A DNA stretch of 60,272 nucleotides, taken from Candidatus Woesearchaeota archaeon. GTDB lineage: Archaea; Nanobdellota; Nanobdellia; Woesearchaeales; DSVV01. The notes under the pieces were generated by a model. The model was given only the letters and a program-made list of their open reading frames with translations, made no database searches and was not told the DNA's origin. Every line of letters begins with the position of its first letter. Within the stretch, counting starts at the first letter, position 1. The DNA lies in assembly GCA_018303325.1 (NCBI GenBank), contig JAGVYH010000004.1, positions 1 to 60,272 on the forward strand. Direction: 5' to 3'. This document shows positions 1 through 60,272 of the stretch, one piece after another. Both the position numbers and the translations under genes were made by a program.

Positions 1-44
1 GTTGTATACGGCGAATTTGTCACTTCGTGACCGACATTTTTAAG

Positions 45-97
45 ATTACAAACTGGGTGTCGCAGCAAGCTGCGGGGTACAATACCCAGTTTGTAAT
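45..97. repeat. Nested hairpin (REP/IS200-end-like palindrome)
   Basis: ATTACAAACTGGGTGT pairs with ATACCCAGTTTGTAAT around an inner CGCAGC-AA-GCTGCG hairpin. Confidence 0.55.
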
Positions 98-109
98 TAA
101 TTGCTGTTG

Positions 110-255
110 TATACTAAACGTGATTAATTTTCGTACAAATTAATCACGTTTGTAAGTTGGAAAGCAAAGCTTTCTAACTTCTCAGGAATCTCTGATTCCC
201 GAGATATACAAAAGTCCAGCGCAATAATGTTCGATTATTTTGTGCTTTTAGTATA
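110..255. mobile_element. Family-1 palindromic doublet (TATACTAAA...TTTTAGTATA) with two small hairpins nested between the units
   Basis: Units at 110-154 and 205-255 match copies at 5396, 11628, 19313 and 48223. AGTTGGAAAGC/GCTTTCTAACT and TCTCAGGAATC/GATTCCCGAGA lie between them. Confidence 0.7.
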
Positions 256-970
256 ATATACCTAAAGATGAATAGTTATTACCAAGCGAATCACTAAATT
301 CTTGAACTCTGCCAAGCATCTTTTGTCTTGTATCTATAATCATGGACAAACCGCTTATCAGAGGAATTGCTTTCTCGCTCAATGCGAATTTTTTAATTGC
401 ATATTGAATCATACCTACTAATTCTATTTCCTCGCCTAAAAGAACCTTTGTATCCTGTAATAAGGTATTGTAACATTCTTTTGCCTTTCTTAAATCACCA
501 TATGTGATGCGGGATATGCCATCAATTTCTATTTGATATATGTTTGCATATCCTTTGCATTCCTCAAATTTGGCTGCGAGAGGCTTATATTTGTTTAAAA
601 TAATCTTTTCTTTTTCAGTTATAGCTGATAATATTCTATTTGTCTCTGCTGAAGATATTTCATTCTCAATAAGATACTCAACTATATACTTGGATGCTAC
701 AGAATCCAATTGCAGAAATGAAGATTCAAGTGAAAGGTAATCATTTAAAAACAAAGTTAGGTTATGCGCCAATTTTATAAATGATACCTTTTCTAAATCT
801 TCTTTTTTCTTTGCTTCGCGCTTATCCTTTGCTTTATGCTGATATAATGCAATCCTTTGCTCAATGCTTTGATACACCTCTGTTTCTGTGTCTTGAATTT
901 TATCATTGCCATTGCAAGATACCATTCCTAAAATACTACTATAAACCAATGCTGCAATTGTTCTTTTCAT
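248..970 (-). CDS. Hypothetical lipoprotein-like helical protein
   Basis: MKRTIAALVYSSILGMVSC lipobox-like N-terminus. The stop codon lies in the end of the palindromic element. Confidence 0.65.
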   Translation of the reverse strand: MKRTIAALVYSSILGMVSCNGNDKIQDTETEVYQSIEQRIALYQHKAKDKREAKKKEDLEKVSFIKLAHNLTLFLNDYLSLESSFLQLDSVASKYIVEYLIENEISSAETNRILSAITEKEKIILNKYKPLAAKFEECKGYANIYQIEIDGISRITYGDLRKAKECYNTLLQDTKVLLGEEIELVGMIQYAIKKFALSEKAIPLISGLSMIIDTRQKMLGRVQEFSDSLGNNYSSLGILY

Positions 971-1196
971 GTTAAACACCTTCTTGTTAGTTTTATTTTT
1001 CACATGTTAGATTATTAATGTCAGTGACTATATATTAGATTAATCCTTAAGATTCTTAAGGCACTTTTAAATACAATAAAGAGATACACAGTTATATCCA
1101 ATTCAACAGAACCGACTATAATTACTTATGAAAATGGTAAGATTAAATGCGCTCTAATCTCGCCGTCAACATAATTGGATTAAAAAAACTTAAAAT

Positions 1197-1224
1197 AATT
1201 CATGAGACGTTTGGCTTCGCCCTA
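1197..1224 (+). repeat. Short repeat family 3 (CATGAGA..GG(A)CTTCG(T)CC), copy 1
   Basis: Similar to 30346-30377 and 39655-39687. Confidence 0.5.
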
Positions 1225-1300
1225 ATCTTCGAGGGGAGCGGAAGTTTCACTCAGGAAAAGTGATAAAATATATATATAAGGACTGACATATATGGTACAC

Positions 1301-1816
1301 ATGGACAGGAGACGATTCTTATTCAGTGGATTGGCAGCTTTAGTAGCCCTAAGCACGCCCAACATAGTTGATAAAGGTGTGGAGATGGTTGCGAGGGCTG
1401 GTGCGGAAGAGAAACAAGTCTATCAAACTATTGGAGATTATTATGATTCAGGAACACCTTCTGATAAAATGCCTGGTGCGAGACAATGTTCTGCTGATAG
1501 AATTGAAGATGAACTATTAGGATTTTCAGGGAGGGATTGGGTGGATTATTATTTTAATAATCCTTCTTATCGAAATGCATTTCAACAGTTATTTAGGGAA
1601 ATGGATGGTAAAGCTATACCTATTAATTCTCCAGAACATAGAGGAATTACTTCTGTTTTTGACTTTAAAAAATTTAATGATTACCTTAAATCAAATAAAG
1701 ATAGCATAAGTTCAGTTACTCTGTGGTATGATGGATTTATGAGTTTTGGAAGCACTTATGATTCAATTGTTATCCCTATATATCCAAATATTGTCACCAA
1801 AATAGAAAAATTATAA
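1301..1816 (+). CDS. Twin-arginine-leader secreted protein (module 1, gene A)
   Basis: MDRRRFLFSGLAALVAL leader, nearly the same as in 5743..6240. Start chosen by alignment with the paralog and TATA spacing. Confidence 0.75.
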   Translation: MDRRRFLFSGLAALVALSTPNIVDKGVEMVARAGAEEKQVYQTIGDYYDSGTPSDKMPGARQCSADRIEDELLGFSGRDWVDYYFNNPSYRNAFQQLFREMDGKAIPINSPEHRGITSVFDFKKFNDYLKSNKDSISSVTLWYDGFMSFGSTYDSIVIPIYPNIVTKIEKL

Positions 1817-1844
1817 ATACCCTTCTATACAATTATGTAATATC

Positions 1845-3512
1845 ATGAAAAAGAGTGTATTTTTTTGGGTTTATTTATTTTTATTAGGATTTTCTTTATT
1901 AAATGCACACGCAGTGGGTACAAAAGGAACTGCAATGGAAGGGGATACATATTTAAATTCTCCTGAAGCAGCCCAAGAAGCTGTCAACGGCGGCACAAAT
2001 GGTCCAGCTACTCTTCAAGTTGATGCAAATGTCAAAACTAATCATGGTTCTGACTTAGGGATGAAATCAGGAACAACTGTTACTGCAAGTCCTGGTACTG
2101 TAACTTTAACCTCAAAGGACACCATCACCGAAGACTCTAATTCATATACAAACGTTGAAAACCTCGTTCTTACAGAAAACACAGTTTCAGTTGATACCGC
2201 AGAAAGCTTAGAATCAAACAATGTCAAAGCAACAGGTGTAGTAGAGTTTTCACAAATGAAAAATACTGATGCATTTGATGCAAAGCATTTAGATGCAATT
2301 GAAATAACTACTCCTTCTGGCACTGTAACAATGACTAATGTAAATGACATCAATTATCTCAACGGCAATTATAATTTTGAACACGCTGATTATATCAAAA
2401 CAAATAATTTTGAAGCAGTTAACATAAATGATTTTTCAAGCGATGCACAGAAATTCACAACAACCAGCGCAGACACTTTAACTTCTGATTGTTTAGAGAT
2501 ATCAAAAATAGAAAATGCTGAATTTATTATAGATGAAACAAAACTTTTCGACAAAACCAAAACAATAGAAATGAAAGATTGTTTGGGAAATAATATTAAT
2601 TTTCAGGGTAATGACGACGGTTCCGCGCTGATTGTAAGCAAAGATACTCCTTATAGTTATTCCATCGCCAAAGGAACTCTTACCATTTCTCACGACGGGT
2701 ATGATGAGGTGTTATCTACATTCTCAACTGCCGCAGGAATAATGAATAATAATGGATTAACAATGATAGAAATGAATCCGACGACGGCTTACACGCAGAA
2801 AAATAATGACAATTATTTAGACAAGGGCAATACGTTAAAAGACTTCAGCATATATATCCCGAAGAATGCTGACAAATATCTTTTATTTATAAGAAAAGCA
2901 CAGGAAGAGGCAGAGCCTATCATTGATTACTGTCTGCAATGCGGTTATATGGATTTTATAACACACAAATTTGTATTAAAAGGTATTGTGAACTATTTAA
3001 GGCCTGTGTTTAATGATAAGTTTGAATTAATTACTCCTAAGCTAAGCATTGTTTACAACAGCACAGATAAATATAATAATGTAGTGTTTGAAATGGACGA
3101 GAATAATGTAATAGCCAACAACCTTGTTATTTCAAATGATAATATCAATAACATAAATACTGACAAAATAATAGCATTTGTTTACAACGGCGAATATCAT
3201 CTTTATGAAAGTGTAGAGAACGGAGAAGTAGTAGGGAGAATTAAGGTGAATTATTATTTTGCGCCGTATACAATAAAGAAAATCTCAACAGATTACGGCA
3301 AAGAATATCATAAGCCATTGATATTTGAAAATGGCGCGCTGATTATGGACAAGGAAGGAAATACGCTGACAATAAGAAGTCAAAATCAAGGGAATGCAAT
3401 CAATGTTTTGAAAGAGGATATTTATAATTATGACAAGAAGTTTGAAGATTGCAAACTCATTTCAGAATCTTTGTTTGGCTCTATGAATTTATTTGAGTGG
3501 ATTAATGAATAG
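1845..3512 (+). CDS. Large secreted beta-rich surface protein (module 1, gene B)
   Basis: Sec-type signal ending in AHA. C-terminal ~250 aa similar to the C-terminus of 6258..8408. Confidence 0.75.
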   Translation: MKKSVFFWVYLFLLGFSLLNAHAVGTKGTAMEGDTYLNSPEAAQEAVNGGTNGPATLQVDANVKTNHGSDLGMKSGTTVTASPGTVTLTSKDTITEDSNSYTNVENLVLTENTVSVDTAESLESNNVKATGVVEFSQMKNTDAFDAKHLDAIEITTPSGTVTMTNVNDINYLNGNYNFEHADYIKTNNFEAVNINDFSSDAQKFTTTSADTLTSDCLEISKIENAEFIIDETKLFDKTKTIEMKDCLGNNINFQGNDDGSALIVSKDTPYSYSIAKGTLTISHDGYDEVLSTFSTAAGIMNNNGLTMIEMNPTTAYTQKNNDNYLDKGNTLKDFSIYIPKNADKYLLFIRKAQEEAEPIIDYCLQCGYMDFITHKFVLKGIVNYLRPVFNDKFELITPKLSIVYNSTDKYNNVVFEMDENNVIANNLVISNDNINNINTDKIIAFVYNGEYHLYESVENGEVVGRIKVNYYFAPYTIKKISTDYGKEYHKPLIFENGALIMDKEGNTLTIRSQNQGNAINVLKEDIYNYDKKFEDCKLISESLFGSMNLFEWINE

Positions 3513-3519
3513 GTATAAA

Positions 3520-3620
3520 GTAAGATAGTAGGATGGTTTGATAGTAAGAAGATACTACGAATGGAACGATGGAAAGGGGTCGTTACCATCAAACCTTCTT
3601 ACCTTCCAACCATCTTACCT
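3520..3620. repeat. Octamer-repeat inverted element, copy 1
   Basis: GTAAGATA/GTAGGATG/GTTTGATA arm and CCATCAAA/CCTTCTTA/CCTTCCAA/CCATCTTA arm. Second copy at 18601. Confidence 0.7.
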
Positions 3621-3648
3621 TATACTTGAATAAAAAAGCTGATGCTCA

Positions 3649-4314
3649 ATGATTAATAAAATAAACAAGAAAAGTCAAATAACCCTCTTTATATTAATTG
3701 GGATTGTTTTTTTAGCAGTAATAGCGCTAATTTTTTTCGCTGAATTTACTAAAGGTGATAATGGTTATAAAAACAATGCAGTGCCGTCAGATGTTTCAGC
3801 ACATATAAATGCAGTCAACAAATATGTTTCTGAATGCTCGTTGTACACTCTTGGCAAAAATGCAGGCTATAATAAGTTTACACCTTATTTGTTGGCAGGT
3901 TTAGATGAATCTAGTCAGAATATTAATGAATTCTTTGAAAAGGTTATGCCTGGCTTAATTAATCTGGAAGCATTGAAAGGATATGAATCACATTATAAAA
4001 AAACAAGCGCAGAGGCTGAGTTCGGAGCAACTGATACCTTACTAAAGATAAAACATGATTATATTCTAAAAAAAGAATCTAAAATATTCAATGGAAGGGA
4101 ATTTGAAACAAAAATGAATGTAAGACTCAAAAAGCTCAGCGATAACGCAAAAATAGCTCAGGATGAAAAAGACATTAATCTTAATGAAATGAATAAACTA
4201 AATTTCAAAAAGGATATTGAATTAATGGACAAAGCCGAGGTTTTTGTTTTTACAGATGAAACCTCAATAATTAACAATATGCCTTATAAATTTATTTTTA
4301 CGAAAGAAAAGTAG
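3649..4314 (+). CDS. Class III signal peptide (pilin-like) membrane protein (module 1, gene C)
   Basis: KKSQ|ITLFILIGIVFLAVI motif typical of archaeal prepilin-peptidase substrates. Confidence 0.7.
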   Translation: MINKINKKSQITLFILIGIVFLAVIALIFFAEFTKGDNGYKNNAVPSDVSAHINAVNKYVSECSLYTLGKNAGYNKFTPYLLAGLDESSQNINEFFEKVMPGLINLEALKGYESHYKKTSAEAEFGATDTLLKIKHDYILKKESKIFNGREFETKMNVRLKKLSDNAKIAQDEKDINLNEMNKLNFKKDIELMDKAEVFVFTDETSIINNMPYKFIFTKEK

Positions 4315-4414
4315 TTGGGTTAGTTTCAACAAAATTATTTGCATTACCACAAAAATCATTACACTCTCTTGTTTTTGATTAAGCTCATTTCCTTCCTCAT
4401 CACATTTTACAAAT

Positions 4415-4437
4415 GAAAATTAATCACTTTTAGTATA
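4415..4437. repeat. Family-1 palindrome half copy
   Basis: GAAAATTAATCACTTTTAGTATA is identical to the end of the 11628-11720 copy. Confidence 0.6.
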
Positions 4438-4514
4438 GTTAAGTTATAAATCTTGATGACAAAAAACTAAGTGAATTAAGCAATAAAAGAAAAGAGATAA
4501 ATCTGCTTATTGCG

Positions 4515-5063
4515 TTATAATTTCTTTAATGCATCATCTATTTCTCTTCGTTCATATTCACCAATTCGATGATGTAATCCTGATACTATCCTAAATTTAG
4601 AATAAAGAAGATTTAATAGATATCCAACTAAGTGTTCTCTTCTCCCTTGAGAAACATCTTCTTCTTTAATATAAATAGAAACAAATGATTTTAAGCCATC
4701 ATTAAATTGTGAATCTGATATAATTTCTACACCAAATGTAGCCTTTAAATGTTTTATAGCATTTGAAATTAATATTTCACATCCTTCAATATCTCTTAAG
4801 GATTGTTCTGAAAAATGCCCAACTAAACCAACATATGTGGTTCTTATCCCTACTTTTTTTACTGCTTTAATTTTATCTAAAAATATCAAGTGATAATAGC
4901 CAATATTATAGCAATTTTCAGAATAAGTACCTGTAAATATTTTTTTCTCGTTCATTAATTCAAATAAGTCTCTATCAAATTCGTCAACAGATACTTCTTG
5001 CTTTTCTAATTTACTTGATAATTCATTAAGAACATTCTTCAATTTTGCCTCAAGGTCTTCCAT
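4515..5063 (-). CDS. Hypothetical protein
   Basis: Open frame from MEDLEAKL with an upstream TATA-like box. No motif recognised. Confidence 0.6.
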   Translation of the reverse strand: MEDLEAKLKNVLNELSSKLEKQEVSVDEFDRDLFELMNEKKIFTGTYSENCYNIGYYHLIFLDKIKAVKKVGIRTTYVGLVGHFSEQSLRDIEGCEILISNAIKHLKATFGVEIISDSQFNDGLKSFVSIYIKEEDVSQGRREHLVGYLLNLLYSKFRIVSGLHHRIGEYERREIDDALKKL

Positions 5064-5129
5064 AGCTAAAGAGAAGGACAAGTAATATTTAAAAATTATG
5101 ATAATAAGCAGTATCTCCAAAAGATTTTT

Positions 5130-5657
5130 GATTTAGGAAACTTAAACCAACCTCATCTCAAAAAAGCTGCTGAGATAAAATTCAACATAAAACTTTCTGA
5201 CGTTGATAAGAATTCTCACTTAACTATGGATGGTGATGAATTAAAAACATTAGACATTACTTTCAAAGACGACAATTCAGAGCTCGTCATGGAGAACCCT
5301 TTAGCGCATGACAAACCACAGTATAAATATGCTGATGAGTTTAAAGATACTGATGGTGATGGATTAACAGATAATATGGAATTGAACAATAACCTTTTTC
5401 GTACAAATTAATCACGTTTGTATATACAAAAGTGCAAAATAATGTTCGATTATTTTGTACTTTTAGTATATCCTACTGATGCAAAAGAATACAATACTTA
5501 TCCAGAAATAGGTTATGAAGATGATTACAAGTTCGTAGAGTATTTTCTAAGCAATCCTGCGATATTTAATGAAGTGAAAACATTAGGCATAGAAGATGAT
5601 CCTTTGCAGGACAGTGATGGTTTCCATTTTCTAATAATAACTCTTAGTGAAAAATAG
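5130..5657 (+). pseudogene. Fragmentary paralog of the 6258..8408 gene, interrupted by a family-1 element
   Basis: 5130-5395 matches ~6672-6935 (KYADEFKDTDGDGLTDNMELNNNL) and 5467-5620 matches ~6958-7129. No signal peptide. Confidence 0.8.
5396..5470. mobile_element. Family-1 palindromic doublet (left-truncated) inserted at TATA
   Basis: Ends TTTTAG-TATA-TCCTACTGA, while the intact paralog reads ATTATGA-TATA-TCCTACTGA. Confidence 0.75.
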
Positions 5658-5742
5658 CCTGTCGGCAGGACTTCGCTGAGAGCGGTTTCACACTGAAAAA
5701 GTAGTAAAATATATAAATCTATGGATAATACTTTATTATATA

Positions 5743-6240
5743 ATGGATAGAAGAAGATTATTGCAAATAGCTGTTGCTGGATTAGTAGCTTTAGCTACGC
5801 CTCAAGTAGTTGACAAAGGACTGGAAATGATTGCAAGTGTGAGTGCGGAGGAAAAGGAGAAAAAGCCAGAAACAGTAGATGATATTTTGGCAGGAACCTC
5901 TTTTGAAGAGGTTTGTTCTGATAATTATGCTGAAAAAACAAAATATGGAAATGTAGTTGTGTTCTTTTATGATAAAAATGACACTAATGGTGCATCTACA
6001 AGGTTGGCTCAAGTTTACAGAAGTATTGAACTTGAATACAAAGCGAATATAATTTTTTTAAAATTTGGAGATTCTATACAAAGAAAGGATTCAAAAAAAT
6101 ACGTACCGGAAGTTCCGTATACTTTATTTTATAAAAAGGGAGAAATTATTGATCAGTTGGCTGGTGGGCCAAAAGAGGATTTTAATTTGGAAATCTGGAC
6201 AAAAGATTTTAGAAAAGGTCTAGATAAATTATATAAATAA
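5743..6240 (+). CDS. Twin-arginine-leader thioredoxin-fold protein lacking CxxC (module 2, gene A)
   Basis: MDRRRLLQ leader. VVVFFY...VPYTLFYKKGEIIDQLAG is thioredoxin-like; no CxxC. Confidence 0.65.
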   Translation: MDRRRLLQIAVAGLVALATPQVVDKGLEMIASVSAEEKEKKPETVDDILAGTSFEEVCSDNYAEKTKYGNVVVFFYDKNDTNGASTRLAQVYRSIELEYKANIIFLKFGDSIQRKDSKKYVPEVPYTLFYKKGEIIDQLAGGPKEDFNLEIWTKDFRKGLDKLYK

Positions 6241-6257
6241 AAATGTAAGTGTTAGAT

Positions 6258-8408
6258 ATGTTTAAAAAAAAGAGGATATTTATTTCAATCATTGTATTAT
6301 TTATATTAATCTTAGTTTTACCATTCACATTTTCTTTTGATGTTACTGAGGAAACTGCATCGGATTTCTCAAACAAACAACTCTCCTCCTCCGATTATTC
6401 CTCCCCCTCTGCATATCCAGACATTTTCTCCAATCCTAATTTCCAGGTCAATCAAGTTCCGTCACAATATGTTTCTCAAATTCCACCAGACAAACTCCAA
6501 GGCAAAACTTCTCAGCTAAAAAAAGAGCAAGTTCCTTTTCTCTCTGATTCTCAAATAAAAGGATTAAATGGAGATGATGTTTCTAATATTATCAATCAAT
6601 TAACTCCATCTCAAGAAAGCTCTTTAACAACAGACCAGCTTTCTCATTCTAATAATCTTGAAGAAGTTTCAGACTTAAGCAATCTCAACCAAAAAAACAT
6701 GCAAAACGCTGCTCAAATAAAATTCAACATAAAACTTCCTGACGTCGATAAGAATTCTCATTTAACTATGGATGGTGATAAATTAAAAACATTAGAAATC
6801 ACTTTCAAAAACACAGAGCAATTAATCATGGAGAATCCTTTAGCGCATGACAAACCACAGTATAAATATGCTGATGAGTTTAAAGATACTGATGGTGATG
6901 GATTAACAGATAATATGGAATTGAACAATAACCTTACTGATTATCTGGAAATTATGATATATCCTACTGATGGAAACAAGTATAATACATTCCCTGACGC
7001 TGGATTCAGCAATGACAAAGAATTCGTTGACTTTTACTCAACAACAGAAGATGCAGAGTTTAATATTGGCGGAGTTAATGTTATGGAAACATTTAATATT
7101 TACAATGACCTTGCAAAAGATTCTGATGGTGATGGTATATCAGATCTTAAAGAGTTCTACATCAATTACAACCCTGAAAATAATGATATAGACAATGATG
7201 GCCTAAGCGATGGCTATGAAATCAAAAATGCTTTAGACCCGAAAAATCCTTCAGCACTGCCAAACATGATATTAAGCAAGGATTGCAAAGATTGTCTTAT
7301 CAAAGTAAAAGGGAATAAAGAGGATTATTTCAAGATAAACTTTAATCAGGATTCTTTTAGTATAGACACGAATGCAAAGGTTTCTATCGGCGGAAAAGCA
7401 ATGGATTATGCGATGTTTACTGCGCTAGATGAGTCAGTAACATCAATATCAGCTGCACAGGATAATTCAATAGAATTAACTTCGACAAGAACAGAAGCTG
7501 GCTATATCTTTTCCTCAGAAAATACAAACAGCACCATCACCAGCAATAATTACAAAGAAATTGTTCTCGGAAAAAGCTCTAAATATGAAACAGTTCTTAA
7601 CGACGGCGTTATCTACGCAGAGCTTAATTCAGCTGGAAGATATGAATATATTAGTATTCCGATGAAAAGTTTTGCGATTGTGAGAAAGGAAAAAGAGAAT
7701 TATTTTATATATATTGACAAGCCAAGCAAAAGATTAAGTTATGACGAATACAAGAATAAATTAAACAATAACAACAAATTAGAAGATAATACTTTAGAAA
7801 ATAACAACATAGAAGATAATACTCTAGAAAATAACAACATAGAAGATAATACTCTAGAAAATAACAATCTAAAAGACAATAATCATAAGAATAATAAACT
7901 AAAAAACAAAAACTCTGCATATATCAGCGCAGAAGAACATATAATTAATTTAAACGGCAAAGTTACCTTTCTTAAAAACGAGCCGTACAGTTTCGTAGAG
8001 CATCCTCTTTATTTAAGTTATGACAATGAGAATAATGCTGAGCTGATATTTGATGCAAATAATGTTTATGTAAACCTAACTATAACTAATAATAATATTG
8101 ACTGCTCAGAAAACAGAACAATAAGCGATGTTTATTCTGGTATGTTTTTGGTTTCAGAGCAGTGTATCAACGGGAAAGTAGAACGGACTGGAAAATTTAT
8201 TGAAGCCCTGCCGGGTTATGTCAAAAGATATTCCGCTAGTTTTCATAATGGTATTGGTTATTTTGACAAAGAAATGTTTAGTCAAGAGACAAATGAGAGG
8301 ATAACTCTGGTTAGAATGATTTCTGTTCTTAATTATGGTGAGGTAAACAGGCTAAAAGAAGGATGGCAGAAACTAAAAAGCAGGCTGTGGGTTGGAGAGA
8401 ATCAATAG
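6258..8408 (+). CDS. Large secreted surface protein with DxDGDG Ca-binding repeats (module 2, gene B)
   Basis: Hydrophobic signal; DTDGDGLTD, DSDGDGISD and DIDNDGLSD motifs; 30-nt tandem repeat near 7780-7870. Confidence 0.75.
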   Translation: MFKKKRIFISIIVLFILILVLPFTFSFDVTEETASDFSNKQLSSSDYSSPSAYPDIFSNPNFQVNQVPSQYVSQIPPDKLQGKTSQLKKEQVPFLSDSQIKGLNGDDVSNIINQLTPSQESSLTTDQLSHSNNLEEVSDLSNLNQKNMQNAAQIKFNIKLPDVDKNSHLTMDGDKLKTLEITFKNTEQLIMENPLAHDKPQYKYADEFKDTDGDGLTDNMELNNNLTDYLEIMIYPTDGNKYNTFPDAGFSNDKEFVDFYSTTEDAEFNIGGVNVMETFNIYNDLAKDSDGDGISDLKEFYINYNPENNDIDNDGLSDGYEIKNALDPKNPSALPNMILSKDCKDCLIKVKGNKEDYFKINFNQDSFSIDTNAKVSIGGKAMDYAMFTALDESVTSISAAQDNSIELTSTRTEAGYIFSSENTNSTITSNNYKEIVLGKSSKYETVLNDGVIYAELNSAGRYEYISIPMKSFAIVRKEKENYFIYIDKPSKRLSYDEYKNKLNNNNKLEDNTLENNNIEDNTLENNNIEDNTLENNNLKDNNHKNNKLKNKNSAYISAEEHIINLNGKVTFLKNEPYSFVEHPLYLSYDNENNAELIFDANNVYVNLTITNNNIDCSENRTISDVYSGMFLVSEQCINGKVERTGKFIEALPGYVKRYSASFHNGIGYFDKEMFSQETNERITLVRMISVLNYGEVNRLKEGWQKLKSRLWVGENQ
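7778..7870 (+). repeat. In-frame 30-nt tandem repeat (IEDNTLENNN x3)
   Basis: atagaagataatactctagaaaataacaac repeated three times. Confidence 0.85.
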
Positions 8409-8455
8409 GCGAATTAACAGAGTATTATTTGAAAAACTCAAAAGATGAAAAAAAG

Positions 8456-9175
8456 GTGAAGAAAATCAATAAGCGAATTAATAAGAAAGCAACAATAATT
8501 ACTTGGTTTATAATAATCTGTTTAGTATTACTTATAGGAATTATTCTTTATACTTATATGACACAGGTAAGCATTAAGCCATTAAAGTTAAAAACAGACG
8601 AGCTTAAGATAGTAAAAGAATACACCGAGATTTGTTTAGGAAATGTTCTGGATAACTCATTGTTTATTGCAGCGAAACAAGGTGGCTATATCTGGCCCGA
8701 AACCACTATTGAAACACCTTTTGGCAATACTTCAATAGGTGCAGCTAAAAAAGAAACAAGCGAAATGCAGATATCAAAGTATATTACTAATAAATTACCC
8801 TCATGCCTGAATAATTACAGCTTTTTCCAAGAAAAAGGATTGGTTATTAAACAGGGTTTATTGGTTTTAAAAACAATAATTGGTGAGAATAATATTAACG
8901 CAATTGTAACCATGCCTGTAAAAATAGTTGATAATTCATCTAATGTTCAAGTAGTACAATTTACTAAAGAAAAAGAGATTAGATTAGGCAAACTTATTCA
9001 GTATGCTAAAGAAGTTCTTGAATATGATGATGTTGGATTATCTTATTTAAGCACGCTTGATGTTAATACAACCATAATAAAACAAGATAATAATATTGTC
9101 TATGTCTTTGAAGATGAAAATTCGCTGGTAAAAGACGCAAAGTATTTATTTATGTTCGCAAAGGAAGTAGAATAG
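8456..9175 (+). CDS. Class III signal peptide (pilin-like) membrane protein (module 2, gene C)
   Basis: KKA|TIITWFIIICLVLLIG. C-terminus VYVFEDENSLVKDAKYLFMFAKE resembles VFVFTDETSIINNMPYKFIFTKE of 3649..4314. Start uncertain (ORF opens at 8363). Confidence 0.7.
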   Translation: MKKINKRINKKATIITWFIIICLVLLIGIILYTYMTQVSIKPLKLKTDELKIVKEYTEICLGNVLDNSLFIAAKQGGYIWPETTIETPFGNTSIGAAKKETSEMQISKYITNKLPSCLNNYSFFQEKGLVIKQGLLVLKTIIGENNINAIVTMPVKIVDNSSNVQVVQFTKEKEIRLGKLIQYAKEVLEYDDVGLSYLSTLDVNTTIIKQDNNIVYVFEDENSLVKDAKYLFMFAKEVE

Positions 9176-9217
9176 TGTAAATAATAAACAAATACAGAAA
9201 GTTATTATAGTTGAATA

Positions 9218-10603
9218 ATGAAAAAAAGAGGATATTTAGTTATAATCTCAGTAGTAGCAATAATTCTTTTAGTTAGTTTTGCCGCTGGAGAATGCACTGC
9301 CCCATCAAGTAATCTTACATCAACTAATTTTGTTATAGATAAAAATACAGAGCTATGCACAGCAGATTACAATATTAATGAAGGTATAATTATTGGCAAT
9401 GATAATGTTCTGCTAAACTGCAACAATGCAAAAATAATCGGTGAGTTTAGCGGTATAGGAATTAAAATAGAGGAAAAGAATAATATCAAAATAATTAACT
9501 GCACTATTAAAGATTTTTCAACAGGCATTTATATAGAGGATTCAACAAAAATAAGCATTACTAATAATATCTTAGATAATAATCGAATAGGAATTATTCT
9601 TGAGAATTCTCCAGATATTGCAATGAATAATAATATTGACACAAGTTATTTAAAACCAATAGAAATCATTGAAACAAATGACAATGAAAAAAATAAAGAA
9701 AGTAATAATGAGCCTGATTCTGAAAATGCTGGAACTAACATCACAGAAACAAATGATGAAAAAGAAACAGAAAATGAAAATATAAAAGAAACAACTGAAC
9801 AAAGCAAAGAAAAAATAAAAGAAAACTTAAAAGAAATAAATAAAAGTTTAAAAGAAATTAATAAAGAAACAGAAACCTCCTATTTAAAAGAGACTGTGAT
9901 AAACAATCCGCCTGACACATTTCTTCCAGTAAGAACCTCTGACAAAATAAAAGCACTGCAGTCAGTAGAAATCTCAAAAACAAGAACTTTAGCAATAGAT
10001 AAAACAGGAAAAGAAAAAACAACGTATAAAACAGCGATAAAAGCACTAAAAGATATTAAGGGGTTGGTTATTTACGAATATTTCCCAAAATCAGTTGCAG
10101 AAAATGTCAAAGAAATTAATTTTGAGAGTGATAATGATTTTGGCGATGCTGATTTTGAAAATAAAAACACCAAATTTATTCTTATTGAAGAAGACCCTTT
10201 GGTAAAAAAAGAGGTTGGTGATTTAAAAAAAGATGAAGTTGTCACTATTACTTACAGCCTTGATAGAGCAATCTCAGGAGACACAAACCCCAGCAGTGTT
10301 GTGACAATAGAGAATTCATCAAGACTGATTAGCACATTAGCCAATATATCATACATATTAGCATTGTATCTTGTATTAGTGCTTGTTAAAAAATACAAGG
10401 CAGATAACCTGCTTAAGGAATTCAAAACCAAAACAAAAAAGTTGTTGGGTGTGCCTTTTCCTATTGCTTACATTGTGCTTTCAGTTGTTCCAAGTGTAAA
10501 TTATAGATTTCTGGCAAGCGAAAACATGGCTGTTTTGTTTTATGTTGTGATGATACTTATTTTGTTAGGAATAATAATCTCTTTGGTGAAAAAGAAGGAA
10601 TGA
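9218..10603 (+). CDS. Surface protein with parallel beta-helix (NosD/pectin-lyase-like) domain and C-terminal TM helices
   Basis: Signal peptide; GIKIEEKNNIKIINCTI/GIYIEDSTKISITNNIL repeats; three C-terminal hydrophobic segments. Confidence 0.7.
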   Translation: MKKRGYLVIISVVAIILLVSFAAGECTAPSSNLTSTNFVIDKNTELCTADYNINEGIIIGNDNVLLNCNNAKIIGEFSGIGIKIEEKNNIKIINCTIKDFSTGIYIEDSTKISITNNILDNNRIGIILENSPDIAMNNNIDTSYLKPIEIIETNDNEKNKESNNEPDSENAGTNITETNDEKETENENIKETTEQSKEKIKENLKEINKSLKEINKETETSYLKETVINNPPDTFLPVRTSDKIKALQSVEISKTRTLAIDKTGKEKTTYKTAIKALKDIKGLVIYEYFPKSVAENVKEINFESDNDFGDADFENKNTKFILIEEDPLVKKEVGDLKKDEVVTITYSLDRAISGDTNPSSVVTIENSSRLISTLANISYILALYLVLVLVKKYKADNLLKEFKTKTKKLLGVPFPIAYIVLSVVPSVNYRFLASENMAVLFYVVMILILLGIIISLVKKKE

Positions 10604-10864
10604 GAAGCTTTAACTTTATCAGTCTGCTCAGTAATATCTTTGAGCTTGTTCTCAACTTGTTGAAGATGGGAGCTCATTTTCCCACCTCAAAGACTTCTCC
10701 ACATTCTGTGCCGAAGATAATCTCTCCTACAATCTCATATTCGCAAAAATGTTTTTTGTTTTATAAAATTGGTTAATTATCGATAATTTTTCGGTTTTCT
10801 CCGAAAAGCTGTCTGTTCCACTACTGCATATAGTTTTAAATAGAAAAGATTACAAATTCATTAT

Positions 10865-11317
10865 ATGTACAACTTAAAACAATTTAATGGAACTTTTAAG
10901 GGCATAATTGGTGAATGTCTCTTTAAATTTACTAAGAAGGATGTTATTATTCCTAAATTTTTTAATAAAAATAAATATTCTCTAATCTTTGGAAGATATT
11001 TTAATGAAGCACAGATTAGATTTCTTATTGATAACTGGTATTCAATAGACGCAATAGAAATATTATTTGAACGTGGAAGGAATAAAATAATTCTTTACGA
11101 AGTTAAAACAAATAATTATGAAAGAATAGAAAAAGGATTCAGAACAAAAATAACACAATCAACTGTAGATATTTACAATAAAGCAAAGAAATTAGGTTTT
11201 GATGTTAAGACAGCTTATGTTCTACTCCTCGATAATTGGAATTATGGTGTTGAAATAAATGAATTTAAAGCAGAGGATTTTTGTGTTGACAGACCAAAAG
11301 TATATGACAAACATTAG
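10865..11317 (+). CDS. PD-(D/E)xK nuclease-fold protein
   Basis: GIIGE...SIDAIE...LYEVKT motif arrangement. Confidence 0.6.
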   Translation: MYNLKQFNGTFKGIIGECLFKFTKKDVIIPKFFNKNKYSLIFGRYFNEAQIRFLIDNWYSIDAIEILFERGRNKIILYEVKTNNYERIEKGFRTKITQSTVDIYNKAKKLGFDVKTAYVLLLDNWNYGVEINEFKAEDFCVDRPKVYDKH

Positions 11318-11393
11318 TGTAAGTATAGCTACTTTTCTTTATATTGATAACTTGTTTGATATAAAATTATACCAAGAAAAATATAAAGAAAAG

Positions 11394-11504
11394 TAGCCCC
11401 GGACGGATTCGAACCGTCGTCCAAGCCTTTCTTTACTTAGGTTTTAAAGCCAATCATAATTAAGCTCCAAAGGGCTCGATGATGGACCGCTACACTACGG
11501 GGCT
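11394..11504 (-). tRNA. tRNA-Gln(TTG) with 38-nt canonical 37/38 intron (11429-11466)
   Basis: AGCCCCG/CGGGGCT acceptor stem, GAGCC/GGCTT anticodon stem, GGTTCGAATCC T arm. BHB helix CTTT/AAAG with outer GCTTA/TAAGT. Confidence 0.95.
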
Positions 11505-11627
11505 GTCATTGGTGATGTTAGTGTAGCAAAAGTTAAAGGCTATTTAAAAATATTTCGCTGAGAAGATTATAAGAAAGGGATTATCCATCGTATTATAGAA
11601 AAGAGGGTATACTTTCAAAAGAGTTTA

Positions 11628-11720
11628 TATACTAAAAGTGCAAAATAATCGAACATTATTTTGCACTTTTGTATATACAAAAGTGATTAATTTGTTCGAA
11701 AATTAATCACTTTTAGTATA
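11628..11720. mobile_element. Complete family-1 inverted palindromic doublet
   Basis: Two ~48-nt hairpins in opposite orientation, TATA at both ends, flanked by 36-bp direct repeats (34/36 identical). Confidence 0.8.
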
Positions 11721-11760
11721 GAAAAGAAGTTATACTTTCAAAAGAGTTTATACAATCAGT

Positions 11761-12375
11761 TCACGCATTCTGCAAATTTTCCAGATATCCTTCTTCAAGA
11801 TAATATTTTGATTTTGACTTGCAGTAATAAACAGTTATTTTTGTTCTTGAATCATTGTTGCTCAACCCGAGAACATCTATTAATTTCTGGATAACTCGCT
11901 CTTCATTTATTTTATACTGCTCATATAGAATTATATCCACATCCATGATATCTGAATCTCGTATAAACACGCGGTTATTAACAGGCTCATTATTTACTCT
12001 GAATACCCATGCCTCGCTGTTATATTCGTTAGAAGTCCTTTTTATATCAACCTTTAGTTCTTGTGTTTGGCTTATTTTTAATGCAACAATCTCATTAAAT
12101 GTTTTTAGCTGAGACTGCATTAAACAATTAATCATCTCTTTTGCCTCTTCAATATTCTTGCAGAAGAACTCTTCATTGAAGTTTATATTATTCTGCGCAA
12201 CATATTTTAGGTATATAACCCATCTTTCGCTAGAAGATTCTTCATTTTCTTGAATTTCTCTTACAGATACTCCTCTTATAGATTCTTCTTTTCTTGCCTC
12301 TATTCTTATATCTAATTTAAGCATAGATGTTTCATACACAAGTACTTCATTCGTTTCAATGACCTTTTTCCACAT
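11761..12375 (-). CDS. Hypothetical protein
   Basis: 204-aa ORF with an upstream TATA box. No motif recognised. Confidence 0.65.
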   Translation of the reverse strand: MWKKVIETNEVLVYETSMLKLDIRIEARKEESIRGVSVREIQENEESSSERWVIYLKYVAQNNINFNEEFFCKNIEEAKEMINCLMQSQLKTFNEIVALKISQTQELKVDIKRTSNEYNSEAWVFRVNNEPVNNRVFIRDSDIMDVDIILYEQYKINEERVIQKLIDVLGLSNNDSRTKITVYYCKSKSKYYLEEGYLENLQNA

Positions 12376-12504
12376 ACAGTATATTAATGTGTATACTAGT
12401 TTATATATTTTTCTTTTTTGAACCGAAAAACAGCAAGTGAAGCTCCCAATCGCAGCAAAACTATGAGAATTTCTTTCTGATTAAACAGAAAAATATAAAA
12501 AGCG

Positions 12505-12522
12505 CACTATAGTCACTATAGT
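12505..12522 (+). promoter_or_regulatory. Putative operator: tandem ACTATAGT palindromes between TATA and ATG
   Basis: CACTATAGT-CACTATAGT lies downstream of AATATAAA (12492-12499) and 3 nt before the start codon. Confidence 0.6.
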
Positions 12523-12525
12523 AAT

Positions 12526-14067
12526 ATGAAAGAAAATAGCTCTACAACCATATGGATAAAAGCTAAAACCAAAGAATTATTGGATAAAGCAGGAAGTAAA
12601 GGTGAAACTTACGATGACATAATAAATAGACTGCTTTCCAAAAGCATAACTCAAATCCCTGTAAATGTAAGCAATCTTAAGATTTACAGGCAAGGTGTTG
12701 AGGCAAGACCTTATTTTGTGTCAATACCTTATGTTTGCGCACTTAAAAGATTGGGTATTAAAACTTCTTTTGCTTATTATGCTGGTAAGAAAAACTACAG
12801 TTATTGGAGTCAGGATGTTACAACAAAGTTAGCAATGGAAGAGATTATGAAACATGTTAATGATGGCAGTTATATTCAAAAAAAAATTAGTGAATGGGAA
12901 TTTATAGTTGAAGAGCAAATAGCAATAGAAAAAAAATTAACTAATTTAGGGAAAATGAGTAATGAGGAGTTAATTGGAACTCTTCGGAAAATCAAAGCAG
13001 TCATAGAATCCTCATGGGAAATAGGAATAATGATAGAATTATTTGACCCCGACAGCGAAGGCATTATTATGGAACTGCTCAATAAGTATGACAAAAATAA
13101 TATTTCCCAAAAAGAGTTTCAAATGCTTTGCTTGCCTGAGATATTAACTTATATTCAAAAAGAGCTTCTCAGCCTTTATGAAATTGCAGAAAAAAAAGAT
13201 TATGGACAATTAGATGAGCATGCCCGCAGATTTTTCTGGATAAAAAACACATGGGCAGACACAGTTGTATTGGACAAAAATTTTTTCAGAGCAAAGATTG
13301 CAAGGCTTGAAGAGGAAGGCATAAATTTCAGGTTAGAACTGGAAAAGATTTATGAAAATCTAAATAATCTTAAAAAAGAAAGGAAAAGGATTTTGGAAAA
13401 TAAAACCTGCTCAGTTAAGATAAGAAGGGCAGTTGAATTTTTTGAGATAATGACACTATGGAGAGAGAGAAGAAAAAAATATGCGCTAATCAGCAATCAT
13501 TATCTTAATCTGTTTGCAAAGGAAATTTCTAAGCGCTCTAACGTCAAGCACGAATTATTAATGTATTCTTATGCAGATGAGCTTGAATTGCCGATGGATG
13601 AAACCTTTGTTGAAGAGCTCAGAAAAAGAGAAAAAATTTGCCTCCAATATGTTGATGAGCAGGGAATTCATTTTGTCTCTGGGAAAGTTGTAGAGGATTT
13701 TGTAGAAGAGATAAAAGGCATGACAGAGCAGCAGGTTGCAAGGCTCTACGGCAATGTTGCCAACCCAGGCAAAGTTGAAGGCATTGCAAAAATAATTTTC
13801 ATAACATCTGATATGATCAAGATGGAGAAAGGCGACATACTTGTCTCACCTTGTACAAGACCAGAATATGTGCCAGCAATGAAAAAGGCTTCTGCGATTA
13901 TTACAGACGAAGGAGGCATCACCAGCCATGCAGCGATTGTTTCAAGGGAATTAGGCGTGCCTTGTATTGTTGGATTAAGGAACGCAACTGATGTGATTAA
14001 AGACGGCGATTTAATTCTGGTTAATGCAAACCATGGGATTGTGCAGATAATGAAGAGGAAGGGATAA
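12526..14067 (+). CDS. RHH-like DNA-binding domain fused to PEP-utilising enzyme mobile (phospho-His) domain protein
   Basis: N-terminus TTIWIKAKTKELLDKAGSKGETYDDIINRLL; C-terminus GDILVSPCTRPEYVPAMKKASAIITDEGGITSHAAIVSRELGVP. No ATP-grasp domain seen. Confidence 0.8.
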   Translation: MKENSSTTIWIKAKTKELLDKAGSKGETYDDIINRLLSKSITQIPVNVSNLKIYRQGVEARPYFVSIPYVCALKRLGIKTSFAYYAGKKNYSYWSQDVTTKLAMEEIMKHVNDGSYIQKKISEWEFIVEEQIAIEKKLTNLGKMSNEELIGTLRKIKAVIESSWEIGIMIELFDPDSEGIIMELLNKYDKNNISQKEFQMLCLPEILTYIQKELLSLYEIAEKKDYGQLDEHARRFFWIKNTWADTVVLDKNFFRAKIARLEEEGINFRLELEKIYENLNNLKKERKRILENKTCSVKIRRAVEFFEIMTLWRERRKKYALISNHYLNLFAKEISKRSNVKHELLMYSYADELELPMDETFVEELRKREKICLQYVDEQGIHFVSGKVVEDFVEEIKGMTEQQVARLYGNVANPGKVEGIAKIIFITSDMIKMEKGDILVSPCTRPEYVPAMKKASAIITDEGGITSHAAIVSRELGVPCIVGLRNATDVIKDGDLILVNANHGIVQIMKRKG

Positions 14068-14199
14068 TATTTTTATTTTTTATTTTAAATGTTTGCATTG
14101 GTAATTTTTTATTAATACACTCCGATTCAACAGTATTTAATATTCTTCAACTTCGGAAAATTTTAGAAAAAAGATGGAAACATTTATATATTAGTTAAG

Positions 14200-14235
14200 C
14201 TACATCACATTTAATAAGCTTAATTTGTGATGTAG
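14200..14235 (+). promoter_or_regulatory. Inverted-repeat operator upstream of an HTH/nucleotidyltransferase pair
   Basis: CTACATCACA-N16-TGTGATGTAG between the TATA box and ATG 14237. Confidence 0.6.
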
Positions 14236-14236
14236 A

Positions 14237-14860
14237 ATGGATATAAAAACTCTTGCAAAAAGACTGGAAGGGCTTCATACAGTGGAAACTATTCAAGACA
14301 AGCTTAAAATCTCCAGAAGAACAGCGATAAATTACGTTTCAACGTTAAGAAAAGAAGGATATGTTAATGCATTAAGAGGCCGCGGAAAAAGATTATACTC
14401 TATTTCACCCATTATTATGAAGCTGGATGGAGAGCTTGGATTGCATGAAACAATAAACAGGTATTCAAATGTAAAATTAACTATACCTTACCATAATAGA
14501 ATTCATGGAAAAAAATATAGAGTAGAAGATGCCATTATTGAAGCGATAAAAACAGAAAATTATAGAGTAATAATTGCTGCTATGCCTTTATTTAATCATG
14601 TAAAAGACTGGAGTTTATTATACAGACTGGCAAAAGAGAATAATGTTGCGAACAGAGTCGGTGCACTTTATGATTTAGCAAGAACGATAATAAGAACAAA
14701 AAAAATGGATAAGAGAACAGAACTCAGCCTTAACAGATATAGAAAAAAGGCATATCTTATTGGAATAAATCAGGAAAAAGAGTATAAAGATATAGGCAAA
14801 AAATGGAATGTTGTAATTGGATTAAGAAAAGGAGATTTGATGAGATTAAAAGAATGGTAA
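14237..14860 (+). CDS. Winged-HTH protein, AbiEi-like antitoxin candidate
   Basis: IQDKLKISRRTAINYVSTLRKEGYV HTH, directly upstream of a nucleotidyltransferase. Confidence 0.6.
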   Translation: MDIKTLAKRLEGLHTVETIQDKLKISRRTAINYVSTLRKEGYVNALRGRGKRLYSISPIIMKLDGELGLHETINRYSNVKLTIPYHNRIHGKKYRVEDAIIEAIKTENYRVIIAAMPLFNHVKDWSLLYRLAKENNVANRVGALYDLARTIIRTKKMDKRTELSLNRYRKKAYLIGINQEKEYKDIGKKWNVVIGLRKGDLMRLKEW

Positions 14861-14928
14861 GTATAAATGAATTATTGCAAATTATTGCAGGAAAAAGAAA
14901 AGTGAACCAACATTAAGGTGATTGCAGC

Positions 14929-15621
14929 ATGATAGATTATAATGAACAGTCAAAATTGTTTGAAGCAATAGGCAGAATATTGAAAAGAAAGATTGAAGTG
15001 TATTTAATCGGCGGCTCAGCCATGCTTTTTTACAATGCGAAAAAGGCAACAAAAGATATAGATATTGTAACTGCTTCAAAACCTGATTTTAACGAATTAA
15101 TAGATGCTCTGAAAAAAATGGGATTTTATGAAAAGCCGCCATTTATTAACATAAAATATAATGAAGTTGCAGTCGATAAACCAAAATTTATGATATTAAA
15201 AGACTGGCGAATAGATATATTTCTCAATAAGATTGTTTGTTTTGTTCTTACTGACACAATGAAATCAAGAGCAACACAATCACATGAATACTCTAATCTT
15301 ATTGTGAAAATAATTTCTCCTGAAGACATAATCCTGCTCAAATGTGCAACAGAAAGAGAGGGTGACAGGATAGATGCAAAACAACTAATTGATAACTATA
15401 ATATAAATTGGTATACAATAATAGAAGAAGCAGGACATCAGTCAAGATTAGGGCAAGATTTGTTTGTGGTTTACCTGTATGATTTTCTCGGAGAGCTTAA
15501 AGAAGATTTAAAGGCAGATATCCCTCTAAAAGTGATAAGAGAAATAAGAATGATTGGTGAAAAGGCAATGATAAAACTGATAAAAGAAAAAGAGGATAGA
15601 AGGAAGAGAAGAGGTAAGTAA
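14929..15621 (+). CDS. Nucleotidyltransferase (DUF6036/AbiEii-like) toxin candidate
   Basis: LIGGSAM...ATKDIDIV and SPEDIILLKCATEREGDRID motifs. Confidence 0.75.
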   Translation: MIDYNEQSKLFEAIGRILKRKIEVYLIGGSAMLFYNAKKATKDIDIVTASKPDFNELIDALKKMGFYEKPPFINIKYNEVAVDKPKFMILKDWRIDIFLNKIVCFVLTDTMKSRATQSHEYSNLIVKIISPEDIILLKCATEREGDRIDAKQLIDNYNINWYTIIEEAGHQSRLGQDLFVVYLYDFLGELKEDLKADIPLKVIREIRMIGEKAMIKLIKEKEDRRKRRGK

Positions 15622-15736
15622 CTGAGAAAGAGGAGAAAGAAAAAGGATAAATAACAGAAAGGAAAAGAGGAAAGGGGAAAGAAAAAATATAGCGTGAAGA
15701 AAGTTTAAATGACTTCTTCTCAATGGAATTTTTTAT

Positions 15737-15833
15737 ATATAGGCACGGACATTAATTATTGAGCATAAGATTCCGTGCCTATATGTTGCAAACACACTAA
15801 TTTTAGTGATAAGACTTTATGTGTTTGCAACAT
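15737..15833. repeat. Family-2 hairpin doublet
   Basis: ATATAGGCACGGA/TCCGTGCCTATAT and ATGTTGCAAACAC/GTGTTTGCAACAT stems with related AT-rich loops. Confidence 0.7.
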
Positions 15834-15946
15834 TGGTTCCTCCACTATAATTATACCTTCTGATATTATTTAATATTATCTTTTTCCATTAAGTATATAT
15901 TTCAGTTCATATATAATTATAAATGAACCAATAACCCTTTAATACT

Positions 15947-17776
15947 ATGAACTTAGTTAAATCCCGTGGTATAGTTAGACCCTATAGTAATTACTTTGTT
16001 TTTGATCCGGTTCAAGAGTTCTTAGTTTATTTAAGACATCGTGATACTGAAGTATTAAGGGAAGTAACACTTGGGTATAAAGAGAATGAACACTTTAGAA
16101 CGAAATTAGTTGCTTCAAATATTGGTAAAAAAAGAGATATGCAAGAGTTATTATTTCAACTTCAATTTCATGGTTTTGCAGGAAAGATAAACAATAATTT
16201 AAAATATAGCTTTAAAATTCCAAAAAAACGTTTGACTCAAAACGATATATTAAATAAAATCATAGTGGATGATGAAAAAACAATTAGATTAGCACATGAG
16301 ATTAAAGATGGTTTAGACCCAGAAAAAAGAGACAAGCCTGCTCATTTATTATACGCAATTAAACGATGGATGAGAAATATTTCATATAACCTTCTTGCAG
16401 ACCACAGTTCAGAAACAGTTCTTTCACTGAAAGAAGGAAATTCTGTAGGACAGTCAAGATTATTTTGTGCATTGGCAAGAACATTGGGGATACCGAGTGA
16501 AATGGTAATGGGTATAATGATAAATGAGAAGATGATTCCAAAATTATCTGATCATACACTTCATTATTCACATCAATATACACAGATCACTATTGACGAT
16601 TATTTTCATGATTTTACTTATAAATGTGATCAAGAGTTATATGGTAATTTTTGGGGTGATGTTGCATGGCAGCATGCCTTTACTTTATTTAAGTTAGCCA
16701 AAGAGAATAGATTAAACGCAACAAAACAATTATTGGCAGATAGAACAAATGAACTGGGATATCATGTTTGGGTAAGAGCTACATTACCACAAGGAATAAT
16801 ATTTTTAGATCCGACATTTGATTATATTAATTATTTGAGATATAAACAGTTATATGGTTATCCAATTTTTAGCGAAGGCAAATTTTCTGATGACTTGGCA
16901 CCAATTATACTTTCAAGTAATGATTATGTAAACAGCGATTTATTAAATGATTTAGACAATTTATTTAATGATTCACCATTAAGATATATACTAAGAATAA
17001 ATGAAGCCAAAAAGAGGATTAAATCATTAACAGCAAACAATGATAAATTAAACCGTGGTCATAAAACTAGAGCTTTGCCAGAAAAACCGTGGTGGACAGA
17101 TGAAACAAGATTAGAAGCATATGCTAAAGAAAACAGATGGGAAAATATGAGTGAATTAGAGCTACTTGCTAGTTTAAGAACGTATAATATTCCTGTTGAC
17201 GTTTATGAGTCTTACTCTGGAAGAGAGATTTCTTTTGAAAGTTTAGATAAATTCTGGATTGGGTTAAATGAGCCTAATAAAGATAATGTTGAAGTAATTG
17301 CATCAACAACAGATGAAACAAGTGCAACCGCAGATAACATTGGTAAAGAACATGTTGTTTATGAAAATAATGGTAAATTATTTTTGTCATATTCCAAGCT
17401 GCTTTATTTAGTTGCCGACGGTAAAGTTACTGAAGACGAAATGAGAAGGGGATTATTCTTTTTTGGTTGCCCTGTGCAATATTTTGAAGATACTGACAAT
17501 GATATAATTATAACCTCAATTAATTTAGCACAAACTGAAGAGGAAAAAACAAGATTTTTAGAGTCATATGATATTATGAAACGTGTTGTCAGCATTGCTT
17601 CGGCAGAAGGAAGAACTTATTTTAAAAGTAAAGAAGGCCATGTTTCAATTCGCGATTTAAACAGATTTTTAAAGAGAAATGGTGTTGATGTGTCAGCTGT
17701 GGGGTTTGGAAAGAAAAGGTTTAATTATCCTGATGTAAAAAGAGATTATAATTCTGTTGTTGATGTTGTATATTAA
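15947..17776 (+). CDS. Transglutaminase-like domain protein (Ser at the catalytic Cys position)
   Basis: GNSVGQSRLFCALARTLGIPSEMVMG, YHVWV and LDPT motifs. Confidence 0.7.
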   Translation: MNLVKSRGIVRPYSNYFVFDPVQEFLVYLRHRDTEVLREVTLGYKENEHFRTKLVASNIGKKRDMQELLFQLQFHGFAGKINNNLKYSFKIPKKRLTQNDILNKIIVDDEKTIRLAHEIKDGLDPEKRDKPAHLLYAIKRWMRNISYNLLADHSSETVLSLKEGNSVGQSRLFCALARTLGIPSEMVMGIMINEKMIPKLSDHTLHYSHQYTQITIDDYFHDFTYKCDQELYGNFWGDVAWQHAFTLFKLAKENRLNATKQLLADRTNELGYHVWVRATLPQGIIFLDPTFDYINYLRYKQLYGYPIFSEGKFSDDLAPIILSSNDYVNSDLLNDLDNLFNDSPLRYILRINEAKKRIKSLTANNDKLNRGHKTRALPEKPWWTDETRLEAYAKENRWENMSELELLASLRTYNIPVDVYESYSGREISFESLDKFWIGLNEPNKDNVEVIASTTDETSATADNIGKEHVVYENNGKLFLSYSKLLYLVADGKVTEDEMRRGLFFFGCPVQYFEDTDNDIIITSINLAQTEEEKTRFLESYDIMKRVVSIASAEGRTYFKSKEGHVSIRDLNRFLKRNGVDVSAVGFGKKRFNYPDVKRDYNSVVDVVY

Positions 17777-17831
17777 ATGATTTTGTGAGATTGTGCCAAC
17801 TACTTTATTTTGTAGAACACAGTAGTTGAGA

Positions 17832-18593
17832 TTATATACTAAATGACTTTGCGCTCTTCCAGAATTCTTCAAAATAAGCTTTGAAGGAGTCAGCAACCTG
17901 CTTGTTCACTATTTCAATTGCAAAGGACTCAGGATATTGCATCACAATCAGTGTTGTATCTTTGTAAACCATAAAGCATGCTGGAGACTTTATGTCAGCA
18001 TTCATTTCTCTTGCCTCGCAAAGCTTGAATGAATTCCTATTAGCGATAATCTTTTTATCTATGCCTTTATTGAAAAGCATCCTTGTAGAAATGCCTAATT
18101 TTGCTCTTCTTACATGATCCCTTTGCCAGTACAGGTGCTGTTCTTCTGGCTGATATGCAGGAACACCTAAATATACATATTCTTCTCCTTTTTTGAGCTT
18201 CTCATATGAATGTTCATGAGCAGTTCTTATTCCTTTGAAACCTACATAAAAATTTGCTTGGCTTTTTGGAGACATTTTCTGATGTAGAAGCAATTGCGGA
18301 AGCATCTTCTCTACCTTTTTTTTGTTTTCCAATAATCTGTGCTCTCTCTCGTCGATGTATTCAATTATCTTTTTAGGGTTAGATGCCTGAAAATATCTTG
18401 TTTTCTCCTTTGTGATGCAGCTGACAAGTGCTTTCTGCATGAGTTTGTCGAGAATATGATAAATAATAGATCTCGCAATATTTGACTTTTCTATTATTGG
18501 TCCCGAGGTTGACAGACCTAGCTCTAACAATGCTAGATATACTTTAATTTCTCCGTCAGTAAGTCCTGCTTCTTTGAGATAGCTTGTGTCCAT
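17832..18593 (-). CDS. TrmB-family transcriptional regulator
   Basis: GLTDGEIKVYLALLELG...ARSIIYHILDKLMQKALV HTH plus a PLD-like effector domain. Confidence 0.85.
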   Translation of the reverse strand: MDTSYLKEAGLTDGEIKVYLALLELGLSTSGPIIEKSNIARSIIYHILDKLMQKALVSCITKEKTRYFQASNPKKIIEYIDEREHRLLENKKKVEKMLPQLLLHQKMSPKSQANFYVGFKGIRTAHEHSYEKLKKGEEYVYLGVPAYQPEEQHLYWQRDHVRRAKLGISTRMLFNKGIDKKIIANRNSFKLCEAREMNADIKSPACFMVYKDTTLIVMQYPESFAIEIVNKQVADSFKAYFEEFWKSAKSFSI

Positions 18594-18600
18594 TTTGAAT

Positions 18601-18697
18601 GTAAGATGGTTAGATGGTTTGATGGTATGAAGGAACTACGGATGGCACAGCAGAACGTTACCATCAAACTATCTGACCTTCAAACCTTCTTACCTTC
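18601..18697. repeat. Octamer-repeat inverted element, copy 2 (in the leader of the TrmB gene)
   Basis: Colinear with 3520-3620, including the ACTACGRATGGMAC spacer and CGTTACCATCAAAC. Confidence 0.7.
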
Positions 18698-18815
18698 AAG
18701 CAGTTGTTATATTTAAATCTTTCTATTGCTATACCAGTAGTGGTGGGCAAATATTTATATAAAGATATTACTTTAAAGTAGTAATCGGTGATTATAAAAC
18801 ATAGAAGGCAACAAG

Positions 18816-19274
18816 ATGAAATGGAAAATAAAGATTTACAAGCAAAAAGTGATTAGAAACGCTATAGGAAGCAGTGATCTCCTCCTCAGCGGCTTCTACT
18901 TGAATTATCGCGGAGAGTTTGTTCATGAAGAAGATATAACAAGCGAATATTGTGTAGAATCCCGCAGTTCGGTTTTAGGAAAAAAGCATCGTGAGAACAA
19001 TATACTTGAAAATGCAAAGAAGAAAACACAGTTTGAAGAAGAAGTTAAATCAACAGTAGAAAGGTATACATTTGCTGATCAACATTGTCTTTATTTTATT
19101 AGATTATATTATGTCAATCCTAAACAAGGCAGTGTTTATGTTATGGATCATGAGTATTGTCCTTGGGCAAATGAAAATAGTCGGTTTTCACCATTGATTT
19201 TGGGTAATGTCAGTGAGATAGTACATGGTTTCAAAAAAGATGAAATAGAAATGATGATGAAGTATTTGGGGTAA
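18816..19274 (+). CDS. Hypothetical protein divergent from TrmB
   Basis: 152-aa ORF; palindromic ATTACT-N7-AGTAAT downstream of its TATA box. Confidence 0.55.
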   Translation: MKWKIKIYKQKVIRNAIGSSDLLLSGFYLNYRGEFVHEEDITSEYCVESRSSVLGKKHRENNILENAKKKTQFEEEVKSTVERYTFADQHCLYFIRLYYVNPKQGSVYVMDHEYCPWANENSRFSPLILGNVSEIVHGFKKDEIEMMMKYLG

Positions 19275-19312
19275 ACAGAATGAAAAAGATTGTAACTTAC
19301 TTAAACTTAATG

Positions 19313-19360
19313 TATACTAAAAGCACAAAATAATCGAACATTATTTTGTGCTTTTGTATA
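19313..19360. repeat. Family-1 single palindromic unit
   Basis: TATACTAAAAGCACAAAATAAT-CGAAC-ATTATTTTGTGCTTTTGTATA, 48 nt. Confidence 0.8.
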
Positions 19361-19429
19361 TTGATGATAATTATTGGAGAATTTTTCATTCCACAACCTT
19401 TAAATAATCATAATTTTATTACAAACCAA

Positions 19430-19849
19430 ATGCACGAACTAATCATCGCAAACAAAATAATCGAAGACATAAAAACCCAAATTTCTCTTAATAAAACAGC
19501 GACTAATAATAAAGCAACGAATAATAACAAACCAGCAACTAATAGCAAAACAGTGTCTAATAAAACAACATCTTTTGACAAAATTGTTTCTGTGTCTTTT
19601 GAAGTCGGTGATTTGGCGCATTTAAGCGCAGAGGAATTGGAAGAAACATTTAAATCAATGGTTAAGTTCAAGATTATTATAAAAAGAAAAAAAGCCATTG
19701 TTAAATGCAAATGCGGATTTAAGGGCGAGCCAAAAATATTAGAAAGGGGGCATCATTCGCTAATCTTTGTGTGCCCAAAATGCGAAGAGGTTCCTCAGAT
19801 TGTTGACGGTGAGGATATTAAGATAGTGGAGATTGAATTGATGGAGTGA
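19430..19849 (+). CDS. hypA: Hydrogenase maturation nickel metallochaperone HypA
   Basis: MHE N-terminus, CxC and CPKC zinc motifs, GEDIKIVEIELME end; low-complexity loop insertion. Confidence 0.9.
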   Translation: MHELIIANKIIEDIKTQISLNKTATNNKATNNNKPATNSKTVSNKTTSFDKIVSVSFEVGDLAHLSAEELEETFKSMVKFKIIIKRKKAIVKCKCGFKGEPKILERGHHSLIFVCPKCEEVPQIVDGEDIKIVEIELME

Positions 19850-19962
19850 TTAATCAATAAGTTTTTGTGGTTTTCTACAACCCTAAATTAGTATTCTTAT
19901 TAATCTTTCTTGATATTAATTATACCTTCTTTTTTACTTAATATGAAATAATTTGAAATGAA

Positions 19963-20073
19963 AAAAATGCCAACAATCTGCAACCTAAAGTTGCAGTATT
20001 GATTGTTGGTATTTTTAAATTCTTGACGAGCAGTGTTCGTCAAGTCTAATAATGCCGATGAAGTTGGCATTAT
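19963..20073. repeat. Cluster of three imperfect hairpins
   Basis: AAAAATGCCAACAATC/GATTGTTGGTATTTTT with inner TGCAAC/GTTGCA; CTTGACGA/TCGTCAAG; ATAATGCCGA/TTGGCATTAT. Confidence 0.55.
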
Positions 20074-20165
20074 AGTCAACTAATCTAATTTTTAGGATAA
20101 TTTTTATTGGTTGACTATTTATAGTAACTGACCTAAAATTTAGATTAATCATGTCAGTTACTATA
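20071..20165. repeat. Family-2 hairpin doublet
   Basis: ATAGTCAACTAAT/ATTGGTTGACTAT and TATAGTAACTGAC/GTCAGTTACTATA stems; loops begin CTAA(T/A)(T/A)TTT. Confidence 0.7.
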
Positions 20166-20271
20166 TTTTTATGAAAAAGGCTTCATCTGTAACCTGAACG
20201 TCATAGTATTCTGCCTTTTTCAAATAATTCTTAAAACTATTAAGCTGAAAATCAAAACATTTAAATAGTAA

Positions 20272-20291
20272 TTCATACATATATGTATGAA
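20272..20291 (+). promoter_or_regulatory. Perfect 20-bp palindrome, putative operator
   Basis: TTCATACATATATGTATGAA just downstream of TTTAAATA. Confidence 0.55.
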
Positions 20292-20304
20292 AAGGTGTAT
20301 AAAT

Positions 20305-20981
20305 ATGTATGAAAATAAACCAAAAAATCCGTTTAACACTAAAATAGATGAACTAGAACTATTTATACAATTAATTGCAGATTTAGATGAGGATATTGAG
20401 CTTTTTGCAATGGGTGGAACAGCAATGGTGATGAAAAATATTAAAGAAGTAACCAAAGACATTGATTTTTTAACAACATCTGATTATACTAACATAAATA
20501 AATTGTTTAAACTTGCCGGTCTGAAAGAAGAAAGCAATTCAAGATTATGCAACATTTGGCGGATGAATAAGACAAGAATTGACATTTTTTATGGCGCATT
20601 TATTTTAGGCACTGCTCTGCCGCAAGATTGGAAAGAGTTATCAGAGCATATATAGTAAGTGACGTAAATTTTTATACATATAGTGTCACTTACTATATTT
20701 GTCGGACATAACACTTTGTATAAATATTTATGTCCGACATTATAAGAACAGTAGGTAAAGTAAAATTGTACATATTAAACTGGTATGATATTATAATAAC
20801 GAAGATTGCAAGGTCAGAAGAAAGAGACATAGAGGATATTTTAAAAATACTTAAAACACAGAACATTGACTTTAAAAAACTAAAAAACAGGTATTACAAT
20901 GTTGCTCCCGTATCATTGATTGCTGATTTTAAGATGAAATTTAAATATTTAGAGTATAAAAGATATTTTGATAAAAGATGA
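20305..20981 (+). pseudogene. DUF6036-like nucleotidyltransferase split by a 92-bp insertion
   Basis: MGGTAM..TKDIDF in the 5' part and DIIITKIARSEERDIED in the 3' part. Removing 20653-20744 restores the frame ...ELSEHIRTVGKV... Confidence 0.85.
20649..20744. mobile_element. Family-2 hairpin doublet inserted with TATA duplication
   Basis: GAGCA-TATA-[ATAGTAAGTGAC/GTCACTTACTAT + TGTCGGACATAA/TTATGTCCGACA]-TATA-AGAACA. Confidence 0.85.
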
Positions 20982-21601
20982 TATCTGGAAAATTGATAAA
21001 AGAATTGGAAAAAGAAGGATTTATATTAGAATTTCCTAGTTATGAATTCAATGATGAAAAGATTATAGATATACTTAAGGAAGGAAATTTAAGATTAAAT
21101 CTTGCAATTCCTTTATTGTTGCGTTATGATTTTGATTATAATAATATCATAAAAAAATTAAAACAAAAAAAATTGAAAGATGAGTTCAATAAACTCATTC
21201 TGATTTCAAACAAAATATTCATATCTGAACATATAAATAATGCTCTGCTTAAGAATATAATTAGAAAAAATAAGATTACGGCCAAATTCAGTAAAAGTGA
21301 ATTAATGTATTATTATAACTCATTTAAAGAGTTCCAAAAAAACAAAGAGAAGAAAAAAGAAGAAGTTTTCGAAGAAAATCTTATTATGAGAGGAAAACTA
21401 AACACAAATAAAGCGTTATCAGAGATATTTTCTCCGGGGAAACAGAGGATTATGGATAAAATTTTTAATCACGAGCCATTAAGTAATACAGAGCTAAAGT
21501 ATTATTATCGATCAATTAAACCATTAATTTTGTCAATATTAAATGAGAATCTTAGGAAATATGTTAGAATAATTGAATCTACTAAAAAATACACTAAATA
21601 A
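20978..21601 (+). CDS. Hypothetical partner of the nucleotidyltransferase (putative antitoxin)
   Basis: ATGA overlap with the upstream gene; helical protein. Confidence 0.65.
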   Translation: MISGKLIKELEKEGFILEFPSYEFNDEKIIDILKEGNLRLNLAIPLLLRYDFDYNNIIKKLKQKKLKDEFNKLILISNKIFISEHINNALLKNIIRKNKITAKFSKSELMYYYNSFKEFQKNKEKKKEEVFEENLIMRGKLNTNKALSEIFSPGKQRIMDKIFNHEPLSNTELKYYYRSIKPLILSILNENLRKYVRIIESTKKYTK

Positions 21602-21608
21602 ATTTATA

Positions 21609-22067
21609 ATGAAAAATATCTACTGCTTCGGAAACCCTGACATCAAAGAAGATGCTGCTGCTTTAGAGCTAGCTGACGAGTTAAATAAAGATAAAAAGCT
21701 GAACAAAAGGTTTGAATTTGTGAAATGCACAAGCCCAGATTTTCTTCTGAATGAGAATATTAAGAATATTAAAGGCGAAATAATTATAATTGACGTCGTA
21801 AGGGGCATTAATAAAGTTAAAATAATTAATGATATAAACCTGCTCAAAGAAACAACCACATCAACTATGCATGACTTTGATTTGTGCACAGTGCTTAAAT
21901 TATTGAAAGAGATTGGAAAACTGAAGAAAGTGACAATAATCGGCGTCCCTTTCAATAGCACTTATAGCGACACTAAAAATCTAAATAATCGAAAGAATAT
22001 TAAAAAAGAAAACATTAAAAACGAAAGCATTAAAAAAGAAATTATCAACTATTTACTTTCTCTCTAA
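21609..22067 (+). CDS. Hydrogenase maturation protease-like protein
   Basis: IYCFGNPDIKEDAA, IIIIDVV and STMHDFDL motifs; adjacent to the large subunit gene. Confidence 0.8.
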   Translation: MKNIYCFGNPDIKEDAAALELADELNKDKKLNKRFEFVKCTSPDFLLNENIKNIKGEIIIIDVVRGINKVKIINDINLLKETTTSTMHDFDLCTVLKLLKEIGKLKKVTIIGVPFNSTYSDTKNLNNRKNIKKENIKNESIKKEIINYLLSL

Positions 22068-22087
22068 CCCTTCTTTAAATATTTTTT

Positions 22088-23413
22088 TTACCTTTTCTCT
22101 ATCTTCATCTCTAAGAAATGCGACGAGCAGCTGAAGCACGGGTCATAAGCCCTAATCAGCATTTCAACGTGCTTTTTAATTACTGATTCTGGCTTTGAAA
22201 GCAAAGATGGAAGCATTAATTTTAAATCTTCTTCCATTTGTTTAAGGTTTTGCGCAGTTGGTGTTATTATATTGGCTTTTATGCAGTGGCCATTCTCATC
22301 GTAAGTATAATCATGGAATAAAAGTCCTCTTGGCGCTTCTGTCACTGCAATTCCTCTTGCACTGCCTTCTGCAGTTTCTGCATTTCTTCTTCCATGTTTT
22401 ACATCAAAACTTACAGGTTTCTCGTCATGAACTTTTATTTTCTCCAGAATTTCTATGATTCTGTCAAATGAATGCACTAATTCTATTGCTTGGGCAAGAT
22501 TATTATGGAACGGATTCTTAACGTCAATTTTAGGCAGATATTTCTTTGCATCTTTTGACAAGGAATCGCCGTTTACCAGCAATCTTGCAAGCGCGCCGTT
22601 AAAGAATGGCTTATTTTTATACAGGACAACTTTTGCAGTTGATCCTTTTTTAAGATGCTCTTCAAAGATATTGTCATAGCTCTGCTCAGCGAAACAAATG
22701 CCGCCGACACAATTAATCTTTCCATGATAAAAAGAATGCGTCTTGTTTACCAGCCCAAATGCCTGTGTTTCCCTGCTGAATTTTGGATAAGTTAATTTTG
22801 AAAATAAGTCTGCTGTTGCAGCTGCATACTTTTTCATCTTCCTGAATTTTACCAATAATTCTTTTAATTTGTCCTGTTCTGGTATTTTTGAAAATCCACC
22901 AATTACAGCTGAAATAGGATGTATTTCTCTCCCGCCGACAACAGTTACCAATTCATTGCCTAATTTTTTAAGGCTTAATCCCATTAAAACCTCTTTTTTA
23001 TATTTCGAAGCCATTTCAATGGCGCTGTCATATCCGAAATAATCAGGAAGAACAAGCAAATAAAGATGCATAGCATGGTTTTGGATTATGGTGCCGTACA
23101 TTAATAAATCTCTCAATGTTTTTGTCTGCTCAGAAACCTTAATCTTGAAAGCATTTTCTGTTGCCAGCAGTGAAGTAATTGCATGAGATGGGCTGCATGT
23201 CCCGCAGATTCTCGACGTTAAAGGGCTGAGCTGGTCATATTTTCTGCAAAGGACAAGACTTTCAAAGAATCTCGCGCTTTCATAAACATCTAATTTAACT
23301 TTTTTCAGCTTGTTTTTTACAATTTGAATGGTTAGTTTAGCATGTCCTTCTATCTTGGTAATGTGATCTAATTTTATTGTCTTTGTTTTGCCTTTGTTAA
23401 TGTTTTTTGCCAT
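22088..23413 (-). CDS. [NiFe] hydrogenase large (alpha) subunit, group 3b-like
   Basis: ITKIEGHA; L1 SRICGTCSPSH; EAPRGLLFH; L2 YDPCFSCSSH with a cleavable tail. Confidence 0.95.
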   Translation of the reverse strand: MAKNINKGKTKTIKLDHITKIEGHAKLTIQIVKNKLKKVKLDVYESARFFESLVLCRKYDQLSPLTSRICGTCSPSHAITSLLATENAFKIKVSEQTKTLRDLLMYGTIIQNHAMHLYLLVLPDYFGYDSAIEMASKYKKEVLMGLSLKKLGNELVTVVGGREIHPISAVIGGFSKIPEQDKLKELLVKFRKMKKYAAATADLFSKLTYPKFSRETQAFGLVNKTHSFYHGKINCVGGICFAEQSYDNIFEEHLKKGSTAKVVLYKNKPFFNGALARLLVNGDSLSKDAKKYLPKIDVKNPFHNNLAQAIELVHSFDRIIEILEKIKVHDEKPVSFDVKHGRRNAETAEGSARGIAVTEAPRGLLFHDYTYDENGHCIKANIITPTAQNLKQMEEDLKLMLPSLLSKPESVIKKHVEMLIRAYDPCFSCSSHFLEMKIEKR

Positions 23414-23473
23414 GATAATCCTCTTTAATAGTTTAATTATTGATTATTAGTTTAATTCTTAATTATAGTTTAG

Positions 23474-24370
23474 TTATTGTTTTTTCTCGCTGAGGTTTTT
23501 GTTGAAGTAATTTCTTTGATTAATCTTTCCTGAATTAGGTATATTTTGAGATATTGAACAAGTCTGCCCGACAAATTTGCTGAATAATTTTGATGTTCCT
23601 GCATATCCTATAAAAAACTTCTTTATATCATCGTCGCTAAAGCCCATTTTCTCGTATAAATGCACAATAGGATCAATATTTGCGTCGTCTAATGGGCCTC
23701 TGCACCCAGTGCATGCAATATCATTGTTTGTGCATACAGAATTGCAGCCACCATTAGTTATTGGGCCCATGCAAGGCTTGCCCTGCTGCAATAAACATGG
23801 GTTTTTATTTTCCCTGCATTCTTTGCAGACTGGATAATCCGGCTGTTTAGGTGATTTGCCAACCATTAATTCTTTCATGACGTGGAGAAATTCATATTTG
23901 TTGTGCGGGCAGCCGTGCAGAAAGTAATCAACCTTGACATAATTGCCAATACCATCTGCCCTGATTGATTTAATGAATTTAGTTGTTTTATAGACAGGAA
24001 CCTCTATTTCTTCTTCTGTGTAAAAATCTTTTATCGACGGCACACCGCCGTAACTTGCGCAGGTGCCGAGGGCAGCAAGATATTTAGTTTTATTTCTTAT
24101 TTCTTTTATTTTTTTAACTTCTTCTGGTGTAGTTACAGCGCCTTCAACAAAGACAACATCAAAAGGCCCGTCTTCATTCTTTGCCTTTGCCATCGGAAAA
24201 TGAATTATATCAACTTTGCTGAATATATCTAAAAGCTCGTCTTCCAAATCAAGAATCTCGAACTGGCATCCCGCACAGCTTGTGAATGAGAATATTCCTA
24301 CTTTTAGCTTTTTCTGCTTTTTATTGTTTGGTTGTGTTAGGGTTTTTATTTTCTTATTTTTTTGTTTCAT
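23474..24370 (-). CDS. [NiFe] hydrogenase small (delta) subunit
   Basis: SCAGC, VEGAV, GTCASYGG, GCP and a C-terminal Cys cluster (CMGPITNGGC..CTGCRGP). Confidence 0.92.
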   Translation of the reverse strand: MKQKNKKIKTLTQPNNKKQKKLKVGIFSFTSCAGCQFEILDLEDELLDIFSKVDIIHFPMAKAKNEDGPFDVVFVEGAVTTPEEVKKIKEIRNKTKYLAALGTCASYGGVPSIKDFYTEEEIEVPVYKTTKFIKSIRADGIGNYVKVDYFLHGCPHNKYEFLHVMKELMVGKSPKQPDYPVCKECRENKNPCLLQQGKPCMGPITNGGCNSVCTNNDIACTGCRGPLDDANIDPIVHLYEKMGFSDDDIKKFFIGYAGTSKLFSKFVGQTCSISQNIPNSGKINQRNYFNKNLSEKKQ

Positions 24371-24420
24371 TTTTGTTTTCTTATTATACTAAACAATCTT
24401 TGATTTATTCGTAAAATTCA

Positions 24421-25236
24421 TCAGTCGGCAAAGTTTTTCGCTTCATCATACCTGAAAACAGGGCCATGTTTGCATACATATTTGCCGTTTAGCTCGCAAT
24501 GGCCGCATTTTCCTATGCCGCAGCTCATTAATCTCTCAAAGGATATAAAAACATTTTGCTCTTTTATGCCTTTTGCCATCAAAACAGGCATGATAAACTT
24601 TAGCATGATTGGTGGACCGCAGATTAATACTTTTGTGTTTTCACTAAATTTAGCCTTTTCCAAAAGCAATGTAACAGCGCCTGTGTTGCATTTGAGCTTA
24701 TTTGTAGAGCAATCGAGTGTAAACTGAAAATTAAATAATTTGCTCCATCTTTTGAAATCTTTTTTAAAGAGGATATTTTCATAATTTCTGAAGCCAAAGA
24801 ATATGCTTACTTTGCCAAATTTCTTTCTATTTTGTTCTACATAATCAATAACGCTTCTCATTGGCGCAGCACCAGTGCCGCCGCCGATTAATATTAACTC
24901 ATTTTTCAAATTTCTTGACACATGTTCCTCTGAAATCTGTTCCATAGGATAACCATTGCCAAAAGGGCCTCTGACGACAAGATATTCGCCTTTTGATTTC
25001 TTGTGAATGGCATTAGTAACGTTGCCGACATTTCTTATGCATAAATCTATATGCTTTTTTGAATATGAGCAAAAAGAGATTGGACATTCACCAATACCAA
25101 GAACACCGACTTCAACAAATTGTCCAGGTTTATTCTGTATAGGATAATTTAATCTAAATGTCGAAATGTCATTAGTATCCTTCGTTACACTAAGTATTTT
25201 TACTTTCTTTGGTAAGTAAGGGTTTGTTGTTTTCAT
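24421..25236 (-). CDS. Sulfhydrogenase gamma subunit (FAD/NAD(P)-binding, 2Fe-2S)
   Basis: PGQF, RGPFGNG, GGGTGAAP, CGPP and MSCGIGKCGHC...VCKHGP. Confidence 0.92.
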   Translation of the reverse strand: MKTTNPYLPKKVKILSVTKDTNDISTFRLNYPIQNKPGQFVEVGVLGIGECPISFCSYSKKHIDLCIRNVGNVTNAIHKKSKGEYLVVRGPFGNGYPMEQISEEHVSRNLKNELILIGGGTGAAPMRSVIDYVEQNRKKFGKVSIFFGFRNYENILFKKDFKRWSKLFNFQFTLDCSTNKLKCNTGAVTLLLEKAKFSENTKVLICGPPIMLKFIMPVLMAKGIKEQNVFISFERLMSCGIGKCGHCELNGKYVCKHGPVFRYDEAKNFAD

Positions 25237-25311
25237 TGTTTTGTGTTAATTGTATTGTTCTTGTATTTTTAGTTTTTCTTTTGCTTAATTTATTCTATTC
25301 ATCATAATATT

Positions 25312-26307
25312 TCATTTCAGCGACCTAAAATATTCAAATATGTTTATTCCTACAGGACATGCTGCGCTGCATCTCCCGCAGCCTACACATCTTGGATGTT
25401 TATATTTTTCTCTGAAATAAATGAATTTGCAGTGTATTCTTTGAGTTCCTCTTGCTCCTCTGTCTTTTCTGAATGCATTGCCTCCTGCAACTTTTGTAAA
25501 ATTCAATAATTGGCAGCTTGCCCATTCTCTGTGCCTGTAACCTGATTTTAAATTTAAGTTTAAATGGTCATCTATGGTAAAACACATGCATGTTGGACAA
25601 ACAATTGTACAGGCAGAGCAGCTCAAGCATTCTTTGCCGTATTTTTCCCAAACTTCTTTGTTGTCTGTTTTTACTTGTTTAGGTTTAAATAAATTTAGTT
25701 TAGGTTTGGTGTATGTTGCTTTTTCAAGCGATAACCTATTCTTAACTTTTTCAATTACTTCCTCGCCTTTTTTTGTCCTTATATCTAAAATGTAATTTCC
25801 TTTGTTACTTCTTTTGCCGTTTATCTTATCATTCGAACTACTTTCATTGTCTATCTCAACAATTTTAATATCATAATAATCAATCAAACCCATGTCTGTG
25901 CACACACATCTTTCTGTTATTCTGCACGGGATTTCTATAAGAACAGCTTTATCACGTTTTTCTTTATAATTTAAATCAACGGGATCATCTAACATAATTA
26001 AATCATTTCTATGGACTGCATTTATGTCACATCTGTTCATAAATAATAATGTTTGCTTGTTATCATGCTTAACATCAATGATGTTGCCGTTGTCAAACCC
26101 AAATAACTTTTCTTTTCTTGGCAGAAATACATCTTTTGCAGGATAAAGAGGCAGGTCAAATACAAGTTTATTGCCTTCATTAGTATTTAGAACTTTAAAT
26201 TCAGAAATGTTTCGTTTAATATTTTTAACAGGGGCTGTAACATTATAGAAAGGGATAAGTAAATCAATAAATCGGGTAAATTCCTCTTTTTTTAGCAGAT
26301 AAGGCAT
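25312..26307 (-). CDS. Sulfhydrogenase beta subunit (4Fe-4S dicluster, AsrA/HydB-like)
   Basis: CLSCSACTIVCPTCMCF and CVGCGRCSAACPVGI. Confidence 0.9.
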   Translation of the reverse strand: MPYLLKKEEFTRFIDLLIPFYNVTAPVKNIKRNISEFKVLNTNEGNKLVFDLPLYPAKDVFLPRKEKLFGFDNGNIIDVKHDNKQTLLFMNRCDINAVHRNDLIMLDDPVDLNYKEKRDKAVLIEIPCRITERCVCTDMGLIDYYDIKIVEIDNESSSNDKINGKRSNKGNYILDIRTKKGEEVIEKVKNRLSLEKATYTKPKLNLFKPKQVKTDNKEVWEKYGKECLSCSACTIVCPTCMCFTIDDHLNLNLKSGYRHREWASCQLLNFTKVAGGNAFRKDRGARGTQRIHCKFIYFREKYKHPRCVGCGRCSAACPVGINIFEYFRSLK

Positions 26308-26361
26308 ATTAAGATTTAAAATAAAAGTGGTTTATATATTTATTGAAAGAAAGTAGATATA

Positions 26362-27030
26362 TTAATACAATACCGCAGCTGATTTGTTAAGATAAGTAAT
26401 TGTATCTGAATTTGTCAGTCTGTCTACTAAATCTTTTGTTTTGGTTTTAACATCTTTTATTCTGTCTGTTAAAGAAAGAGGGTTATGGATAGTAGATTCA
26501 TAATGGGTAGTAGTTGGTTCTGCCCCTTTTTTAGGATTATATTTTGTTTCAGGTTCTACTGAGCCATTTTTTATTGAGCCAGAGCCATTTGTTCCATCTG
26601 TTGGCGGGTTTCTTAAATGTTTATATACAATATCACCTGCTAGATAGCCATTCCATAAAGTAAAACCAAAATCAAATAAACATCTGCTTGTATGAAAGGC
26701 ATCTGGATGTTCTGCTAAATCCTTAAAAGATTCATAGAAAATTACTCCTGAACCAAGAGCCGCTGCTGAACTCATAGCAACAAGTGCGATACAATCACCC
26801 ATAATACCTTTGTAATCAGGCGTAACCAACTTAACCAACCTCGCCATTGGAGCAAATGTTAGTATCATTCTAGCAGCTGCTATATCAAGACTATCAGCAT
26901 AACTACTTTGTAAAGCATCATGACTATTTAATACATCGAATGCAAGCTTACCTGTTGCTATGCAAAAATATCCTTGCGCTAACCCAAAACATACATCTAT
27001 TGAATGTTTAATTTTGTCTCTTGTCTGCAT
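26362..27030 (-). CDS. Hypothetical membrane protein
   Basis: Several hydrophobic segments and a disordered tail; start placed at MQTRDK. Confidence 0.6.
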   Translation of the reverse strand: MQTRDKIKHSIDVCFGLAQGYFCIATGKLAFDVLNSHDALQSSYADSLDIAAARMILTFAPMARLVKLVTPDYKGIMGDCIALVAMSSAAALGSGVIFYESFKDLAEHPDAFHTSRCLFDFGFTLWNGYLAGDIVYKHLRNPPTDGTNGSGSIKNGSVEPETKYNPKKGAEPTTTHYESTIHNPLSLTDRIKDVKTKTKDLVDRLTNSDTITYLNKSAAVLY

Positions 27031-27210
27031 GAGACAAGGAAATCCTGTTGGATATATAACTATTATGATGTATAATTTTGTAATACATATTATCAAATTG
27101 TAGGATATATTATATTTTTGTAGGATAACAAAAAAACGATGAAAACAGATAGAAGAAGACAAATGGTGAATAGAATAGAAAAATGATTTTCAAGAAATAA
27201 AGAATAAAAA

Positions 27211-27340
27211 TAGCCCCGCTCGGATTTTCGCTGTGCCAGCGTGATTGTTTTCTAATGTGACTGTTCTTTTCACTGACATTTTTCGAACCGAGGTCGCAAG
27301 GTCCAGAGCCTCGCATGATGGACCGCTACACTACGGGGCT
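27211..27340 (-). tRNA. tRNA-Gln(CTG) with 57-nt non-canonical T-loop intron (59/60; 27225-27281)
   Basis: Mature AGCCCCG...CGAGG-CTCTGGA-CCTTG...CTCGG-TTCGAA|T-CCGAG-CGGGGCTA (73 nt). TTCG/CGAA central helix with AAT bulge. Confidence 0.92.
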
Positions 27341-27370
27341 GTTTCTATGGCTAAGAGGTGGTGTTGTTTT

Positions 27371-28222
27371 TTAAATTTGCTCTTTTTTATCTATCTTTAA
27401 CAAAAGGCTGGAGACTATAATTAATCCACCTCCTACAACCATATTCCATGTAACTGCTTCACCAAATATCAGAACTCCAAAGAATATCGCTGCAATCACT
27501 TCCCAATAAGTCAGCAGGGAATAATGCACAACTTTTAGTTTTTTCAAGGCTGAAAAGAAAAAATAAAATGTGCACAGCCCTGCAATTATTGGATAGATTA
27601 TGCCTAAACCAAGCTGTGGCATTGTTGGATAAGGCTTATTGATAAAAATAAACGGCAGGAAAATAATTGCTCCAAGCAAATTTTGGTAAAATATTGTCTC
27701 TGTTTTTGTATAATTAGGAAGCTCTTTTTTGAAGATGATAACAGTCAATGCATAACCTATCCCTGAAAAAAGCATTGCAGTCATGCCAATAAAATCATTG
27801 TTAGAGAAACTTATTTCCTTGTTCATATACATAACAATCAACCCAATAAATGCCATGGCAAATAGTGCAAATGTTTTTGTTTTGACTCTTTCTTTCAGCA
27901 AAATAATGCTTAACAAAGCTGCGAATATAGGCCACGTGAAAAACATGATTATTGCATTTCCCATTGTTGTGTAAACATAGCCAATACTAAAAAACAGAAT
28001 TCTGATTGCATTGATGAGAGATGCACCAAGCATAACTTTATAGTTGCCTCTAAATAATTCGATTTTTCTGAATTTAAGAAAGATGTACAGCAGAATGACA
28101 GGAACAATAAATCTAAAGAATGTAACACTTGTTGGCGGAAGATTGATGAGCTTGATTAATGCTCCGCCCAATCCGCCAAATGTTGCAGCAATGATAACTT
28201 CCAAATAAGGATTTAGTTTCAT
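27371..28222 (-). CDS. EamA/DMT-family transporter
   Basis: About 10 TM helices in two repeats; FTWPIF and YWEVIAAIFFGVLIFGE motifs. Confidence 0.88.
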   Translation of the reverse strand: MKLNPYLEVIIAATFGGLGGALIKLINLPPTSVTFFRFIVPVILLYIFLKFRKIELFRGNYKVMLGASLINAIRILFFSIGYVYTTMGNAIIMFFTWPIFAALLSIILLKERVKTKTFALFAMAFIGLIVMYMNKEISFSNNDFIGMTAMLFSGIGYALTVIIFKKELPNYTKTETIFYQNLLGAIIFLPFIFINKPYPTMPQLGLGIIYPIIAGLCTFYFFFSALKKLKVVHYSLLTYWEVIAAIFFGVLIFGEAVTWNMVVGGGLIIVSSLLLKIDKKEQI

Positions 28223-28474
28223 GAGCCAGATAATAATTAGTTTAATATATATACTTATTGATAAAAAATATGAATGTGCAGCCTTATTTAAAAAGAGCTC
28301 TTTTTGAAATACGAAAATCTTCCGAACTCCGTCGGAAAACATTCGGAAAAAATGTAGAAAACTATTTTAAGCAGTAATCCTATTATACTAATCTATGTAT
28401 ACAACTGAAATTGGCGACACTTCGGAAAGATTTTGGGTTTGGAGTAGGTTTTGACAAATAAAAAAGCAAAAAAT

Positions 28475-28496
28475 TTATATATCAATTGATATATAA
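28475..28496 (+). promoter_or_regulatory. Perfect 22-bp palindrome overlapping the TATA box of the TA pair
   Basis: TTATATATCAATTGATATATAA, 8 nt before the ATG. Confidence 0.6.
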
Positions 28497-28504
28497 CATA
28501 TGCT

Positions 28505-28783
28505 ATGAAAAAACAAATACTTAAGAACCTGTTTGTGAGGTCGCCAACACTTGATACAGTAACAATGGTAGAAAAAACAATTGAAAAAGTTAGTGGAGAG
28601 TATAATAGGACAGAGTTGTGGAAAAACCTGCCTAAAAAAGTGATGTGGCAAACCTATTTAGTTATTTTGGATTACCTGCAGGAAATAAACAAAATTGCGG
28701 TAGATAAGAAAGGCAAAATAGGATACATCTGGAATCCAAAACTAGCTAAAAAACTGCGACAAAAACAGGAGATTAATGTATGA
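28505..28783 (+). CDS. Small wHTH-like putative antitoxin
   Basis: 92 aa; ATGA overlap with a RelE-like gene. Confidence 0.65.
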   Translation: MKKQILKNLFVRSPTLDTVTMVEKTIEKVSGEYNRTELWKNLPKKVMWQTYLVILDYLQEINKIAVDKKGKIGYIWNPKLAKKLRQKQEINV

Positions 28784-29106
28784 TTAAGGCATCTAAAGTT
28801 GTGTTTATCTCAGATGAATTAGAAAAAGAGTTTAATTCTTTGGCTAATGATGACCCTATTAAAAAGTCCATTACAAAAGCAATTTATATATTAAAGGAAA
28901 ATGCATTTGCTGGGATACATATACCTAAAAAAATAATTCCATCTGAGTATATTAAAAGATATGGAATAAACAACTTATGGAAATATAATTTAATCAAAGG
29001 TTGGAGACTCATTTATACAGTAACAAGTGACAATGAAGTTGAATTGATTACTGCAGTTCTTGAATGGTTTGATCATAAAAGATATGAAAGAAGATTCAAG
29101 TATTAA
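28780..29106 (+). CDS. RelE/ParE-like toxin
   Basis: LWKYNLIKGWRLIYTV...WFDHKRYERRF. Confidence 0.7.
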   Translation: MIKASKVVFISDELEKEFNSLANDDPIKKSITKAIYILKENAFAGIHIPKKIIPSEYIKRYGINNLWKYNLIKGWRLIYTVTSDNEVELITAVLEWFDHKRYERRFKY

Positions 29107-29134
29107 AAAAAGAATAAGTAAATTCTAAAAAAAA

Positions 29135-29289
29135 TGCTCCGGCCGGGACTTTCAAATCCGAAGGATTTGCTCTCCTTCAAGATATTTGAACCCGGGTCTT
29201 TGCCTTTCTTTGCCTTTCTTTTCCTTATCAACCTGTCTCTTTAAAGACTCGAGAGGGCAAAATGATGGGCCGGTCTACACTACCGGAGC
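29135..29289 (-). tRNA. tRNA-Glu(CTC) with two introns (37/38: 29206-29249; T-loop 59/60: 29149-29184)
   Basis: GCTCCGG/CCGGAGC acceptor, TTGCC/GGCAA anticodon stem, CCGGG-TTCAAA|T-CCCGG T arm; mature length 75 nt. Confidence 0.9.
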
Positions 29290-29362
29290 AATAGTTAGAA
29301 TGGATTAAATATTGATTTATATAGTTTTTGAGGAGAAATGAGTGAAGTTATTCGATTATTAT

Positions 29363-29534
29363 GAAAAATCCAGCCATGGCGGGCTACGAAGACAGAAATT
29401 TGGAGGCTTTTTCATATTTCTCTTCAAAAGCTGAACAAATTTCTGTCGGAGAGGGCAACCTTTTTGACATTCGACAAATTACTGACGAGGAGAAAAGTTG
29501 CCCGTAAGCCCTGCCATGAATGGCTGGAGGTTTC
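29363..29534 (-). ncRNA. Putative structured RNA/DNA element (three-way junction), copy 1
   Basis: Stems TCCAGCC/GGCTGGA, ATGGC/GCCAT, GGGCT/AGCCC, GGGCAAC/GTTGCCC and GACAGAAATTTG/CAAATTTCTGTC. Core shared with 37483-37602. Confidence 0.6.
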
Positions 29535-29608
29535 AATACTAAGAAATTAAAAAGCCCACATTATAAAGAAGAGATTTATTTATTTTTAGTTATTATCTAT
29601 TTATTTAA

Positions 29609-29884
29609 CTACTCAACATAAAACATCGCATCAGTTATCCATTCGCTTCTGCATTTTGGGCATTTTGTTGGTGTTCTGAATTTTGTCCTTTCTTTGAATA
29701 CAAAATGACACTGTTTGCATTGGCTGGGTATCCTTTTTAGTTTTCTTGGCCGAATAGATACTTGAATGTGCTCTAAATCTTCTTCAATCTCAAAAAGCTC
29801 AACCTTGAAATAGCCTGCTATCTGATACAATGACATTTGTCCATGTTCAAGCATTTGTATAATCTCTTGTCGTCTTGTTGGCAT
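29609..29884 (-). CDS. Archaeal HTH plus Zn-ribbon transcriptional regulator
   Basis: TRRQEIIQML HTH; CKQC...CPKCRSEWI. Confidence 0.85.
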   Translation of the reverse strand: MPTRRQEIIQMLEHGQMSLYQIAGYFKVELFEIEEDLEHIQVSIRPRKLKRIPSQCKQCHFVFKERTKFRTPTKCPKCRSEWITDAMFYVE

Positions 29885-29906
29885 TGCAACCTCAGATTTT
29901 ATGGAA

Positions 29907-30003
29907 TATAGAGAGCTTTGAAAAACTCTTTTTTATGATATTTTTCAAAGCGGTTCTATTAAGGGTTTTGACTATTTGGATAGGTTATTCAAAACCCTCT
30001 ATA
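29907..30003. repeat. Hairpin doublet with TATAGAG/CTCTATA ends
   Basis: GCTTTGAAAAA/TTTTTCAAAGC and AGGGTTTTGA/TCAAAACCCT. Confidence 0.55.
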
Positions 30004-30086
30004 CAATAATTGAATTTCTTTAACTAATGTTCTGTTTCTTAGTATTTTTATTCCGCTCAAAATCCGTTTGTGGAACGCAGTCCCCC

Positions 30087-30134
30087 ATGTAGGCACGGAC
30101 ACTAATTTTTGTATATTCATTTCCGTGCATACAT
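30087..30134. repeat. Family-2 hairpin unit
   Basis: ATGTAGGCACGGA/TCCGTGCATACAT; same stem core as 15737. Confidence 0.7.
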
Positions 30135-30345
30135 ACGTGGACTTTATTTTAAATTTAACAAACTCATATTATAGGTTAAATTTATAATCTTGCAGACTAA
30201 ATACTACATGATATCAATTATTCATTTATTCTGCAATAACTAAATTAATACAGATATTAAAGTCCACAGCTATCTTATGAAAAGTTTAAGTTTTTTCGAA
30301 GAGTTTATTAAAAAATTAAATTTCGAAAAACAAACTAAATCATCA

Positions 30346-30377
30346 TCATGAGATGGGTGGCTTCGCCCAGGAACTAA
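30346..30377 (+). repeat. Short repeat family 3, copy 2
   Basis: TCATGAGATGGGTGGCTTCGCCCAGGAACTAA. Confidence 0.55.
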
Positions 30378-30461
30378 CTAAATACCACTAATTTATTTAT
30401 TACACCTTCTGCTAATAAGAATCAATTAACTTTTTAAAGTTTGTTCTTGTTATTAGTAATT

Positions 30462-32741
30462 ATGTGCGGAATACTTGGAATATTTAATGATAATAAAGCA
30501 AATGAAAAGGAAACAAATGCAATATTTAAGGTAAAGGAAGCTCTGAAAATAATAAAAAACCGCGGCAAAGATATGTATGGTATAGCCAATGAGAATGACT
30601 TTGATTATCAAAAAAAGATAGATCATCTTAAATTACATAGCAAGGAAACGCCTAACGCAATAGCTCATTGTCTGCATAGTCTTGTTTCGTTTGTTCCGCA
30701 GCCATTAATCAGCGAGAACTCAAAAAACAGATTTATTGTTAATTGTGAAATCTATAATTGGGAAGAGCTCAATGAAACCTACAAATTAAATGCAAAAAAC
30801 GACGCAGAAATGCTCTTCAGACTTATTGAAAAAAAAGGAAAAACATCAGTTCAATTAACAAAGATATTAGACGAGCTTGAAGGAGTGTATGCATTTGCAT
30901 TTTGGGATGTAAAAAAAAGAAATGTTGTTCTTGCACGAGATATTATTGGAGTTAAGCCTATATGGTTCTCTCTTTCACAAAAAAATAAAGGAACAGATTC
31001 ATTCGCATTTTCCAGCGAGAAAAAGGCATTGGAACACTTAAATTATAATGAAATTTGCGAGTTAAACCCTCGAAAAATATTAGTGTATAATATTAAAACA
31101 AAAAAAATAACCCAATACAATCAGCCTTTTTTCAGCATAACACCAGAACTAAAAAAGCCGTATGACAAGATAAAAAAAGAATTGGCAGGATTTTTAACAA
31201 ACGCAGTTTCTAAAAGAATCCCTGACAGGGAGTTTGGCATTCTGTTCTCTGGCGGCGTAGATTCAACATTTATCGCATATATCTGCAAATCTCTCGGCTT
31301 GAAACCTGTACTTTACACGTCTGTTCTGGAAACAAAAGGCACAGAACTAAAAATTCCAGAAGATTACTTATGGGCGAGGAAAGCTGCGAGGGAATTAAAG
31401 TTAAAATTAAAGATTAATAAAATAAAATTAGAAGATATAGAAAATTACCTTAAATATATTGTTCCGCTGATCGAAGACAGCAACGTCGTCAAGGTTGGTG
31501 TTGCATTGACATTTTATGGAGCGTGCGAATTAGCGAGAAAGGATAATGTTAAGGTTATTTTCTCTGGCCTCGGAAGCGAGGAGATTTTCGCAGGTTATGA
31601 AAGGCATAAAAAAAGCGCTGAGAGTAGCGCAAATGCCAATAATATTTATGCAAACATCAACAAAGAATGCCTTAGTGGATTATTAAAAATGTATGAGCGC
31701 GATTTGTACAGAGATGATGTAATCACAATGAATAATTCTATTGAGTTAAGGCTGCCTTTTCTCGACAAGAAACTTGTTGAATATGCGCTAACGATTCCTG
31801 CAGAGTATAAATTAAATGTGACACAGAATAATTTAATGGCATCGGACAATTTAATAACACAGAACAAATTAATATTCCGCGAAATTGCAAAAGAGATGGG
31901 CGTTCCTAGCGAATTTGCAGAGCGCAAAAAAAGAGCTGCCCAATACGGCTCAAGCTTTGACAAGGCAATAGAAAAGCTTGCAAAGCAGAATGGATTTAAG
32001 TTAAAGTCTGAATATTTAGACAGGTTTTTGCCGAAAAAAATTATGAAGCTTGGTGTTTTATTCTCGTCAGGAAAGGACTCGAATTATGCACTGCATATCA
32101 TGAAAAATCAAAATTATGATATTGCATGTCTAATAACCATCAAAAGCAAAAATCCAGCAAGCTATATGTTTCACACACCAAACATTAATATTGCAAAATT
32201 ACAGGCAGAGGCATTACAAATACCTTTGATTGAGCAAATAACTGAAGGAGAAAAAGAGGAAGAGCTAAAAGATTTAAAGAAGGCAATAGAAAAAGCAAAA
32301 GAAGAATACAAAATAGAGGGTGTTGTTACAGGCGCAATATTCTCGACATATCAGCGTGACAGAATAGAAAAGATTTGTGACGAATTAGGATTAAAGATAT
32401 TCTCTCCGTTATGGCACATGGAACAGGAAAAAGAAGTAATGGCAATAATTAATAATAGATTTGATGTTATTATTGGCTCGATTGCAGCTGACGGCTTAAG
32501 CAAAGAATGGCTCGGCAAAAAGATTGACAATGAAATGATTGAAAAGTTAAAAACTCTTCATGAAAAGAACAAAATAAATATTGCATTTGAAGGAGGAGAA
32601 GCAGAAACACTAGTTCTCGACGCGCCTTTATACAAGAAAAAGATAAAGATTGAAGAATATGAAATTGTAATGGAAAACGAATATACTGGACGGTTTGTTG
32701 TGAAGAAGGCGAAGTTGGTTGGGAAGTCAATAATGGATTAG
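30462..32741 (+). CDS. Fusion: glutamine-hydrolysing asparagine-synthase-like protein + diphthine--ammonia ligase (Dph6-like)
   Basis: MCGI N-terminal nucleophile, RDIIGVKP, FSGGVDS, SGLGSEEIFAGY and ELRLPFLD; then LFSSGKDS, SYMFH, QRDRIE and EGGEAET. Confidence 0.88.
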   Translation: MCGILGIFNDNKANEKETNAIFKVKEALKIIKNRGKDMYGIANENDFDYQKKIDHLKLHSKETPNAIAHCLHSLVSFVPQPLISENSKNRFIVNCEIYNWEELNETYKLNAKNDAEMLFRLIEKKGKTSVQLTKILDELEGVYAFAFWDVKKRNVVLARDIIGVKPIWFSLSQKNKGTDSFAFSSEKKALEHLNYNEICELNPRKILVYNIKTKKITQYNQPFFSITPELKKPYDKIKKELAGFLTNAVSKRIPDREFGILFSGGVDSTFIAYICKSLGLKPVLYTSVLETKGTELKIPEDYLWARKAARELKLKLKINKIKLEDIENYLKYIVPLIEDSNVVKVGVALTFYGACELARKDNVKVIFSGLGSEEIFAGYERHKKSAESSANANNIYANINKECLSGLLKMYERDLYRDDVITMNNSIELRLPFLDKKLVEYALTIPAEYKLNVTQNNLMASDNLITQNKLIFREIAKEMGVPSEFAERKKRAAQYGSSFDKAIEKLAKQNGFKLKSEYLDRFLPKKIMKLGVLFSSGKDSNYALHIMKNQNYDIACLITIKSKNPASYMFHTPNINIAKLQAEALQIPLIEQITEGEKEEELKDLKKAIEKAKEEYKIEGVVTGAIFSTYQRDRIEKICDELGLKIFSPLWHMEQEKEVMAIINNRFDVIIGSIAADGLSKEWLGKKIDNEMIEKLKTLHEKNKINIAFEGGEAETLVLDAPLYKKKIKIEEYEIVMENEYTGRFVVKKAKLVGKSIMD

Positions 32742-32765
32742 TAGGAAGAGTATAATCTTTTTTCT

Positions 32766-33410
32766 TCAATGATAAGTTATTTCTTCCTGTTGTGTATCTA
32801 AGGGATTATTTCTGTCTATTCTCTCTGACTCTGTTCCTAAATTTAATGCAAACATTAGATTATTTACTGGCTGGAGTGTCAATTCATCTAATCTTGCCTT
32901 TGAAATATCTGTTAATTCTTTTACACACGCAGGTGTCGGCAATGCTTCATAAACTCTATCAAGAATATCTTGCACATCATCTCTGTCATAAAATTCACTG
33001 CTGACTGCAAAAGCAGGAGCAACTTCTGGTCCAGACATACCATGTTTCACCAATACATCCACCTCATTTTTTGGAATAAGAGCATAATTAGATAATTTTA
33101 TTCTTATACTTACTCTTTCTCCCAATCTTCTTTTTTGTAGTTCTGGATCTGAAAACGCAGATTCATAATCTTTCATTGTCTTAAGGTTTCCTTTTAATGA
33201 TTGTTCTGTAATATATATTAGCGTTAACAAGCCAGATTTAATATAAAGATAATTTGGTGATTGCTTAAAATCAGGGGTTGGAGCTAATGTAAGTTGCCTA
33301 ACTAAAGTTATCACTTCCTGTTCTTCATCTAAAATTCGTTTCCTGACTTCTGAAGGAATTTCCAGAACCTTCTGCTCTAATTCACTTAACACATAATCAG
33401 GATTAGCCAT
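32766..33410 (-). CDS. Hypothetical protein
   Basis: 214-aa ORF, no motif recognised. Confidence 0.6.
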   Translation of the reverse strand: MANPDYVLSELEQKVLEIPSEVRKRILDEEQEVITLVRQLTLAPTPDFKQSPNYLYIKSGLLTLIYITEQSLKGNLKTMKDYESAFSDPELQKRRLGERVSIRIKLSNYALIPKNEVDVLVKHGMSGPEVAPAFAVSSEFYDRDDVQDILDRVYEALPTPACVKELTDISKARLDELTLQPVNNLMFALNLGTESERIDRNNPLDTQQEEITYH

Positions 33411-33688
33411 ACATTAACATGACTAAAAGAAGTGTGTGAACCTGAATCAAAAGAATAAGTATCATCTGAAGAAAATATGCTCTGTTGTTTTTCTTGAGCT
33501 GAGATTATTGTTTTTTGTAAATGCGCAACAACCTCGTTATCTGTTGGCTCCCTATATCTCATAAGTAGAAGTACATTTGAAAGAACTATTCCACCACCCA
33601 TATTACCTAACACTGCAGGCATACGTTTCGGTTTACTATAAACTTCATTAGGTATAAGCGAAGTGTAGCCAGGTATATTAATTATCAT
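33386..33688 (-). CDS. Hypothetical protein
   Basis: 100-aa ORF overlapping the next gene by 25 nt. Confidence 0.35.
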   Translation of the reverse strand: MIINIPGYTSLIPNEVYSKPKRMPAVLGNMGGGIVLSNVLLLMRYREPTDNEVVAHLQKTIISAQEKQQSIFSSDDTYSFDSGSHTSFSHVNVWLILIMC

Positions 33689-33861
33689 ATATAATTGCGC
33701 CCCCTATCTGTTCTTCTATAAATACACTTATCTAATAGTATATCATTTGGGGTGAGAATGGTCTATTTTTAAATCTTTTGGGTTGCAAACTGCTGTTTTT
33801 CAATTTGGTTCTGTTTGAAACACTGCATATCATATTCTTTAAGTTTATTGTCGTCTCTTCT

Positions 33862-33881
33862 ACTACAACGCCATTTTATAT
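33862..33881 (+). promoter_or_regulatory. ACTACAAC-N5-TTTATAT promoter motif, copy 1
   Basis: Same motif and spacing at 36796 and 43538. Confidence 0.7.
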
Positions 33882-34033
33882 AGAAAAAACGAGTATATCT
33901 TATTGAAATTTCCGAAATTGAAGATGATTTACTAATAAAACTGTTTATAATTATTTATTCCTAAACAGAAAATCTAAACAGAAAACTTAAACAGAAATTA
34001 ATGGTGTCAGAAATGATTACAGAGGTTTTAATA

Positions 34034-35476
34034 ATGATTGGTTGGTTATTGAAAAAACAAAAAGAAAATGTAACAAGGGAAAAAGTAGAGATTATTAGGG
34101 AAAGATGGGAAGAGAAAGACAGAGAAGTTATTACAGAATTTTCTGAACCTGAAAAACTGACTGCTAAGCTTGAAGATTTGCTTGAACAATCTGTTTCTTT
34201 GGAAACTATTAAACATCTTGTCGAAATAAAAAGTTTAGTTGAGCATGCCTATAGAATAGCTGATGAATATGGTGTTGTTCCAGTAAAAGGCAAAAAAAGC
34301 GCAGCAGGAAAGTTAATTGACGAGAGATTTAATGATATCTACGCAACAATCATGAGTGCTGAACAAAATGTAGTTCATGTAAAAGAGTGTTTGGATAATC
34401 TAATGCGTTCTTATGTTAGTGCATTAGAATTATCTTTTAGAACAGCAAAAGATGATTATAAACATACATCTGGCAGAAAAAAAGAGTTATCCTACAGAGA
34501 AAAAGATTTATCAGACAGAGGAAAAGATTTAGCAGAAAGAGAAAAAGGGGTATCTGACAGAGAATTCGGCATGGAAAATGATTTACACCGAAGAGAAAAA
34601 GGTCTGGCAAGAATGAAAATGGATAATGTTGCCATGCTCTATTCTGAGTTCAGTTTCAGCGTCGGATTTTATGCATTCCCTGAATACAAGCATCTAAGAA
34701 GATTCTGGTTAAACAGGCACGCTAAAAAGGTTCAGAGAGAAGGAACACATAAATGGAAAGCTATTGAGGGAATTGAAGGCACAATAAATGAAACATCTGC
34801 TGCTGCACAATATTGGAACACAAAAAAGCCAGAAAGAACTATTTTTTACGAGGGCAGGGCATTGCCTAATGGCCAAAGAATTTCTGCTGATGTGCGGTTA
34901 TTTGTGACGCCGAATGACGGTTATATTCAAGAGGCAATTGATGACGAGAGAGATTCCAATGGCAGAAACCTTAACGTAAGAAACCCTAACAGATGCAATG
35001 ATGAGATTATGAGAATTTACAGGCATACCAGAAAATATTTTGAGTATGAAGACGATCAGCAAATTGCTGGTGTTCCAGAATACTGGCTCTTTCCATTTGA
35101 ATTAAGGGCAACAGGCAAAGGAGACTGCGATGATTGGGCGAATGAACTAGCGTCTTATCTTATCGGGGCAGGTGTGCCGAATTACAGAGTAAGGGTTGTT
35201 TGCGGCCAAACAAGAAGTGGAGGTGGGCATTCAACTCTTTATGTGTTAGGTGATAACCAAAAAACATGGTATCATTTAAACAGCACAACTGCCCTGCATC
35301 AAATACCAACAGACAGATTAGAATCAATGCCGACGTCAAAAGATGTTTCAGACAAGATGGGTATTGGAGAAGTATGGTTCAGCTATAACAATGAGCATGC
35401 ATGGCATGTATTTGAGGGAAATGCAGAGCAAAGTTTCAGAATGGATAAGAGAAGTGGAGTGATAAAAGGGATATAA
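34034..35476 (+). CDS. Coiled-coil + transglutaminase-like cysteine protease domain protein
   Basis: EYWLFPFELRATGKGDCDDWA, GGGHSTL and WYHLNST (Cys-His-Asn); heptad repeats in the N-terminal half. Confidence 0.75.
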   Translation: MIGWLLKKQKENVTREKVEIIRERWEEKDREVITEFSEPEKLTAKLEDLLEQSVSLETIKHLVEIKSLVEHAYRIADEYGVVPVKGKKSAAGKLIDERFNDIYATIMSAEQNVVHVKECLDNLMRSYVSALELSFRTAKDDYKHTSGRKKELSYREKDLSDRGKDLAEREKGVSDREFGMENDLHRREKGLARMKMDNVAMLYSEFSFSVGFYAFPEYKHLRRFWLNRHAKKVQREGTHKWKAIEGIEGTINETSAAAQYWNTKKPERTIFYEGRALPNGQRISADVRLFVTPNDGYIQEAIDDERDSNGRNLNVRNPNRCNDEIMRIYRHTRKYFEYEDDQQIAGVPEYWLFPFELRATGKGDCDDWANELASYLIGAGVPNYRVRVVCGQTRSGGGHSTLYVLGDNQKTWYHLNSTTALHQIPTDRLESMPTSKDVSDKMGIGEVWFSYNNEHAWHVFEGNAEQSFRMDKRSGVIKGI

Positions 35477-35519
35477 TTCTTTTTCATAAATTTAATATTA
35501 TTTGCACTACCAATATTTA

Positions 35520-36569
35520 CTAATTCAATACTTGGTTTAAAACTTTGTAAACATTTGCTTTGCCTATGTTACAGTCTCCATCTAATTTTGCCTTGAATCT
35601 TTTTGATTCATCATATTCATGCTTACGTAGATAATAATTACGTGCCTTAGTAAATAATGCTCTCCAATAAGTTTCGTCTGCCTCTACCATTTCATCTTCG
35701 TTAACAGCAGTAGAGATCCTACGTCCTTTCCAATCTAAAGCTAAGGTAAACTTAGTTTCCGAACCAGTATAATACGCCTCACGGACATAAGGTCCGCTTC
35801 TCCACTCTTTAAATCTGTCTATAATCATATCAAACAAATGGGACTCTGAAGTAAATACTGATGAAGTATCGCTTGTTATGTGAGCCACTCTAGCAGCATT
35901 ACCTAAACAATCAGCTTTTTTATAATATTCAATTGCTCTTTTGAAATCTTTTCTTTTTTCAGCAATATTTGCAGCCCATCTTGAAGGAACTTCTTTTTCA
36001 CAAGCTTGAACAATTATTTTATAAAATTTATCTGCAGTTTCAGTATCCCCCATCTCATCAGCGGTGTCATAAATCTCAAATAAGCAAGGGCTCCCCGGAC
36101 AATGTTTTTCATAGTCAATAATCGCTTTTTTAAGCGCTAAATCATAAAATCTTTTAGTTCTTCCAGTGTTGCCACTTTCTTTTGATATTCTTGCGCATCT
36201 TAAATAACCATAAAAAGTATCCAAATGCTTATGATAGCTAATTGCTTTATCATAATCTTTGAGTAATAATGCTAAGTCTGCAGCACAAGGAAGGTCACCA
36301 GAATCATGTGAATCTTCACAACTCTTTTCAAAATGTCGCATACCTTCTTCGCAGATTCTTCTTGTTCTATCCATATCACCTAATTCTAGCGCTGTTTCTG
36401 CTGCAAATTTAAATTTTGGAGATTGAAAACCTTGTGGTTTGAGAGAAACATCAATCGCTCTTTCTAACATACCTAATTCTTTAAACATTTGCGCAGCAGA
36501 AATATATTCGCCTTTACTTTCTAAATCAACTGCTGTTTCTAATGTTGGTGCTGGTTTTTGCTTATCCAT
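35520..36569 (-). CDS. TPR-like helical repeat protein
   Basis: Repeats such as AAQMFKELGMLERAI, DYDKAISY and DFKRAIEYYKKA. Confidence 0.65.
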   Translation of the reverse strand: MDKQKPAPTLETAVDLESKGEYISAAQMFKELGMLERAIDVSLKPQGFQSPKFKFAAETALELGDMDRTRRICEEGMRHFEKSCEDSHDSGDLPCAADLALLLKDYDKAISYHKHLDTFYGYLRCARISKESGNTGRTKRFYDLALKKAIIDYEKHCPGSPCLFEIYDTADEMGDTETADKFYKIIVQACEKEVPSRWAANIAEKRKDFKRAIEYYKKADCLGNAARVAHITSDTSSVFTSESHLFDMIIDRFKEWRSGPYVREAYYTGSETKFTLALDWKGRRISTAVNEDEMVEADETYWRALFTKARNYYLRKHEYDESKRFKAKLDGDCNIGKANVYKVLNQVLN

Positions 36570-36795
36570 TTTAGTAATACACTTTTCATAACATGATTTT
36601 TCTTTACAACATAATTATTTTCTGGATTATATCTTTTCACAAAGGAATGAAACTGACTTTATAAATTTTTGTGTCACTATTATATCATAAGTAAAATAAA
36701 TCCGCATTTTTTATTTATACAATACTCCTAATTTGAAATCGAACATATAATAATTTTCGTTTTCTTCCTGTTTTTTCCGAAATGACGTGGCAAAG

Positions 36796-36815
36796 ACTAC
36801 AACTTAAGTTTATAT
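36796..36815 (+). promoter_or_regulatory. ACTACAAC-N5-TTTATAT promoter motif, copy 2
   Basis: ACTACAAC TTAAG TTTATAT. Confidence 0.7.
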
Positions 36816-36886
36816 CTACCATGTGTCTATCTATGTTCTAATTCGAGTGATTTATCATAATAATTTATCCCAGTAATTTATACACA

Positions 36887-36958
36887 GAGCAACTGAGTGC
36901 GGTTAGGGATTACAGTGTGTTACATTGAATGTAAACTGCACTTGTTGCTCAAATCCTA
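36887..36958 (+). other. Structured 5' leader candidate
   Basis: GAGCAAC/GTTGCTC and GAGTGCGGTT/AACTGCACTT stems with G-U pairs on the + strand. Confidence 0.45.
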
Positions 36959-37038
36959 CTCAAAAATATGCAACAAAAATTAAGTTGAGATTGAAATTAC
37001 AATCACAATCAGATTAAAATTATAACGAGGTTAAAACA

Positions 37039-37440
37039 ATGGTGCAATCAACAGCAGACAATTATCGCCGACAAACATCTGGTGATTCCACTCTTGGAAA
37101 TTTTATGAACGGTGTAGGCAAGATTGGCTTAATGACGTTTTTATCTTATGTTACAAGGGCAGGAAGGTGTGTACCTATTCCTTATGATGTTAATGTAACA
37201 AATCCTATTTCTCCAAGTATTGCTATCGGCGCTGGTTTTGTCGCCGGTATCAGCGATACAAATAATCTTGAGGCAAAGGTTGCAGGTGTTTTAGGCGGCC
37301 TTGCATCATTGGCGCCCGATGTTTACGACGCTGCAACAACAGGAGATTTGAAAAGAGCAGGCACAATGGCAGGAACAAAGGTTGCTTTGTACCTTGGCAG
37401 TTATCTTGTGGGATATGTTGCGAATAGATTGTTCAAATAG
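37039..37440 (+). CDS. Small Gly/Ala-rich membrane protein
   Basis: Hydrophobic small-residue helices; GAGG SD-like site upstream. Confidence 0.65.
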   Translation: MVQSTADNYRRQTSGDSTLGNFMNGVGKIGLMTFLSYVTRAGRCVPIPYDVNVTNPISPSIAIGAGFVAGISDTNNLEAKVAGVLGGLASLAPDVYDAATTGDLKRAGTMAGTKVALYLGSYLVGYVANRLFK

Positions 37441-37482
37441 TTAGAAAATCATAAATTTGTGTTAACTGATATGAAGTAGGGG

Positions 37483-37602
37483 TGGAAAAACCCAACAACA
37501 AAAATGGCGGCAGACGGTCAAAATCTGCGGATTTTGCCCTATGCGACACCCCGAAGGGGGCGACCCCCGTCGCATCTGCGCCATTGTTGTTGGGTTTTTC
37601 TA
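37483..37602 (+). ncRNA. Putative structured RNA/DNA element (three-way junction), copy 2
   Basis: GAAAAACCCAACAAC/GTTGTTGGGTTTTTC, ATGGC/GCCAT, GCAGA/TCTGC, CAAAATC/GATTTTG and TGCGAC/GTCGCA. Confidence 0.6.
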
Positions 37603-37659
37603 AATAGAATATGATTATAATAAAACATAAATAAAAATTAAGAAACAGTAAGGGTGATT

Positions 37660-38181
37660 ATGATGGGATTTATAGGAAGTGTTTTAAAAACAGGATTAGT
37701 GCTTTACGTCGCTGCTATGGGCATAAGAGGGTGCCAAGTAGTAAGAAGCAGCGAGGCAGAAAAACTAACTGCGTTATATGAATCTGTTGCTTATATCGGC
37801 AAAAAAACAATGAAGGAGCATCCTGAGTATATTGCAGAGCTTGAGACCTCAGGAATGAAAACCAAACAGGATGTGGAAAATTTACAAGATATGGTTGATG
37901 CTTATAAAACAGATTCAACATTAATATGGGCAGGCATATTTTGGAGTGAAGCGAAAAGCAGAGAATATAGCAAATCAATAGTAAATCTTGCCAAAGAAGC
38001 AGTAAAAAGGCATCCAGAATATTTTCTTTTCAGCGCATTGTCTGACGCAACAATGGGTGAGGCAATGGAAACAGTGATAAGATTAGCGCCGAATTATGAA
38101 AAAACAAGGGATAAATTGGAATGTAAGGTTGACAGGATTTTTGTGCCTTGGGCTAATTGCAGTTACGGCATGCCAAGATAA
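37660..38181 (+). CDS. Hypothetical membrane-anchored protein
   Basis: N-terminal hydrophobic segment ending in RGC. Confidence 0.65.
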   Translation: MMGFIGSVLKTGLVLYVAAMGIRGCQVVRSSEAEKLTALYESVAYIGKKTMKEHPEYIAELETSGMKTKQDVENLQDMVDAYKTDSTLIWAGIFWSEAKSREYSKSIVNLAKEAVKRHPEYFLFSALSDATMGEAMETVIRLAPNYEKTRDKLECKVDRIFVPWANCSYGMPR

Positions 38182-38284
38182 TCTAACAAGACAACCGAAC
38201 AAGAGTTTTAACGCTGCCAACAGAAAGAAAACATAGAAACAGAACACAGAAAGAAAAAAACTATATAAACAGGAGTGAATTACC

Positions 38285-39490
38285 ATGACAACTATGCAAA
38301 GAACAAATACAAGATTAATAAAACTGCCGTCATTATTAATTCCAGCTGTAAACTATACTGGAGACAGCGATAGTGCAGAAGAGCTGAATGTAAAAGCGTA
38401 TGATTATGTGAGAAGAACTGCTGTTCCTACATTAGAAGATTATGTAATAACCACATTTGGAGATGCTCTTAAGGAGAAGACATTTAATGAAGCTGTGCAG
38501 AAATATGGTGTTGATGCAAAGGGTATATTATTAAGCAGGCATGTAACTGAAGAAATTATTGGAGCAAGAAAATATGTTGTGGATGTTTTCTCGACTACAA
38601 GGATACAATATGAAACTGTCTTTTCATTTATTCAAGAATTCTTGGAAAAAATAAATGTTGATAATTTAGAAACAATAAGAAAAGACTGCATTAAAAAGGT
38701 TGATGACGAGCCGCATATTTTTATTGAATATCTTTTGGAAGAAATAGCTAGACAGTGCAATAATAATTCAACAACATTTAATAAAAAGGATTTAGAAGTG
38801 CAGGAAAAAGGATTAAATAAAGAAGGCTTAGAAGTATATAAAAAAGCAGCATTGGATGATAATATCACTGAAATGCTTGTGGCTCTTGACATGACAAAGC
38901 TTGCACAGATTAATGAAAAGAATGCAGACGAATTTCATAAAGCAAGAAGTTTAAAGGCAAAATTAGAGGCATTTAAAAGAGAGTTTGAAGCAGGATTAAT
39001 GAGCAGGTATGGCATTAATCCAAATGGTATTGATGAGCAGGCCGAATTTGATTATGAATTAAGTGATGGCACGGGTGTAAGATACTTATTTTTCAAAAAG
39101 ATATCATTGCCTTATGGTGATGTTTATGGTGGATTGGTAACAAAAAACACAGTTAGAGAAAAAACAAAAAGTGTTACAAAAGATTATGGTGATTTAGATC
39201 TTGTAAAAGACTTTGCATTTAAGAATCCTTACCAAGCTATGAAAGCAGGAGTTGGTATTCAAGTAAGGACAGATATGAATGGAAGCCAAAAAGGAACATT
39301 AGTAATCGGCAGATTCTCAAAAAGCGGCTCTGAAGAAAGAGATTATAAAGTATTTGATAACGAAAGCAAAGTTTATGTAAGTGTTAATGATGTTATAGCA
39401 ACTATTGAAAAACTTAAAAAAGATTATACTTCAGTATCAACAGAGCAAAAGATTGACTTCTTCGCTGCATTGCCGCAGCATTTGAGATAA
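38285..39490 (+). CDS. Hypothetical protein
   Basis: 401-aa ORF with AGGAGTGA SD-like site. Confidence 0.7.
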   Translation: MTTMQRTNTRLIKLPSLLIPAVNYTGDSDSAEELNVKAYDYVRRTAVPTLEDYVITTFGDALKEKTFNEAVQKYGVDAKGILLSRHVTEEIIGARKYVVDVFSTTRIQYETVFSFIQEFLEKINVDNLETIRKDCIKKVDDEPHIFIEYLLEEIARQCNNNSTTFNKKDLEVQEKGLNKEGLEVYKKAALDDNITEMLVALDMTKLAQINEKNADEFHKARSLKAKLEAFKREFEAGLMSRYGINPNGIDEQAEFDYELSDGTGVRYLFFKKISLPYGDVYGGLVTKNTVREKTKSVTKDYGDLDLVKDFAFKNPYQAMKAGVGIQVRTDMNGSQKGTLVIGRFSKSGSEERDYKVFDNESKVYVSVNDVIATIEKLKKDYTSVSTEQKIDFFAALPQHLR

Positions 39491-39654
39491 TAATGCCTTC
39501 TTTCTTGCTTTTTGTATTTGTTTTTATTTAGTTCTTGGCATGTCCAACAAAGTTCATGAAGAAAGTTAATAATTTATTATAATTCTGTGCTGTTAATAGC
39601 TTACGATAAAATAATTAGATAATAATTGATAATAACTTAGATAATAATTAAAAT

Positions 39655-39687
39655 TCATGAGACGGTGGACTTCGTCCTAGGAACTAA
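39655..39687 (+). repeat. Short repeat family 3, copy 3
   Basis: TCATGAGACGGTGGACTTCGTCCTAGGAACTAA. Confidence 0.55.
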
Positions 39688-39707
39688 AAAACTACGAAAA
39701 CTATAAC

Positions 39708-40325
39708 TCAAACAATTTTATCAGTCAATTCTTCCAATACTTTTGCGTTAAGCCTTTGATTAAATATTCTTTCGAATTTATCATTTAGCCAGTGCAGATG
39801 TTCTCTTGCAGCTTTTTCAAATTGAGATTTCTGATGTGTTTCACTTTCTTGTCCAACAAGCGCATTGTAAACTGCTTCAATACAAAAGTTATAAGCAACG
39901 CCGCAGATAGAATTGCTTTCTTGTTGCATACCTTCTACTTCTCGTTTTGTATTTTGTCTTGTACCTTGTTTCGCATCAAATTGTAGTCCTTCTGTTGCTT
40001 TTTGTTCAGTATTTTGTTTTGTATATTGTTTTGCTTCAAGCAATAATTCTTTTGTTACAATTGCTTGTTTCCATATTCCGCCTCTAGACCATGGTATATA
40101 CACCATTGATGGAAGATATTCTCTTATCTTTTCAAAAACAGTGTATTGAGAACCAACATAACCTTTTCCTTCTAGATAATAAACCATATCCTGTTGCAGG
40201 ATAGATACTTCTATTCTTTGCGCAATTTTTTCAAGTAATTCTTTAGATGCAGTTATTTCTTCTGGAGTATGTACTCTTTTTTCAAGAAGCAATGATTCGA
40301 GATGAATGACGATGAGAGAGTTCAT
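39708..40325 (-). CDS. Possible divergent isochorismatase/cysteine-hydrolase-fold protein
   Basis: SLIVIH at the N-terminus and ICGVAYNFCI resemble family motifs; low-complexity insertion. Confidence 0.45.
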   Translation of the reverse strand: MNSLIVIHLESLLLEKRVHTPEEITASKELLEKIAQRIEVSILQQDMVYYLEGKGYVGSQYTVFEKIREYLPSMVYIPWSRGGIWKQAIVTKELLLEAKQYTKQNTEQKATEGLQFDAKQGTRQNTKREVEGMQQESNSICGVAYNFCIEAVYNALVGQESETHQKSQFEKAAREHLHWLNDKFERIFNQRLNAKVLEELTDKIV

Positions 40326-40359
40326 TTTGAGAATTTCCTACTCAATTTATTTTTTGTGT

Positions 40360-41079
40360 TTACTTCGCAGACTCCCATAGAATATTGAAATAATTTTTAT
40401 ATGATTCAGATAATAGCTTGTTTTTTATTTGGATTGTCATCACTGGAGAAATCCATGCTACAATTACCACTTCATCGCCGCAAATAACAGTTGAAACCTT
40501 TGAATCAAATCTCTGGGGCAATGATTTTGCTTTTGTATAAGACATTTTATTAAGAAAGTCTATTCTTTCTGTAGCATCATGATTATAAATATGCCACATA
40601 GGTATCTTCATAGGAATCCTTTTTTTGTGAAAATGAGGTATAAGAGTTTTCATTAAAATCGGCGCTTCTTTTGGTATGCCGTAAACAAGAATTGGCTCTT
40701 TGTAATTTAAAAGGCTGTATAAAAGATCCACGAATGCTTTTAATCCTTGAAATATATGCGATTCGCTTTTATTTTCTGACATTTGCAATTTTAATAAAAG
40801 CTCAGGAAGAACAGTTGTTAATTTATCTTCTTTTTCCTGAAGCAGCCTGAAAAGATTTTGCGGTGGTGTTGCCTGAAAATATTTTACATCAGAAATCATA
40901 GTGTATGAAACAACGCCTCTTTCGAGCATTCTTTCTAGTGCATCATATACATTTGTTCTGTGAACCTTGGATTTTTCAGCTACTTGACCTGCTGTTGCTG
41001 AGCCTAATTCAAGCAATGCCAGGTATGCCTTTGCTTCATTTTTGCTAAAACCAAGATCTTCTAATACTTCTTCATGCAT
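40360..41079 (-). CDS. TrmB-family transcriptional regulator
   Basis: LGFSKNEAKAYLALLELGSATAGQVAEKSKVHRTNVYDALERM. Confidence 0.88.
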   Translation of the reverse strand: MHEEVLEDLGFSKNEAKAYLALLELGSATAGQVAEKSKVHRTNVYDALERMLERGVVSYTMISDVKYFQATPPQNLFRLLQEKEDKLTTVLPELLLKLQMSENKSESHIFQGLKAFVDLLYSLLNYKEPILVYGIPKEAPILMKTLIPHFHKKRIPMKIPMWHIYNHDATERIDFLNKMSYTKAKSLPQRFDSKVSTVICGDEVVIVAWISPVMTIQIKNKLLSESYKNYFNILWESAK

Positions 41080-41254
41080 TAAGCATCCCCACAATACTGA
41101 CTACCCAATATCCAATTTATATCTATAAATAGATAGTATGATTGTTTGATTTATAAATTTTATCTGTATAGTAGTGAAAATGTATGTTTTTCCTTTGAAA
41201 AACAAACTAACTGTTTAATAAGATTTTAATATAGAATCCTCTTTCTATATTACA

Positions 41255-42064
41255 ATGGCAGAATTTAAGACTAAACAAGGCATGAAGATATCTGTTTCAT
41301 TTAAGCAGGGAAACCACACAAAAAAACCCTTTGTGTTTATTCATGGCAATGCGCAGAATGACACTTCTGGCAAAGTTTTGATGGATGCTTTTTATAAAAA
41401 AGGCCATACTGTTCTTTCATACGATCTTCCAGGGCATGGTGACTCTGAATCTTACTCAGATACTTATCCAGATGACAAAGTTACAATGGATACATTTGCT
41501 GAAACATTAAATGAAATCCTTTCACATTTTAAGATTGACAAGCCAATAATTGCAGGCCATTCTATGGGTGGCATGATTTTACTTGAGTTTGGGGTGAGAT
41601 ACCCTGAAAAAGTTGGTGCGCTTATACTAATAGATACTTCTGACATAAGTCCTGTAGATGCAAACAAGCAAATTCCATTGAAGGATATTATTAATAATAT
41701 AATTGAAAATTGTGGCAAGGCATTTGAAAAAAGATTCAAGTATGATTATTATACCAGCACCGAGATAAATGAAGAAAATATTTTAGGAGTTGGTTTTAAA
41801 TCTACTGATCCTGTTTCATTACAACTTAATTTTAAGGCAACATTTAATTATGATGTCACTAAAAAACTCTCACTTCTGAATATGCCTATTCTTATATTGA
41901 GAGGCAAGGATGACCCGCTTATGACAAAAGAAATGACAGAAAATATGCATAAGAGAATTCCTCATTCAAAATTTGTGGAAGTTGAAGGCGGTCATAATTG
42001 GTTTTTATTTAATAAGAAGCTGGCAAAGGAGATATTAGAGAAGAATTATGGATTGTTTGAATGA
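41255..42064 (+). CDS. Alpha/beta hydrolase
   Basis: FIHG, YDLPGHGDS, GHSMGG nucleophile elbow, GKDD and GGH. Confidence 0.9.
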   Translation: MAEFKTKQGMKISVSFKQGNHTKKPFVFIHGNAQNDTSGKVLMDAFYKKGHTVLSYDLPGHGDSESYSDTYPDDKVTMDTFAETLNEILSHFKIDKPIIAGHSMGGMILLEFGVRYPEKVGALILIDTSDISPVDANKQIPLKDIINNIIENCGKAFEKRFKYDYYTSTEINEENILGVGFKSTDPVSLQLNFKATFNYDVTKKLSLLNMPILILRGKDDPLMTKEMTENMHKRIPHSKFVEVEGGHNWFLFNKKLAKEILEKNYGLFE

Positions 42065-42070
42065 AGAAGC

Positions 42071-42118
42071 ATAGTAACGAGCTTGTATATTTTTGTGTAA
42101 GTTGTGCCACTTACTATA
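42071..42118. repeat. Degenerate family-2 unit
   Basis: ATAGTAA...CACTTACTATA matches the stem at 20652-20697. Confidence 0.45.
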
Positions 42119-42120
42119 TT

Positions 42121-43407
42121 TTATCTTGGTTTCTTCGCAGTTATATTATAAAACGGCTCTGTTCTATGATGGGTTACATGAATATCCACAAAGCCAACTT
42201 TTTGAAGTGTGTTTAGAATAATAGATTCACCCATGTAAAATTCAACAATTCCTTTTAATGCATTGCCCCTTTCAAATTCAATCCCTTTGCTAATTTGACC
42301 AACAAGCTCATCGTCAATACCAGAATAACCATTTGCTCTCCTTTGAATCTCATCATAAAATCTGTTCACAGGGATTATATGTCTTTCAATGTCATCAGGC
42401 ATTTGTGTGTCTATAAGAGGAATTATGATACCGCCTGCGCATTCAAAGACAGTAATTTGTTTGTAGCCTTTATTTCTCAAAGCGCTTTTTATTTCTGAGG
42501 GTTTAGTAATTGTTCCAATTAATCTATTAACTGTATTATCTTTTCTTTGATTTAATGAAATAATAACATTTCCCATCTCATTAACATTTACAGGGAGATA
42601 ATTAGTTAAAGACGCGCTTTCAGCTTTACTTGTTACTGGAAGAGCATCATAATATTTCCCCACTTCAAAAAATGAAGTTAAAACATAATCTGGTTTAGGT
42701 TCTCTCTCGTCGCGTATTAATACTGAAGAATTTAATATTGACGCTAAATCTTGGCCAATTTTTATTAATTTGTCCTCGCTGTAATTCATATTTACATTGC
42801 CTTCTCCTAAATGCAATAATCCACATGGCTGCAAAACTCTGAATATTTCACAATAAACTCTCTCAAGCTCAAGTTTTGTGACAGAAGCATGATGTATTGA
42901 AAGATTTGCATCTACAGCAGCAACAGAATTATCAGCAATGCGTAAATTATCTTTGAGATTGTTTAATATGAAAGAAATAGTTGCGCTTTCTAAACTATTT
43001 GGATTTAAATCTTCTTGTAATACAAACTTTCCTAAATGAAAAGAATCATCACTAAAAAAACCAAAGTGTGTTAGTGTATCTAATGCTCTAATTAAGCCTG
43101 ATTTAGCGAATTCAGCTACATAATCCAAAAGAATTATTTTTCCATTACCAACCATTTTTTTTATTCTTGCTCTGTTTGAAGAACCAAATTTACCATTATC
43201 AGTGTATTGGCATGAATAAGGAAGAACCTGTCCGCTTGGACCTAAAATCAACAGAGTGGTATTTTGACTATGACTATTTTGACAAGATGTTAAAAATGAT
43301 TCCAGCGAATCAAGCAAGAAAGAGTGCTGGTCACCCAAAACTTTAGGAAGACATCTGGAATATGCATCACTAAAGACTGTTGCAATATCTCTGTTTTGTT
43401 CTGTCAT
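42121..43407 (-). CDS. Class I SAM-dependent methyltransferase-like protein
   Basis: LRIADNSVAAVDANLSIHH...EIFRVLQPCGLLHLGE and LQKVGFVDI. Confidence 0.6.
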   Translation of the reverse strand: MTEQNRDIATVFSDAYSRCLPKVLGDQHSFLLDSLESFLTSCQNSHSQNTTLLILGPSGQVLPYSCQYTDNGKFGSSNRARIKKMVGNGKIILLDYVAEFAKSGLIRALDTLTHFGFFSDDSFHLGKFVLQEDLNPNSLESATISFILNNLKDNLRIADNSVAAVDANLSIHHASVTKLELERVYCEIFRVLQPCGLLHLGEGNVNMNYSEDKLIKIGQDLASILNSSVLIRDEREPKPDYVLTSFFEVGKYYDALPVTSKAESASLTNYLPVNVNEMGNVIISLNQRKDNTVNRLIGTITKPSEIKSALRNKGYKQITVFECAGGIIIPLIDTQMPDDIERHIIPVNRFYDEIQRRANGYSGIDDELVGQISKGIEFERGNALKGIVEFYMGESIILNTLQKVGFVDIHVTHHRTEPFYNITAKKPR

Positions 43408-43537
43408 GTAAAAAGGTAACTATTATTTATATTTAAATTCTTTGGTTTACAACTACTCCTGAGTGAGAATAACGTTTTTTCCGAATATTATGAGCATTTT
43501 TTGAAATAACCGCAAATTCTCCGGCGTTGTCCCCTTA

Positions 43538-43557
43538 ACTACAACACAAGTTTATAT
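43538..43557 (+). promoter_or_regulatory. ACTACAAC-N5-TTTATAT promoter motif, copy 3
   Basis: ACTACAAC ACAAG TTTATAT. Confidence 0.7.
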
Positions 43558-43710
43558 TATTATCCGACAATATTAGTTATAGAAAAAAAAGATGGGGACC
43601 ATAGCGTAAATGAAAAGTACAGAAAAAATGAACCAAACGAACCAAACAAATGTTGGTAATTCATTTTAATAAACAAGTAGAGTTAAATTTTCATAAAACA
43701 TGGGGTTAAA

Positions 43711-44661
43711 ATGGTTGTTGTTGAAGATGTTAGTGGAATCAGAGCAGGAGTTAGGGCAATAGATGAAGACAATGTATTTAGCAGAAGAGATGCTTATAGA
43801 AGAGATGTTTCTGTAAGGAATCTTCCTGTAACTGTCAATGATGTTTCTGGAACAGTTCCCAATACTGATATTAATTATGATATTTTAGATAGAAGAATAA
43901 CTCAGTTTGAGAGCTCTGCTTCTGAAATTAGTGATTTGCTCCAAGGTTTAGGGGCATTTCCAAGAAGATGCAGGGAAGCTGGTGATTATTTTGATTTACA
44001 GACTTTTTATGACAGCGAGGTTAGTGGTCAAGGTATATCTTTTGGAGGATTATCTATTTTACAGTTAGGAATCTATCTGCCTTTTGGGCAAATTGTTGAA
44101 AATGCAGCGATAGATTTAACAAGAAAACTAAACGAGCGAAAGATTAAACAAAGAGCACAGAAAATTTCAGATTATATTGATGCTTCTTTCTCAAAAGCAA
44201 AGGAGTTATTATTTGGAAAAGAAACAATGCATGGAATGGAGAAAGGACTGTATGAAAAACAGGCGGTGATTTTTGACGTAGTGAGAATAGACAAAGCTGC
44301 AATGGAGGAAGTTGGATCAACAGGAATAAATAATATGGTTCAGCCAGATGCGTTAGAAATAATGCCAGAACAAAAACACAAACCCTTGCATGAAGTCTAC
44401 TGTATTGAATGGAATAAAGAAAGGCTGAGAAATGTTTCTTCAGCAATAGAATATTTGGAAAGAGTGTATAGAGCAATTAATGGTTCATTTTTCGAAGTCA
44501 AATTAATTGCAGAAAAAGATTATGCAGCTCAGAGTGATAAAGAGTTTTCAAAAGACACTTTACGATTAGCGTCATTGTTGAGAAGAATGGCAATGGAGAG
44601 TGTAACAACAGAACGAAATGTAACATCAGAACCTCTTCGTCATGCTGTTAATTATCAATGA
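43711..44661 (+). CDS. Hypothetical helical protein
   Basis: 316-aa ORF, first gene of the + strand cluster. Confidence 0.7.
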   Translation: MVVVEDVSGIRAGVRAIDEDNVFSRRDAYRRDVSVRNLPVTVNDVSGTVPNTDINYDILDRRITQFESSASEISDLLQGLGAFPRRCREAGDYFDLQTFYDSEVSGQGISFGGLSILQLGIYLPFGQIVENAAIDLTRKLNERKIKQRAQKISDYIDASFSKAKELLFGKETMHGMEKGLYEKQAVIFDVVRIDKAAMEEVGSTGINNMVQPDALEIMPEQKHKPLHEVYCIEWNKERLRNVSSAIEYLERVYRAINGSFFEVKLIAEKDYAAQSDKEFSKDTLRLASLLRRMAMESVTTERNVTSEPLRHAVNYQ

Positions 44662-44752
44662 ATGACATCGGAAAATAGAATATAAAAAACAAAAAATAGA
44701 GTATAAGTAATTAGAATGTAAAAAATAAAAATAAAACATGGAGGTAATTAAA

Positions 44753-45298
44753 ATGGTATTAGGATGCAGAAATGGAAGTGCTGTAAGTTATCTTATAGCA
44801 ATGGCAGTAGCTGGAGCAGGCGCTGCAGCTATAACTTACGGAGTTATGTCGTCAAAAGGTGTAGAAAAAGAATTGGCGAAAAAGACAGTTGTTGAGATGG
44901 TTAAAACAGGCGATGAAAGCGACATTGCTTACAATGTGTTTAAGGGCGCAGCAGACGCGAATTTCCCCGCACTGATGGGAACAATGGCAAGAAATTATGA
45001 GAAAGACAGAGAAGGAATGGCAATGACTGTTCAGGCATGCACTGGTGTAGTTGGCATGGAAAAGGATTATGCAAAAAGATTGTATGCAGCTTTTCCTGTA
45101 ATGAGCGGCTCAGCTGATCCAAACAACCTTTCGCTTGACCAGAAGATGGTTGAGGGTAAAAGAACAGCGATGATGCATGACGAAGGCGCTAGACTGGACT
45201 ATGTAGTAACACAAACAGATGTAATGGGCAAGAAAGTGCTTGGATTGTATCAGGTGCCTGGAACAGCTATGCAGCCGACTGCACAGGCAGTGAAGTGA
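44753..45298 (+). CDS. Membrane-anchored hypothetical protein
   Basis: GGAGGT SD; RNG|SAVSYLIAMAVAGAGAAAITYG N-terminal hydrophobic helix. Confidence 0.7.
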   Translation: MVLGCRNGSAVSYLIAMAVAGAGAAAITYGVMSSKGVEKELAKKTVVEMVKTGDESDIAYNVFKGAADANFPALMGTMARNYEKDREGMAMTVQACTGVVGMEKDYAKRLYAAFPVMSGSADPNNLSLDQKMVEGKRTAMMHDEGARLDYVVTQTDVMGKKVLGLYQVPGTAMQPTAQAVK

Positions 45299-45546
45299 GT
45301 TTAATTAATATTATTGCTTAATTTTTTATTTTGGGTTTTTTAAAAATAACTTGCTTAAAATAACAAACCCTTTAAAATAAATTCAAAATATAGTCGAGAA
45401 ATCAAACAAATAATGGAAAAATAAAACAAAATAAAAAACAGATTGAAAAATAAATGAGATAAATGAAATAAAAGAATAAAACAAAATAAGTAAAAAATTA
45501 GATAAAAATAAACTAAAAAATTAAAATTAAATGCGGAGGGATTAAA

Positions 45547-46677
45547 ATGGAAGATGCAAGCGGAAGAAATGATGATGATGTGCCAGCTGCAATACCAACT
45601 GGTGAGGATGAGCAAGGAGGGGTTAGGACAGATAATATACATGGAATAGAGGGTAAAGTTAATGATGCGACAGAAAAAACAACAGATGACCTCTTGGCAA
45701 AATCTAAGAAATTTAAGAAAGAGAGAGGCAATAAACCAGGTAGTAACCCACAATATACACCAAGACAAGCTCTTGAAGAACTAGCTATTGCTGATGAGGA
45801 AAGAGCATTAGTTGGAACTTGGTTAGAAGGGAAAGACCTTAAACAATTATCAGTTCTTCAGGAAATAGGTTATTGGGTTTACAAGAGACTGCCTTCATCA
45901 TGGAAAAATGATGGTGTAAAACAATTAGAGGATGCTGACGCAGATTATCAAACCAGACGTGATGCAATAAAATGGGATATTGATTTTATTGAAAAAAGAT
46001 TGCATGATGAGAGTACAACTCGCGGTGGTACACCATCAGGATTATACAAATTAGCAGACCATTATGAAATAATCATGAGAGAAGCAGCTGAATCTTCTAT
46101 CTCTGCATATGATTTAATGGGTGAGATACATGCTAAGATTAGAGAGAATGAAGAAAAATTAAAAACAACACCATTAAAAAATAAAGAATCAAGAAAAGAT
46201 TTAGATGCAGAGATCAAAGCATTAAGAAAAGAAAAAAAAGAATTGAGAGATAATTACATAACTGATAAAAATAATTATACAGTGAACAAAAATTGCTTAG
46301 GTAGTGTACAAAGAGAAATAAGAGAATTAGAAAACAAACAAGAAGAAATGTACACAAAACTTCAGACATTAGATGCAGTATATACTGCACAAGTACAAAT
46401 CGGACCTAGTGTGTCAGGGGATACAATTGCTGCTGCTGCAGTAAAAGAAGTGGAAGCAGACGAATCTCTTGAGCAATATGTTAATCTTGCAGGTAGAGCA
46501 AATCAGGTAGAACTAAAGAAAAGAGTAATCATAAGAGGAATGACTAGCAGCACAACAATGAAACCAGGAGAGGCACCAGAGGTAAGTGACTTGACTAGAC
46601 CTAAAACAGATGACGACATGAAGTACGAACAAAACCTTTTAACAGAGATGAGATCTGTAGCAAATTACGACAAATAG
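45547..46677 (+). CDS. Long coiled-coil protein
   Basis: Heptad-rich central region; GGAGG SD; directly upstream of an AAA ATPase. Confidence 0.75.
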   Translation: MEDASGRNDDDVPAAIPTGEDEQGGVRTDNIHGIEGKVNDATEKTTDDLLAKSKKFKKERGNKPGSNPQYTPRQALEELAIADEERALVGTWLEGKDLKQLSVLQEIGYWVYKRLPSSWKNDGVKQLEDADADYQTRRDAIKWDIDFIEKRLHDESTTRGGTPSGLYKLADHYEIIMREAAESSISAYDLMGEIHAKIRENEEKLKTTPLKNKESRKDLDAEIKALRKEKKELRDNYITDKNNYTVNKNCLGSVQREIRELENKQEEMYTKLQTLDAVYTAQVQIGPSVSGDTIAAAAVKEVEADESLEQYVNLAGRANQVELKKRVIIRGMTSSTTMKPGEAPEVSDLTRPKTDDDMKYEQNLLTEMRSVANYDK

Positions 46678-46711
46678 AAACAGACAAAATGAGCTAACTG
46701 GTGCTTTAACA

Positions 46712-48163
46712 ATGATAACTGAAATTTTAGTGACACCTAATGAGTATTTTAGAGCAGAACACAATACTTCATCAATATTAGGTGAGAGAGGTTATAACCT
46801 TGAAAGAAGATTAAGTAGTTGTGGCTATACAGAGCAAACTACATCATCAAACAAGGTTTATAACGCTCTTCTTTCTTTTTTTACCAGTCAAGAAGCTGTA
46901 TTTCAGAAATATAAAGAAGAATTAGGCGATGTTGAAGCATTATTATTAGGCATATATCTCGGCGCAAAAGTCGGCAAAAAAGTGTTAAGTTATGAAAATG
47001 GAAAAAGCAGTGATGAATTCAAAGATATAAAAATTGATTTCGAAAAAACAAGCACAGATGCTATTAGCGATATAATCAAAGCGTATATTTCTAAAATGTG
47101 TTATAAAACTAAAAGAGAGACAGAAGCATTTACACTGGCTTTCTTTGACTGGAATATTGACTCTTCATTAGAAACTATGGCAAAGACACATAGAGGTATA
47201 TACAACAAAATTAAAAAAAAGACTGCACAAATAAAAGGAGAAACTTATGTTATTGATTTTGAAGAGAATACACGAGTTAATAAAAAAGATAATTATGTGG
47301 AGATAAGTTTTGAAGATCCAGCATTTGATGAAAGAAAGAAAATAAGGAAAGTGAGAGAACATGATTATATAGCTGGCCACGAAGATGTTAAAGAGGAATT
47401 TAGAAATATAATAAAAAAAATCAATGACAGAAAAAGGCTTAATAAAAGATACAATCCTGGAAAAATATTTTTCAATTATCTTCTTAAAGGTCCGCCTGGA
47501 ACAGGTAAGACCACATTAATAGAAGGTCTTTCTGAAGAAGCCGGCCTTTTATTTCATGTGAAAAAAGGCGCTGAGTTAGTAAGTACTTATTTTGGTGGCA
47601 GTGCAATTAATGTTAATAGTGCATATAAAAAGATTTTCAAAGAAGTAAGAGATGGAAATTACGAAGGTGCTGTATTTGTTATTGATGAAGCAGATGGAAT
47701 TACTGGTGAAAGAAGCCAAAAGGGTGCTGACAATAGTCAAATGGACATGATTGTTACTACATTAAATACATGTATGTTAGAATATTTGTTTGTGCCAATT
47801 ATAACTATATTTGCAACTAATAAACCTGAAAAGATAGACAAGGCAATAAGAAGTAGGATGAAAAAATTAACAATGGGATATCCAAAAACACCGGAAGAGG
47901 AAATAGCAATACACAGAAAAATAATGGAAAAGATGGAAGCAAATTGCCAAGAGGGTAGGATATTTGGCGATGTAAATATAAGTGAATTACTAAACTTCTC
48001 GCAATTAGATGTAACACTTAAATCTGGAAGAGAGATAGATAGATTATATCATGAAACAGCAATAGAATTAGATTTAACATCGCCAAGCGAACTTGTTACA
48101 ACAGCTCATTTATTAGCACAGTTTGAAAAACATAAATACAATTCGGATAATGAAGAGGAATAA
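46712..48163 (+). CDS. Classical-clade AAA+ ATPase
   Basis: GPPGTGKT, pore loop STYFGGS, VIDEAD and SRH ATNKPEKIDKAIRSR. Confidence 0.9.
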   Translation: MITEILVTPNEYFRAEHNTSSILGERGYNLERRLSSCGYTEQTTSSNKVYNALLSFFTSQEAVFQKYKEELGDVEALLLGIYLGAKVGKKVLSYENGKSSDEFKDIKIDFEKTSTDAISDIIKAYISKMCYKTKRETEAFTLAFFDWNIDSSLETMAKTHRGIYNKIKKKTAQIKGETYVIDFEENTRVNKKDNYVEISFEDPAFDERKKIRKVREHDYIAGHEDVKEEFRNIIKKINDRKRLNKRYNPGKIFFNYLLKGPPGTGKTTLIEGLSEEAGLLFHVKKGAELVSTYFGGSAINVNSAYKKIFKEVRDGNYEGAVFVIDEADGITGERSQKGADNSQMDMIVTTLNTCMLEYLFVPIITIFATNKPEKIDKAIRSRMKKLTMGYPKTPEEEIAIHRKIMEKMEANCQEGRIFGDVNISELLNFSQLDVTLKSGREIDRLYHETAIELDLTSPSELVTTAHLLAQFEKHKYNSDNEEE

Positions 48164-48222
48164 TTAAGTGATTATAACATAATTAGTTCATTATTACAAA
48201 TTAAATGAAAAATTATTAGTTA

Positions 48223-48270
48223 TATACTAAACTGAATTAGTTTTCCTACAAATTAATCACTTTTAGTATA
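48223..48270. repeat. Degenerate family-1 unit
   Basis: TATACTAAAC...AAATTAATCACTTTTAGTATA, 48 nt. Confidence 0.6.
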
Positions 48271-48308
48271 CCACTGAAATATTAAAACTCAATAAAAGGT
48301 GTTCCTAA

Positions 48309-50351
48309 ATGAATAGAACTGCGCACAAAAAACTATTTCATGACTTTTTATACGATAGAAGTGTACTTACTAGACTTTCTGATGCTGTGTTAGATAGGGG
48401 AACAATTGGAGATGATGATACAGAGCAGCAAAAATTAAAAGCATTGATGGCAAGAGAACAAAAATGGAAAGAACACCTAGCATTTTATGTTTTTCTCGAA
48501 GAATATTATGATGTATTGAGAAGACATTATAAGCTAGTGCAGGAGCCTGAAAAAAAAGCACAAAATCCACAAGAGCAAACAGAAACAAGAGGCAAGTTAA
48601 TTCCACTTAATAGAAGAGTAGAGAAGGTATTAAGAGAAAAAGGAGTGATAGTTGATAATGGAGTAAGTAGTGATGGCTCTGCAGAAAGAGAAAAGCCTAG
48701 TGAATATATGCCTAGCGAGGATATAAGAACACTAGTGGATAAAACAGCACAAGCGAATCGAAGAGACCCCTTAAGCGAAAGACGAGAAGAAAAGAATATA
48801 AGAAGAAAAATAAGAGAAGAAATACCTATAGGTGGAAATGCAAGAACAGATAATTCAAGTATTGACTCTGTTGTTGAAAAACATCAAAATAAACAATTAA
48901 CTGAATTAGTTCAAAGAAAACCCACAACTTATTTGCTTGAATATGCAAAAGACGTAGGTGTCGGCGGTGAAGAAAAAAATATTCTTTCTGTTGCCTTTGG
49001 GATACTTGGTGGTGTTAATATTATGTTTATCAGCCCAAGTGGTTCTGGAAAAACTGTAATTATTGATGCATGTTTAGGATTGTTTCCAGAAGGCATGATT
49101 TATAAGATGGTCTCAAGCACAAATGCTGCTGAAATGAGGAATTTTGAAGAGATGAATCATGCAAGAATAGGTTATATTATCGAAGCAAAGAATTATCTTA
49201 CAGAAGGCAATGACAATGATCATTATAAAATGATTTTGTGTCTTGCTGAGGGAAAAGATTATCCGCGAAAAGTAACAAGCCCAAGCATTAATCCAGAAAC
49301 AGGCGACAGGAGAGTTTTGGAATTCTTATTAAAAGCAAACAAATCATTCATAACAGCTGATGCAATAGAAAGTTATCTAGATTTAAGTGAAGAAATGAGA
49401 AGAAGATTTGTTGAGCTGAGAACAGATACTAGTGAAGAACACATAGGTGAAGTGATAAGAACTGTTGCAAGGAATATGAGCGGGCTTCTAAAAACAAAAC
49501 AAGCTTTAAGCTCAAAAGAAGAAACTGCTTTAAAATCTTTAATTGGCGAGGGCATGAATCTTAAATATGTTGAAATGATAAATCCATTTGAGAATACCCT
49601 GCATAAAATTATCCCAAGAAAAATAAGAGCAATTAGTTACACAAAAAATCTCTTCAAAATGATATATGGTTCTATGTTGCTCCACAATCATGAAAGAATA
49701 ACACACGACGGAAAAATGTATGTTGAAATGCAGGATGTTTACAATGCAATGGAAGTGTATTTTCAGCAAATGTGCAAATCGATTATAGGATATCCTGTTT
49801 TTGGCGACGAAATCATGAAAGTTATATACGATTATGTTGCTAGAAAACAAGGTGGTATGGAAAAAAGAAGCGAAACTGAAAGTTCACATGAAATGCAAGA
49901 ACCTGAAAAAAGGCAAGAAATTATCGCCTCACAAGTTCCAGATAATTTTAATTTAATTAATCCTAATGATATTTATTTTACTGCAGATAATATTTATAAG
50001 ATGGTAAAAAAGTTAAATGGATATTCAAGAATGAATATAGACACACTTGGCAAGATACTTAACGAGCTTTTTGTTTGTGAATGTTTGGAAAAGAATGAAG
50101 ATGATTACAGAGCAAAAAATCCAAGTTATAGACTACCTCAAAGTATGCCTTTTATTGAAGTGAACTATAATTGGGAACAAGGTTTTGCTGATGCATATCA
50201 ACGCCTGAAATCAGAAGAACCAAAAATGGCAGAGATATGGAAATCTAAACAAATGAAAGATAATCAGTTAGTGGTATTTCACCCAATAACAGGAGAAGAA
50301 AAAATTTTGTGTTCAGTAGAATGTCTGAACAGCGGTGGTATAAATGAGTAA
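48309..50351 (+). CDS. P-loop (AAA+/MCM-like) ATPase with possible C-terminal winged helix
   Basis: ISPSGSGKT Walker A, GYIIEA degenerate Walker B, EEMRRRF...TDTSEE. Confidence 0.7.
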   Translation: MNRTAHKKLFHDFLYDRSVLTRLSDAVLDRGTIGDDDTEQQKLKALMAREQKWKEHLAFYVFLEEYYDVLRRHYKLVQEPEKKAQNPQEQTETRGKLIPLNRRVEKVLREKGVIVDNGVSSDGSAEREKPSEYMPSEDIRTLVDKTAQANRRDPLSERREEKNIRRKIREEIPIGGNARTDNSSIDSVVEKHQNKQLTELVQRKPTTYLLEYAKDVGVGGEEKNILSVAFGILGGVNIMFISPSGSGKTVIIDACLGLFPEGMIYKMVSSTNAAEMRNFEEMNHARIGYIIEAKNYLTEGNDNDHYKMILCLAEGKDYPRKVTSPSINPETGDRRVLEFLLKANKSFITADAIESYLDLSEEMRRRFVELRTDTSEEHIGEVIRTVARNMSGLLKTKQALSSKEETALKSLIGEGMNLKYVEMINPFENTLHKIIPRKIRAISYTKNLFKMIYGSMLLHNHERITHDGKMYVEMQDVYNAMEVYFQQMCKSIIGYPVFGDEIMKVIYDYVARKQGGMEKRSETESSHEMQEPEKRQEIIASQVPDNFNLINPNDIYFTADNIYKMVKKLNGYSRMNIDTLGKILNELFVCECLEKNEDDYRAKNPSYRLPQSMPFIEVNYNWEQGFADAYQRLKSEEPKMAEIWKSKQMKDNQLVVFHPITGEEKILCSVECLNSGGINE

Positions 50352-52182
50352 ACCTCAAGAAGATAAACAGCGAATAAGCTTGAGTATATGGGCAGAGAAT
50401 AAGGGAGAATTAGATAGGGCAATAACTAACGCAGGCAAATTAGTTAGAAAAATAAGAACGTTTGATGATGATTTAACAAAAAGTAGAGAAGAAATAATTG
50501 CCGTTCAGAGAGAATTAGAAGATTGTTTAAATGTGTATGATCCTCTAAGTGTATTTGAGACTTCACCGTACAAAGAATCAGTATGGAGAAAAATAATCCC
50601 TTTAAAGGAAATGATTGAAACCATTAACTCGGCAATTGGAGGATATTTGAAACAGCAAACTAAAAAAGTAAATACAAAGGTTTCTCGTTTGATATTAGAA
50701 TCAGTGAGCAGAACATCTACTGATGCTGATGTAACAATTGATAATTTGAATAGTACAGCGCATGGCTATTACTTATTAATAGAAGCAATAACCTTACCTA
50801 ATTTTAAAGCGGCATTAACCTCTCTTCCTTCAATACACCAGCCAAACCAATTCATCCTCTCCTACGGCCATGCCGTCCATTCTTTAGGCAGTTTTCACGA
50901 CGATAAAATTATCCAAAAATATCTGCACTCGTCATCACCCATAGAAGTAAGGGCAGTTAAAGACGACCTTGAGAGAAGACTGGATGGGATAATTAGGGTG
51001 GAGAGACCTGTCGTCGAGGATTTCCTCAGCGAGGTTCCGACAGGCGATGCAGACATTTCAAGGCGACAGAAAAAGAAATTCTTGGACGAGAGTTTGACGC
51101 CGAAGATAAATGCTTTATATAGAGAAATGCAGTTAGTTTGCTCGTCAGGCATGAAATATTTTGATTTAAGGCGAGAGTTAAGGGCAGATGTGATGTATCT
51201 GGAGAGAAGCGCTGCTTTATTGCAGAGAATTGGAGATAAAATTAAAGATAATGTTAAACAAGAATCAACAACAACAGAAGAAGTCAAAGAACTTTTAGAT
51301 ATATCAACACATAAAAGTTATTTGTTAGTTCATAAGGAATTAGAAGGCATGGTTTTTGTTGGAAGAGAAGCGAAAAGATACAATGAGCTTTATTCACAGG
51401 TTGTTGGCGAGGCAAAAGAATTGTTGATTAAATTGGATAATGAAGCAAGAATATATAAGGATGTAGTTGAAAAAAAAGCAGGTAAACCTGTTGTAGTTAA
51501 TGATGAGATTGATAATAATACATCTAAACCGCAGAGAGCACAAGAAGCAATTCCATCAGCTAAAGAAGCAACTATCTCTCAAACAGCTGCTCAAAGGCCA
51601 AAACTGGAAGTTGTTTCTGGTTATGCTGTTGTAAAAGTAAAAACACAGCAAAATTCAGAAAAAGCAGGAACACAAACAGAAGTATCAACTGGTGCATCAA
51701 CAAGAGTATCAAGAAGAGAAGAAAGACCTGTAAGAAGTGTTGAATATGTTGAGTGTGTTGAGAGTGTTGAACATGTTAAACCAGCGCAAACATCGCAAGT
51801 AACTTCATCATCTTACAGCACAAATACAACTTCAGCTTATGACATAACAGCTAAACTGCAAGACATAAATGAGCCCGAAGATCCAGCATTAAAATCATTT
51901 TATAATCTATTGTATGGGCGGGACCAAATTGGAAGATTTATAATTGCATCTCCAACAGAGATTGCGCAGATGTTCAGATTAATTAAATTGCAAAGAAATG
52001 ATGGAGTGGAAAAAGGCAGAGAGGAGAAACGCATTTATAGCGAAACAGATAAAACCTTTTTGAGAGAAGCTATTGGATATTTAAATAATCCTGAAACATT
52101 GATGTATGGAGCGATAAAAGGAAGCGATGTTATTAAATCTGCGCCAAGATTAATGCATGATGCAATGATGATAATAAGATAA
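50344..52182 (+). CDS. Hypothetical helical protein with disordered linker
   Basis: 612 aa, overlapping the upstream stop by 8 nt. Confidence 0.7.
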   Translation: MSKPQEDKQRISLSIWAENKGELDRAITNAGKLVRKIRTFDDDLTKSREEIIAVQRELEDCLNVYDPLSVFETSPYKESVWRKIIPLKEMIETINSAIGGYLKQQTKKVNTKVSRLILESVSRTSTDADVTIDNLNSTAHGYYLLIEAITLPNFKAALTSLPSIHQPNQFILSYGHAVHSLGSFHDDKIIQKYLHSSSPIEVRAVKDDLERRLDGIIRVERPVVEDFLSEVPTGDADISRRQKKKFLDESLTPKINALYREMQLVCSSGMKYFDLRRELRADVMYLERSAALLQRIGDKIKDNVKQESTTTEEVKELLDISTHKSYLLVHKELEGMVFVGREAKRYNELYSQVVGEAKELLIKLDNEARIYKDVVEKKAGKPVVVNDEIDNNTSKPQRAQEAIPSAKEATISQTAAQRPKLEVVSGYAVVKVKTQQNSEKAGTQTEVSTGASTRVSRREERPVRSVEYVECVESVEHVKPAQTSQVTSSSYSTNTTSAYDITAKLQDINEPEDPALKSFYNLLYGRDQIGRFIIASPTEIAQMFRLIKLQRNDGVEKGREEKRIYSETDKTFLREAIGYLNNPETLMYGAIKGSDVIKSAPRLMHDAMMIIR

Positions 52183-52260
52183 ATGTTTAATAAGCATGAT
52201 GTTTCCATTAAACACAATGTTTCCATAAATCAAATTTGAATTTACTCACGAGGAATAACA

Positions 52261-53595
52261 ATGAAAAACTATATAAATGGAATGGTTATACCTTCTGGTA
52301 TGAATCTTGATGAAATTGTAGCAGAAACAGTTGGTTCAACAGATGGCGCTATTTCTCATAAAACCGAAAGTATTTCTGGCGAAAAAGGCAGGTTTCATAA
52401 AGCATTTGATTATGTTGCTGATAAGGCAGGAGTAGTTCTTAGTAAAGTTCTTAATAAATCAGAGGCGATTCTTAGTGGTGTAGGTTTGGCTGCTTTAATT
52501 GTTGTTGGTTCGGCGGATGCTGAGGCGCGGACAAAATGTACTAATCCTGTAATCCAAGTGGAACAATGTTTCAACAAGAGGGGTGGAGAAAAAGGAAATA
52601 TCTGCTTGTCTACTATTCGTGTAATAAAATGCAATGATGATGATAAATTTGAATTAATATATAAAACAGATGCAGATGGTATTTCTTTAAAACAAATGGA
52701 TACTTCTCAGCCAAACCAATTATTGTATCATCTAAGAGCAAATCCAAAAAATATTGGGTTTGGAAATAATTATTTTAATATTGTTTATTATTTGGTTGAT
52801 GAAGATGATGCTGTTATTGCAAAATACCCTTCAGATGGAAGAGAATTTGAAAGGATACCTTTAAAATATGAAAAAAGAAGTTATAAACTTATAATCCATC
52901 CGAAAATTTCCTATTCACATCTCTTTGGAAATAATAGCGAATGGCTAAAAGCATTAAATCCTGAATTAAGTGGATCATTTAAAGTTTCTTTCTCACCTAA
53001 GGTTGATGATGTAAACTTTTTTTTAATCGCTCAAAGTAATGCTTATAATCATTTTTCAAAAAGCAGAACAAATGTTGGTTTTGGCGGAGAAATGCGCAGG
53101 TTGTTCAGAACAATACCTTTTGGTGGATTTTTAGCTTTAGGCTATAATAATGTTGACTTTTCTTCAGCAACGACAGAAGTTCAATTTACTGTTTTTGGTG
53201 ATGAAATAGGAAATTGTACATTATCTCCGTTGGATGATTTTGAATATAAAGCCAGTGCTTCTTGGGTTTTCAATCCAAATCATAATAATACTGGTGGTTT
53301 ATTCACTGTAGATGGTTCTCTGGAATCTTTGTTTGATATAGGTAAAATAGGTTCTCTTTATCTTTTGGGGATACATGCAGATGGTCAAATGAAACAGTGG
53401 ATAGATGTTCCACAAACAGAAAGAGCTACTTTTAAAGGAGACAGATATGTTCAAGTAGGTGTCGGACCGAAAATGAGGGTTGTATTTAATTCATTGGATG
53501 ATTTTAGAATTGATTTTAAATTAAAACCATTTTATTCTCCAGGAAAAGATGAAGATACAACAGAAGTCTTATTTACTGTCGGTGGCGAGTTGTAG
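52261..53595 (+). CDS. Secreted protein with beta-barrel-like C-terminal half
   Basis: Internal signal GVGLAALIVVGSADAEA; many amphipathic strands; ends TEVLFTVGGEL. Confidence 0.55.
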   Translation: MKNYINGMVIPSGMNLDEIVAETVGSTDGAISHKTESISGEKGRFHKAFDYVADKAGVVLSKVLNKSEAILSGVGLAALIVVGSADAEARTKCTNPVIQVEQCFNKRGGEKGNICLSTIRVIKCNDDDKFELIYKTDADGISLKQMDTSQPNQLLYHLRANPKNIGFGNNYFNIVYYLVDEDDAVIAKYPSDGREFERIPLKYEKRSYKLIIHPKISYSHLFGNNSEWLKALNPELSGSFKVSFSPKVDDVNFFLIAQSNAYNHFSKSRTNVGFGGEMRRLFRTIPFGGFLALGYNNVDFSSATTEVQFTVFGDEIGNCTLSPLDDFEYKASASWVFNPNHNNTGGLFTVDGSLESLFDIGKIGSLYLLGIHADGQMKQWIDVPQTERATFKGDRYVQVGVGPKMRVVFNSLDDFRIDFKLKPFYSPGKDEDTTEVLFTVGGEL

Positions 53596-53735
53596 AAGTA
53601 AGAATAAACAATTATAAGAACTATTAAACTAAACTTCTAATTAACTTAACACTAATTATATAGTTAAACTAATCACTCTAATTAATGTAAATTAAATATT
53701 CATATAATATGTACTTTAAATCAAAACAATAATTA

Positions 53736-56700
53736 TCACTTCTTTTTTTTAAATTCAATTTGTATAAACACTTGCCCTTGTTGCAAATATCTCCCTGGTT
53801 TCATTTCATTCATTAAAATGTCTCTAATAACAGATGGTGTAGAATCTAATTTTTCTACCTCAATGTCAACCTTATCTGTTAATCCTTCTGTTTTTATATA
53901 TCCGAATTCTTCAGCAATTTGTTCTTTATTAGTTCTAATTTTTAATTTTCCTGAAATGCTAGTCAAAGACAAATTATGTTCTACAATGTAATTAATTGTA
54001 TCTTCCATCTGTTTTCTAAAAGACAGCGATATTTCTAATCCTGAGATGTAACCTTCATACATACAATCTTCGTGGCCACATTTTATACCATCCCCTTCAA
54101 CCAGAAATGTATCCAAAACCTTGTATCTTATAACATATCCGCCATTAAGTGAAATTTCTTCCCAACTATGAAAATAAACAGGTGTTACTCTTATTGTTGA
54201 TTTATCTGTCATCTTACCTTCTAATGTTTGGCACATTCCACTTGAGCCATCTGTTGCGTTTAATTCAACATAAACTGTTTTTTTCAATGGAGCGCCAGTG
54301 TCTTTATCATAATTTATGACAAAAATGTGGTCGTCGATATTTTTGACTTTGACACCTGCTGTGTTTGAGGTGACAATTATATTATCTCCTTCAGGGTCAA
54401 CAAACATATCTTCACTATGCATTCTTACATTTGAACCTTTGGGAATATATCGTGTTATATTTCCTTTTGCATCATTCTTAACTCGTGGACAATCATTCAC
54501 AGGAGTTACAGCAACCCAGAACCAGTTTTCGACACTATAATTCTCGTCGCTGACAGTAATCTTAATTTTTACTGCTCCATTTGCATCTAATCCGGTTGAT
54601 GTTCTAAGTGTGTAAAAATCTGGTCCTGTAGAACTAATCGGTATTTTACGCCCTTCTTTTGTGGCTTTAACCTTTCCAGCAACAATTTCCCCTACGACAT
54701 CTTTTCCTTTATCAAAGACTTCAACACTATTTACTTTAAGTTTGCTGTTTCCACCATCATCACTAAAATAATCTTCAAGAATAATTTCTTTAGAACCATG
54801 TTCACTAACATAAACAACTGTTCCTTTTTTCAATGCTTCTGGTTTTTTATTCGAAAATTCAAAGCAATATGTTGAACAATCACCTTCTTCTGTTCTTATT
54901 GATAATTGTGCTTTGCCAATATATGGCTTTCCATCTTTATCCTTTTTTGGTATGATTGTTAATGTGCCGTTATCTTTATTATAAACTGGTTTCGCAAGTT
55001 TATTTGAATCATATTCTATTCCTTTCTCAGGATTAAATTCTTTTTTTAAGTCATCCTTTGTTTTTATACCATCAATTCCTTCTTTGACCAAATCAATTTC
55101 AATTGGATCTGAAACGTGTCGTCTTGGATATGTTTTAAGTTTAATTTCTCCTAAATCGTTTGTTTGTGATGGCTGAGGTTCATGTGGTTGTTCTGGCTGT
55201 TTTGTAACAAACCAACCCCAACTAAGTATTTTATCAATATTATCGTTTACTCCTTCTGGTGCTCGTCTAGGATTCGCAATCATATCTGATTCAGCTATTC
55301 TTGGTGTAGATGATGGTGATGGTATTTTAGGTTGACGTATTAAATCATTCATATTATTAGTTTCCTTGTCTGGTTTAGATACAGGAGCCGACTCGGGTTC
55401 TGAACAAGTGACTTCACCACAAATAATGTCTAATGAACGAGGACAGCAGAGGTGATAATTATTATAAAGATAATAACCTAATGCGCCTATTCCTAACACA
55501 GCTGCAGTAATACCTCCAATTATAATCTTTTTTTTATGTTTTTGGTAAAATGAAACAGATTTATCTTTTAATTGTTGTGCTATTAAATTAATTGTCATAG
55601 GAACTTTTGCCTTTTTGCCTTTTTGTTCTAGAGCTGTTTCTAATTTCTGTACTGCTTTGTCTTTCCGTGCTGCTTCATCTACAGAATCGTCAAGAGTCAA
55701 GGTTTCTTCTTCTCCTTTTGTGGTGGGTGATTGTGGAACTGCAGGTGAAGTAGATAGTGGTTGTTGTGCACCTGGCGATGGAGCAGGTTGTTGTGGTGCA
55801 GATGATGATGTACTTACTTTTTGTTTTGGTGGTGGTGGAGGAACTGCGTGAGACGGTGTGGGTTGTGGTGCAGATGGCTCTGATGTTTTTTTCGGTTTTA
55901 TCCCTAATTGTTCTGCTATTGTTTTAAGCCCACTATAACATGCGCCACCCACTTTTCCAAACAAAGATTCCTTTTCTGTTTCTTCTTCAACAATATCTTC
56001 AACAGATTCATACTTAAAATACTGTGGATACTTCTTTTCTAATTTGTTCAATACGCCTGATGAATTATCAGGTGCCAGTAAATCTTCGACAGAAGTGTAG
56101 TTGCCGCTAAGACTACCTGTTCCTCTGACCAATATAGGTATGAATGCGTCTAAGAATTGTCCGTCAGAGCCGTTTAATATTTCTTTATTATTCTTCTCTA
56201 TTATTTGCCTTAACATTTTTCCATATTGTGATTCAACGCATTCTAAAAGAGTGGTATATTCTCTTGATCTTACTTCATTTTCAATTTTTTCAACATTATT
56301 GCTACCATATTCATTTACAAATAGTTCTCTATAAATCTTCAAAAGTTCAAGACCTCTTTGTTGAATTTTCTCTTCTGCTTTCCTCTTTTCCGTATCAAAC
56401 AGTTTTTTGTCTAATTCTTCTATTTCCTTGTCTTCAGATGCTCTTTTAAGAATGTTAATCATATAACTTAAATGATTGCCTTTAAGATAAAATGCTGAAT
56501 TGCCTGTTAAGGTCCACACTGCTAAATTTGTAGCTTGGAAAATATCTATAGATGGTTTGGCTGGCTGTTCACTAGAATCAGTCATCATTAACTCTAAAGG
56601 GCTTCCATCTTCATTATACCATGCAATTTTGCGGTCAGAATGGCCTTTGTAACAAGTTTTGTAGTTGCCTGCTGAATGTGACCCAACAGCGCGTTTTTGA

Positions 56701-57407
56701 TTAAAAAAAAGACCTATTTGCATATCTTTTTTTCTTGCTAATCCATAGTCAATTAATATAATGTCAGATAATTGACGTATTCTTCTTTTTTTCCCAGTGG
56801 CACCTTCAATTTTTGTAGAATATTTTAGGAATACATTACCAGGTGTAACGTCAAAATGAATAACACCTTCCTTATGTAAAACATTTAGCTGAGACAGCAA
56901 TTTTCTATAAAATGACAATGCATGCGATAATTTGAGAGTTTTTGTGGTAACTTCACATCCGTTTATATCTTCTCCTTCTTCCTCTTCTTTTTCGCGTTTT
57001 GCTTTCTCAAACTCAATCACATCATCAAGTGTTACTGCACCAAATCGCTTCATATTCTTCATAAAATAAATATCTGTTCTCTCCTTGAAAGAATCTTCAT
57101 TTTTTAATCTTAATTGTGCAATAAAAGGGCTCTCAAGTTTAGATAATAATCCACTTTTTTCTAAATGTTTGTGAACATAAATATCATTTCGTGTTACTCC
57201 CCGACTGTTTCCAGAACTGATTTTTACACAAAAGCTGTCTGTCTCGTCAAAAAGGACAACACTAAATTTTCCTCGCTCTATCTCCCTTTTATCAACTTTT
57301 GTAAGATCAAAATTATATATATCATTATAATATTCAACTTTAAGCATATCGCCTTCTATCCATGCCTTTGTATCACTTCCTTCTTCATTAGTATTATCAG
57401 CTGCCAT
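53736..57407 (-). CDS. Membrane-spanning Hanks-type Ser/Thr kinase with extracellular cadherin/Ig-like repeats
   Basis: FCVKI, VIHFDVTPGNV, LIDYGLAR and DIFQ; Pro-rich linker; TM IIIGGITAAVLGIGALGYYLY; VTPVNDCP and FVDPEGD. Confidence 0.8.
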   Translation of the reverse strand: MAADNTNEEGSDTKAWIEGDMLKVEYYNDIYNFDLTKVDKREIERGKFSVVLFDETDSFCVKISSGNSRGVTRNDIYVHKHLEKSGLLSKLESPFIAQLRLKNEDSFKERTDIYFMKNMKRFGAVTLDDVIEFEKAKREKEEEEGEDINGCEVTTKTLKLSHALSFYRKLLSQLNVLHKEGVIHFDVTPGNVFLKYSTKIEGATGKKRRIRQLSDIILIDYGLARKKDMQIGLFFNQKRAVGSHSAGNYKTCYKGHSDRKIAWYNEDGSPLELMMTDSSEQPAKPSIDIFQATNLAVWTLTGNSAFYLKGNHLSYMINILKRASEDKEIEELDKKLFDTEKRKAEEKIQQRGLELLKIYRELFVNEYGSNNVEKIENEVRSREYTTLLECVESQYGKMLRQIIEKNNKEILNGSDGQFLDAFIPILVRGTGSLSGNYTSVEDLLAPDNSSGVLNKLEKKYPQYFKYESVEDIVEEETEKESLFGKVGGACYSGLKTIAEQLGIKPKKTSEPSAPQPTPSHAVPPPPPKQKVSTSSSAPQQPAPSPGAQQPLSTSPAVPQSPTTKGEEETLTLDDSVDEAARKDKAVQKLETALEQKGKKAKVPMTINLIAQQLKDKSVSFYQKHKKKIIIGGITAAVLGIGALGYYLYNNYHLCCPRSLDIICGEVTCSEPESAPVSKPDKETNNMNDLIRQPKIPSPSSTPRIAESDMIANPRRAPEGVNDNIDKILSWGWFVTKQPEQPHEPQPSQTNDLGEIKLKTYPRRHVSDPIEIDLVKEGIDGIKTKDDLKKEFNPEKGIEYDSNKLAKPVYNKDNGTLTIIPKKDKDGKPYIGKAQLSIRTEEGDCSTYCFEFSNKKPEALKKGTVVYVSEHGSKEIILEDYFSDDGGNSKLKVNSVEVFDKGKDVVGEIVAGKVKATKEGRKIPISSTGPDFYTLRTSTGLDANGAVKIKITVSDENYSVENWFWVAVTPVNDCPRVKNDAKGNITRYIPKGSNVRMHSEDMFVDPEGDNIIVTSNTAGVKVKNIDDHIFVINYDKDTGAPLKKTVYVELNATDGSSGMCQTLEGKMTDKSTIRVTPVYFHSWEEISLNGGYVIRYKVLDTFLVEGDGIKCGHEDCMYEGYISGLEISLSFRKQMEDTINYIVEHNLSLTSISGKLKIRTNKEQIAEEFGYIKTEGLTDKVDIEVEKLDSTPSVIRDILMNEMKPGRYLQQGQVFIQIEFKKKK

Positions 57408-57421
57408 TGTTATCACCTTGT

Positions 57422-60253
57422 CTAATTATTAATATAATTTAATATTGTGAGAGCTAATTTAACCCCCTCTGTAATGTTTTTTCCAAATACCTTCATATAT
57501 TCTTCAGCGTGCTTTTTGGTATCAGGAGTAGGCTCATATATTGTATTATTACCTCCTAATACAAGTAATAGCTCAAGCTCGCCTTCTTTTAATTCAAAAG
57601 TCATTTTACTTCCAATATAATGTTCTACAATAATATCAAAACTCGAAAAAGCCTCTTTTTCAACTTTTCTTTTTTTTGGCTCTTCGCAATCTTTATTATC
57701 AACACAGCCAAATATCCACGAATTATGGCTGGCATCAGTAGACAACTGATAATACTCACCTTGAACAGTTACACTATTATTATTGAAAATTAGATTATAG
57801 CTATAATGCTTATATTTTTTCTTTCTAGTGATGGTTCTTGATATCTTTTCTTTTATTGTAATACCATTTGCATCATAAGACATATTTATTTCTCTCGTCT
57901 CTAATCTGCTCTCTAAATTAGCTGTACACGAATTACCACTGCTACTGATCATGTAGCCATTATTGCTTAAATACTCTGTTATTTTTTTGAAATTAGTAGA
58001 ATATAGGCTTATAATCTCAGTCTGTTGTGTATCATTAACTAATTTAACAGGATTTTCATCTGTTGATTTGGCAATCTTAATTGCTGGTTGAGCTAGAAAT
58101 TCGCTGGCATACACATGAGCAGCGTTGTTTATAACTGCAAAAATATTTTGCTGATGCAATGCTTCTTGTTCTCCATTCATTACATTTTTTGCTGGTTTTA
58201 TTTCTTCAAGATTTTTTGTATCTTCATGAAATAATTTAGATTTTTCCACGTTGGCAGATTGCCTTGTTTTATCTGTATCCTTTACTTTCTGTTCATCTTT
58301 TTCAACAGATTGTTCTGCTATACTTTCTTTATCTGATGTTGCAGGAGGATGTGCTACTGCTTTGTTACTTTCAGTTTCAGCAGGTTGGTTATTTGGATTA
58401 TAATAATGAAACCCACCTGCCCCTACTGCAATTACAACAGACACTAAACCAGCTATTGCTGGCCAGCTCGACAACCATCTCGGATATATTTTATTTTTTT
58501 GTGATGATTCTGTTGAAGAAGGTACAGATGTTTGGCTAAAATAATCATCAATTGATTTTTTTAAATAAGGATTAATTTCACTAAGTTTATCTCCTTCTTC
58601 TATTTTCTTATCTGCTAATATTTTATTATGGTCCATTACATTATAAATCTCCCTCAGAAAATCAACCATCATATTATGTCTTAACTGATTATTATCATTT
58701 ACTTTCCATTTATCTGATTCTTGTTTAATATAACCATCAACAGATTTAATTTGTTCAGTAGTCAGCATTTTACGTTTATCTTCTGTTGTTTTTTCCTTTT
58801 TCTTCTCTAATTTATACAACTTTTCTATTGTCCTTCTCAATTGTTTACCAAACTCTTCACCTGCTCCGCTTTTTTGTGAGGTATAATCAAAAACCTCTTC
58901 TTTTGTTTTTTTTCGTTTATCTAAAATATAAAATAAACCATAAGCGATATATCTTCTTATTACTGTTTCATCTGCATCTGTTGTTTTTTCATTAATAATT
59001 TCTACTAAAGTTTTAGGTGATGCTGGTTGTGCATTTGAATCTGAATCAGATGCTTCATCTGGTGTATTCGGTAATATTACTGTTTGTGGTTCATGTCCTG
59101 CATGTTGAGTTGCTGCTAAATCCTGTCCTAGCGATATAGTTGATTGTCTTATAGGTTGCTGCGTACTTGTGATAGCCACCGAATCATTCTCTTTTCCTTT
59201 GACAGCAGATTTTAAAGCATCTTCTGGCAGAGGCGGTGGGGTTCTCCTTGCTCTGTATTCTGCGATTTCAGCTAATACTTTATCTTCCACTTGCTGCTTT
59301 GTAAACAGATCTGTGCCAATCCTTTTATCATACTTCTCTCTTACTTTTCTTTCTGTCTCATCTTTTGCTTTTCTAACATTTGCGTAGTCTTCTTCACGTG
59401 TAATATAACTTTTTGTATATATCTCTATCTGTTTATTTGCCAATTCTAATTTTTCTGTTACCCCTCTTAATTTTTTTTCTGAAGAAGATAATCTATCTTT
59501 CATTTCTTGAAATTCCTTTGATCTATATTCTCTATACCAACAATTAAATGCAGAAAGAATTGTTCCAACTTTTTCTAAGCATCTTTCTAATATCCCTTTA
59601 GATTCCCTTGCTTTTTTGGCTAATTTGTTAAAGTTGGTCTTTATATATCCTTGTAATTCATCATTTGTCATTTGTTTGAATTTATCTTTTTCACTACCTT
59701 CTATTTCTTTATATCTTGTTTTTTTTCTTTCATCATAATCTAAACTTAAACAAATATGGAATGCAGCATCTTCTAATGTTGCCCTATATACTTTATCTGA
59801 CTCTGATTGTCTACTCTTAATACCCTTAATTTTCTGCTCCAAATCCAGTATTCTTCCATCTCTTTCAGCAAGTTGCGTATTAGCTTGTGTTAAAGATGTT
59901 TCTGCACTTTCTGCTCTTGTGGTTAATTGTTTGATTTCACTATTTTTTCTTGTAACTTCATCTTCTGTTCCACTTATTTTATTTTTATAATATTTTCTTC
60001 TTGCACCTTTCAGGTCAACAACAACAGCAGCAAAATCATCATATATTTTTCCATCAGCAGTATCATAAATCAAAGCTAAACGTTTTACCCATGTTTCGTT
60101 ATCTGAAGAAGTAGATGATAATATCTGCGAAAATACCTTCATTCTTTGTTCATATAATATATTGTTTAATTTCTCATCAGAGCGTGTATTATCATCTGTA
60201 ATATTTAATTTTTCTAAATCAGGAGTAAAGCCTAATTTTCTTAACTCATCCAA
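57422..60253 (-). CDS. Large coiled-coil single-pass membrane protein
   Basis: N-terminal coiled coils, TM WPAIAGLVSVVIAVGAGGFHYY, beta-rich C-terminal domain; co-oriented with the kinase. Confidence 0.75.
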   Translation of the reverse strand: MDELRKLGFTPDLEKLNITDDNTRSDEKLNNILYEQRMKVFSQILSSTSSDNETWVKRLALIYDTADGKIYDDFAAVVVDLKGARRKYYKNKISGTEDEVTRKNSEIKQLTTRAESAETSLTQANTQLAERDGRILDLEQKIKGIKSRQSESDKVYRATLEDAAFHICLSLDYDERKKTRYKEIEGSEKDKFKQMTNDELQGYIKTNFNKLAKKARESKGILERCLEKVGTILSAFNCWYREYRSKEFQEMKDRLSSSEKKLRGVTEKLELANKQIEIYTKSYITREEDYANVRKAKDETERKVREKYDKRIGTDLFTKQQVEDKVLAEIAEYRARRTPPPLPEDALKSAVKGKENDSVAITSTQQPIRQSTISLGQDLAATQHAGHEPQTVILPNTPDEASDSDSNAQPASPKTLVEIINEKTTDADETVIRRYIAYGLFYILDKRKKTKEEVFDYTSQKSGAGEEFGKQLRRTIEKLYKLEKKKEKTTEDKRKMLTTEQIKSVDGYIKQESDKWKVNDNNQLRHNMMVDFLREIYNVMDHNKILADKKIEEGDKLSEINPYLKKSIDDYFSQTSVPSSTESSQKNKIYPRWLSSWPAIAGLVSVVIAVGAGGFHYYNPNNQPAETESNKAVAHPPATSDKESIAEQSVEKDEQKVKDTDKTRQSANVEKSKLFHEDTKNLEEIKPAKNVMNGEQEALHQQNIFAVINNAAHVYASEFLAQPAIKIAKSTDENPVKLVNDTQQTEIISLYSTNFKKITEYLSNNGYMISSSGNSCTANLESRLETREINMSYDANGITIKEKISRTITRKKKYKHYSYNLIFNNNSVTVQGEYYQLSTDASHNSWIFGCVDNKDCEEPKKRKVEKEAFSSFDIIVEHYIGSKMTFELKEGELELLLVLGGNNTIYEPTPDTKKHAEEYMKVFGKNITEGVKLALTILNYINN

Positions 60254-60272
60254 TACATAATCAAATTTATCT

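Follow-up and report, generated by a model that had tools for sequence, protein, structure and literature searches.

Copies of the element in the window

The window, which is the whole stretch of 60,272 nt, holds 7 complete hairpin units of about 47 nt and 2 truncated copies. They lie at the six loci between 110 and 48,270 where the first-pass annotation had placed the family, and members are present at all six. Units were called with a covariance model, filters off and E<=1, by which 18 matches collapse to the 7 complete units; the remaining matches are opposite-strand echoes or weak (E 0.05-0.54). The first locus is a 146-nt composite. Its left end is a unit at 110-155(+), supported by 53.4 bits and by its fold, with a GTGATTAATTT stem, an AAACG/CGTTT foot and a TCGTAC loop. 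Its right end is a unit of the GCACAAAATAAT type with a decayed inner arm (205-255(-), 38.2 bits), and between both units lies a 50-nt module that folds into two small hairpins (155-204(+)). This is a separate multi-copy module, with 25 near-full copies, mostly 100% identical, among 28 genome BLAST hits. The host genome also carries several further families of hairpins, with members nested inside those of other families. As had been claimed, the element at 205-255(-) supplies a gene's stop codon: by coordinates, the TAA of ORF 248-1003(-) at 250-248 falls within TATAC-TAA-AAG. A homologue search with this ORF returned only the ORF itself.

At 4415-4437(-) only the outer arm and foot of a unit remain. 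A truncated doublet at 5396-5470(-) (65 bits) consists of a complete unit (5423-5470(-)) and the loop and 3' arm of a second one (5396-5422). It sits in one copy of a paralogous repeat-protein gene, for which an empty TATA site at 5467 had been proposed from the intact paralog. The claim is only partly right: relative to the paralog at 6935, the truncated doublet replaces about 24 nt, and the comparison extends to the right junction only. The complete inverted doublet of the window is at 11628-11720(+), with TA on both flanks and units at 11628-11675(+) and 11674-11720(-) scoring 69.5 and 71.1 bits. A single unit with the GCACAAAATAAT stem lies between two ORFs (19313-19360(+), 69.2 bits). The last copy, at 48223-48270, is a degenerate single unit which scores on both strands (35.6 and 29.1 bits); it has a bulge-type end at both sides and mismatched arms, GAATTAGTTT versus AAATTAATC. 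The motif TATACTAAAMG, with up to one mismatch, occurs 15 times in the window against 4.21 +/- 1.80 expected, and none of 100 shuffles reached 15. An exact match at 7354-7364 has no hairpin and is probably due to chance. At the Rfam gathering score, the sole match in the window is a tRNA (11394-11504), and no family falls on the repeats.

Structure and covariation of the unit

Foot and (T)CGAAC loop are conserved in the unit, one T is bulged out, and the stem is variable and shows strong covariation. Both the unpaired T and the covarying stems, which the first-pass annotation had read from the few copies of the window, are borne out by the aligned units. In total 92.2% of the cells pair, compared with 75.7% in shuffles (0 of 500 reaching the observed value) and 34-56% once the partner is slid. 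Both partners differ between copies at 14 of the 20 pairs, and only about 11 of the 992 cells are G-U pairs. Perfect pairing is found in 92 of 125 units, and a (T)CGAAC or TCGTAC loop in 88 of the 125 bulge-oriented units, with only one loop reversed. The ends TATAC(T)AAAAG occur in 50/50 aligned units, the pattern search having required them for part of this set. The doublet at 11628-11720 folds into two hairpins at -29.5 kcal/mol (z -10.35). The conservation of foot, bulged T and loop beside freely covarying stems indicates that what is recognised or maintained at each end is the folded hairpin rather than a plain duplex sequence.

Abundance and gene context

How abundant is the family? A genome-wide count, proposed earlier as a check, gave a high copy number, with at least 150 unit-model matches in the host genome (G000), 150 of 4723 candidates having been scored. 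Among the 41 doublets there are 21 distinct sequences, and sets of identical copies number 9, 6 and 5 members. These sets, together with the many perfectly paired units, indicate that the doublet has multiplied recently.

Of 104 loci, 101 lie between genes, even though coding sequence makes up about 81% of the genome. Tandem, divergent and convergent gaps hold 57, 21 and 20 copies, where intergenic lengths of 191, 87 and 54 kb predict about 56, 26 and 16. Gene 3' ends are not favoured: 71 copies adjoin a 3' end and 73 a 5' end. Neither the 3'-end enrichment nor the depletion between divergent genes that would mark terminators or 3' stabilisers was found. That the copies are primarily immobile host sites, such as bidirectional terminators, protein-binding palindromes or small structured RNAs, is largely refuted already and very improbable: T runs in the hairpins, intergenic placement, covarying stems and the stop codon given by one copy would suit such sites, while counts proportional to intergenic length, rare G-U pairs, the lack of an Rfam family on the window repeats, the 37 of 41 relatives in which the family was not found and the paralogous empty and filled sites described below argue against them.

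Insertion sites and mobility

The commonest form of the element is an 89-nt inverted doublet flanked by TA, whose halves are two different hairpin-forming sequences. Its outer ends, TACTAAAAG.. and ..CTTTTAGTA, are terminal inverted repeats. A terminal motif of 11-13 nt, TAC(T)AAAAGTG, is present four times in each doublet, the outer two copies having the extra T, and the inner junction of every doublet is a palindrome with the core GTA-TA-TAC.

The doublet is mobile. Paralogous empty sites exist for four doublets (C34:6058-6146, C46:7050-7138, C47:3698-3786 and C55:41961-42049), with 3 clean empty copies for the C46 doublet and 2 for the C47 doublet. In these four the filled site reads TA-[89 nt]-TA and the empty site has one TA; the junctions are compatible with 89 nt plus a TA duplication or with a 91-nt insertion after TA. 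A fifth, divergent doublet interrupts an IS200 transposase remnant (C77). Removal of this doublet and one TA restores the reading ...KRYIQE, which is KHYIQE in the intact copy. Single-unit 'empty sites' at C12 and C24 were rejected, as they are different combinations of neighbouring elements and not filled/empty pairs.

Does the element choose its target? TA is present at both sides in 32/32 oriented doublets. Beside the flanking TA there is A at -1 in 20/32 (p 0.002), T at +1 in 22/32 (p 0.0002), A at +2 in 21/32 (p 0.0007) and T at -2 in 17/32 (p 0.04), compared with a background of about 36% at 39,954 intergenic TA sites; the 32 flanks are not fully independent because some lie within other repeats. 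The preferred target is palindromic, T-A-[TA]-T-A, that is, a TA within a TATATA context.

No case of presence/absence between strains was seen in the comparison with the same-genus genome G001. The sole orthologous stretch shared with the window is 8068-10604 (87% identity), where synteny stops at the gene stop. Logan contigs compared with window positions 1-20000 break at repeats, and none has a joint that skips an element, an outcome that speaks neither for nor against strain polymorphism.

Distribution across genomes

The host is a small groundwater archaeon. Among 41 relatives, unit-model matches were found in four, namely G000 itself, G001 (112), G003 (30) and G009 (one weak match, E 5.4e-4), and the same search did not find the family in the other 37; all genomes compared are incomplete MAGs (G000 is 91.7% and G003 90% complete), and multi-copy IS are often lost from such assemblies. 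Unit matches occur in 2 of 151 genomes of the class. An exact-pattern scan found the family in at least 16 archaeal assemblies, and the other carriers are labelled Woesearchaeota or Nanoarchaeota. Two pattern matches on viral contigs both lack the hairpin and were dismissed as chance.

Search for the moving enzyme

Which enzyme moves the element? In the carriers searched no autonomous copy was found, and no pair of element ends encloses a transposase. End pairs 250-6000 nt apart, considered as autonomous partners, turned out to be only neighbouring doublets. Four ORFs have units on both sides, encoding a Cys-rich 116-aa protein, a PEP-utiliser paralog, a 111-aa and a 360-aa protein, and none is transposase-like. 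In G003 the sequence enclosed by pairs of doublets contains housekeeping genes. No transposase family of high identity turned up among the multi-copy proteins, where the largest groups of paralogs are an uncharacterised 542-aa family (19 members), PEP-utilisers (15), Bro-N, nucleotidyltransferases and Xer-like proteins.

Known transposase families were also searched. DDE_3 (IS630) has no match in G000, G001 or G003, and the IS630 copies of three of the 41 relatives (G002, G025, G039) have terminal repeats unrelated to the element. The mariner model matched none of five carriers, its control being silent too, and rve matched only G001 among the carriers. DDE_Tnp_1 looked promising because it matched 5/5 carriers, yet it is also present in 18/41 relatives and the carriers' copies are not homologous to one another.

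Mechanism of transposition

With moderate confidence we take the element to be a non-autonomous DNA transposon (a MITE, broadly speaking) that duplicates TA and is moved in trans, likeliest by DDE chemistry. It inserts at the TA inside T-A-[TA]-T-A, comes to lie with TA on both sides, and persists almost exclusively between genes; the putative enzyme that moves it would be encoded beside no copy. Since the target is two-fold symmetric and TA stands on both sides, the enzyme would most likely be a DDE-type transposase that cuts with a 2-bp stagger in the manner of IS630/Tc1-mariner. Both features fit a TA-duplicating MITE better than a RAYT-mobilised element. Besides the lack of an autonomous copy or a matching IS630 in the genomes searched, it counts against this reading that a DDE enzyme binding duplex terminal repeats does not alone explain the stem covariation. 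In addition, TA on both sides is equally left by Y1 cutting after TA or by a recombinase crossover at TA.

Then why do the stems covary so freely? It is possible, though doubtful, that DPANN archaea host a REPIN-like system with an enzyme class so far not recognised as transposase, in the form of a single-copy hairpin reader among the unannotated Woesearchaeal ORFs. Such a protein would read the foot, the bulged T and the CGAAC loop and integrate at TA. It would account for the free stem covariation and for the failure of Y1, IS630, mariner, serine-recombinase and shared DDE genes to follow the element's distribution.

A true counterpart of REPIN and RAYT seems unlikely. Here a single-copy Y1-HUH enzyme would read the bulged hairpins as single-stranded DNA, cut after the left-flank TA and after the element's terminal TA, and re-insert the element 3' of a TA without real duplication. 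IS608 TnpA and TnpA-REP read hairpins through an extrahelical T and the loop, with variable stems, and the same features are conserved and variable here. Inverted doublets dominate with singles alongside, the junctions fit a 91-nt insertion without duplication equally well, and one intact PF01797 gene is present in each of G000 and G001. However, a Y1-HUH gene flanked by units, which the first-pass annotation suggested looking for, was found at 0/10 Y1 loci in 10 genomes, and at an eleventh, the C77 remnant, a doublet is inserted. The sole intact PF01797 gene in G000 (C5:827-1303) is of ordinary IS200 type, with its own GC-rich end hairpins, a decayed second copy (C77) and no neighbouring family units. 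Nor do Y1 genes follow the element from genome to genome: they occur in 15/41 relatives, of which 13 lack a significant element match (G009 having its one weak match), and a PF01797 search found none in G003 despite its 30 unit-model matches and 90% completeness. The symmetric target context and the absence of the GTAG/CGTC tag from the ends of the 50 aligned units also speak against a Y1 enzyme. Haloarchaeal PATE are palindrome-associated elements; an IS200/IS605-derived origin of this kind was not supported, as the IS200 flanks at C5 and C77 bear unrelated GC-rich hairpins. TnpB (PF07282) has no match in G000.

Conservative site-specific recombination is rather improbable. An excised circle, with its joined ends forming the palindrome CTTTTAGTA-TA-TACTAAAAG, would be crossed at the central TA with TATATA-like pseudo-sites by a serine or tyrosine recombinase. 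The target T-A-[TA]-T-A does equal the core of the inner junction, such a palindrome is found in every doublet, and a Xer-like gene (G000:C63:4796-5272) is separated by about 260 nt from a cluster of elements (C63:5530-5623). But the resolvase family matches only one of five carriers tested, with no match in G000, G001, G003 or G041; tyrosine recombinases are present in 39/41 relatives with no excess in carriers; covarying arms are not needed by a duplex-binding recombinase; and the circle junction was not observed.

Significance

DPANN archaea have very small genomes. Despite this, the host carries well over a hundred recently amplified double-hairpin copies, and the family offers, for Woesearchaeota, a clear instance of mobile DNA whose copies can be counted. 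With its defined TA/TATATA target, strong covariation and no visible transposase, it is a good starting point for identifying the missing enzyme, and also for strain tracking and for explaining MAG fragmentation at repeats. The result corrects a tempting REP/RAYT label.

Comparison with known systems

Integron attC sites are likewise folded single-strand hairpins with extrahelical bases, in which structure and not stem sequence is conserved. The Woesearchaeal element has no integron integrase context or cassette arrays, and the likeness is a mechanistic analogy only.

The element is REPIN-like in shape and lifestyle. From the proposal of an archaeal REP/REPIN analogue, the short extragenic bulged palindromes, mainly in inverted doublets, mobile and in an archaeal host, are retained, and mobilisation by a RAYT-type Y1-HUH enzyme is not. 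As described for REP/REPIN elements with RAYT transposases, such elements are high-copy extragenic imperfect palindromes, inverted doublets replicate while singles are leftovers, and structure is conserved over stem sequence (PMC3116915, PMC3337134, PMC3733652). In contrast to them, the Woesearchaeal element has no GTAG/CGTC tag and no unit-flanked Y1 gene; its halves differ in stem and fold separately, not as one long hairpin; it has TA on both sides in a symmetric target; and its phyletic pattern is patchy, whereas REPIN-RAYT systems are described as vertically inherited.

Among archaeal MITEs, the Sulfolobus SM1-SM4 and haloarchaeal elements (PMC10969869) are also small non-autonomous elements of archaeal intergenic DNA, but they are tied via their ends to identifiable IS families and the Woesearchaeal element is not. 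DPANN archaea are not among the archaeal hosts that this review lists.

The TA-type prokaryotic MITEs include pneumococcal RUP, linked to IS630-Spn1, and the Neisseria Correia elements (PMC2229807, PMC10969869). Unlike these, the Woesearchaeal element conserves only 11-13 nt of its ends, and its two halves fold into separate hairpins, both with a bulged T, a conserved loop and a stem that covaries; none of the carriers examined has an IS whose ends match, and the host is a DPANN archaeon. As these sources describe them, the TA-type MITEs often have no known transposase either, and they share with our element a length below 200 bp, a non-coding, A+T-rich and mostly intergenic nature, insertion into IS elements and other repeats, terminal inverted repeats ending in TA and, if the junctions are read as 89 nt plus a duplicated TA, TA target duplication.

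Structure and abundance of the hairpin unit

The first-pass annotation placed REP-like hairpins at six places in the window, and all six do hold members of one family sharing a unit of 46-48 nt, seven of them complete and two truncated. The unit opens with TATAC, one additional T and AAA(A/C)G, continues with one arm of a variable stem (about 10 bp), a loop and the complementary arm, and closes with C(T/G)TTT and GTATA; at these six places the loop is (T)CGAAC or TCGTAC. A covariance model was made from 50 distinct units and the whole window was searched with filters off. The complete units lie at 110-155, 205-255, 5423-5470, 11628-11675, 11674-11720, 19313-19360 and 48223-48270, the truncated ones at 4415-4437 and 5396-5422, and the remaining matches are weak or echoes from the opposite strand. 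With at most one mismatch, the 11-mer searched for occurs 15 times in the window against 4.2 expected, a count reached in none of 100 shuffles; one exact match, at 7354, has no hairpin. The hairpin-repeat observation is real and well above chance. As DNA, the doublet at 11626-11722 folds into two separate hairpins (-29.5 kcal/mol, z -10.35) and the copy at 110-255 (146 nt) into four; the central 50 nt of the latter are a module in their own right, found nearly full-length 25 times in the genome, mostly in identical form. About 120 nt from the doublet at 11628 there is a 111-nt tRNA (11394-11504, minus strand), matched by Rfam and missed by ARAGORN, which probably has an intron, as in archaea.

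How abundant is the family in the genome? The assembly G000, of which the window is contig C73, has 1.97 Mb in 78 contigs with 33% G+C, and the exact 11-mer occurs 199 times over 56 contigs. The genome-wide count proposed in the first-pass annotation gave at least 150 unit-model matches (the best 150 of 4723 candidates scored), and a strict hairpin regular expression gave 144 units making 104 loci, 40 doublet-sized (88-91 nt) and 64 single-sized (42-46 nt). By a doublet pattern there are 41 doublets, which reduce to 21 sequences, the identical ones forming classes of 9, 6, 5, 3 and 2 members. The two largest classes differ by two bases after AAAAG, TG to CA, changed jointly in both hairpins and all four arms. 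Thus an 11-13-nt terminal motif is present four times in each doublet, with the extra T in the two outer copies.

Stem covariation and the single extra T, both claimed earlier, were confirmed on the 50 distinct units, taken from the window and 16 other archaeal assemblies. Standard pairs fill 92.2% of cells against 75.7% in shuffles (0 of 500 reached the observed value), pairing drops to 34-56% of cells when the partner column is slid, and both partners vary in 14 of the 20 pairs (165 cells). The five outermost pairs are invariant, but some of the units had been picked with a pattern that demanded these pairs. Only about 11 cells hold G-U pairs, a scarcity that fits a constraint at the DNA level better than a one-strand RNA. 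Among 125 bulge-oriented units of the genome, 92 are perfectly paired, and the loop is CGAAC in 41, TCGAAC in 38 and TCGTAC in 9, and reversed once. Since loop direction agrees with bulge side, the two stay coupled although the stems diverge.

Genomic context and distribution

With genes called crudely from ORFs (1551, for a coding share of 81%), 101 of the 104 loci are intergenic. They fall in tandem, divergent and convergent gaps 57, 21 and 20 times, where 56, 26 and 16 are expected from gap length, and copies adjoin 3' ends (71) and 5' ends (73) equally. This balance speaks against the element serving as a dedicated terminator.

Of 41 relatives, four have unit-model matches: G000; G001, of the same genus, with 112; G003, of another genus, with 30; and G009, with a single weak one. 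Many contig ends of G001 lie inside elements. Among 151 sampled genomes of the class, searched with stricter filters and 40 candidates scored per genome, two match, G000 and G193. An exact-pattern scan of species representatives gave at least 68 loci. Among the 68 listed, 49 belong to archaeal assemblies, 16 in all, with the labels Woesearchaeota, Nanoarchaeota/Nanoarchaeia, 'Methanosarcinales' or 'archaeon', and 19 are bacterial-labelled, 18 of which have neither loop nor doublet partner and look like chance matches. The remaining bacterial-labelled locus (L042, on a MAG contig recorded as Parcubacteria group bacterium) is a genuine doublet of the family, through either mis-binning or transfer. 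Re-searched with the model, five of the exact-pattern genomes all matched.

Mobility and target site

Does the element move? The left and right flanks of each locus were separately searched against its own genome and the matches were read. Four doublets are clean cases, each within one copy of another repeat whose paralogous copies are empty: C34:6058-6146, C55:41961-42049, C46:7050-7138 (three empty copies) and C47:3698-3786 (two). In all four the filled site is TA-[89 nt]-TA and the empty site a single TA. In a fifth case the host sequence is what remains of an IS200 transposase gene on C77, into which a divergent doublet is inserted; taking out the doublet and one TA restores ...KRYIQE, compared with KHYIQE of the intact gene on C5. 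These four empty sites and the IS200 insertion bear out the mobility first supposed. The empty site originally proposed at 5467 survives as a weaker case, for the copy there is a truncated element that has taken the place of about 24 nt when compared with the paralog at 6935. The duplicated stretch there (5113-5396 vs 6655-6935, 80-99% identical) belongs to a thrombospondin-type-3-like repeat protein gene, and the truncated doublet (5396-5470) shortens its upstream copy.

TA flanks both ends in 32 of 32 orientable doublets. The bases adjoining it are A in 20/32, T in 22/32, A in 21/32 and T in 17/32, giving a palindromic T-A-[TA]-T-A, against a background of about 36% for these positions at 39,954 intergenic TA sites; some doublet flanks lie within other repeats, so p-values for this context are optimistic. 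Eight copies of a host repeat of about 150 nt with conserved ends were aligned (C61:1790-1945, C60:9706-9860, C47:3620-3860, C3:14205-14410, C53:3450-3655, C60:48216-48420, C6:58100-58355 and C77:13415-13570 of G000), and their central spot is occupied by a doublet, by one of three different single units or by a palindrome of another family, or is empty. The variable centre is therefore a hot spot of insertion or a core that can be exchanged.

Several other repeats were met. A second hairpin family, ACAAACTGGGT...CCCAGTTTGT (window 49-95; also C37:~8300 and C55:~57130 of G000), is located within split GCAATTAATT-type units, which shows element families inserting into each other; the residual 3' arm of a unit split in this way occupies window 96-112. 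A separate dispersed palindrome of about 43 nt, TAGTAAGTGAC...GTCACTTACTA (window 1006-1035, 20120-20168 and 20651-20700; C5:~2490-2530, and on C12 and C15), gives weak unit-model echoes (E 0.05-0.43). The motif ...TCATGAGACG..GGCTTCGCCC is repeated at 1182-1222, 30328-30368 and 39637-39677 of the window. There are also two large paralog families, one whose 15 members have a PEP-utiliser mobile domain at their end (window 12526-14067 plus 14 paralogs), the other unannotated, of 542 aa and 19 members (C75:31993-33621 and 18 paralogs).

The mobilizing enzyme

Then which enzyme moves the element? The symmetric target with TA on both sides favours movement of the element by an attack of the IS630/Tc1-mariner type, two-fold symmetric and staggered by 2 bp. 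However, such a DDE enzyme leaves the stem covariation unexplained; that foot, bulged T and loop alone are fixed points to a folded hairpin that may be recognised or homogenised. No DDE_3 was found in G000, G001 or G003, and in 3 of 41 relatives it belongs to TA-flanked IS630 copies with ends unrelated to those of the element. In five carriers, genomes with unit-model matches, the mariner model had no match, its control being silent too, and rve matched in one. No multi-copy transposase was found in the G000 assembly; all these genomes are incomplete MAGs, so an absent enzyme match is weak evidence.

The same junctions would be left by a Y1 enzyme cutting after TA, or by a recombinase that crosses over at the TA within a joined-end palindrome. 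Of the 41 genomes, 39 have tyrosine recombinases, with no pattern with the element, and resolvases match in 1 of 5 carriers. Of the 41 relatives, 15 have Y1 genes; in 13 of these the element gave no significant match (one weak hit in the case of G009), and the search of G003, with its 30 element matches, found no Y1 gene. The only intact PF01797 gene of G000 (L001, C5:827-1303) is an IS200-type Y1 transposase with GC-rich end hairpins, beside which there are no family units; a second Y1 copy (L002, C77:16683-16796) is decayed, and TnpB was not found in this genome. IS200-end-like sequence with nested hairpin insertions is also seen at C53:9080-9330. The first-pass annotation was right about the REP-like shape, inverted doublets of bulged, covarying hairpin units; as for mobilisation by a RAYT, the flanked Y1-HUH gene it suggested looking for appears at 0 of 10 Y1 loci. 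DDE_Tnp_1 was rejected: it matches in 5 of 5 carriers but in 18 of 41 relatives too, and the carriers' copies are mutually non-homologous. One of them, a 450-aa transposase in G000 (L098, C21:1495-2847, minus strand), has fragments on C47, C57 and C52 and so is a decaying IS, whose ends are unrelated to the hairpin family.

Comparison with known elements

The element is a non-coding, recently amplified, patchily distributed, TA-flanked double hairpin. We found no description of this family in the literature on archaeal REPIN/RAYT, DPANN MITEs and palindromes, or TA-type MITEs. A 2024 census places 'a Woesearchaea genome' among the MITE-densest archaea (105 per Mb), with no description of the elements where the figure is given (PMC11602168), and the part of a 2024 review concerned with archaeal MITEs names only Sulfolobus, Halobacterium, Haloquadratum, Desulfurococcus and 'several other' genomes (PMC10969869). 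For RAYTs, GTAG and CGTC tags and a REP-flanked gene arrangement have been defined (PMC3733652), and the RAYT mechanism is not supported here. The finding would be considerably more interesting if the missing enzyme were a new kind of hairpin reader. The common MITE pattern is TA ends, A+T richness and target duplication, and RUP is tied to IS630-Spn1 (2007 review, PMC2229807). Among known systems, the element is best read as a variant form of the TA-type MITE, in a DPANN archaeon.

Follow-up and report, generated by a model that had tools for sequence, protein, structure and literature searches.

Paired hairpin repeats of a Woesearchaeota genome as probable tiny IS630-type MITEs

The stretch of 60,272 nt analysed here (Candidatus Woesearchaeota archaeon, contig JAGVYH010000004.1; the window) contains small hairpins whose stems differ between copies and nevertheless pair, and this raises the question of what these repeats are and how they spread. 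An earlier note on this DNA had listed eight such units, mostly of 46-51 nt. All eight were present, displaced by at most 1-2 nt, and the length range held for most of them, the exception being the unit at 20700-20739, which measures 40 nt. When perfect 12-bp stems with at least three G/C and a spacer of 12-40 nt were counted, the window held 10 perfect stems of at least 12 bp compared to a mean of 0.12 and a maximum of 1 in 50 second-order Markov simulations. The hairpins thus exceed chance, and a similar frequency in composition-matched DNA, which the note had named as evidence against them, was not observed. By the same 12-bp criteria the genome (G000) contained 328 stems versus 4-11 in five simulations, and a looser hairpin scan gave 567 versus 202 in a single simulation. 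Furthermore, doublets 20651-20744 (z = -6.5) and 15738-15849 (z = -7.9), folded as single-stranded DNA, each formed two hairpins and were equalled by 0 of 200 shuffles, and z was -5.5 for the single unit at 20120 and -5.3 for that at 30088.

Across G000 there were 385 multi-copy hairpins at 250 dispersed loci, 366 of them intergenic even though ORFs of at least 90 aa make up 81% of the genome. About 190 hairpins belonged to the two related types described below, with 97 copies in clusters 2, 3, 8 and 22 and 93 in clusters 5, 1, 15, 13, 30, 27 and 29. Among six genomes counted, only G000 and its sister genome G001 showed an excess of the hairpin pattern. In an alignment (A1) of 45 distinct type I copies, drawn from the window and from G001, loop positions T15, A17, T19, T22 and A26 were each at least 90% conserved, which upholds the loop conservation proposed earlier in a larger sample. 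The claim that the stems are unlike yet paired was also borne out: 97.1% of cells paired and 8 of 13 pairs varied on both sides. The stem covariation score was 0.545 compared to 0.139 for shuffled alignments and was reached by 0 of 500 shuffles, in a test that is partly circular because the 45 sequences were picked for being paired. The covariation is real and is explained only in part.

The small hairpins are not independent units but form the two ends of one ~90-nt doublet. First comes a type I hairpin of 46-48 nt (TATAG..CTATA, with a 13-bp stem and a ~21-nt loop) and then, usually after 2-3 nt and in fixed orientation, a type II hairpin (~40 nt, with a 12-13-bp stem and a 13-17-nt loop); the usual doublet is non-coding, 88-93 nt long and bounded by 5'-TAG...YTA-3' with TA flanks. 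Partners were combined as E then D (21 copies), A then B (19) and C then D (6), always in one relative orientation and 0-3 nt apart, so that the abutting pairs noticed earlier follow an even stricter rule, under which neither the type of partner nor the relative orientation varies. No partner was detected for just 15 type I copies; most of these have an interrupted or degenerate one, and the copy at 20120-20165 is the sole clearly partnerless case. Sequence conservation ends at TA/TAG... and ...YTA/TA (slash, element boundary), and in the flanks TA alone is conserved. TA was present on both sides of 38 of 46 doublets (A+B, 19/19; C+D, 6/6; E+D, 13/21), and a five-copy E+D subfamily had the flanks TG..TC instead of TA. 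The outer arm of each hairpin and its first loop bases together form a terminal inverted repeat of ~20 bp (TAGt....GAC.T.AAT), in which the left end and the reverse-complemented right end agree at 16/20 positions for E/D (C24 copy), 13/20 for A/B and 11/20 for C/D; the stems run right up to both termini of the element and are not subterminal. Within one genome there are at least 10 stem variants; arrays of nested copies occur as well, and where close subfamilies differ at a single stem position, the difference is compensated.

Table 1. Elements of the window, and filled sites with a simple TA duplication (given with the locus compared). Plain numbers are window positions.
Feature	Position	Strand	Details
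Truncated E-type left end	1007..1033	-	TATAGTCACTGACATTAATAATC..; no right arm
Composite element	15738..15849	+	TA at 15738-39 and 15848-49
Type I hairpin E2 of composite	15738-15783	+	TATAGGCACGGA..TCCGTGCCTATA
F-type hairpin of composite	15783-15833	+	starts ATGTTGCAAACACA
Right half of type II hairpin and terminus of composite	15834-15847	+	..GTTCCTCCACTA
Type I-like hairpin, differing stem	20071..20118	+	TATAGTCAACTAAT..ATTGGTTGACTAT
Lone type I hairpin	20120..20165	+	TATAGTAACTGAC..GTCAGTTACTATA
DUF6036 nucleotidyltransferase gene, split by doublet	20287..20981	+	N-terminal part 20287-20655, C-terminal part 20730-20981
A+B doublet	20651..20744	+	TA 20651-52; element 20653-20742; TA 20743-44
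Parts of A+B doublet	20651-20697; 20700-20739	+	type I; type II; terminus ..GACATTA
E+D doublet, subfamily with degenerate termini	30088..30274	+	TG/TAGGCACGG ... GTCCACAGCTA/TC
Parts of E+D doublet	30087-30134; ~30137-30147, ~30256-30266		type I hairpin; type II D arms
Decayed lone A-type copy	~42070..42118	+	right arm intact, left arm with indels, no type II partner
TA duplication	C24:7089		vs L135
TA duplication	C49:14634		vs L089
TA duplication	C3:1642		vs L059
TA duplication	C56:818		vs L059
TA duplication	L066:6343		vs C15
TA duplication	L121:1772		vs C25
TA duplication	L121:2675		vs C25

The elements of the window (Table 1) include intact, composite and decayed forms. The E2 loop of the unit at 15738 recurs at G000:C30:4986-5074, where it stands before an intact cluster-13 type II hairpin, and in the hairpin clustering no other copy joined the cluster of the hairpin at 20071-20118. 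The doublet at 20651-20744 is one of the A+B copies, every one of which is TA-flanked. The D hairpin of the doublet at 30088 is interrupted by 92 nt (30145-30236) that hold a hairpin of their own at 30146-30188, and five sister copies share the flanks of this doublet. In run X10, 30144 and 30237 are directly joined on one contig, which may derive from another intact D copy. The fold proposed for the unit at 42071 failed (z = -0.9, with 40 of 200 shuffles as good), yet the unit is related to the family, as it aligns to the 20651 unit with a score of 19, which 0 of 1000 shuffles attained (their maximum was 8), and it is therefore a decayed copy.

As to the earlier remark that several units lie beside TA-like loci, two hairpin sites of the window adjoin or sit inside DUF6036 nucleotidyltransferase genes, and at one of them the A+B doublet splits the gene. 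The C-terminal part matches DUF6036 profile positions 86-161 of 164 (E 3.3e-10) and the N-terminal part positions 6-62 (E 0.0087, below cut-off); an intact paralogue lies at 14929-15621. The element together with one TA amounts to 92 nt and therefore shifts the reading frame. Comparison of G000 with G001 yielded 12 filled/empty pairs for type I/II elements, of which seven showed a simple TA duplication (Table 1) and five were unclean (C12:6679, C47:13617, L092, L093 and L172). At L121:1772 an array of four hairpins is either there or missing as a single block. Copies at different loci were 98-100% identical over 72-75 nt, and this identity together with the many site differences between the two species argues for recent activity.

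The outer 20 nt of both doublet ends match IS630-family terminal inverted repeats. The best-matching element, L262:1337-2461, on a metagenome contig of 47% G+C, is a TA-flanked IS of 1125 bp that starts TAGTGGCGGACTTTAAT. It has coding capacity for HTH_32/HTH_33/HTH_23 (lowest E 3e-11) and, in another frame, for DDE_3 (Pfam E 1.6e-13), and its left end recurs after four other, differing flanks (L289, L290, L295 and a diverged L286). Because L262 was retrieved with the end pattern itself, the 17/20 matching positions of its left end are built in; its location exactly at the IS terminus, the TA flanks and a second end that repeats the pattern of conserved and variable positions are not. A further TA-flanked element, L299:1447-2504 from genome G100 of the same order, is of IS630 type with HTH and DDE_3 and has the ends TAGTCACCGACATAAGTA and TAGTCTAAGACATAAATA. 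The ends of the small elements agreed with those of L262 and L299 at 9-17 of 20 positions, compared to 2-7 of 20 for two unrelated IS ends of G000 and G001. Neither of these autonomous elements has the inner complementary arms. DDE_3 (PF13358) was not found in G000 (92% complete), G001 (76% complete) or the three other MAGs that carry such elements (G162, G163 and G164), assemblies that are incomplete and in which repeats often remain unassembled, and searches of G000 recovered neither the L262 protein nor a repeat of IS length. Doublets of this design but with other stems were present in three more archaeal MAGs (L207, L223 and L234).

Because of the fixed doublet grammar, the defined ends, the filled and empty TA sites, the split gene, the terminal inverted repeats and their likeness to IS630 ends, we consider it probable, from sequence comparison, that the hairpins are modules of tiny non-autonomous MITEs derived from the IS630 family (IS630/Tc1-mariner) and moved in trans. 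The transposase, of IS630 type with two helix-turn-helix domains and a catalytic DDE_3 domain, would act in trans: it would bind the doublet ends, excise the element and insert it at TA, which would be duplicated. Later copies would insert into or beside earlier ones and so give rise to mosaic arrays, as is proposed because each copy has internal and flanking TA sites. The earlier note had instead suggested recognition by structure, as by an HUH or attC-type enzyme; this reading is not supported: the units belong to a doublet with inverted ends, TA flanks and filled/empty sites, whose ends are conserved in sequence too. Its suggestion of an undescribed archaeal repeat or cassette system held in one half: the repeats are a real mobile family with co-varying stems, of which the literature searched gave no description for this lineage, but the 250 dispersed loci form no cassette array.

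Binding of double-stranded ends leaves the perfect inner arms and the compensated stem differences unexplained. The perfect, co-varying stems may stem from different founder ends and from near-palindrome correction during replication rather than from a fold requirement. That this MITE lineage needs each end folded, as single-stranded DNA or a cruciform, for excision, copying or amplification is unlikely. If true, such a requirement would account for the perfect inner arms, absent from the parent elements, and for the many compensated stem variants, as well as for the ~100 copies of 90-nt elements in genomes without a visible transposase gene; the enzyme might then come from another replicon or from another cell of the consortium.

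Other origins were weighed against IS630-type MITEs. We think it quite unlikely that TA-targeting MITEs were moved by some other, unrecognised enzyme, or are fossils that are no longer mobile. The lack of DDE_3 in five element-carrying genomes would fit this, and so would the Correia elements of Neisseria, which have TA termini and for which the available part of a review reports no IS with matching ends (PMC2229807); however, the doublet ends match those of IS630-family elements in the same order, and near-identical copies with site differences between species point to recent activity.

It is very unlikely that the hairpins are REP/REPIN-like or IS200/IS605-derived repeats, mobilised by a Y1 (HUH) transposase that recognises their single-stranded folded form. 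In favour of such an origin are their perfect, co-varying stems, the one full Y1_Tnp gene in each of G000 and G001, and the doublets and mosaic arrays reminiscent of REP/BIME and REPINs. However, the only Y1/HUH genes belong to ordinary IS200 copies that have short G+C-rich hairpins of their own (GGGGTT..AACCCC beside C5:827-1303 of G000; CCCAGCAC-TTTA-GTGCTGGG beside C4:1079-1540 of G001), TATAG hairpins flank neither, and the two genes are unlike at the DNA level even though the repeats are common to both genomes. The ends of IS200/IS605 elements are asymmetric, and these elements insert on the 3' side of a 4-5-nt target without any duplication, whereas the doublet has inverted ends, a TA duplication and stems at its very ends. 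Co-occurrence with HUH genes, proposed earlier as a check, told against the link as well, as 10 of the 21 relatives had Y1_Tnp, among them genera in which the hairpin pattern is not in excess.

Structured RNAs or regulatory hairpins (terminators, RNA-stability elements or small RNA genes) kept by host selection would account for the stable folds and the conserved, asymmetric loop start, and NEMIS/Correia transcripts are RNase III substrates according to the available part of the review (PMC2229807). Such a role is nevertheless highly improbable: no Rfam match fell at the hairpins, the sole match in the window at gathering score being a tRNA at 11394-11504; no intergenic type was favoured, convergent or 3' regions included, and orientation relative to genes was 18 to 10; presence varies at orthologous sites of the sister species, and one copy breaks a gene. 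There is next to no chance that the hairpins are attC-like sites used by the tyrosine recombinase of a cassette system, for although the fold is conserved while the sequence varies, and both G000 and G001 have tyrosine recombinase genes (uninformative, since PF00589 matched in 14 of 14 control genomes), the loci are dispersed and mostly intergenic without one-gene-one-site arrays, and the elements carry no gene and insert with TA duplication.

Several known systems resemble the doublets in part. Plant Stowaway elements are MITEs of the IS630/Tc1-mariner kind, and the Correia repeat, like the type I hairpin, begins TATAG. The REP/BIME and REPIN-RAYT systems of bacteria also consist of short palindromic units, doublets and mosaic intergenic arrays; unlike them, the present family has inverted ends and a TA duplication, and no RAYT-like Y1 gene is flanked by its repeats. 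Small bacterial and archaeal MITEs with terminal inverted repeats and TA termini are known, and among them RUP of Streptococcus pneumoniae has been linked to IS630-Spn1, as the available sections of the review describe (PMC2229807). Like the doublets, RUP is short, non-coding, multi-copy and mostly intergenic, with IS630-like terminal inverted repeats, insertion at TA with duplication and movement in trans, which for the doublets is presumed (PMC2229807). In contrast to RUP, each doublet end is a perfect 12-13-bp hairpin, stem variants are many, arrays are nested and the same assemblies contain no transposase. For bacterial repeat elements other than RUP, similarity between terminal inverted repeats and IS was, in the portion of the review available, either not looked for or not found (PMC2229807). 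The Correia/NEMIS elements of Neisseria share terminal inverted repeats, 5'-TA-3' termini, target duplication, a length of ~100-155 bp and hairpin-forming transcripts (PMC2229807, in part), but are bacterial, contain an IHF site and form one long hairpin from two terminal inverted repeats, whereas the doublets form one hairpin per end and have a plausible parent IS family. The Sulfolobus MITEs SM3A (ISC1058) and SMN1 (ISC1733) are likewise archaeal and need a transposase in trans, and SM3A persists in strains without functional ISC1058 transposase; they differ in length (164 and 320 bp) and IS family, and the available part of that paper reports no double-hairpin design (PMC3718332). Rickettsia palindromic elements (RPE) are tabulated in the review as carrying open reading frames (PMC2229807, in part), and one E+D copy resembles them, lying in frame within a putative 224-aa ORF of G000:C71, to which it would add 30 residues; no uninterrupted orthologue of this ORF was found.

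These results explain the hundreds of perfect hairpins in these genomes, and the contig breaks at hairpins, by ordinary transposon biology and not by a new recombination system. A census names 'a Woesearchaea genome' among the MITE-richest archaeal genomes in its available text, and its supplementary table may already list this very family (PMC11602168). The reason for a perfect, co-varying hairpin at either end is a point of some interest. Altogether, a DPANN lineage gains a defined MITE family with its ends, its target and a candidate parent IS family, a definition that aids assembly and annotation and makes split genes such as DUF6036 recognisable.

The hairpin repeats of the window are best explained as MITEs of the IS630/Tc1-mariner kind. 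All eight ~48-nt hairpins that the earlier note had described were recovered, within 1-2 nt of their claimed positions. Six of them had 12-15-bp stems and 16-23-nt loops. The one at 20700 was shorter, with a total length of 40 nt, a stem of 12 bp and a loop of 16 nt. The 42071 unit had lost its fold in single-strand folding and aligned to the 20651 unit far above shuffles. Perfect stems of at least 12 bp were about 80 times commoner in the window than in composition-matched sequence (10 versus 0.12 simulated), and the same stem criterion applied to the window's genome (G000; 1.97 Mb, 78 contigs, 33% G+C), of which the window is contig C73, gave 328 versus 4-11 in composition-matched simulations. 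The Markov control of a looser scan was a single run.

Scanning and clustering of this genome yielded 385 non-overlapping hairpins in clusters of at least three copies, distributed over 250 loci, of which 154 carry one hairpin, 75 carry two and 21 a row of three to six. The family of the earlier note resolved into two related types. Type I hairpins are 46-48 nt long, with TATAG plus 8 nt, a ~21-nt loop and a closing CTATA, and fall into clusters A/G (41 copies), E (35), C (16) and F (5); type II hairpins are ~40 nt long and comprise clusters D (45) and B (26) and five small ones. Together the two types amount to ~190 copies, in both orientations. A crude count of TATAG-N..-CTATA gave 96 in G000 versus 39 in the control and 78 versus 23 in G001, a sister genome of the same genus, and showed no excess in the four other relatives counted. 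Within the species collection, exact copies of the commonest hairpin were confined to a MAG named Candidatus Woesearchaeota, from which the window's source is probably a woesearchaeote (DPANN archaeon). With gene positions taken from our own ORF heuristic, 366 of the 385 hairpins were intergenic, compared with 81% of the genome under ORFs of at least 90 aa. No class of intergenic region was favoured (26 ++, 28 --, 16 +-, 16 -+), and hairpin orientation relative to genes was 18 versus 10. This placement fits selfish DNA excluded from genes.

Coordinates of repeats, genes and insertion sequences. C numbers are contigs of G000; L numbers are individual stretches (of G000, sister contigs, metagenome contigs or other genomes).
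Feature	Location	Remark
Standard A+B doublet	window 20651-20744	
E-type hairpin, F-type hairpin and type II right half	window 15738-15849	ends in ..CCACTA followed by TA
E+D doublet, degenerate-termini subfamily	window 30088-30274	92-nt insertion in D hairpin
92-nt insertion in D-hairpin loop	window 30145-30236	own hairpin at 30146-30188
Like insertions in B-hairpin loops	C5:about 2555; C24:about 39836-39886	TTTCAGATTAAATG.. hairpin (cluster 9) at GTATA
Multi-copy hairpin, cluster 14	window 29915-29951	
Multi-copy hairpin, cluster 7	window 29962-29998	
Multi-copy hairpin, cluster 17	window 45-97	
Multi-copy hairpin, cluster 20	window 19963-20016	
tRNA gene, 111 nt	window 11394-11504 (-)	Rfam
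Two paralogous gene pairs	window 14237-15621; 20287-21601	
Region between conserved genes, G000	window 29352-30350	999 nt; extra small ORF and five hairpins
Same region, G001	L026:3000-3307	308 nt; other hairpins
Four-hairpin block	L121:1772-1955	E, F, cluster 15, D
224-aa ORF	C71:13542-14213 (-)	open in frame across E+D doublet; would gain ~30 residues
IS630-type element, metagenome contig	L262:1337-2461	HTH and DDE parts at 1386-2458
IS630-type element in G100	L299:1447-2504	
IS with 450-aa DDE_Tnp_1 transposase	L199:1369-2944 (C21)	ends GAATTATGGGACAGC...
Motif GCCGTCCCACAATTC	near L001:620-640	resembles L199 IS ends; beside IS200 copy
93-nt unit, three tandem repeats	L001:1-295 (C5)	inside ORF at contig start
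GGTGCTR hairpins, examples	C29:4141-4220; C60:31543-31622	
Hairpins flanking the IS200 of G001	L197:956-978; 1527-1550	CCCAGCAC..GTGCTGGG

Type I and type II hairpins followed one another in a fixed grammar: the order E-D was seen 21 times, A-B 19 times and C-D six times, with invariant relative orientation and 0-3 nt between partners. Fifteen type I copies had no detected partner; in most of these the partner was interrupted or degenerate, and only the window's copy at 20120 was clearly a loner. When doublets were aligned with their flanks, conservation stopped sharply between TA and TAG... on the left and between ...YTA and TA on the right, and 38 of 46 doublets, as read from the alignment listing, had TA on both flanks. 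Furthermore, a doublet begins and ends in inverted repeats, whose similarity extends beyond the stem into the first loop bases: 16 of 20 positions agree between the E left end, TAGTCACGGACATTAATAAT, and the reverse-complemented D right end, TAGTGGCGGACTTTAATATT.

Other repeats accompany this family. Fixed doublets also arise between clusters 7 and 14 and between clusters 7 and 11, at a spacing of 5 or 10 nt, and cluster 17 recurs ~40 nt into contig C29. A separate hairpin family (cluster 0; 74 raw matches, 32 merged) has GGTGCTR heptads around a CGATAATTCATCG core; its arms contain GGTGCTGGG, like the hairpins flanking the IS200 of G001, and it may represent IS200-related palindromes. The 93-nt unit encodes repeated ..LSALGLKDDKIASHAHLLGMNPETIERNYQR.. 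segments, with a similar stretch on contig C54. The tRNA gene matched by Rfam probably contains an intron; ARAGORN reported no tRNA in the window.

To assess mobility, we compared the 200-nt sequences flanking each array with the other of the two genomes, G001 being represented by 140 contigs (1.17 Mb of about 1.4 Mb). For twelve arrays with type I or II elements this revealed a precise empty site, and seven of these 12 filled/empty pairs differed by a simple TA duplication. On contig C24, for example, the filled site of G000 reads catt[TA]TAGTCAC...CCGCCACTA[TA]atctg and the empty site of G001 catt[TA]atctg. In the remaining five pairs TA-rich flanks were off by 1-2 nt, or the dinucleotide was not TA. 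The four-hairpin block was present or absent as a whole, with a single TA duplication, and within it the F+15 pair occupied the internal TATA at which the two halves of an E+D doublet meet. Nested insertion at TA is thus how arrays grow.

Insertion has also reached a gene of the window, where a DUF6036 nucleotidyltransferase gene is broken by an element plus TA (92 nt). The upstream ORF gives a weak match to the start of the Pfam profile, the downstream ORF matches positions 86-161 of 164 (E 3.3e-10), and an intact paralogue lies 5 kb upstream. In the first of the two paralogous gene pairs an HTH_11 protein precedes a DUF6036 nucleotidyltransferase; in the second the split DUF6036 gene precedes a 207-aa protein that matches no Pfam family. 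In the orthologous intergenic region near 30 kb the hairpins differ between the two species. In G001 the doublet piece of the 224-aa ORF matched other MITE copies only, and a search for an orthologue of its host gene found none. Eighteen sequencing runs, none of them RNA, were listed as containing the window stretch; contigs from four of these runs were broken at hairpins, none of these assembled contigs (as distinct from raw reads) spanning 20653-20744, and a run contig with the joint 30144-30237 may have another D copy as its source.

A degenerate version of the doublet end served as the query against public collections. The genome-collection scan gave 61 stretches, about half of them single matches in unrelated bacteria, by our own estimate roughly the number expected by chance. 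The search also returned further doublets, including some with a different stem again in three more archaeal MAGs, and a multi-copy element on metagenome contigs, whose left end recurred behind four other, different flanks. On one of these contigs (L262) the element has TA on both sides; its first frame carries HTH_32, HTH_33 and HTH_23 domains, and an overlapping second frame, after a run of eight A, carries DDE_3 (PF13358, E 1.6e-13), the catalytic domain of IS630-family transposases. Judged by this predicted domain make-up, it is an IS630-family insertion sequence. The reverse complement of its other end, TAGCTAAAGACTTAAAT, conserves TAG, GAC and T.AAT and varies at the positions that vary in MITE ends. 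No close relative of its transposase was found in the species genomes; nine of the order's 151 genomes carried distantly related DDE_3 genes. One of these, G100, contains a complete IS630-type element (L299) with TA flanks and ends TAGTCACCGACATAAGTA and TAGTCTAAGACATAAATA, the left of which shares 16 of 20 positions with the E left end.

Overall, MITE ends shared 9-17 of 20 positions with the L262 and L299 ends, compared with 2-7 of 20 for two unrelated IS ends. The left-end match of L262 is partly built into the search pattern, but the pattern does not account for its lying exactly at an IS terminus, for the flanking TA, or for the agreement shown by the second end and by an independent IS of the same order. 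A TIR script run on 12 loci found candidate TIR pairs in seven and missed that of L262; only those of L297 and L299 resembled MITE ends, that of L298 was unrelated and the others were ambiguous. G100 had three further end-pattern matches and no large MITE family, the three matches in viral contigs included no hairpin, and two Methanosarcinales matches had no adjoining transposase. The two-frame layout of L262 recurs in L299 at a T/A run, which suggests programmed frameshifting.

The observation that stems differ in sequence and still pair was borne out: in 45 distinct type I copies, a set selected for being paired, 8 of 13 stem pairs changed on both sides and 97% of cells paired. Close subfamilies differed at single compensated positions. 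A less circular search, with the left arm and loop start, set apart 26 copies, paired at 11-12 of 12 positions, from chance matches, paired at 5-8, with a few decayed or truncated copies in between. The earlier note had read such pairing as recognition by structure, as by HUH enzymes or in attC recombination. The autonomous elements L262 and L299 lack inner arms, and binding of double-stranded ends has no need of them. A real need for the fold would be the more novel reading; we consider it improbable. If the hairpins are IS630-type MITEs, a transposase supplied in trans would bind the 20-bp ends and insert the element at TA. Subfamilies may descend from founders differing at variable end positions, and IS ends differ at exactly the variable positions of MITE ends. 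Near-palindromes may have been perfected by template switching during replication, a known mutational process.

The proposed association with HUH enzymes did not hold. Y1_Tnp genes occurred in 10 of 21 relatives with or without the repeats. G000 and G001 each contain one full Y1_Tnp gene, of IS200 type; the two are unrelated at the DNA level, and each has different short G+C-rich hairpins of its own on either side. The single DDE_Tnp_1 IS in each of the two genomes has ends unrelated to MITE ends.

Neither genome contained DDE_3 or DDE_Tnp_4 families, and an IS630-type transposase gene was absent from both and from three other element-bearing MAGs. TnpB (PF07282) was absent from G000, which also contained no IS-length repeats; no long elements with MITE arms were found, the arms being nearly always paired within 70 nt. 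The mariner profile (PF01359) matched neither G000 nor G001, an uninformative blank given that it matched no control genome either. Multi-copy IS elements are often missing from binned assemblies, and the IS copies that we detected were on 1-4-kb contigs ending in the IS. Sulfolobus strains, as one report describes them, retain MITEs without a functional cognate transposase (PMC3718332). For these reasons we give the absence of a transposase little weight, although it is the main weakness of the MITE reading.

Small MITEs that have TIRs, end in TA and duplicate their target are well described in prokaryotes, as is the link of RUP to IS630-Spn1 (PMC2229807). IS630 elements and MITEs are also reported from archaea (PMC13343696), and in a census of 8220 archaeal genomes one of the three with the most MITEs is 'a Woesearchaea genome' (PMC11602168). 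ISC1048, considered as an IS630 element with the MITE SM1, was set aside as a parallel, the one paper found classing it as IS607. Our literature search found no paper combining 'Woesearchaeota' and 'miniature inverted-repeat'. What is new here is the family itself, its double-hairpin design, a candidate parent IS and the nesting of elements into arrays.

Follow-up and report, generated by a model that had tools for sequence, protein, structure and literature searches.

A 90-bp two-hairpin element inserted at a TA dinucleotide in a nucleotidyltransferase gene of a Woesearchaeota-type archaeon, probably a MITE of the IS630/Tc1-mariner kind

In a draft genome of the Woesearchaeota (G000; 1.97 Mb in 78 contigs, 91.7% complete), a nucleotidyltransferase gene is interrupted by a short palindromic stretch of DNA, which raises the questions of how that stretch came to lie there, and what kind of enzyme moved it. 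The locus belongs to a stretch of 60,272 nt, analysed at its full length and referred to here as the window. An original prediction, made from the letters of the window, read the interruption as a REPIN- or MITE-like mobile unit of about 90 bp, with a TA or TATA target and no cognate transposase nearby. The sequence at 20640-20755 is as that prediction described it.

The two ORFs on either side of the insert (20287-20655 and 20730-20981) lie in different frames, and both correspond to parts of one Pfam family, DUF6036: the N-terminal half matches family positions 6-62 (E 0.0087, below the cut-off) and the C-terminal half positions 88-161 (E 3.1e-10). An empty site was sought in orthologous loci by DNA search of 40 relatives, and was present in two of them, G009 and G036, where the gene is uninterrupted and encodes proteins of 198 and 197 aa, respectively, each matching DUF6036 in one stretch. 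The window is exactly 92 bp longer than both. The net insertion relative to the empty site is therefore 92 bp (20653-20744, or equally 20651-20742), and scripted deletion of 20653-20744 yields GAG CAT ATA AGA ACA within a frame of 201 codons that aligns to both orthologues with no gap at the junction, where G036 reads GAG CAT ATA AGG GAT. The ancestral gene was therefore whole, and the insert a later addition; neither orthologue is natively split at this position. The predicted split of the gene by 92 bp, and the EHIRT-type junction expected on removal of the insert, have thus been borne out, whereas the accompanying claim that a copy of TATA is duplicated has not, as only TA is repeated.

The element itself provides the new ends of the broken gene. 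The stop codon of the N-terminal fragment (TAG, 20653-20655) comes from the element, as does an in-frame ATG (20730) in its second hairpin, from which the C-terminal fragment can be read as an 83-codon ORF, 20730-20981, beginning MSDIIRTVGK. Neither fragment contains a further stop; the insertion may therefore be recent, or the gene may persist in two parts. The gene downstream (20978-21601) is a conserved neighbour of the nucleotidyltransferase gene in both relatives. Together, the DUF6036 gene and this neighbour of 206-211 aa form a conserved pair in three genomes (window 20287-21601; L033 1501-2732; L034 659-1869), the start of the neighbour overlapping the upstream stop in the window and in G036, and the two genes abutting in G009. 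The 207-aa neighbour has no family match in Pfam, NCBIfam or PADLOC, and PADLOC gave no match for the nucleotidyltransferase and its neighbour.

The insert is made of two adjacent hairpins, termed H1 and H2, as had been proposed. Folded as single-stranded DNA, the stretch reaches -21.2 kcal/mol, compared with -6.75 +/- 2.33 kcal/mol for 200 shuffles (z -6.2), 0 of which fold as well. Each hairpin occupies 47 bp, bounding TA dinucleotides counted. The inverted homology that had been noticed between the two loops, where TAAATTTTTATACA (20665-20678) differs from the reverse complement of 20717-20730 at 1 of 14 bases, has proved to be part of larger imperfect terminal inverted repeats: the left end and the reverse complement of the right end are identical at 24 of 34 positions without gaps, so that the two halves act as imperfect terminal inverted repeats. 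The left repeat is formed by the outer arm and loop of H1, and the right repeat by the reverse complement of H2 (TATAATGTCGGACATAAATA...). H1 and H2 are therefore diverged inverted copies of one another, their outward halves serving as terminal inverted repeats of ~28 bp that start TAGT-N4-GAC-N-TAAAT. The terminal 13 bases recur inverted inside each unit, giving the two hairpins. Compensatory changes affect 11 of the 25 stem pairs in the 35-copy set, where 93.1% of cells are paired; for the H1 stem the figures are 6 of 13 pairs and 98.9%. This pairing was matched by 0 of 500 shuffles, and no slid register came close. The TATAG head, too, forms part of the stem, opposite CTATA, with 96-100% pairing over pairs 1-5 of helix 1. 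The element is without coding capacity, the only ORFs being those that run in from the flanks. Since the span conserved across the family is 94 bp and the net gain 92 bp, the element proper is 90 bp (TAGT...ATTA) between two TAs (Table 1).

Table 1. Positions of the interrupted gene, the element and related hairpins (window coordinates unless a contig or locus is named)
Feature	Position	Strand	Details
Nucleotidyltransferase (DUF6036), N-terminal fragment	20287-20655	+	122 codons, ends ...ELSEHI*; aligns to residues 1-121 of the G009/G036 orthologues
Conserved family span, 94 bp	20651-20744	+	TA + 90-bp element + TA; 30-copy and 35-copy alignments
Unit H1	20651-20697	+	Outer arm TATAGTAAGTGAC, 21-nt loop, inner arm GTCACTTACTATA
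Unit H2, inverted homologue of H1	20698-20744	+	Stem TGTCGGACAT/ATGTCCGACA
Nucleotidyltransferase (DUF6036), C-terminal fragment	20745-20981	+	78 codons plus stop
Downstream gene, 207 aa	20978-21601	+	Start overlaps stop of C-terminal fragment; context, outside the element
Solitary H1-type hairpin	20120-20165	+	TATAGTAACTGAC...GTCAGTTACTATA; H1 profile E 3.6e-8; intergenic, 485 bp upstream of the insertion
Hairpins with TATAGTAAGTGAC stem in contigs of other lineages	L058 200-400; L059 4770-4970; L042 4850-5050; L053 6560-6692		
Nested or chained modules	G000:C53:3180-3370; C24:39740-39960; C68:8530-8800; C25:107010-107440		

The same element recurs throughout the genome. A 106-bp query gave 104 matches in G000, palindromic matches being counted on both strands, of which 30 cover at least 80 of the 106 query bases; alignment of these 30 copies delimits the conserved 94 bp, TATAG...ATTATA, beyond which the flanks are unrelated. 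Six copies are 97-99% identical to that in the window. A family profile recovers 35 full-length copies, so that the hairpin doublets for which a genome scan had been proposed do exist, although they are bounded by TA rather than TATA. Intergenic positions, free of ORFs of 100 aa or more, account for 32 of the 35. Of the other three, one is contained in an ORF (C42), and two, the window copy and C1:1454, each adjoin an ORF that terminates within the element. This intergenic bias fits the expectation for a mobile element under purifying selection. No orientation bias relative to neighbouring genes is apparent in tandem contexts (13 co-oriented, 9 opposed). Several G000 contigs end in or near copies (C45:5-98, C24:41527-41620, C61:98-195, C34:168-214), and the family is thus one cause of the fragmented assembly. 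With an empty site in orthologues, a multi-copy family and no transposase among the families tested (see below), the description of the insert as a non-autonomous mobile unit of ~90 bp is upheld.

That removal of 92 nt restores the frame, and that the element supplies both a stop and a start codon, so that a split gene is conceivable, would also suit an insert that never moved, be it an archaeal intron, part of a natively split gene, or an assembly chimera. This is extremely improbable, given the intact orthologues and the 35 full copies, 32 of them clear of ORFs. Moreover, the flanks are unpaired in both minimum-energy and centroid folds, with no bulge-helix-bulge across the junctions, and in Rfam no family reached its gathering score, the only returns being sub-threshold microRNA-hairpin look-alikes. 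Nor does the insert look like an assembly artefact, a possibility raised alongside the original prediction. The left gene-element junction occurs in Logan contigs of three runs (X1, X4 and X10) and the right junction in those of two (X1 and X4), each with 0 differing letters; the junction sequences thus recur in independent runs, in contigs extending 27 and 29 letters into the element, which is below the 31-letter bridging rule. Neither a contig joining across the insert nor an empty allele was found in X1, X4, X10 and X14, of which X10 and X14 leave parts of the stretch uncovered, and in contigs that drop rare variants. Summed word depth over the element is up to ~110 times that of the flanks in X1, a value that is not a copy number.

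Filled and empty sites also define the target. Three other filled sites could be compared with four empty paralogous sites in G000, and all of the empty sites consist of flank, TA and flank; with the orthologue comparison, this gives five filled/empty comparisons, each showing only one TA where the element is absent. A TATA context is dispensable, as CTAA and GTAA stand at two of the empty sites. The insertion target is TA, not TATA, and of the two targets originally proposed it is the shorter that has survived: the left flank of the window copy reads TATA by chance, TA alone being common to the family or duplicated. Across the sequences examined, there are 52 distinct flank pairs, and the corresponding copies start with TA in 46 cases and end with TA in 50, with A at position -3 in 39. 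Orthologous comparison of G000 with G001, a genome of the same genus, yielded no clean empty sites, the intergenic sequence having diverged too far and being crowded with other modules.

A small subfamily departs from this pattern. Six of the 52 copies start with TG (G000:C12:43652, C36:7474, C62:34778, C52:31039, C70:10899 and C25:96873), reading TGTAG, often with CTACA in the inner arm, where a C pairs with that G. The subfamily is found at two or more sites, and its empty forms (C30:5043, C55:81102) read TA. Simple target duplication does not predict these copies, and the outermost left dinucleotide seems either to move along with the element, or to be repaired to match the inner arm once the element is in place.

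A link to a known class of mover comes from the termini. Within the same order, DDE_3 genes are present in 35 of 301 sampled genomes, and 10 of 20 fetched loci contain elements of 1007-1062 bp, both ends of which read TAGT-N4-GAC-A-WAA-RTA. One of these, of 1062 bp (G116:C95; locus L132 1427-2488), encodes HTH and DDE_3 domains, and ends in TA followed by TAGT-N4-GAC-ATAA..., with the outer TA at both ends, as in the inserted element. The termini of the latter, TA followed by TAGT-N4-GAC-N-TAAAT, align ungapped to the ends of these ~1.0-kb IS630-family (HTH + DDE_3) insertion sequences from other genomes of the order. When 12 ends of the MITE-like family (six genomes) were aligned ungapped with 14 IS ends (seven genomes), T3, A4, G11, A12, C13, A16 and A17 were invariant in 26 of 26 ends, these columns being taken from alignments that include the MITE ends. 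The two ends in the window share a mean of 12.8 and 13.0 of 20 terminal bases with the 14 IS ends, compared with 6.95 +/- 1.58 for 33,411 random TA-starting genomic 20-mers, of which fractions of only 0.0004 and 0.0003 reach the observed values.

The profile results count against this link. A whole-genome nhmmer search with a profile of IS ends only gave 0 matches at E<=0.01 and six at E<=10, the same number as the reversed control, and none of the six falls on H1 or H2. Scored with a 30-nt position weight matrix, the two ends are negative, at -4.4 and -1.3 bits, values that lie in the top 0.13% and 0.05% of genome positions. At the position of the outer TA of the inserted element, nine of the ten insertion sequences have variable bases, and the element thus carries an additional TA at each end relative to most related insertion sequences. 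Two genomes, G039 and G051, hold both two-hairpin doublets and IS630-family elements. In G000, two solitary look-alikes of IS630-type ends (C27:5098-5123, TAGTTAAGGACATAAATAA...; C75:24637-24662, TAGTTGGCGACAATAGTAA...) were not significant (E 0.18 and 0.28), and could be relics of a lost parent element.

The explanation that best fits this locus, with a probability of about 70%, is a MITE of the IS630/Tc1-mariner type that is mobilised in trans. On this view, a DDE transposase of the IS630 family would act in trans: after binding to both outer ends it would excise the element and then insert it into a TA dinucleotide, leaving TA on either side. In the present case, the element has landed in the TA of CAT-ATA-AGA in the DUF6036 gene, where its own TAG ends the N-terminal part, and its ATG allows the C-terminal part to be read. 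We infer that the mover is of IS630 type and works by cut-and-paste, with the hairpins as by-products or add-ons, rather than as the recognition signal. Of the REPIN/MITE likeness originally put forward, the MITE half is retained, as the terminal inverted repeats resemble IS630-family ends, whereas the REPIN half is not, as the Y1 genes examined lack H1 and H2. Further observations sit uneasily with this interpretation: no IS630-type transposase was found in G000 or G001, yet near-identical copies suggest recent movement, and a transposase acting on double-stranded DNA would not call for covariation of the stems as strong as that seen (11 of 25 pairs).

The search for the enzyme extended from the window, which holds no cognate transposase, as originally noted, to the whole genome, with the same result for the families tested. 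There were 0 matches in G000 to PF13358 (DDE_3), and 0 to NF033545, for which G001 gave only weak HTH-region matches to an IS481-like gene. PF01359 (mariner) also had 0 matches, but its control gave no signal in any genome, so this profile is uninformative. The ORFs of ten IS630-family elements, used as tblastn queries, had no match in G000, the examined G001 loci or the metagenome loci. PF07282 (TnpB), PF00239 (resolvase), PF01548 (IS110) and PF00665 (rve) each had 0 matches in G000, the PF00665 matches of G001 and G041 being IS481-like. The only transposase genes found in G000, with a single profile match each, are a Y1 IS200-like gene (C5:827-1303) and an IS1182-like DDE gene (C21:1495-2847; locus L065). 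The latter, the one PF01609 match, encodes 450 aa and was rejected as a candidate, as it has its own 20-bp inverted repeats, unrelated to H1/H2. No autonomous copy, with H1 and H2 separated by a gene, was found in G000, the G001 loci or 30 metagenome contigs, and the widest separation, ~450 bp, is filled by other hairpin modules. As G000 and G001 are drafts, 91.7% and 76% complete, absence of the transposase is not proven by these results; it is weak evidence, because repeats and IS copies are often left unassembled.

The proposed scan for HUH and Tc1/mariner-type genes thus returned one positive class, Y1, which brings with it an alternative: a REPIN- or IS200/IS605-like element, whose hairpins are recognised in single-stranded DNA by a Y1 (HUH) enzyme that inserts beside TA without duplication. 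The co-varying stems of the end hairpins (11 of 25 pairs compensatory, 93.1% of cells paired) and the doublet of inverted units, which resembles a REPIN, both point this way, as does the TG of the subfamily, which is inherited at the left end, pairs in the stem, and has empty sites that read TA, as insertion beside TA would have it. Furthermore, each tested element-bearing genome (G000, where the gene is that on C5, G001 and G041) has one PF01797 (Y1) gene. However, the Y1 genes of these genomes and of G009 are only 27-33% identical to each other, lie in unrelated contexts, and have no H1/H2-like hairpin beside them. The nearest copy to the Y1 gene of G000 is 1.2 kb downstream, beyond another ORF, and in G001 and G041 the Y1 gene has GC-rich hairpins of its own on either side, with TTTA loops. 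In addition, G009, despite its Y1 gene, yields a single partial H2-like match, while the Micrarchaeota genome G042 has H1 hairpins but no Y1 match. The ends of IS200/IS605 elements are in direct, not inverted, orientation, unlike the inverted homologues H1 and H2, and the ends seen here resemble IS630-family inverted repeats. IS200/IS605-derived (PATE-like) elements insert 3' of a fixed 4-5-nt target with no duplication and carry direct end hairpins; this type was set aside, as only TA is fixed in the flanks, the units are inverted, and TnpB was not found in G000. Movement by a Y1 enzyme is accordingly considered unlikely.

Similarity to the REP/REPIN-RAYT systems of bacteria, as one account presents them (PMC3733652), extends to short inverted palindromic units that are abundant, mostly extragenic, and occasionally in genes. 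In that account, REP palindromes have an unpaired conserved tag, GTAG or CGTC, alongside, whereas the TATAG head of the present element is paired (PMC3733652). A REPIN-RAYT identity is unsupported on this point, and because H1/H2 do not flank the Y1 genes of G000, G001, G009 and G041; further contrasts are the TA target and an end motif in common with DDE-type insertion sequences. Two adjacent hairpins need not, therefore, imply an HUH-type element, because here they are inverted repeats folded back on themselves.

A mover of an untested or undescribed class, for example on an unassembled replicon, a virus or a host cell, with the IS630 likeness convergent or ancestral, was judged similarly doubtful. 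It would account for the lack of a cognate enzyme in G000 or G001 among nine profiles, and for the same 13-bp H1 stem, with different loops, in Micrarchaeota-, Methanosarcinales- and Peribacteria-binned contigs. Absence from 92%- and 76%-complete drafts is, however, weak evidence; the TA target, inverted repeats and end motif are all expected of IS630/Tc1-mariner, and a search of viral contigs for the hairpin gave 0 matches. The six copies that are 97-99% identical, and one freshly broken gene, allow the family to be read as still moving, and there is a slim chance that it does so in a DPANN-type archaeon without a transposase of its own, by an enzyme from outside the chromosome or one of an undescribed, hairpin-recognising class. 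The outside source would be another cell, host or neighbour, a plasmid missing from the assembly, or a virus. If true, the exact 13-bp H1 stem in contigs of other lineages would mark spread within one groundwater community.

Prokaryotic MITEs derived from IS630/Tc1-mariner elements include the Correia elements of Neisseria, RUP of Streptococcus pneumoniae, and SM1 of Sulfolobus. The element of the window, read as a MITE, resembles these in being ~100 bp, non-coding, multi-copy and mostly intergenic, with terminal inverted repeats and IS630-family-like ends, and in having TA on both sides, compared with a single TA when empty. It differs in that each of its repeats is folded on itself, giving two hairpins with different stems, rather than one long one, in having no internal segment, and in that a matching transposase is not assembled in the host genome. 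The IS630-family insertion sequences of the order resemble it in their termini (for example, that of G116:C95), but are autonomous, 1.0 kb long, without fold-back of the terminal 13 bases, and were not found in G000. An archaeal palindromic repeat within a gene also recalls the MJRE repeats of Methanocaldococcus jannaschii, reportedly described by Suyama et al. in 2005, some of which are said to lie inside genes with the reading frame kept open. The element of the window, by contrast, breaks the reading frame.

MITEs, archaeal ones included, are well known, so the archaeal setting is not new, and the family adds a further MITE. In one census (PMC11602168), MITEEc1_IS630 is a named MITE, and a Woesearchaea genome is among the most MITE-dense of the archaea, at 105 MITEs per Mb. 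A literature search found no description of the present family, although the supplementary MITE sequences of PMC11602168 may already contain it. The current understanding of transposition is unchanged by an element of this ordinary kind and its textbook-style insertion. Its value lies in providing a clean, documented transposition event in an uncultured, groundwater Woesearchaeota-type genome, with filled and empty sites, target, ends and likely parent IS family. It can also guide the annotation of the many hairpin repeats by which such assemblies are fragmented, and supplies a marker with which populations can be followed.

Beyond the genome of origin, G001 carries about two dozen copies, the 13-mer giving 46 arm matches there, compared with 0 for the reversed control. 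Among 401 genomes of the order, the 19-nt left end (at most one mismatch) was found in 12, and the reversed control in six, once each. On inspection, two-hairpin doublets are present in G039 (4), G143 (2), G211, G365 and G051, and in diverged form in G138 and G111; four single matches had no hairpin and were dismissed as noise. Between genomes, the H2 stems differ by paired changes. The exact TATAGTAAGTGAC stem, with other loops, appears one to three times in the Micrarchaeota-, Methanosarcinales- and Peribacteria-binned contigs, which may reflect transfer between lineages or mis-binning, and in the Micrarchaeota-binned contig the hairpin is chained to a TATAGTGGGCGACAC hairpin.

The units do not occur as doublets alone, being found also in solitary form, or joined with other partner units. 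Other hairpin modules are inserted at TA in the loops of the units, such as a TTTCAGATTAAATG...AAATTTTCAA module that lies inside H1/H2 loops with TA on both sides, and in three copies H1 and H2 are separated by a 50-bp pair of GC-richer hairpins; it follows that the modules nest and chain at TA. A separate hairpin family, TATAC-TAAAAGTG...CACTTTTA-GTATA, occurs singly and doubled, with TATA-like ends, at 11634-11714, 5428-5464, 19319-19355 and 116-151 of the window, and four queries from it gave 56, 41, 22 and 15 copies in G000 at a query cover of at least 80%. A further two-hairpin doublet, with three copies, lies at 15737-15833 (TATAGGCACGGAC... plus GTTGCAAACACA...); its first unit is an H1-type variant that is elsewhere paired with a CGTGGACTTT-type second unit.

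Follow-up and report, generated by a model that had tools for sequence, protein, structure and literature searches.

Two elements in the window (the whole stretch of DNA that was analysed, 60,272 nucleotides from a Candidatus Woesearchaeota archaeon) raise the question of whether they encode a novel ncRNA, act as processing elements, or are copies of a mobile structured repeat, all three of which had been suggested in a first-pass annotation. Both elements, el1 at 29363–29534 on the minus strand and el2 at 37483–37602 on the plus strand, have the architecture described there, and their coordinates and motifs were confirmed. The fold of el1 has an energy of −68.7 kcal/mol, compared to a mean of −38.5 kcal/mol (sd 3.9) for shuffled sequences (z = −7.8), and that of el2 has −63.1 kcal/mol, compared to −35.3 kcal/mol (sd 4.0; z = −7.0); none of 200 shuffles was as stable in either case. 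The minimum-energy folds of both elements consist of an outer stem, AUGGC paired with GCCAU, one bulged purine, a stem of 4–5 bp, and a three-way junction with two hairpins, and TTTTTC follows 3' of the fold. The parts are as follows:

37483–37602, plus strand: el2, an arm-less (“core-only”) copy, a long hairpin with a three-way junction, a 5' A-run and a 3' T-run.
37484–37501, plus strand: outer stem P1 of el2, 5' strand GGAAAAACCCAACAACAA; the partner strand is 37584–37601.
37504–37514, plus strand: AUGGC (37504–37508), bulged G (37509) and 5' strand of P2, GCAGA (37510–37514), of el2.
37580–37584 and 37575–37579, plus strand: GCCAU, the partner of AUGGC, and UCUGC, the partner of GCAGA.
37516–37539, plus strand: hairpin P3 of el2, GGUCAAAAUC paired with GAUUUUGCCC, loop UGCG, with a U.C mismatch as the third pair.
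37542–37574, plus strand: hairpin P4 of el2, stem UGCGAC/GUCGCA enclosing CCCC-GAA-GGGGG-CGA-CCCCC.
29363–29534, minus strand: el1, a divergent arm-less copy with outer stem CCAGCCA/UGGCUGG.
29517–29513 and 29380–29376, minus strand: AUGGC of el1, followed by a bulged A, and GCCAU.
29511–29507 and 29385–29381, minus strand: P2 of el1, GGGCU paired with AGCCC.
29445–29505, minus strand: junction blocks of el1 common to el2, ACGGGCAA (29505–29498) and UUGCCCUCUCCGAC (29458–29445).
Within el1, minus strand (predicted fold): a long P3, and a P4 in which a long A+U-rich hairpin replaces the C/G/C hairpin.

The P4 hairpin of el2 has a single G-run that is able to pair with either C-run, and the C-run/G-run/C-run pattern occurs at 14 places in the organism's own genome, 11 of which are copies of the family described below. 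At 53% G+C, compared to 33% for the genome, el2 is indeed a G+C-rich island. The statement that the elements correspond to no recognised RNA also held: an Rfam 15 scan of the whole window at the gathering threshold returned one tRNA only (11394–11504), relaxed scans of el1 and el2 gave nine matches in total, all far below the gathering score (the best being mir-255 for el1 at 25.5 bits, threshold 50, and a match of 16.9 for el2, threshold 55), and ARAGORN provided no explanation. The tRNA-Glu that had been placed just downstream of one element was recognised by eye below el1, at about 29134–29289 on the minus strand, with two introns; it was reported by neither ARAGORN nor the Rfam scan. The proximity of el1 to this gene is incidental.

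The two elements had been called homologous, which is a weak point of the description. Covariance model R1 scores el2 at 123 bits (E = 8e-29). Built from el2-type copies, this model did not score el1 when the whole window was searched with filters off at E ≤ 10, and neither did model R2, also built from el2-type copies, over 10 kb at E ≤ 1. Because the el2-type models do not score el1, the homology rests on common blocks and on a bridging subfamily. When el1 and el2 were aligned by eye, the blocks AUGGC-R-stem-ACGGNCAA and UUGCCCUNUNCGACA were found at equivalent structural places in both. The bridging subfamily combines the outer stem of el1 (UCCAGCCA..AUGGC / GCCAUGGCUGGA) with el2-type hairpins and has model scores of 50–100 bits. 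el1 has a paralog at C47:1329–1488 and a truncated one at C48:20880–20952 in genome G000, and relatives (C117 and C38) in the same-genus genome G001.

Many more copies exist. In the organism's own genome, the covariance model gave 26 matches at E ≤ 1, eight of which were opposite-strand echoes, leaving 18 loci on the modelled strand, and nhmmer yielded three extra el1-type loci. Copies are 85–207 nt long and the conserved module measures 85–170 nt. Among 41 related genomes, the model matched in 20, with 0 to 79 matches per genome (the highest counts were 79, 55, 38, 37 and 25); the 21 genomes with no match include same-family genomes of 95–100% completeness. The hosts are tiny groundwater archaea, and the repeat is scattered patchily among them. 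Fifteen of 80 public loci found by pattern were true model hits, 13 of them in MAGs titled Woesearchaeota, Nanoarchaeota or Nanoarchaeia and two titled Methanosarcinales, and none of 27 pattern matches on viral contigs was a true model hit, this search extending only as far as its exact pattern. In four metagenome runs from groundwater or soil (DNA contigs only), the core had a summed contig depth of 11–365, compared to about 2–12 on the flanks. The metagenome contigs break at the core, with a depth roughly 1 to 30 times that of the flanking genes. None of the runs listed as containing the sequence is an RNA run, and the one RNA run of a shared sample contained next to none of the sequence words.

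The stems had been described as covarying, and the larger family bears this out. On 69 distinct copies, comprising 40 pairs and 2460 cells, compensatory changes in which both sides were altered occurred in 38 of the 40 pairs, and 92.6% of the cells were paired, compared to 44–48% when the partner was slid. None of 500 shuffles matched any of the covariation measures. Both-sided changes were seen in eight of nine pairs in helix 2 and in all ten pairs in helix 3. Across the family, P1 varies by whole triplets (AAC/GTT, CAC/GTG, GAT/ATC, CCAGCC/GGCTGG), and the mismatched position in P3 is U.C, C.U, C.A or a pair. The helices covary freely, and the junction-proximal bases (GACGG, CCUA, CG) are conserved. 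Six or more taxonomic families share the core fold, including compensatory changes in the internal hairpins. There are few wobble pairs (33 G.U cells versus 87 A.C cells of 2460). In all copies, on either strand, the stem is preceded by an A-run and followed by a T-run.

(A coding role was considered and rejected. Some copies have an open reading frame from the AUG of AUGGC, but start and frame are not kept: no more than about half of the copies have AUG at this place, and the differences in hairpin length are not multiples of three.)

The neighbours of el1 and those of el2 are co-oriented, and both elements lie in the sense direction, as had been noted. Across the family, copies are intergenic and occur in either orientation without bias: of the 77 copies that have a neighbour on each side, 27 are flanked by divergent and 17 by convergent genes, while 15 are tandem-sense and 18 tandem-antisense. 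No preferred neighbour gene was found in a Pfam check of ten neighbours in genomes with one or two copies and the eight window neighbours; the adjoining genes are unrelated housekeeping genes. One tyrosine recombinase gene adjoins one copy. Copies occur on different contigs, either singly or as tail-to-tail pairs, and all 13 adjacent pairs are tail-to-tail, with two members that have different outer stems.

Filled and empty sites were compared between closely related genomes. At the el2 site (compared by eye), some 200 nt in the window correspond to some 27 nt in G001, and the genes flanking the empty site are 86–90% identical to those in the window. Five copies in G001 are located at sites where G000 has 10–28 nt, and two copies in G019 are absent from the syntenic sites in G012. 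One filled site has TGTTAATTT on both sides, and the matching empty site holds this 9-mer once. Some of the differences between filled and empty sites could be deletions; the direction is fixed only where a duplication flanks the copy. Between species of a single genus, the family is a marker of recent genome change.

About half of the copies in this genus form the centre of a MITE of 183–203 bp with GGCTTCATCC terminal inverted repeats. Type A and type B copies have (G)GCTTCATCCAAAAATT at both ends. A 9-bp target duplication was perfect in 16 of 32 inverted-repeat-bounded elements and matched in at least eight of the nine positions in 20, compared to none of the 32 reaching 8/9 at control offsets of 0, 2 and 3. 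The family also includes deletion derivatives and nested insertions.

el1, el2 and the other arm-less copies do not have the GGCTTCATCC arms, and the hairpin stem is their only inverted repeat. The flanks of el2 are A+T-rich and any duplication is indistinct, and el1 has no clear target duplication. A MITE-type movement of el1 and el2 themselves is therefore at most putative. (The stems of arm-less copies carry bulges.) Core and MITE ends are also decoupled between genomes: G019, G012, G013, G028, G023 and G032 have 18–79 core hits and 0–1 end motifs, and G009 (34 end motifs) and G014 (12 end motifs) have two core hits each. Consequently, in most genomes the distribution of the core cannot be accounted for by the MITE. 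Three or more kinds of flank accompany this interior, which is also present without recognisable ends.

Searches for a partner element gave the following results. Loose patterns for solo end fragments in G000 returned noise only. No pair of MITE ends 0.4–5 kb apart around a transposase was present in G000, and no autonomous element was found in 12 regions around unpaired ends of G009, G014 and G006. Two DDE families (DDE_Tnp_1 and Transposase_mut) plus Y1_Tnp were followed across the 41 genomes. Y1_Tnp (PF01797) does not track the core, being present in eight of 20 core-positive and seven of 21 core-negative genomes. DDE_Tnp_1 tracks neither the element nor the ends, since it occurs in 18 of the 41 genomes and in none of G009, G019 and G012, and Transposase_mut was found in none of the 41.

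We conclude that el1 and el2 probably belong to a mobile, non-coding repeat family that is dispersed in the genomes of Woesearchaeota-type DPANN archaea, and are not genes for housekeeping RNAs, and we classify the family as a new MITE-like structured repeat family. Among the original suggestions, the mobile structured repeat is supported because the family is multi-copy and patchy, has filled and empty sites, and is partly bounded by inverted repeats and 9-bp duplications; the copy number and patchiness rule out a housekeeping or processing RNA that is present once. We find no Rfam match for the two elements, many further homologs and strong covariation, the three points on which the first-pass annotation had let its reading depend.

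The module would fold, as single-stranded DNA or RNA, into a long stem ending in a three-way junction. The MITE ends and 9-bp duplications are characteristic of cut-and-paste movement, catalysed by a DDE-type transposase that would be supplied in trans. Several vehicles may carry the module: the MITE, a unit of about 170–190 nt in G019 that has a small hairpin upstream, and the tail-to-tail heterodimers. The arm-less el1 and el2 could be relics with decayed arms, or copies moved by ends that we do not recognise. The fold would be kept for an action in cis on the element, such as juxtaposition of the ends or recognition as a folded strand, and probably not for any host need. Given the A-run and T-run of either strand, archaeal transcription is likely to be stopped from both sides as a by-product, and such a bidirectional stop would make intergenic insertions tolerable.

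In a MITE, the conserved part would be expected at the ends, whereas here the interior is conserved. A conserved interior with compensatory changes in the hairpins is the pattern to be expected of a functional RNA or of a single strand that folds. The core might be a functional module in its own right, be it an RNA encoded by the element or an active folded single strand, that spreads through Woesearchaeota on any available DNA vehicle, with the vehicles being secondary and selection acting on the fold. This is argued for by a fold that is conserved across at least six families and decoupled from recognisable ends, and by the recurrent, obligate tail-to-tail heterodimers; we regard it as possible, though doubtful.

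According to another reading, which we consider unlikely, the core is a putative small-RNA gene that rides on mobile DNA and acts in trans. Its transcription would depend on a TATA-like, A+T-rich box some 25 nt upstream and end at the T-run, the transcript would fold into the three-way junction, and the RNA might, for example, regulate or guide the element's own transposase or form a protein-bound particle. The strong covariation of the internal hairpins, the fixed junction bases and the conservation of the core independently of its DNA vehicle are consistent with such a gene, as are the loops, which, read on the modelled strand, are for the most part GNA or GNRA-like in P4 and C(UUCG)G in some P3 hairpins. 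In addition, the left arm of type B copies contains a conserved TTTATATT-type box, and TTTTTAYTATG is located about 25 nt ahead of the minimal copies in G019. However, TATA-like strings are ubiquitous at 33% G+C, and the upstream boxes were seen without a control. While all copies have a 3' T-run, the arrangement of A-run, stem and T-run is symmetric, making either strand terminator-like. The scarcity of wobble pairs is unusual for a selected RNA helix, and the number of copies ranges from 0 to 79 among close relatives.

The element might instead be a folded single-strand DNA site for a structure-specific recombinase or HUH enzyme, with the three-way junction as the recognition structure, on the model of REP/REPIN sequences with RAYT, integron attC sites or IS200/IS605 ends. 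The structure is better conserved than the sequence, wobble pairs are few, the loops are of the d(C-GNA-G) type, and the strictly tail-to-tail pairs, with their differing outer stems, resemble the way in which REP types alternate in BIMEs and REPs are paired in REPINs. Nevertheless, we judge this reading to be highly improbable. The IS200/RAYT-type enzyme Y1_Tnp is about as frequent in genomes without the element as in those with it, the copies are dispersed singly or in pairs and not in cassette arrays, and the element is 3–5 times the length of a REP. Moreover, copies with defined ends have a fixed 9-bp duplication, and HUH and tyrosine enzymes are not known to make one.

That the elements serve the host in cis, as a terminator, mRNA stabiliser or processing signal for an adjoining gene or tRNA, was suggested by the window itself, where both copies share the direction of their co-oriented neighbours and have a terminal TTTTTC, one of them just upstream of tRNA-Glu, but this can hardly be so in view of the lack of orientation preference in the 77 copies (27 of them between divergent genes), the absence of el2 from the conserved site in G001, and the 21 of 41 relatives that have no copy. 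The unbiased orientation contradicts a cis-regulatory or terminator role as the primary function; such a role may exist as a side effect.

The genomes of DPANN archaea are small and generally regarded as poor in spare DNA. Some of them nevertheless hold dozens of copies of this one structured repeat, which breaks assemblies and in any single window resembles a novel ncRNA; the covariance model allows annotators to mask it. The oddity of the family is that the conserved unit is an interior fold and not a pair of transposon ends. If the fold is an RNA or a recognition structure, it would provide a handle on the movement of mobile DNA in organisms that have not yet been grown alone, and if the core is a self-standing module, it would represent a new class of transposon-associated structured RNA or DNA in DPANN archaea.

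Hgc RNAs were discovered as G+C-rich islands in A+T-rich archaeal DNA. el2 is a structured island of this kind; unlike the Rfam RNAs (5S, tRNA, SRP, RNase P, self-cleaving ribozymes and Hgc), el1 and el2 match nothing at the gathering score. Integron attC sites form tandem cassette arrays in one orientation, whereas the copies here are single or tail-to-tail, next to unrelated genes and in either orientation. REP/REPIN sequences are likewise structured extragenic palindromes, often in inverted pairs of two subtypes, but REPs are simple hairpins of 20–40 nt, and their association with RAYT was not found here. The family has much in common with MITEs: it is small (about 100–200 bp), non-coding, multi-copy and intergenic, can fold into a long hairpin and has deletion derivatives and nested insertions, and a part of it (not el1, el2 or the other arm-less copies) has terminal inverted repeats and a target-site duplication of fixed length, 9 bp; the family differs in that its interior is conserved instead of its ends, and in that no autonomous partner was found. 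A 2024 survey reports that one of the archaeal genomes with the highest MITE density is that of a Woesearchaea (PMC11602168). Our literature search found no description of the hairpin repeat, although the supplementary tables of that survey may list members (PMC11602168). Like the family, ERIC, BOX and Correia-type repeats are imperfect palindromes found in either orientation and in copy numbers that differ greatly among relatives. These are bacterial intergenic repeats of about 100–150 bp, with size variants that result from internal insertions, and their mobility is only partly understood. They belong to another domain of life and have no known sequence relation to the Woesearchaeota repeat, which is set apart from them by its branched three-way core and invariant junction bases.

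The two folded copies under study, and two tRNA genes of the window, are as follows.

29363-29534, minus strand: el1, the first folded copy
37483-37602, plus strand: el2, the second folded copy
~29134-29289, minus strand: tRNA-Glu-like gene with two introns, identified by eye, below el1
11394-11504, minus strand: tRNA with a 41-nt intron (Rfam, 44.6 bits)

Both stretches had the coordinates, motifs and architecture described in the first-pass annotation. Their predicted folds were alike, with an outer stem, AUGGC/GCCAU, one bulged purine and a stem of 4-5 bp, ending in a three-way junction bearing two hairpins (P3 and P4), and TTTTTC followed directly after each. The predicted minimum was -68.7 kcal/mol for el1 (z -7.8) and -63.1 kcal/mol for el2 (z -7.0); 0/200 dinucleotide shuffles were as stable in either case. 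The G+C-rich island was evident for el2 (53% vs 33% for the genome). At the gathering score, the tRNA at 11394-11504 was the sole Rfam match in the window, and relaxed scans of el1 and el2 yielded 6 and 3 matches, respectively, all far under their thresholds, in agreement with the first-pass annotation, which had not recognised tRNA, 5S, SRP or a known ribozyme. ARAGORN reported no tRNA in the window, missing both genes, and the Rfam tRNA model did not report the tRNA-Glu. The tRNA-Glu introns are located after the anticodon and in the T-loop (~36 nt); the latter holds a 17-nt hairpin, CAAATCCTTCGGATTTG, that recurs unchanged as P3 in two repeat copies of the source genome (G000), on contigs C12 and C68.

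The view of el1 and el2 as a pair of elements gave way to that of a multi-copy family that includes el2 and probably el1. In the 1.97-Mb source genome (78 contigs), in which the window forms contig C73, nhmmer found 11 further loci with el2 as the query and 2 with el1. In an alignment of ten el2-type copies, 24/40 predicted pairs were altered on both sides, and the covariance model built from these copies (R1) gave 26 matches in the source genome at E ≤ 1: 18 loci on the modelled strand and 8 weak opposite-strand echoes. R1 found matches, in very uneven numbers, in 20 of 41 related genomes, which are non-independent samples scored with rough E-values, and none in the other 21, several of them same-family and 95-100% complete. 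Public genomes scanned with an exact pattern gave 80 listed loci, including 15 genuine model matches; 13 of these were titled Woesearchaeota, Nanoarchaeota or Nanoarchaeia, which fits the DPANN organism guessed earlier, and two were titled Methanosarcinales MAGs. The remaining loci were chance matches in bacteria, and none of 27 pattern matches in viral sequences was genuine by the model. Metagenome depth over the core, a sum across contigs of many organisms, shows only that the core is abundant in metagenomes and breaks assemblies.

The family is mobile, as the mobile-repeat reading in the first-pass annotation had it: orthologous sites are filled or empty between relatives, in comparisons made without an outgroup that do not set the direction (gain vs loss). 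The neighbouring genes of el2 have counterparts of 86-90% identity in the same-genus genome G001, where the interval between them is ~27 nt vs ~200 nt in the window. When 15 G001 loci with copies were compared with the source genome by local blastn, five had clean flanks around a 10-28 nt gap in G000. Two arm-less G019 copies (cores without terminal inverted repeats) are absent from the syntenic G012 sites, and the G001 tRNA-Glu locus is without el1 and the accompanying 91-aa PF0610-like gene. At G000:C15:12166-12380, four unrelated short perfect hairpins cluster where G001 has a repeat copy; from these sequences, different hairpin elements seem to reuse the same intergenic sites.

MITE units were sought as the end motif in inverted orientation. 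Two types have the three-way-junction hairpin at their centre:

Type A, 194-203 nt: G000 contigs C25 (61477-61672), C33, C37 and C38; also in G001
Type B, 183-185 nt: G000 contigs C41, C52, C55, C56 and C62; also in G001

A filled site on G001 contig C27 reads TGTTAATTT, then the element from GGCTTCATCC to GGATGAAGCC, then TGTTAATTT again, and its empty counterpart on G000 contig C65 has a single TGTTAATTT. Among 32 elements drawn from G000, G001, G009, G014, G006 and G011, the 9 nt flanking the ends were identical in 16 and agreed at ≥8 positions in 20; control offsets of 0, 2 and 3 gave 0/32 elements at 8/9. From what is established for insertion sequences, such a duplication marks transposition in which a DDE-type enzyme makes staggered cuts. 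Types A and B bear this signature and are textbook MITEs. A 112-nt unit (G000:C59:10908-11019) has the ends and a perfect duplication with no core. In G009, a 334-nt MITE with GGCTTCATCC ends (L224, C9:90282-90675) carries a second palindromic element, with CTTTAAAC on both flanks, nested at its apex; the same MITE occurs at locus L225 in a form shortened to 102 nt by deletion.

Neither the source genome nor the 12 regions inspected around unpaired ends had a transposase between a pair of ends. Y1_Tnp did not track the core (8/20 core-positive vs 7/21 core-negative genomes), DDE_Tnp_1 occurred in 18/41 genomes and in none of G009, G019 and G012, and Transposase_mut in 0/41; since the genomes are 68-100% complete, absence of a transposase gene is weak evidence. 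An insertion sequence with the end TGGAGTGAACCCCTAGAAG was found at six contig ends in G000 (C12:1-118 and C68:1-159, with C7, C16, C20, C28 and C64 also listed). It interrupts P3 of one repeat copy, where a 3-bp duplication (AAT) is seen.

The core and the ends proved separable. The end motif (≤1 mismatch) was present in 14/41 genomes, with the following numbers.

End motifs and R1 core matches per genome
G009: 34 end motifs; 2 core matches
G000: 20 end motifs; 18 core loci
G001 (same genus): 16 end motifs; 16 core matches
G014: 12 end motifs; 2 core matches
G006: 5 end motifs; 11 core matches
G019, G012, G013, G028 (another family), G023 and G032: 0-1 end motifs each; 79, 55, 38, 37, 25 and 18 core matches, respectively

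In G009, G014 and G006, elements of 164 nt likewise have these ends, with 9-bp duplications, around a different interior, which retains a P4-like C-run/GNA/G-run/CAA/C-run hairpin. Upstream of the G019 minimal copies lies a conserved module made of a small G+C hairpin that covaries and an A+T-rich spacer after it. This hairpin, TTTTTTAAC(A/T)GG-stem-loop-stem (stems GCC/GGC, GTCC/GGAC and GCCC/GGGC), comes after the stop codon that closes the preceding gene, and many minimal copies follow it ~55-65 nt later (e.g., L184:14990-15075 and L197:13480-13550); one G012 site is without both core and module. Adjacent copies were tail-to-tail in 13/13 pairs, with outer stems that differed between the two members in 6/6 pairs inspected. 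From the decoupled counts, the G019 module and these pairs, the core probably rides on several vehicles. No ends could be recognised for el1, el2 and at least five other copies in the source genome (C5, both on C46, C25:125887 and C12); such arm-less copies would be relics, or may have moved via unrecognised ends. In G019, solo 3'-end fragments (GGCCAATGTTGTT..TTT) occur directly after full copies (e.g., L186:5707-5735 and L184:15176-15205) and solo 5'-end fragments precede some, which suggests stacked or replaced insertions.

Pairing was counted on 70 model matches (69 distinct) from 20 G019 regions and from the single best locus in each of 19 other genomes. Standard pairs filled 92.6% of 2460 cells vs 44-48% with the partner slid by 1-3 columns, and 0/500 shuffles reached any of the pairing measures; the alignment was model-fitted, which favours structure, but the margin is large all the same. 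The covariation claimed earlier was borne out, with 38/40 pairs altered on both sides across the 69 distinct copies. P4 is a 7-bp stem, in many copies with a tandem U.C/C.U mismatch (ACUCGGC/GCCUCGY). Larger copies contain, inside P4, a C-run, GNA or GNRA, a G-run, CAA and a C-run, and the G-run is predicted to be able to pair with either C-run; the G019 minimal class (~100 nt) has a 3-bp hairpin in place of the P4 apex. The outer stem varies by whole triplets (AAC/GTT, CAC/GTG, GAT/ATC), and the invariant bases (GACGG, CCUA and CG) are adjacent to the junction. The main rival to a MITE-like repeat is that the core may be an RNA made from the element. This would account better for the conservation of the interior, but would have to accommodate the scarcity of wobble pairs (33 G.U vs 87 A.C cells, ~24 of the latter from one conserved C.A position).

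Neither R1, run unfiltered across the entire window (E ≤ 10), nor R2, a model built from the 70 matches with similarly rough E-values and run over 10 kb (E ≤ 1), matched el1. el1 and el2 share AUGGC-R-stem-(U)ACGGNCAA and UUGCCCUNUNCGACA at equivalent structural places, and the el1 outer stem, UCCAGCCA...AUGGC / GCCAUGGCUGGA, is that of a bridging subfamily in G012, G033, G006 and G001 with ordinary P3 and P4 and model scores of 50-100 bits. On this indirect evidence, we accept the proposed homology and consider el1 a probable divergent member with long hairpins, less certain than el2.

The family is non-coding and confined to intergenic sites, where nearly all examined copies lay. With genes crudely approximated by ORFs of ≥80 aa, 86 copies were examined, 9 of them at a locus edge; the 77 with two neighbours lay between divergent (27), convergent (17), tandem sense (15) and tandem antisense (18) genes. 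The neighbours were unrelated housekeeping genes. Together with these orientations, this rules out that the element serves primarily as a 3'-UTR, leader or processing signal. That el1 and el2 lie in sense, and that a tRNA-Glu sits beside el1, had been pointed out in the first-pass annotation; both were observed, but are incidental, since there is no tie to genes across copies. A different multi-copy repeat family occupies ~30003-30390 of the window, between the PF0610-like gene and a diphthamide/asparagine synthase fusion gene, and 40-230 nt pieces of it match dozens of places in G001. At G000:C5:12750-13200, a repeat copy flanked by a ~55-nt direct repeat follows the 3' end of a tRNA, and this end recurs ~130 nt downstream. 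The arrangement looks like the scar of integration at the tRNA.

A MITE-like structured repeat family is the best-supported reading. The fold would act in cis for the element, and two-way transcription termination or insulation is a plausible by-product of the A-run, stem, T-run design. We found no description of this element in the literature; in a 2024 survey (PMC11602168), whose supplements may list members, a Woesearchaea genome ranks with the most MITE-dense archaea. The element is a repeat of this ordinary, MITE-like kind, set apart by an unusual feature, a branched conserved core that is independent of its vehicle.
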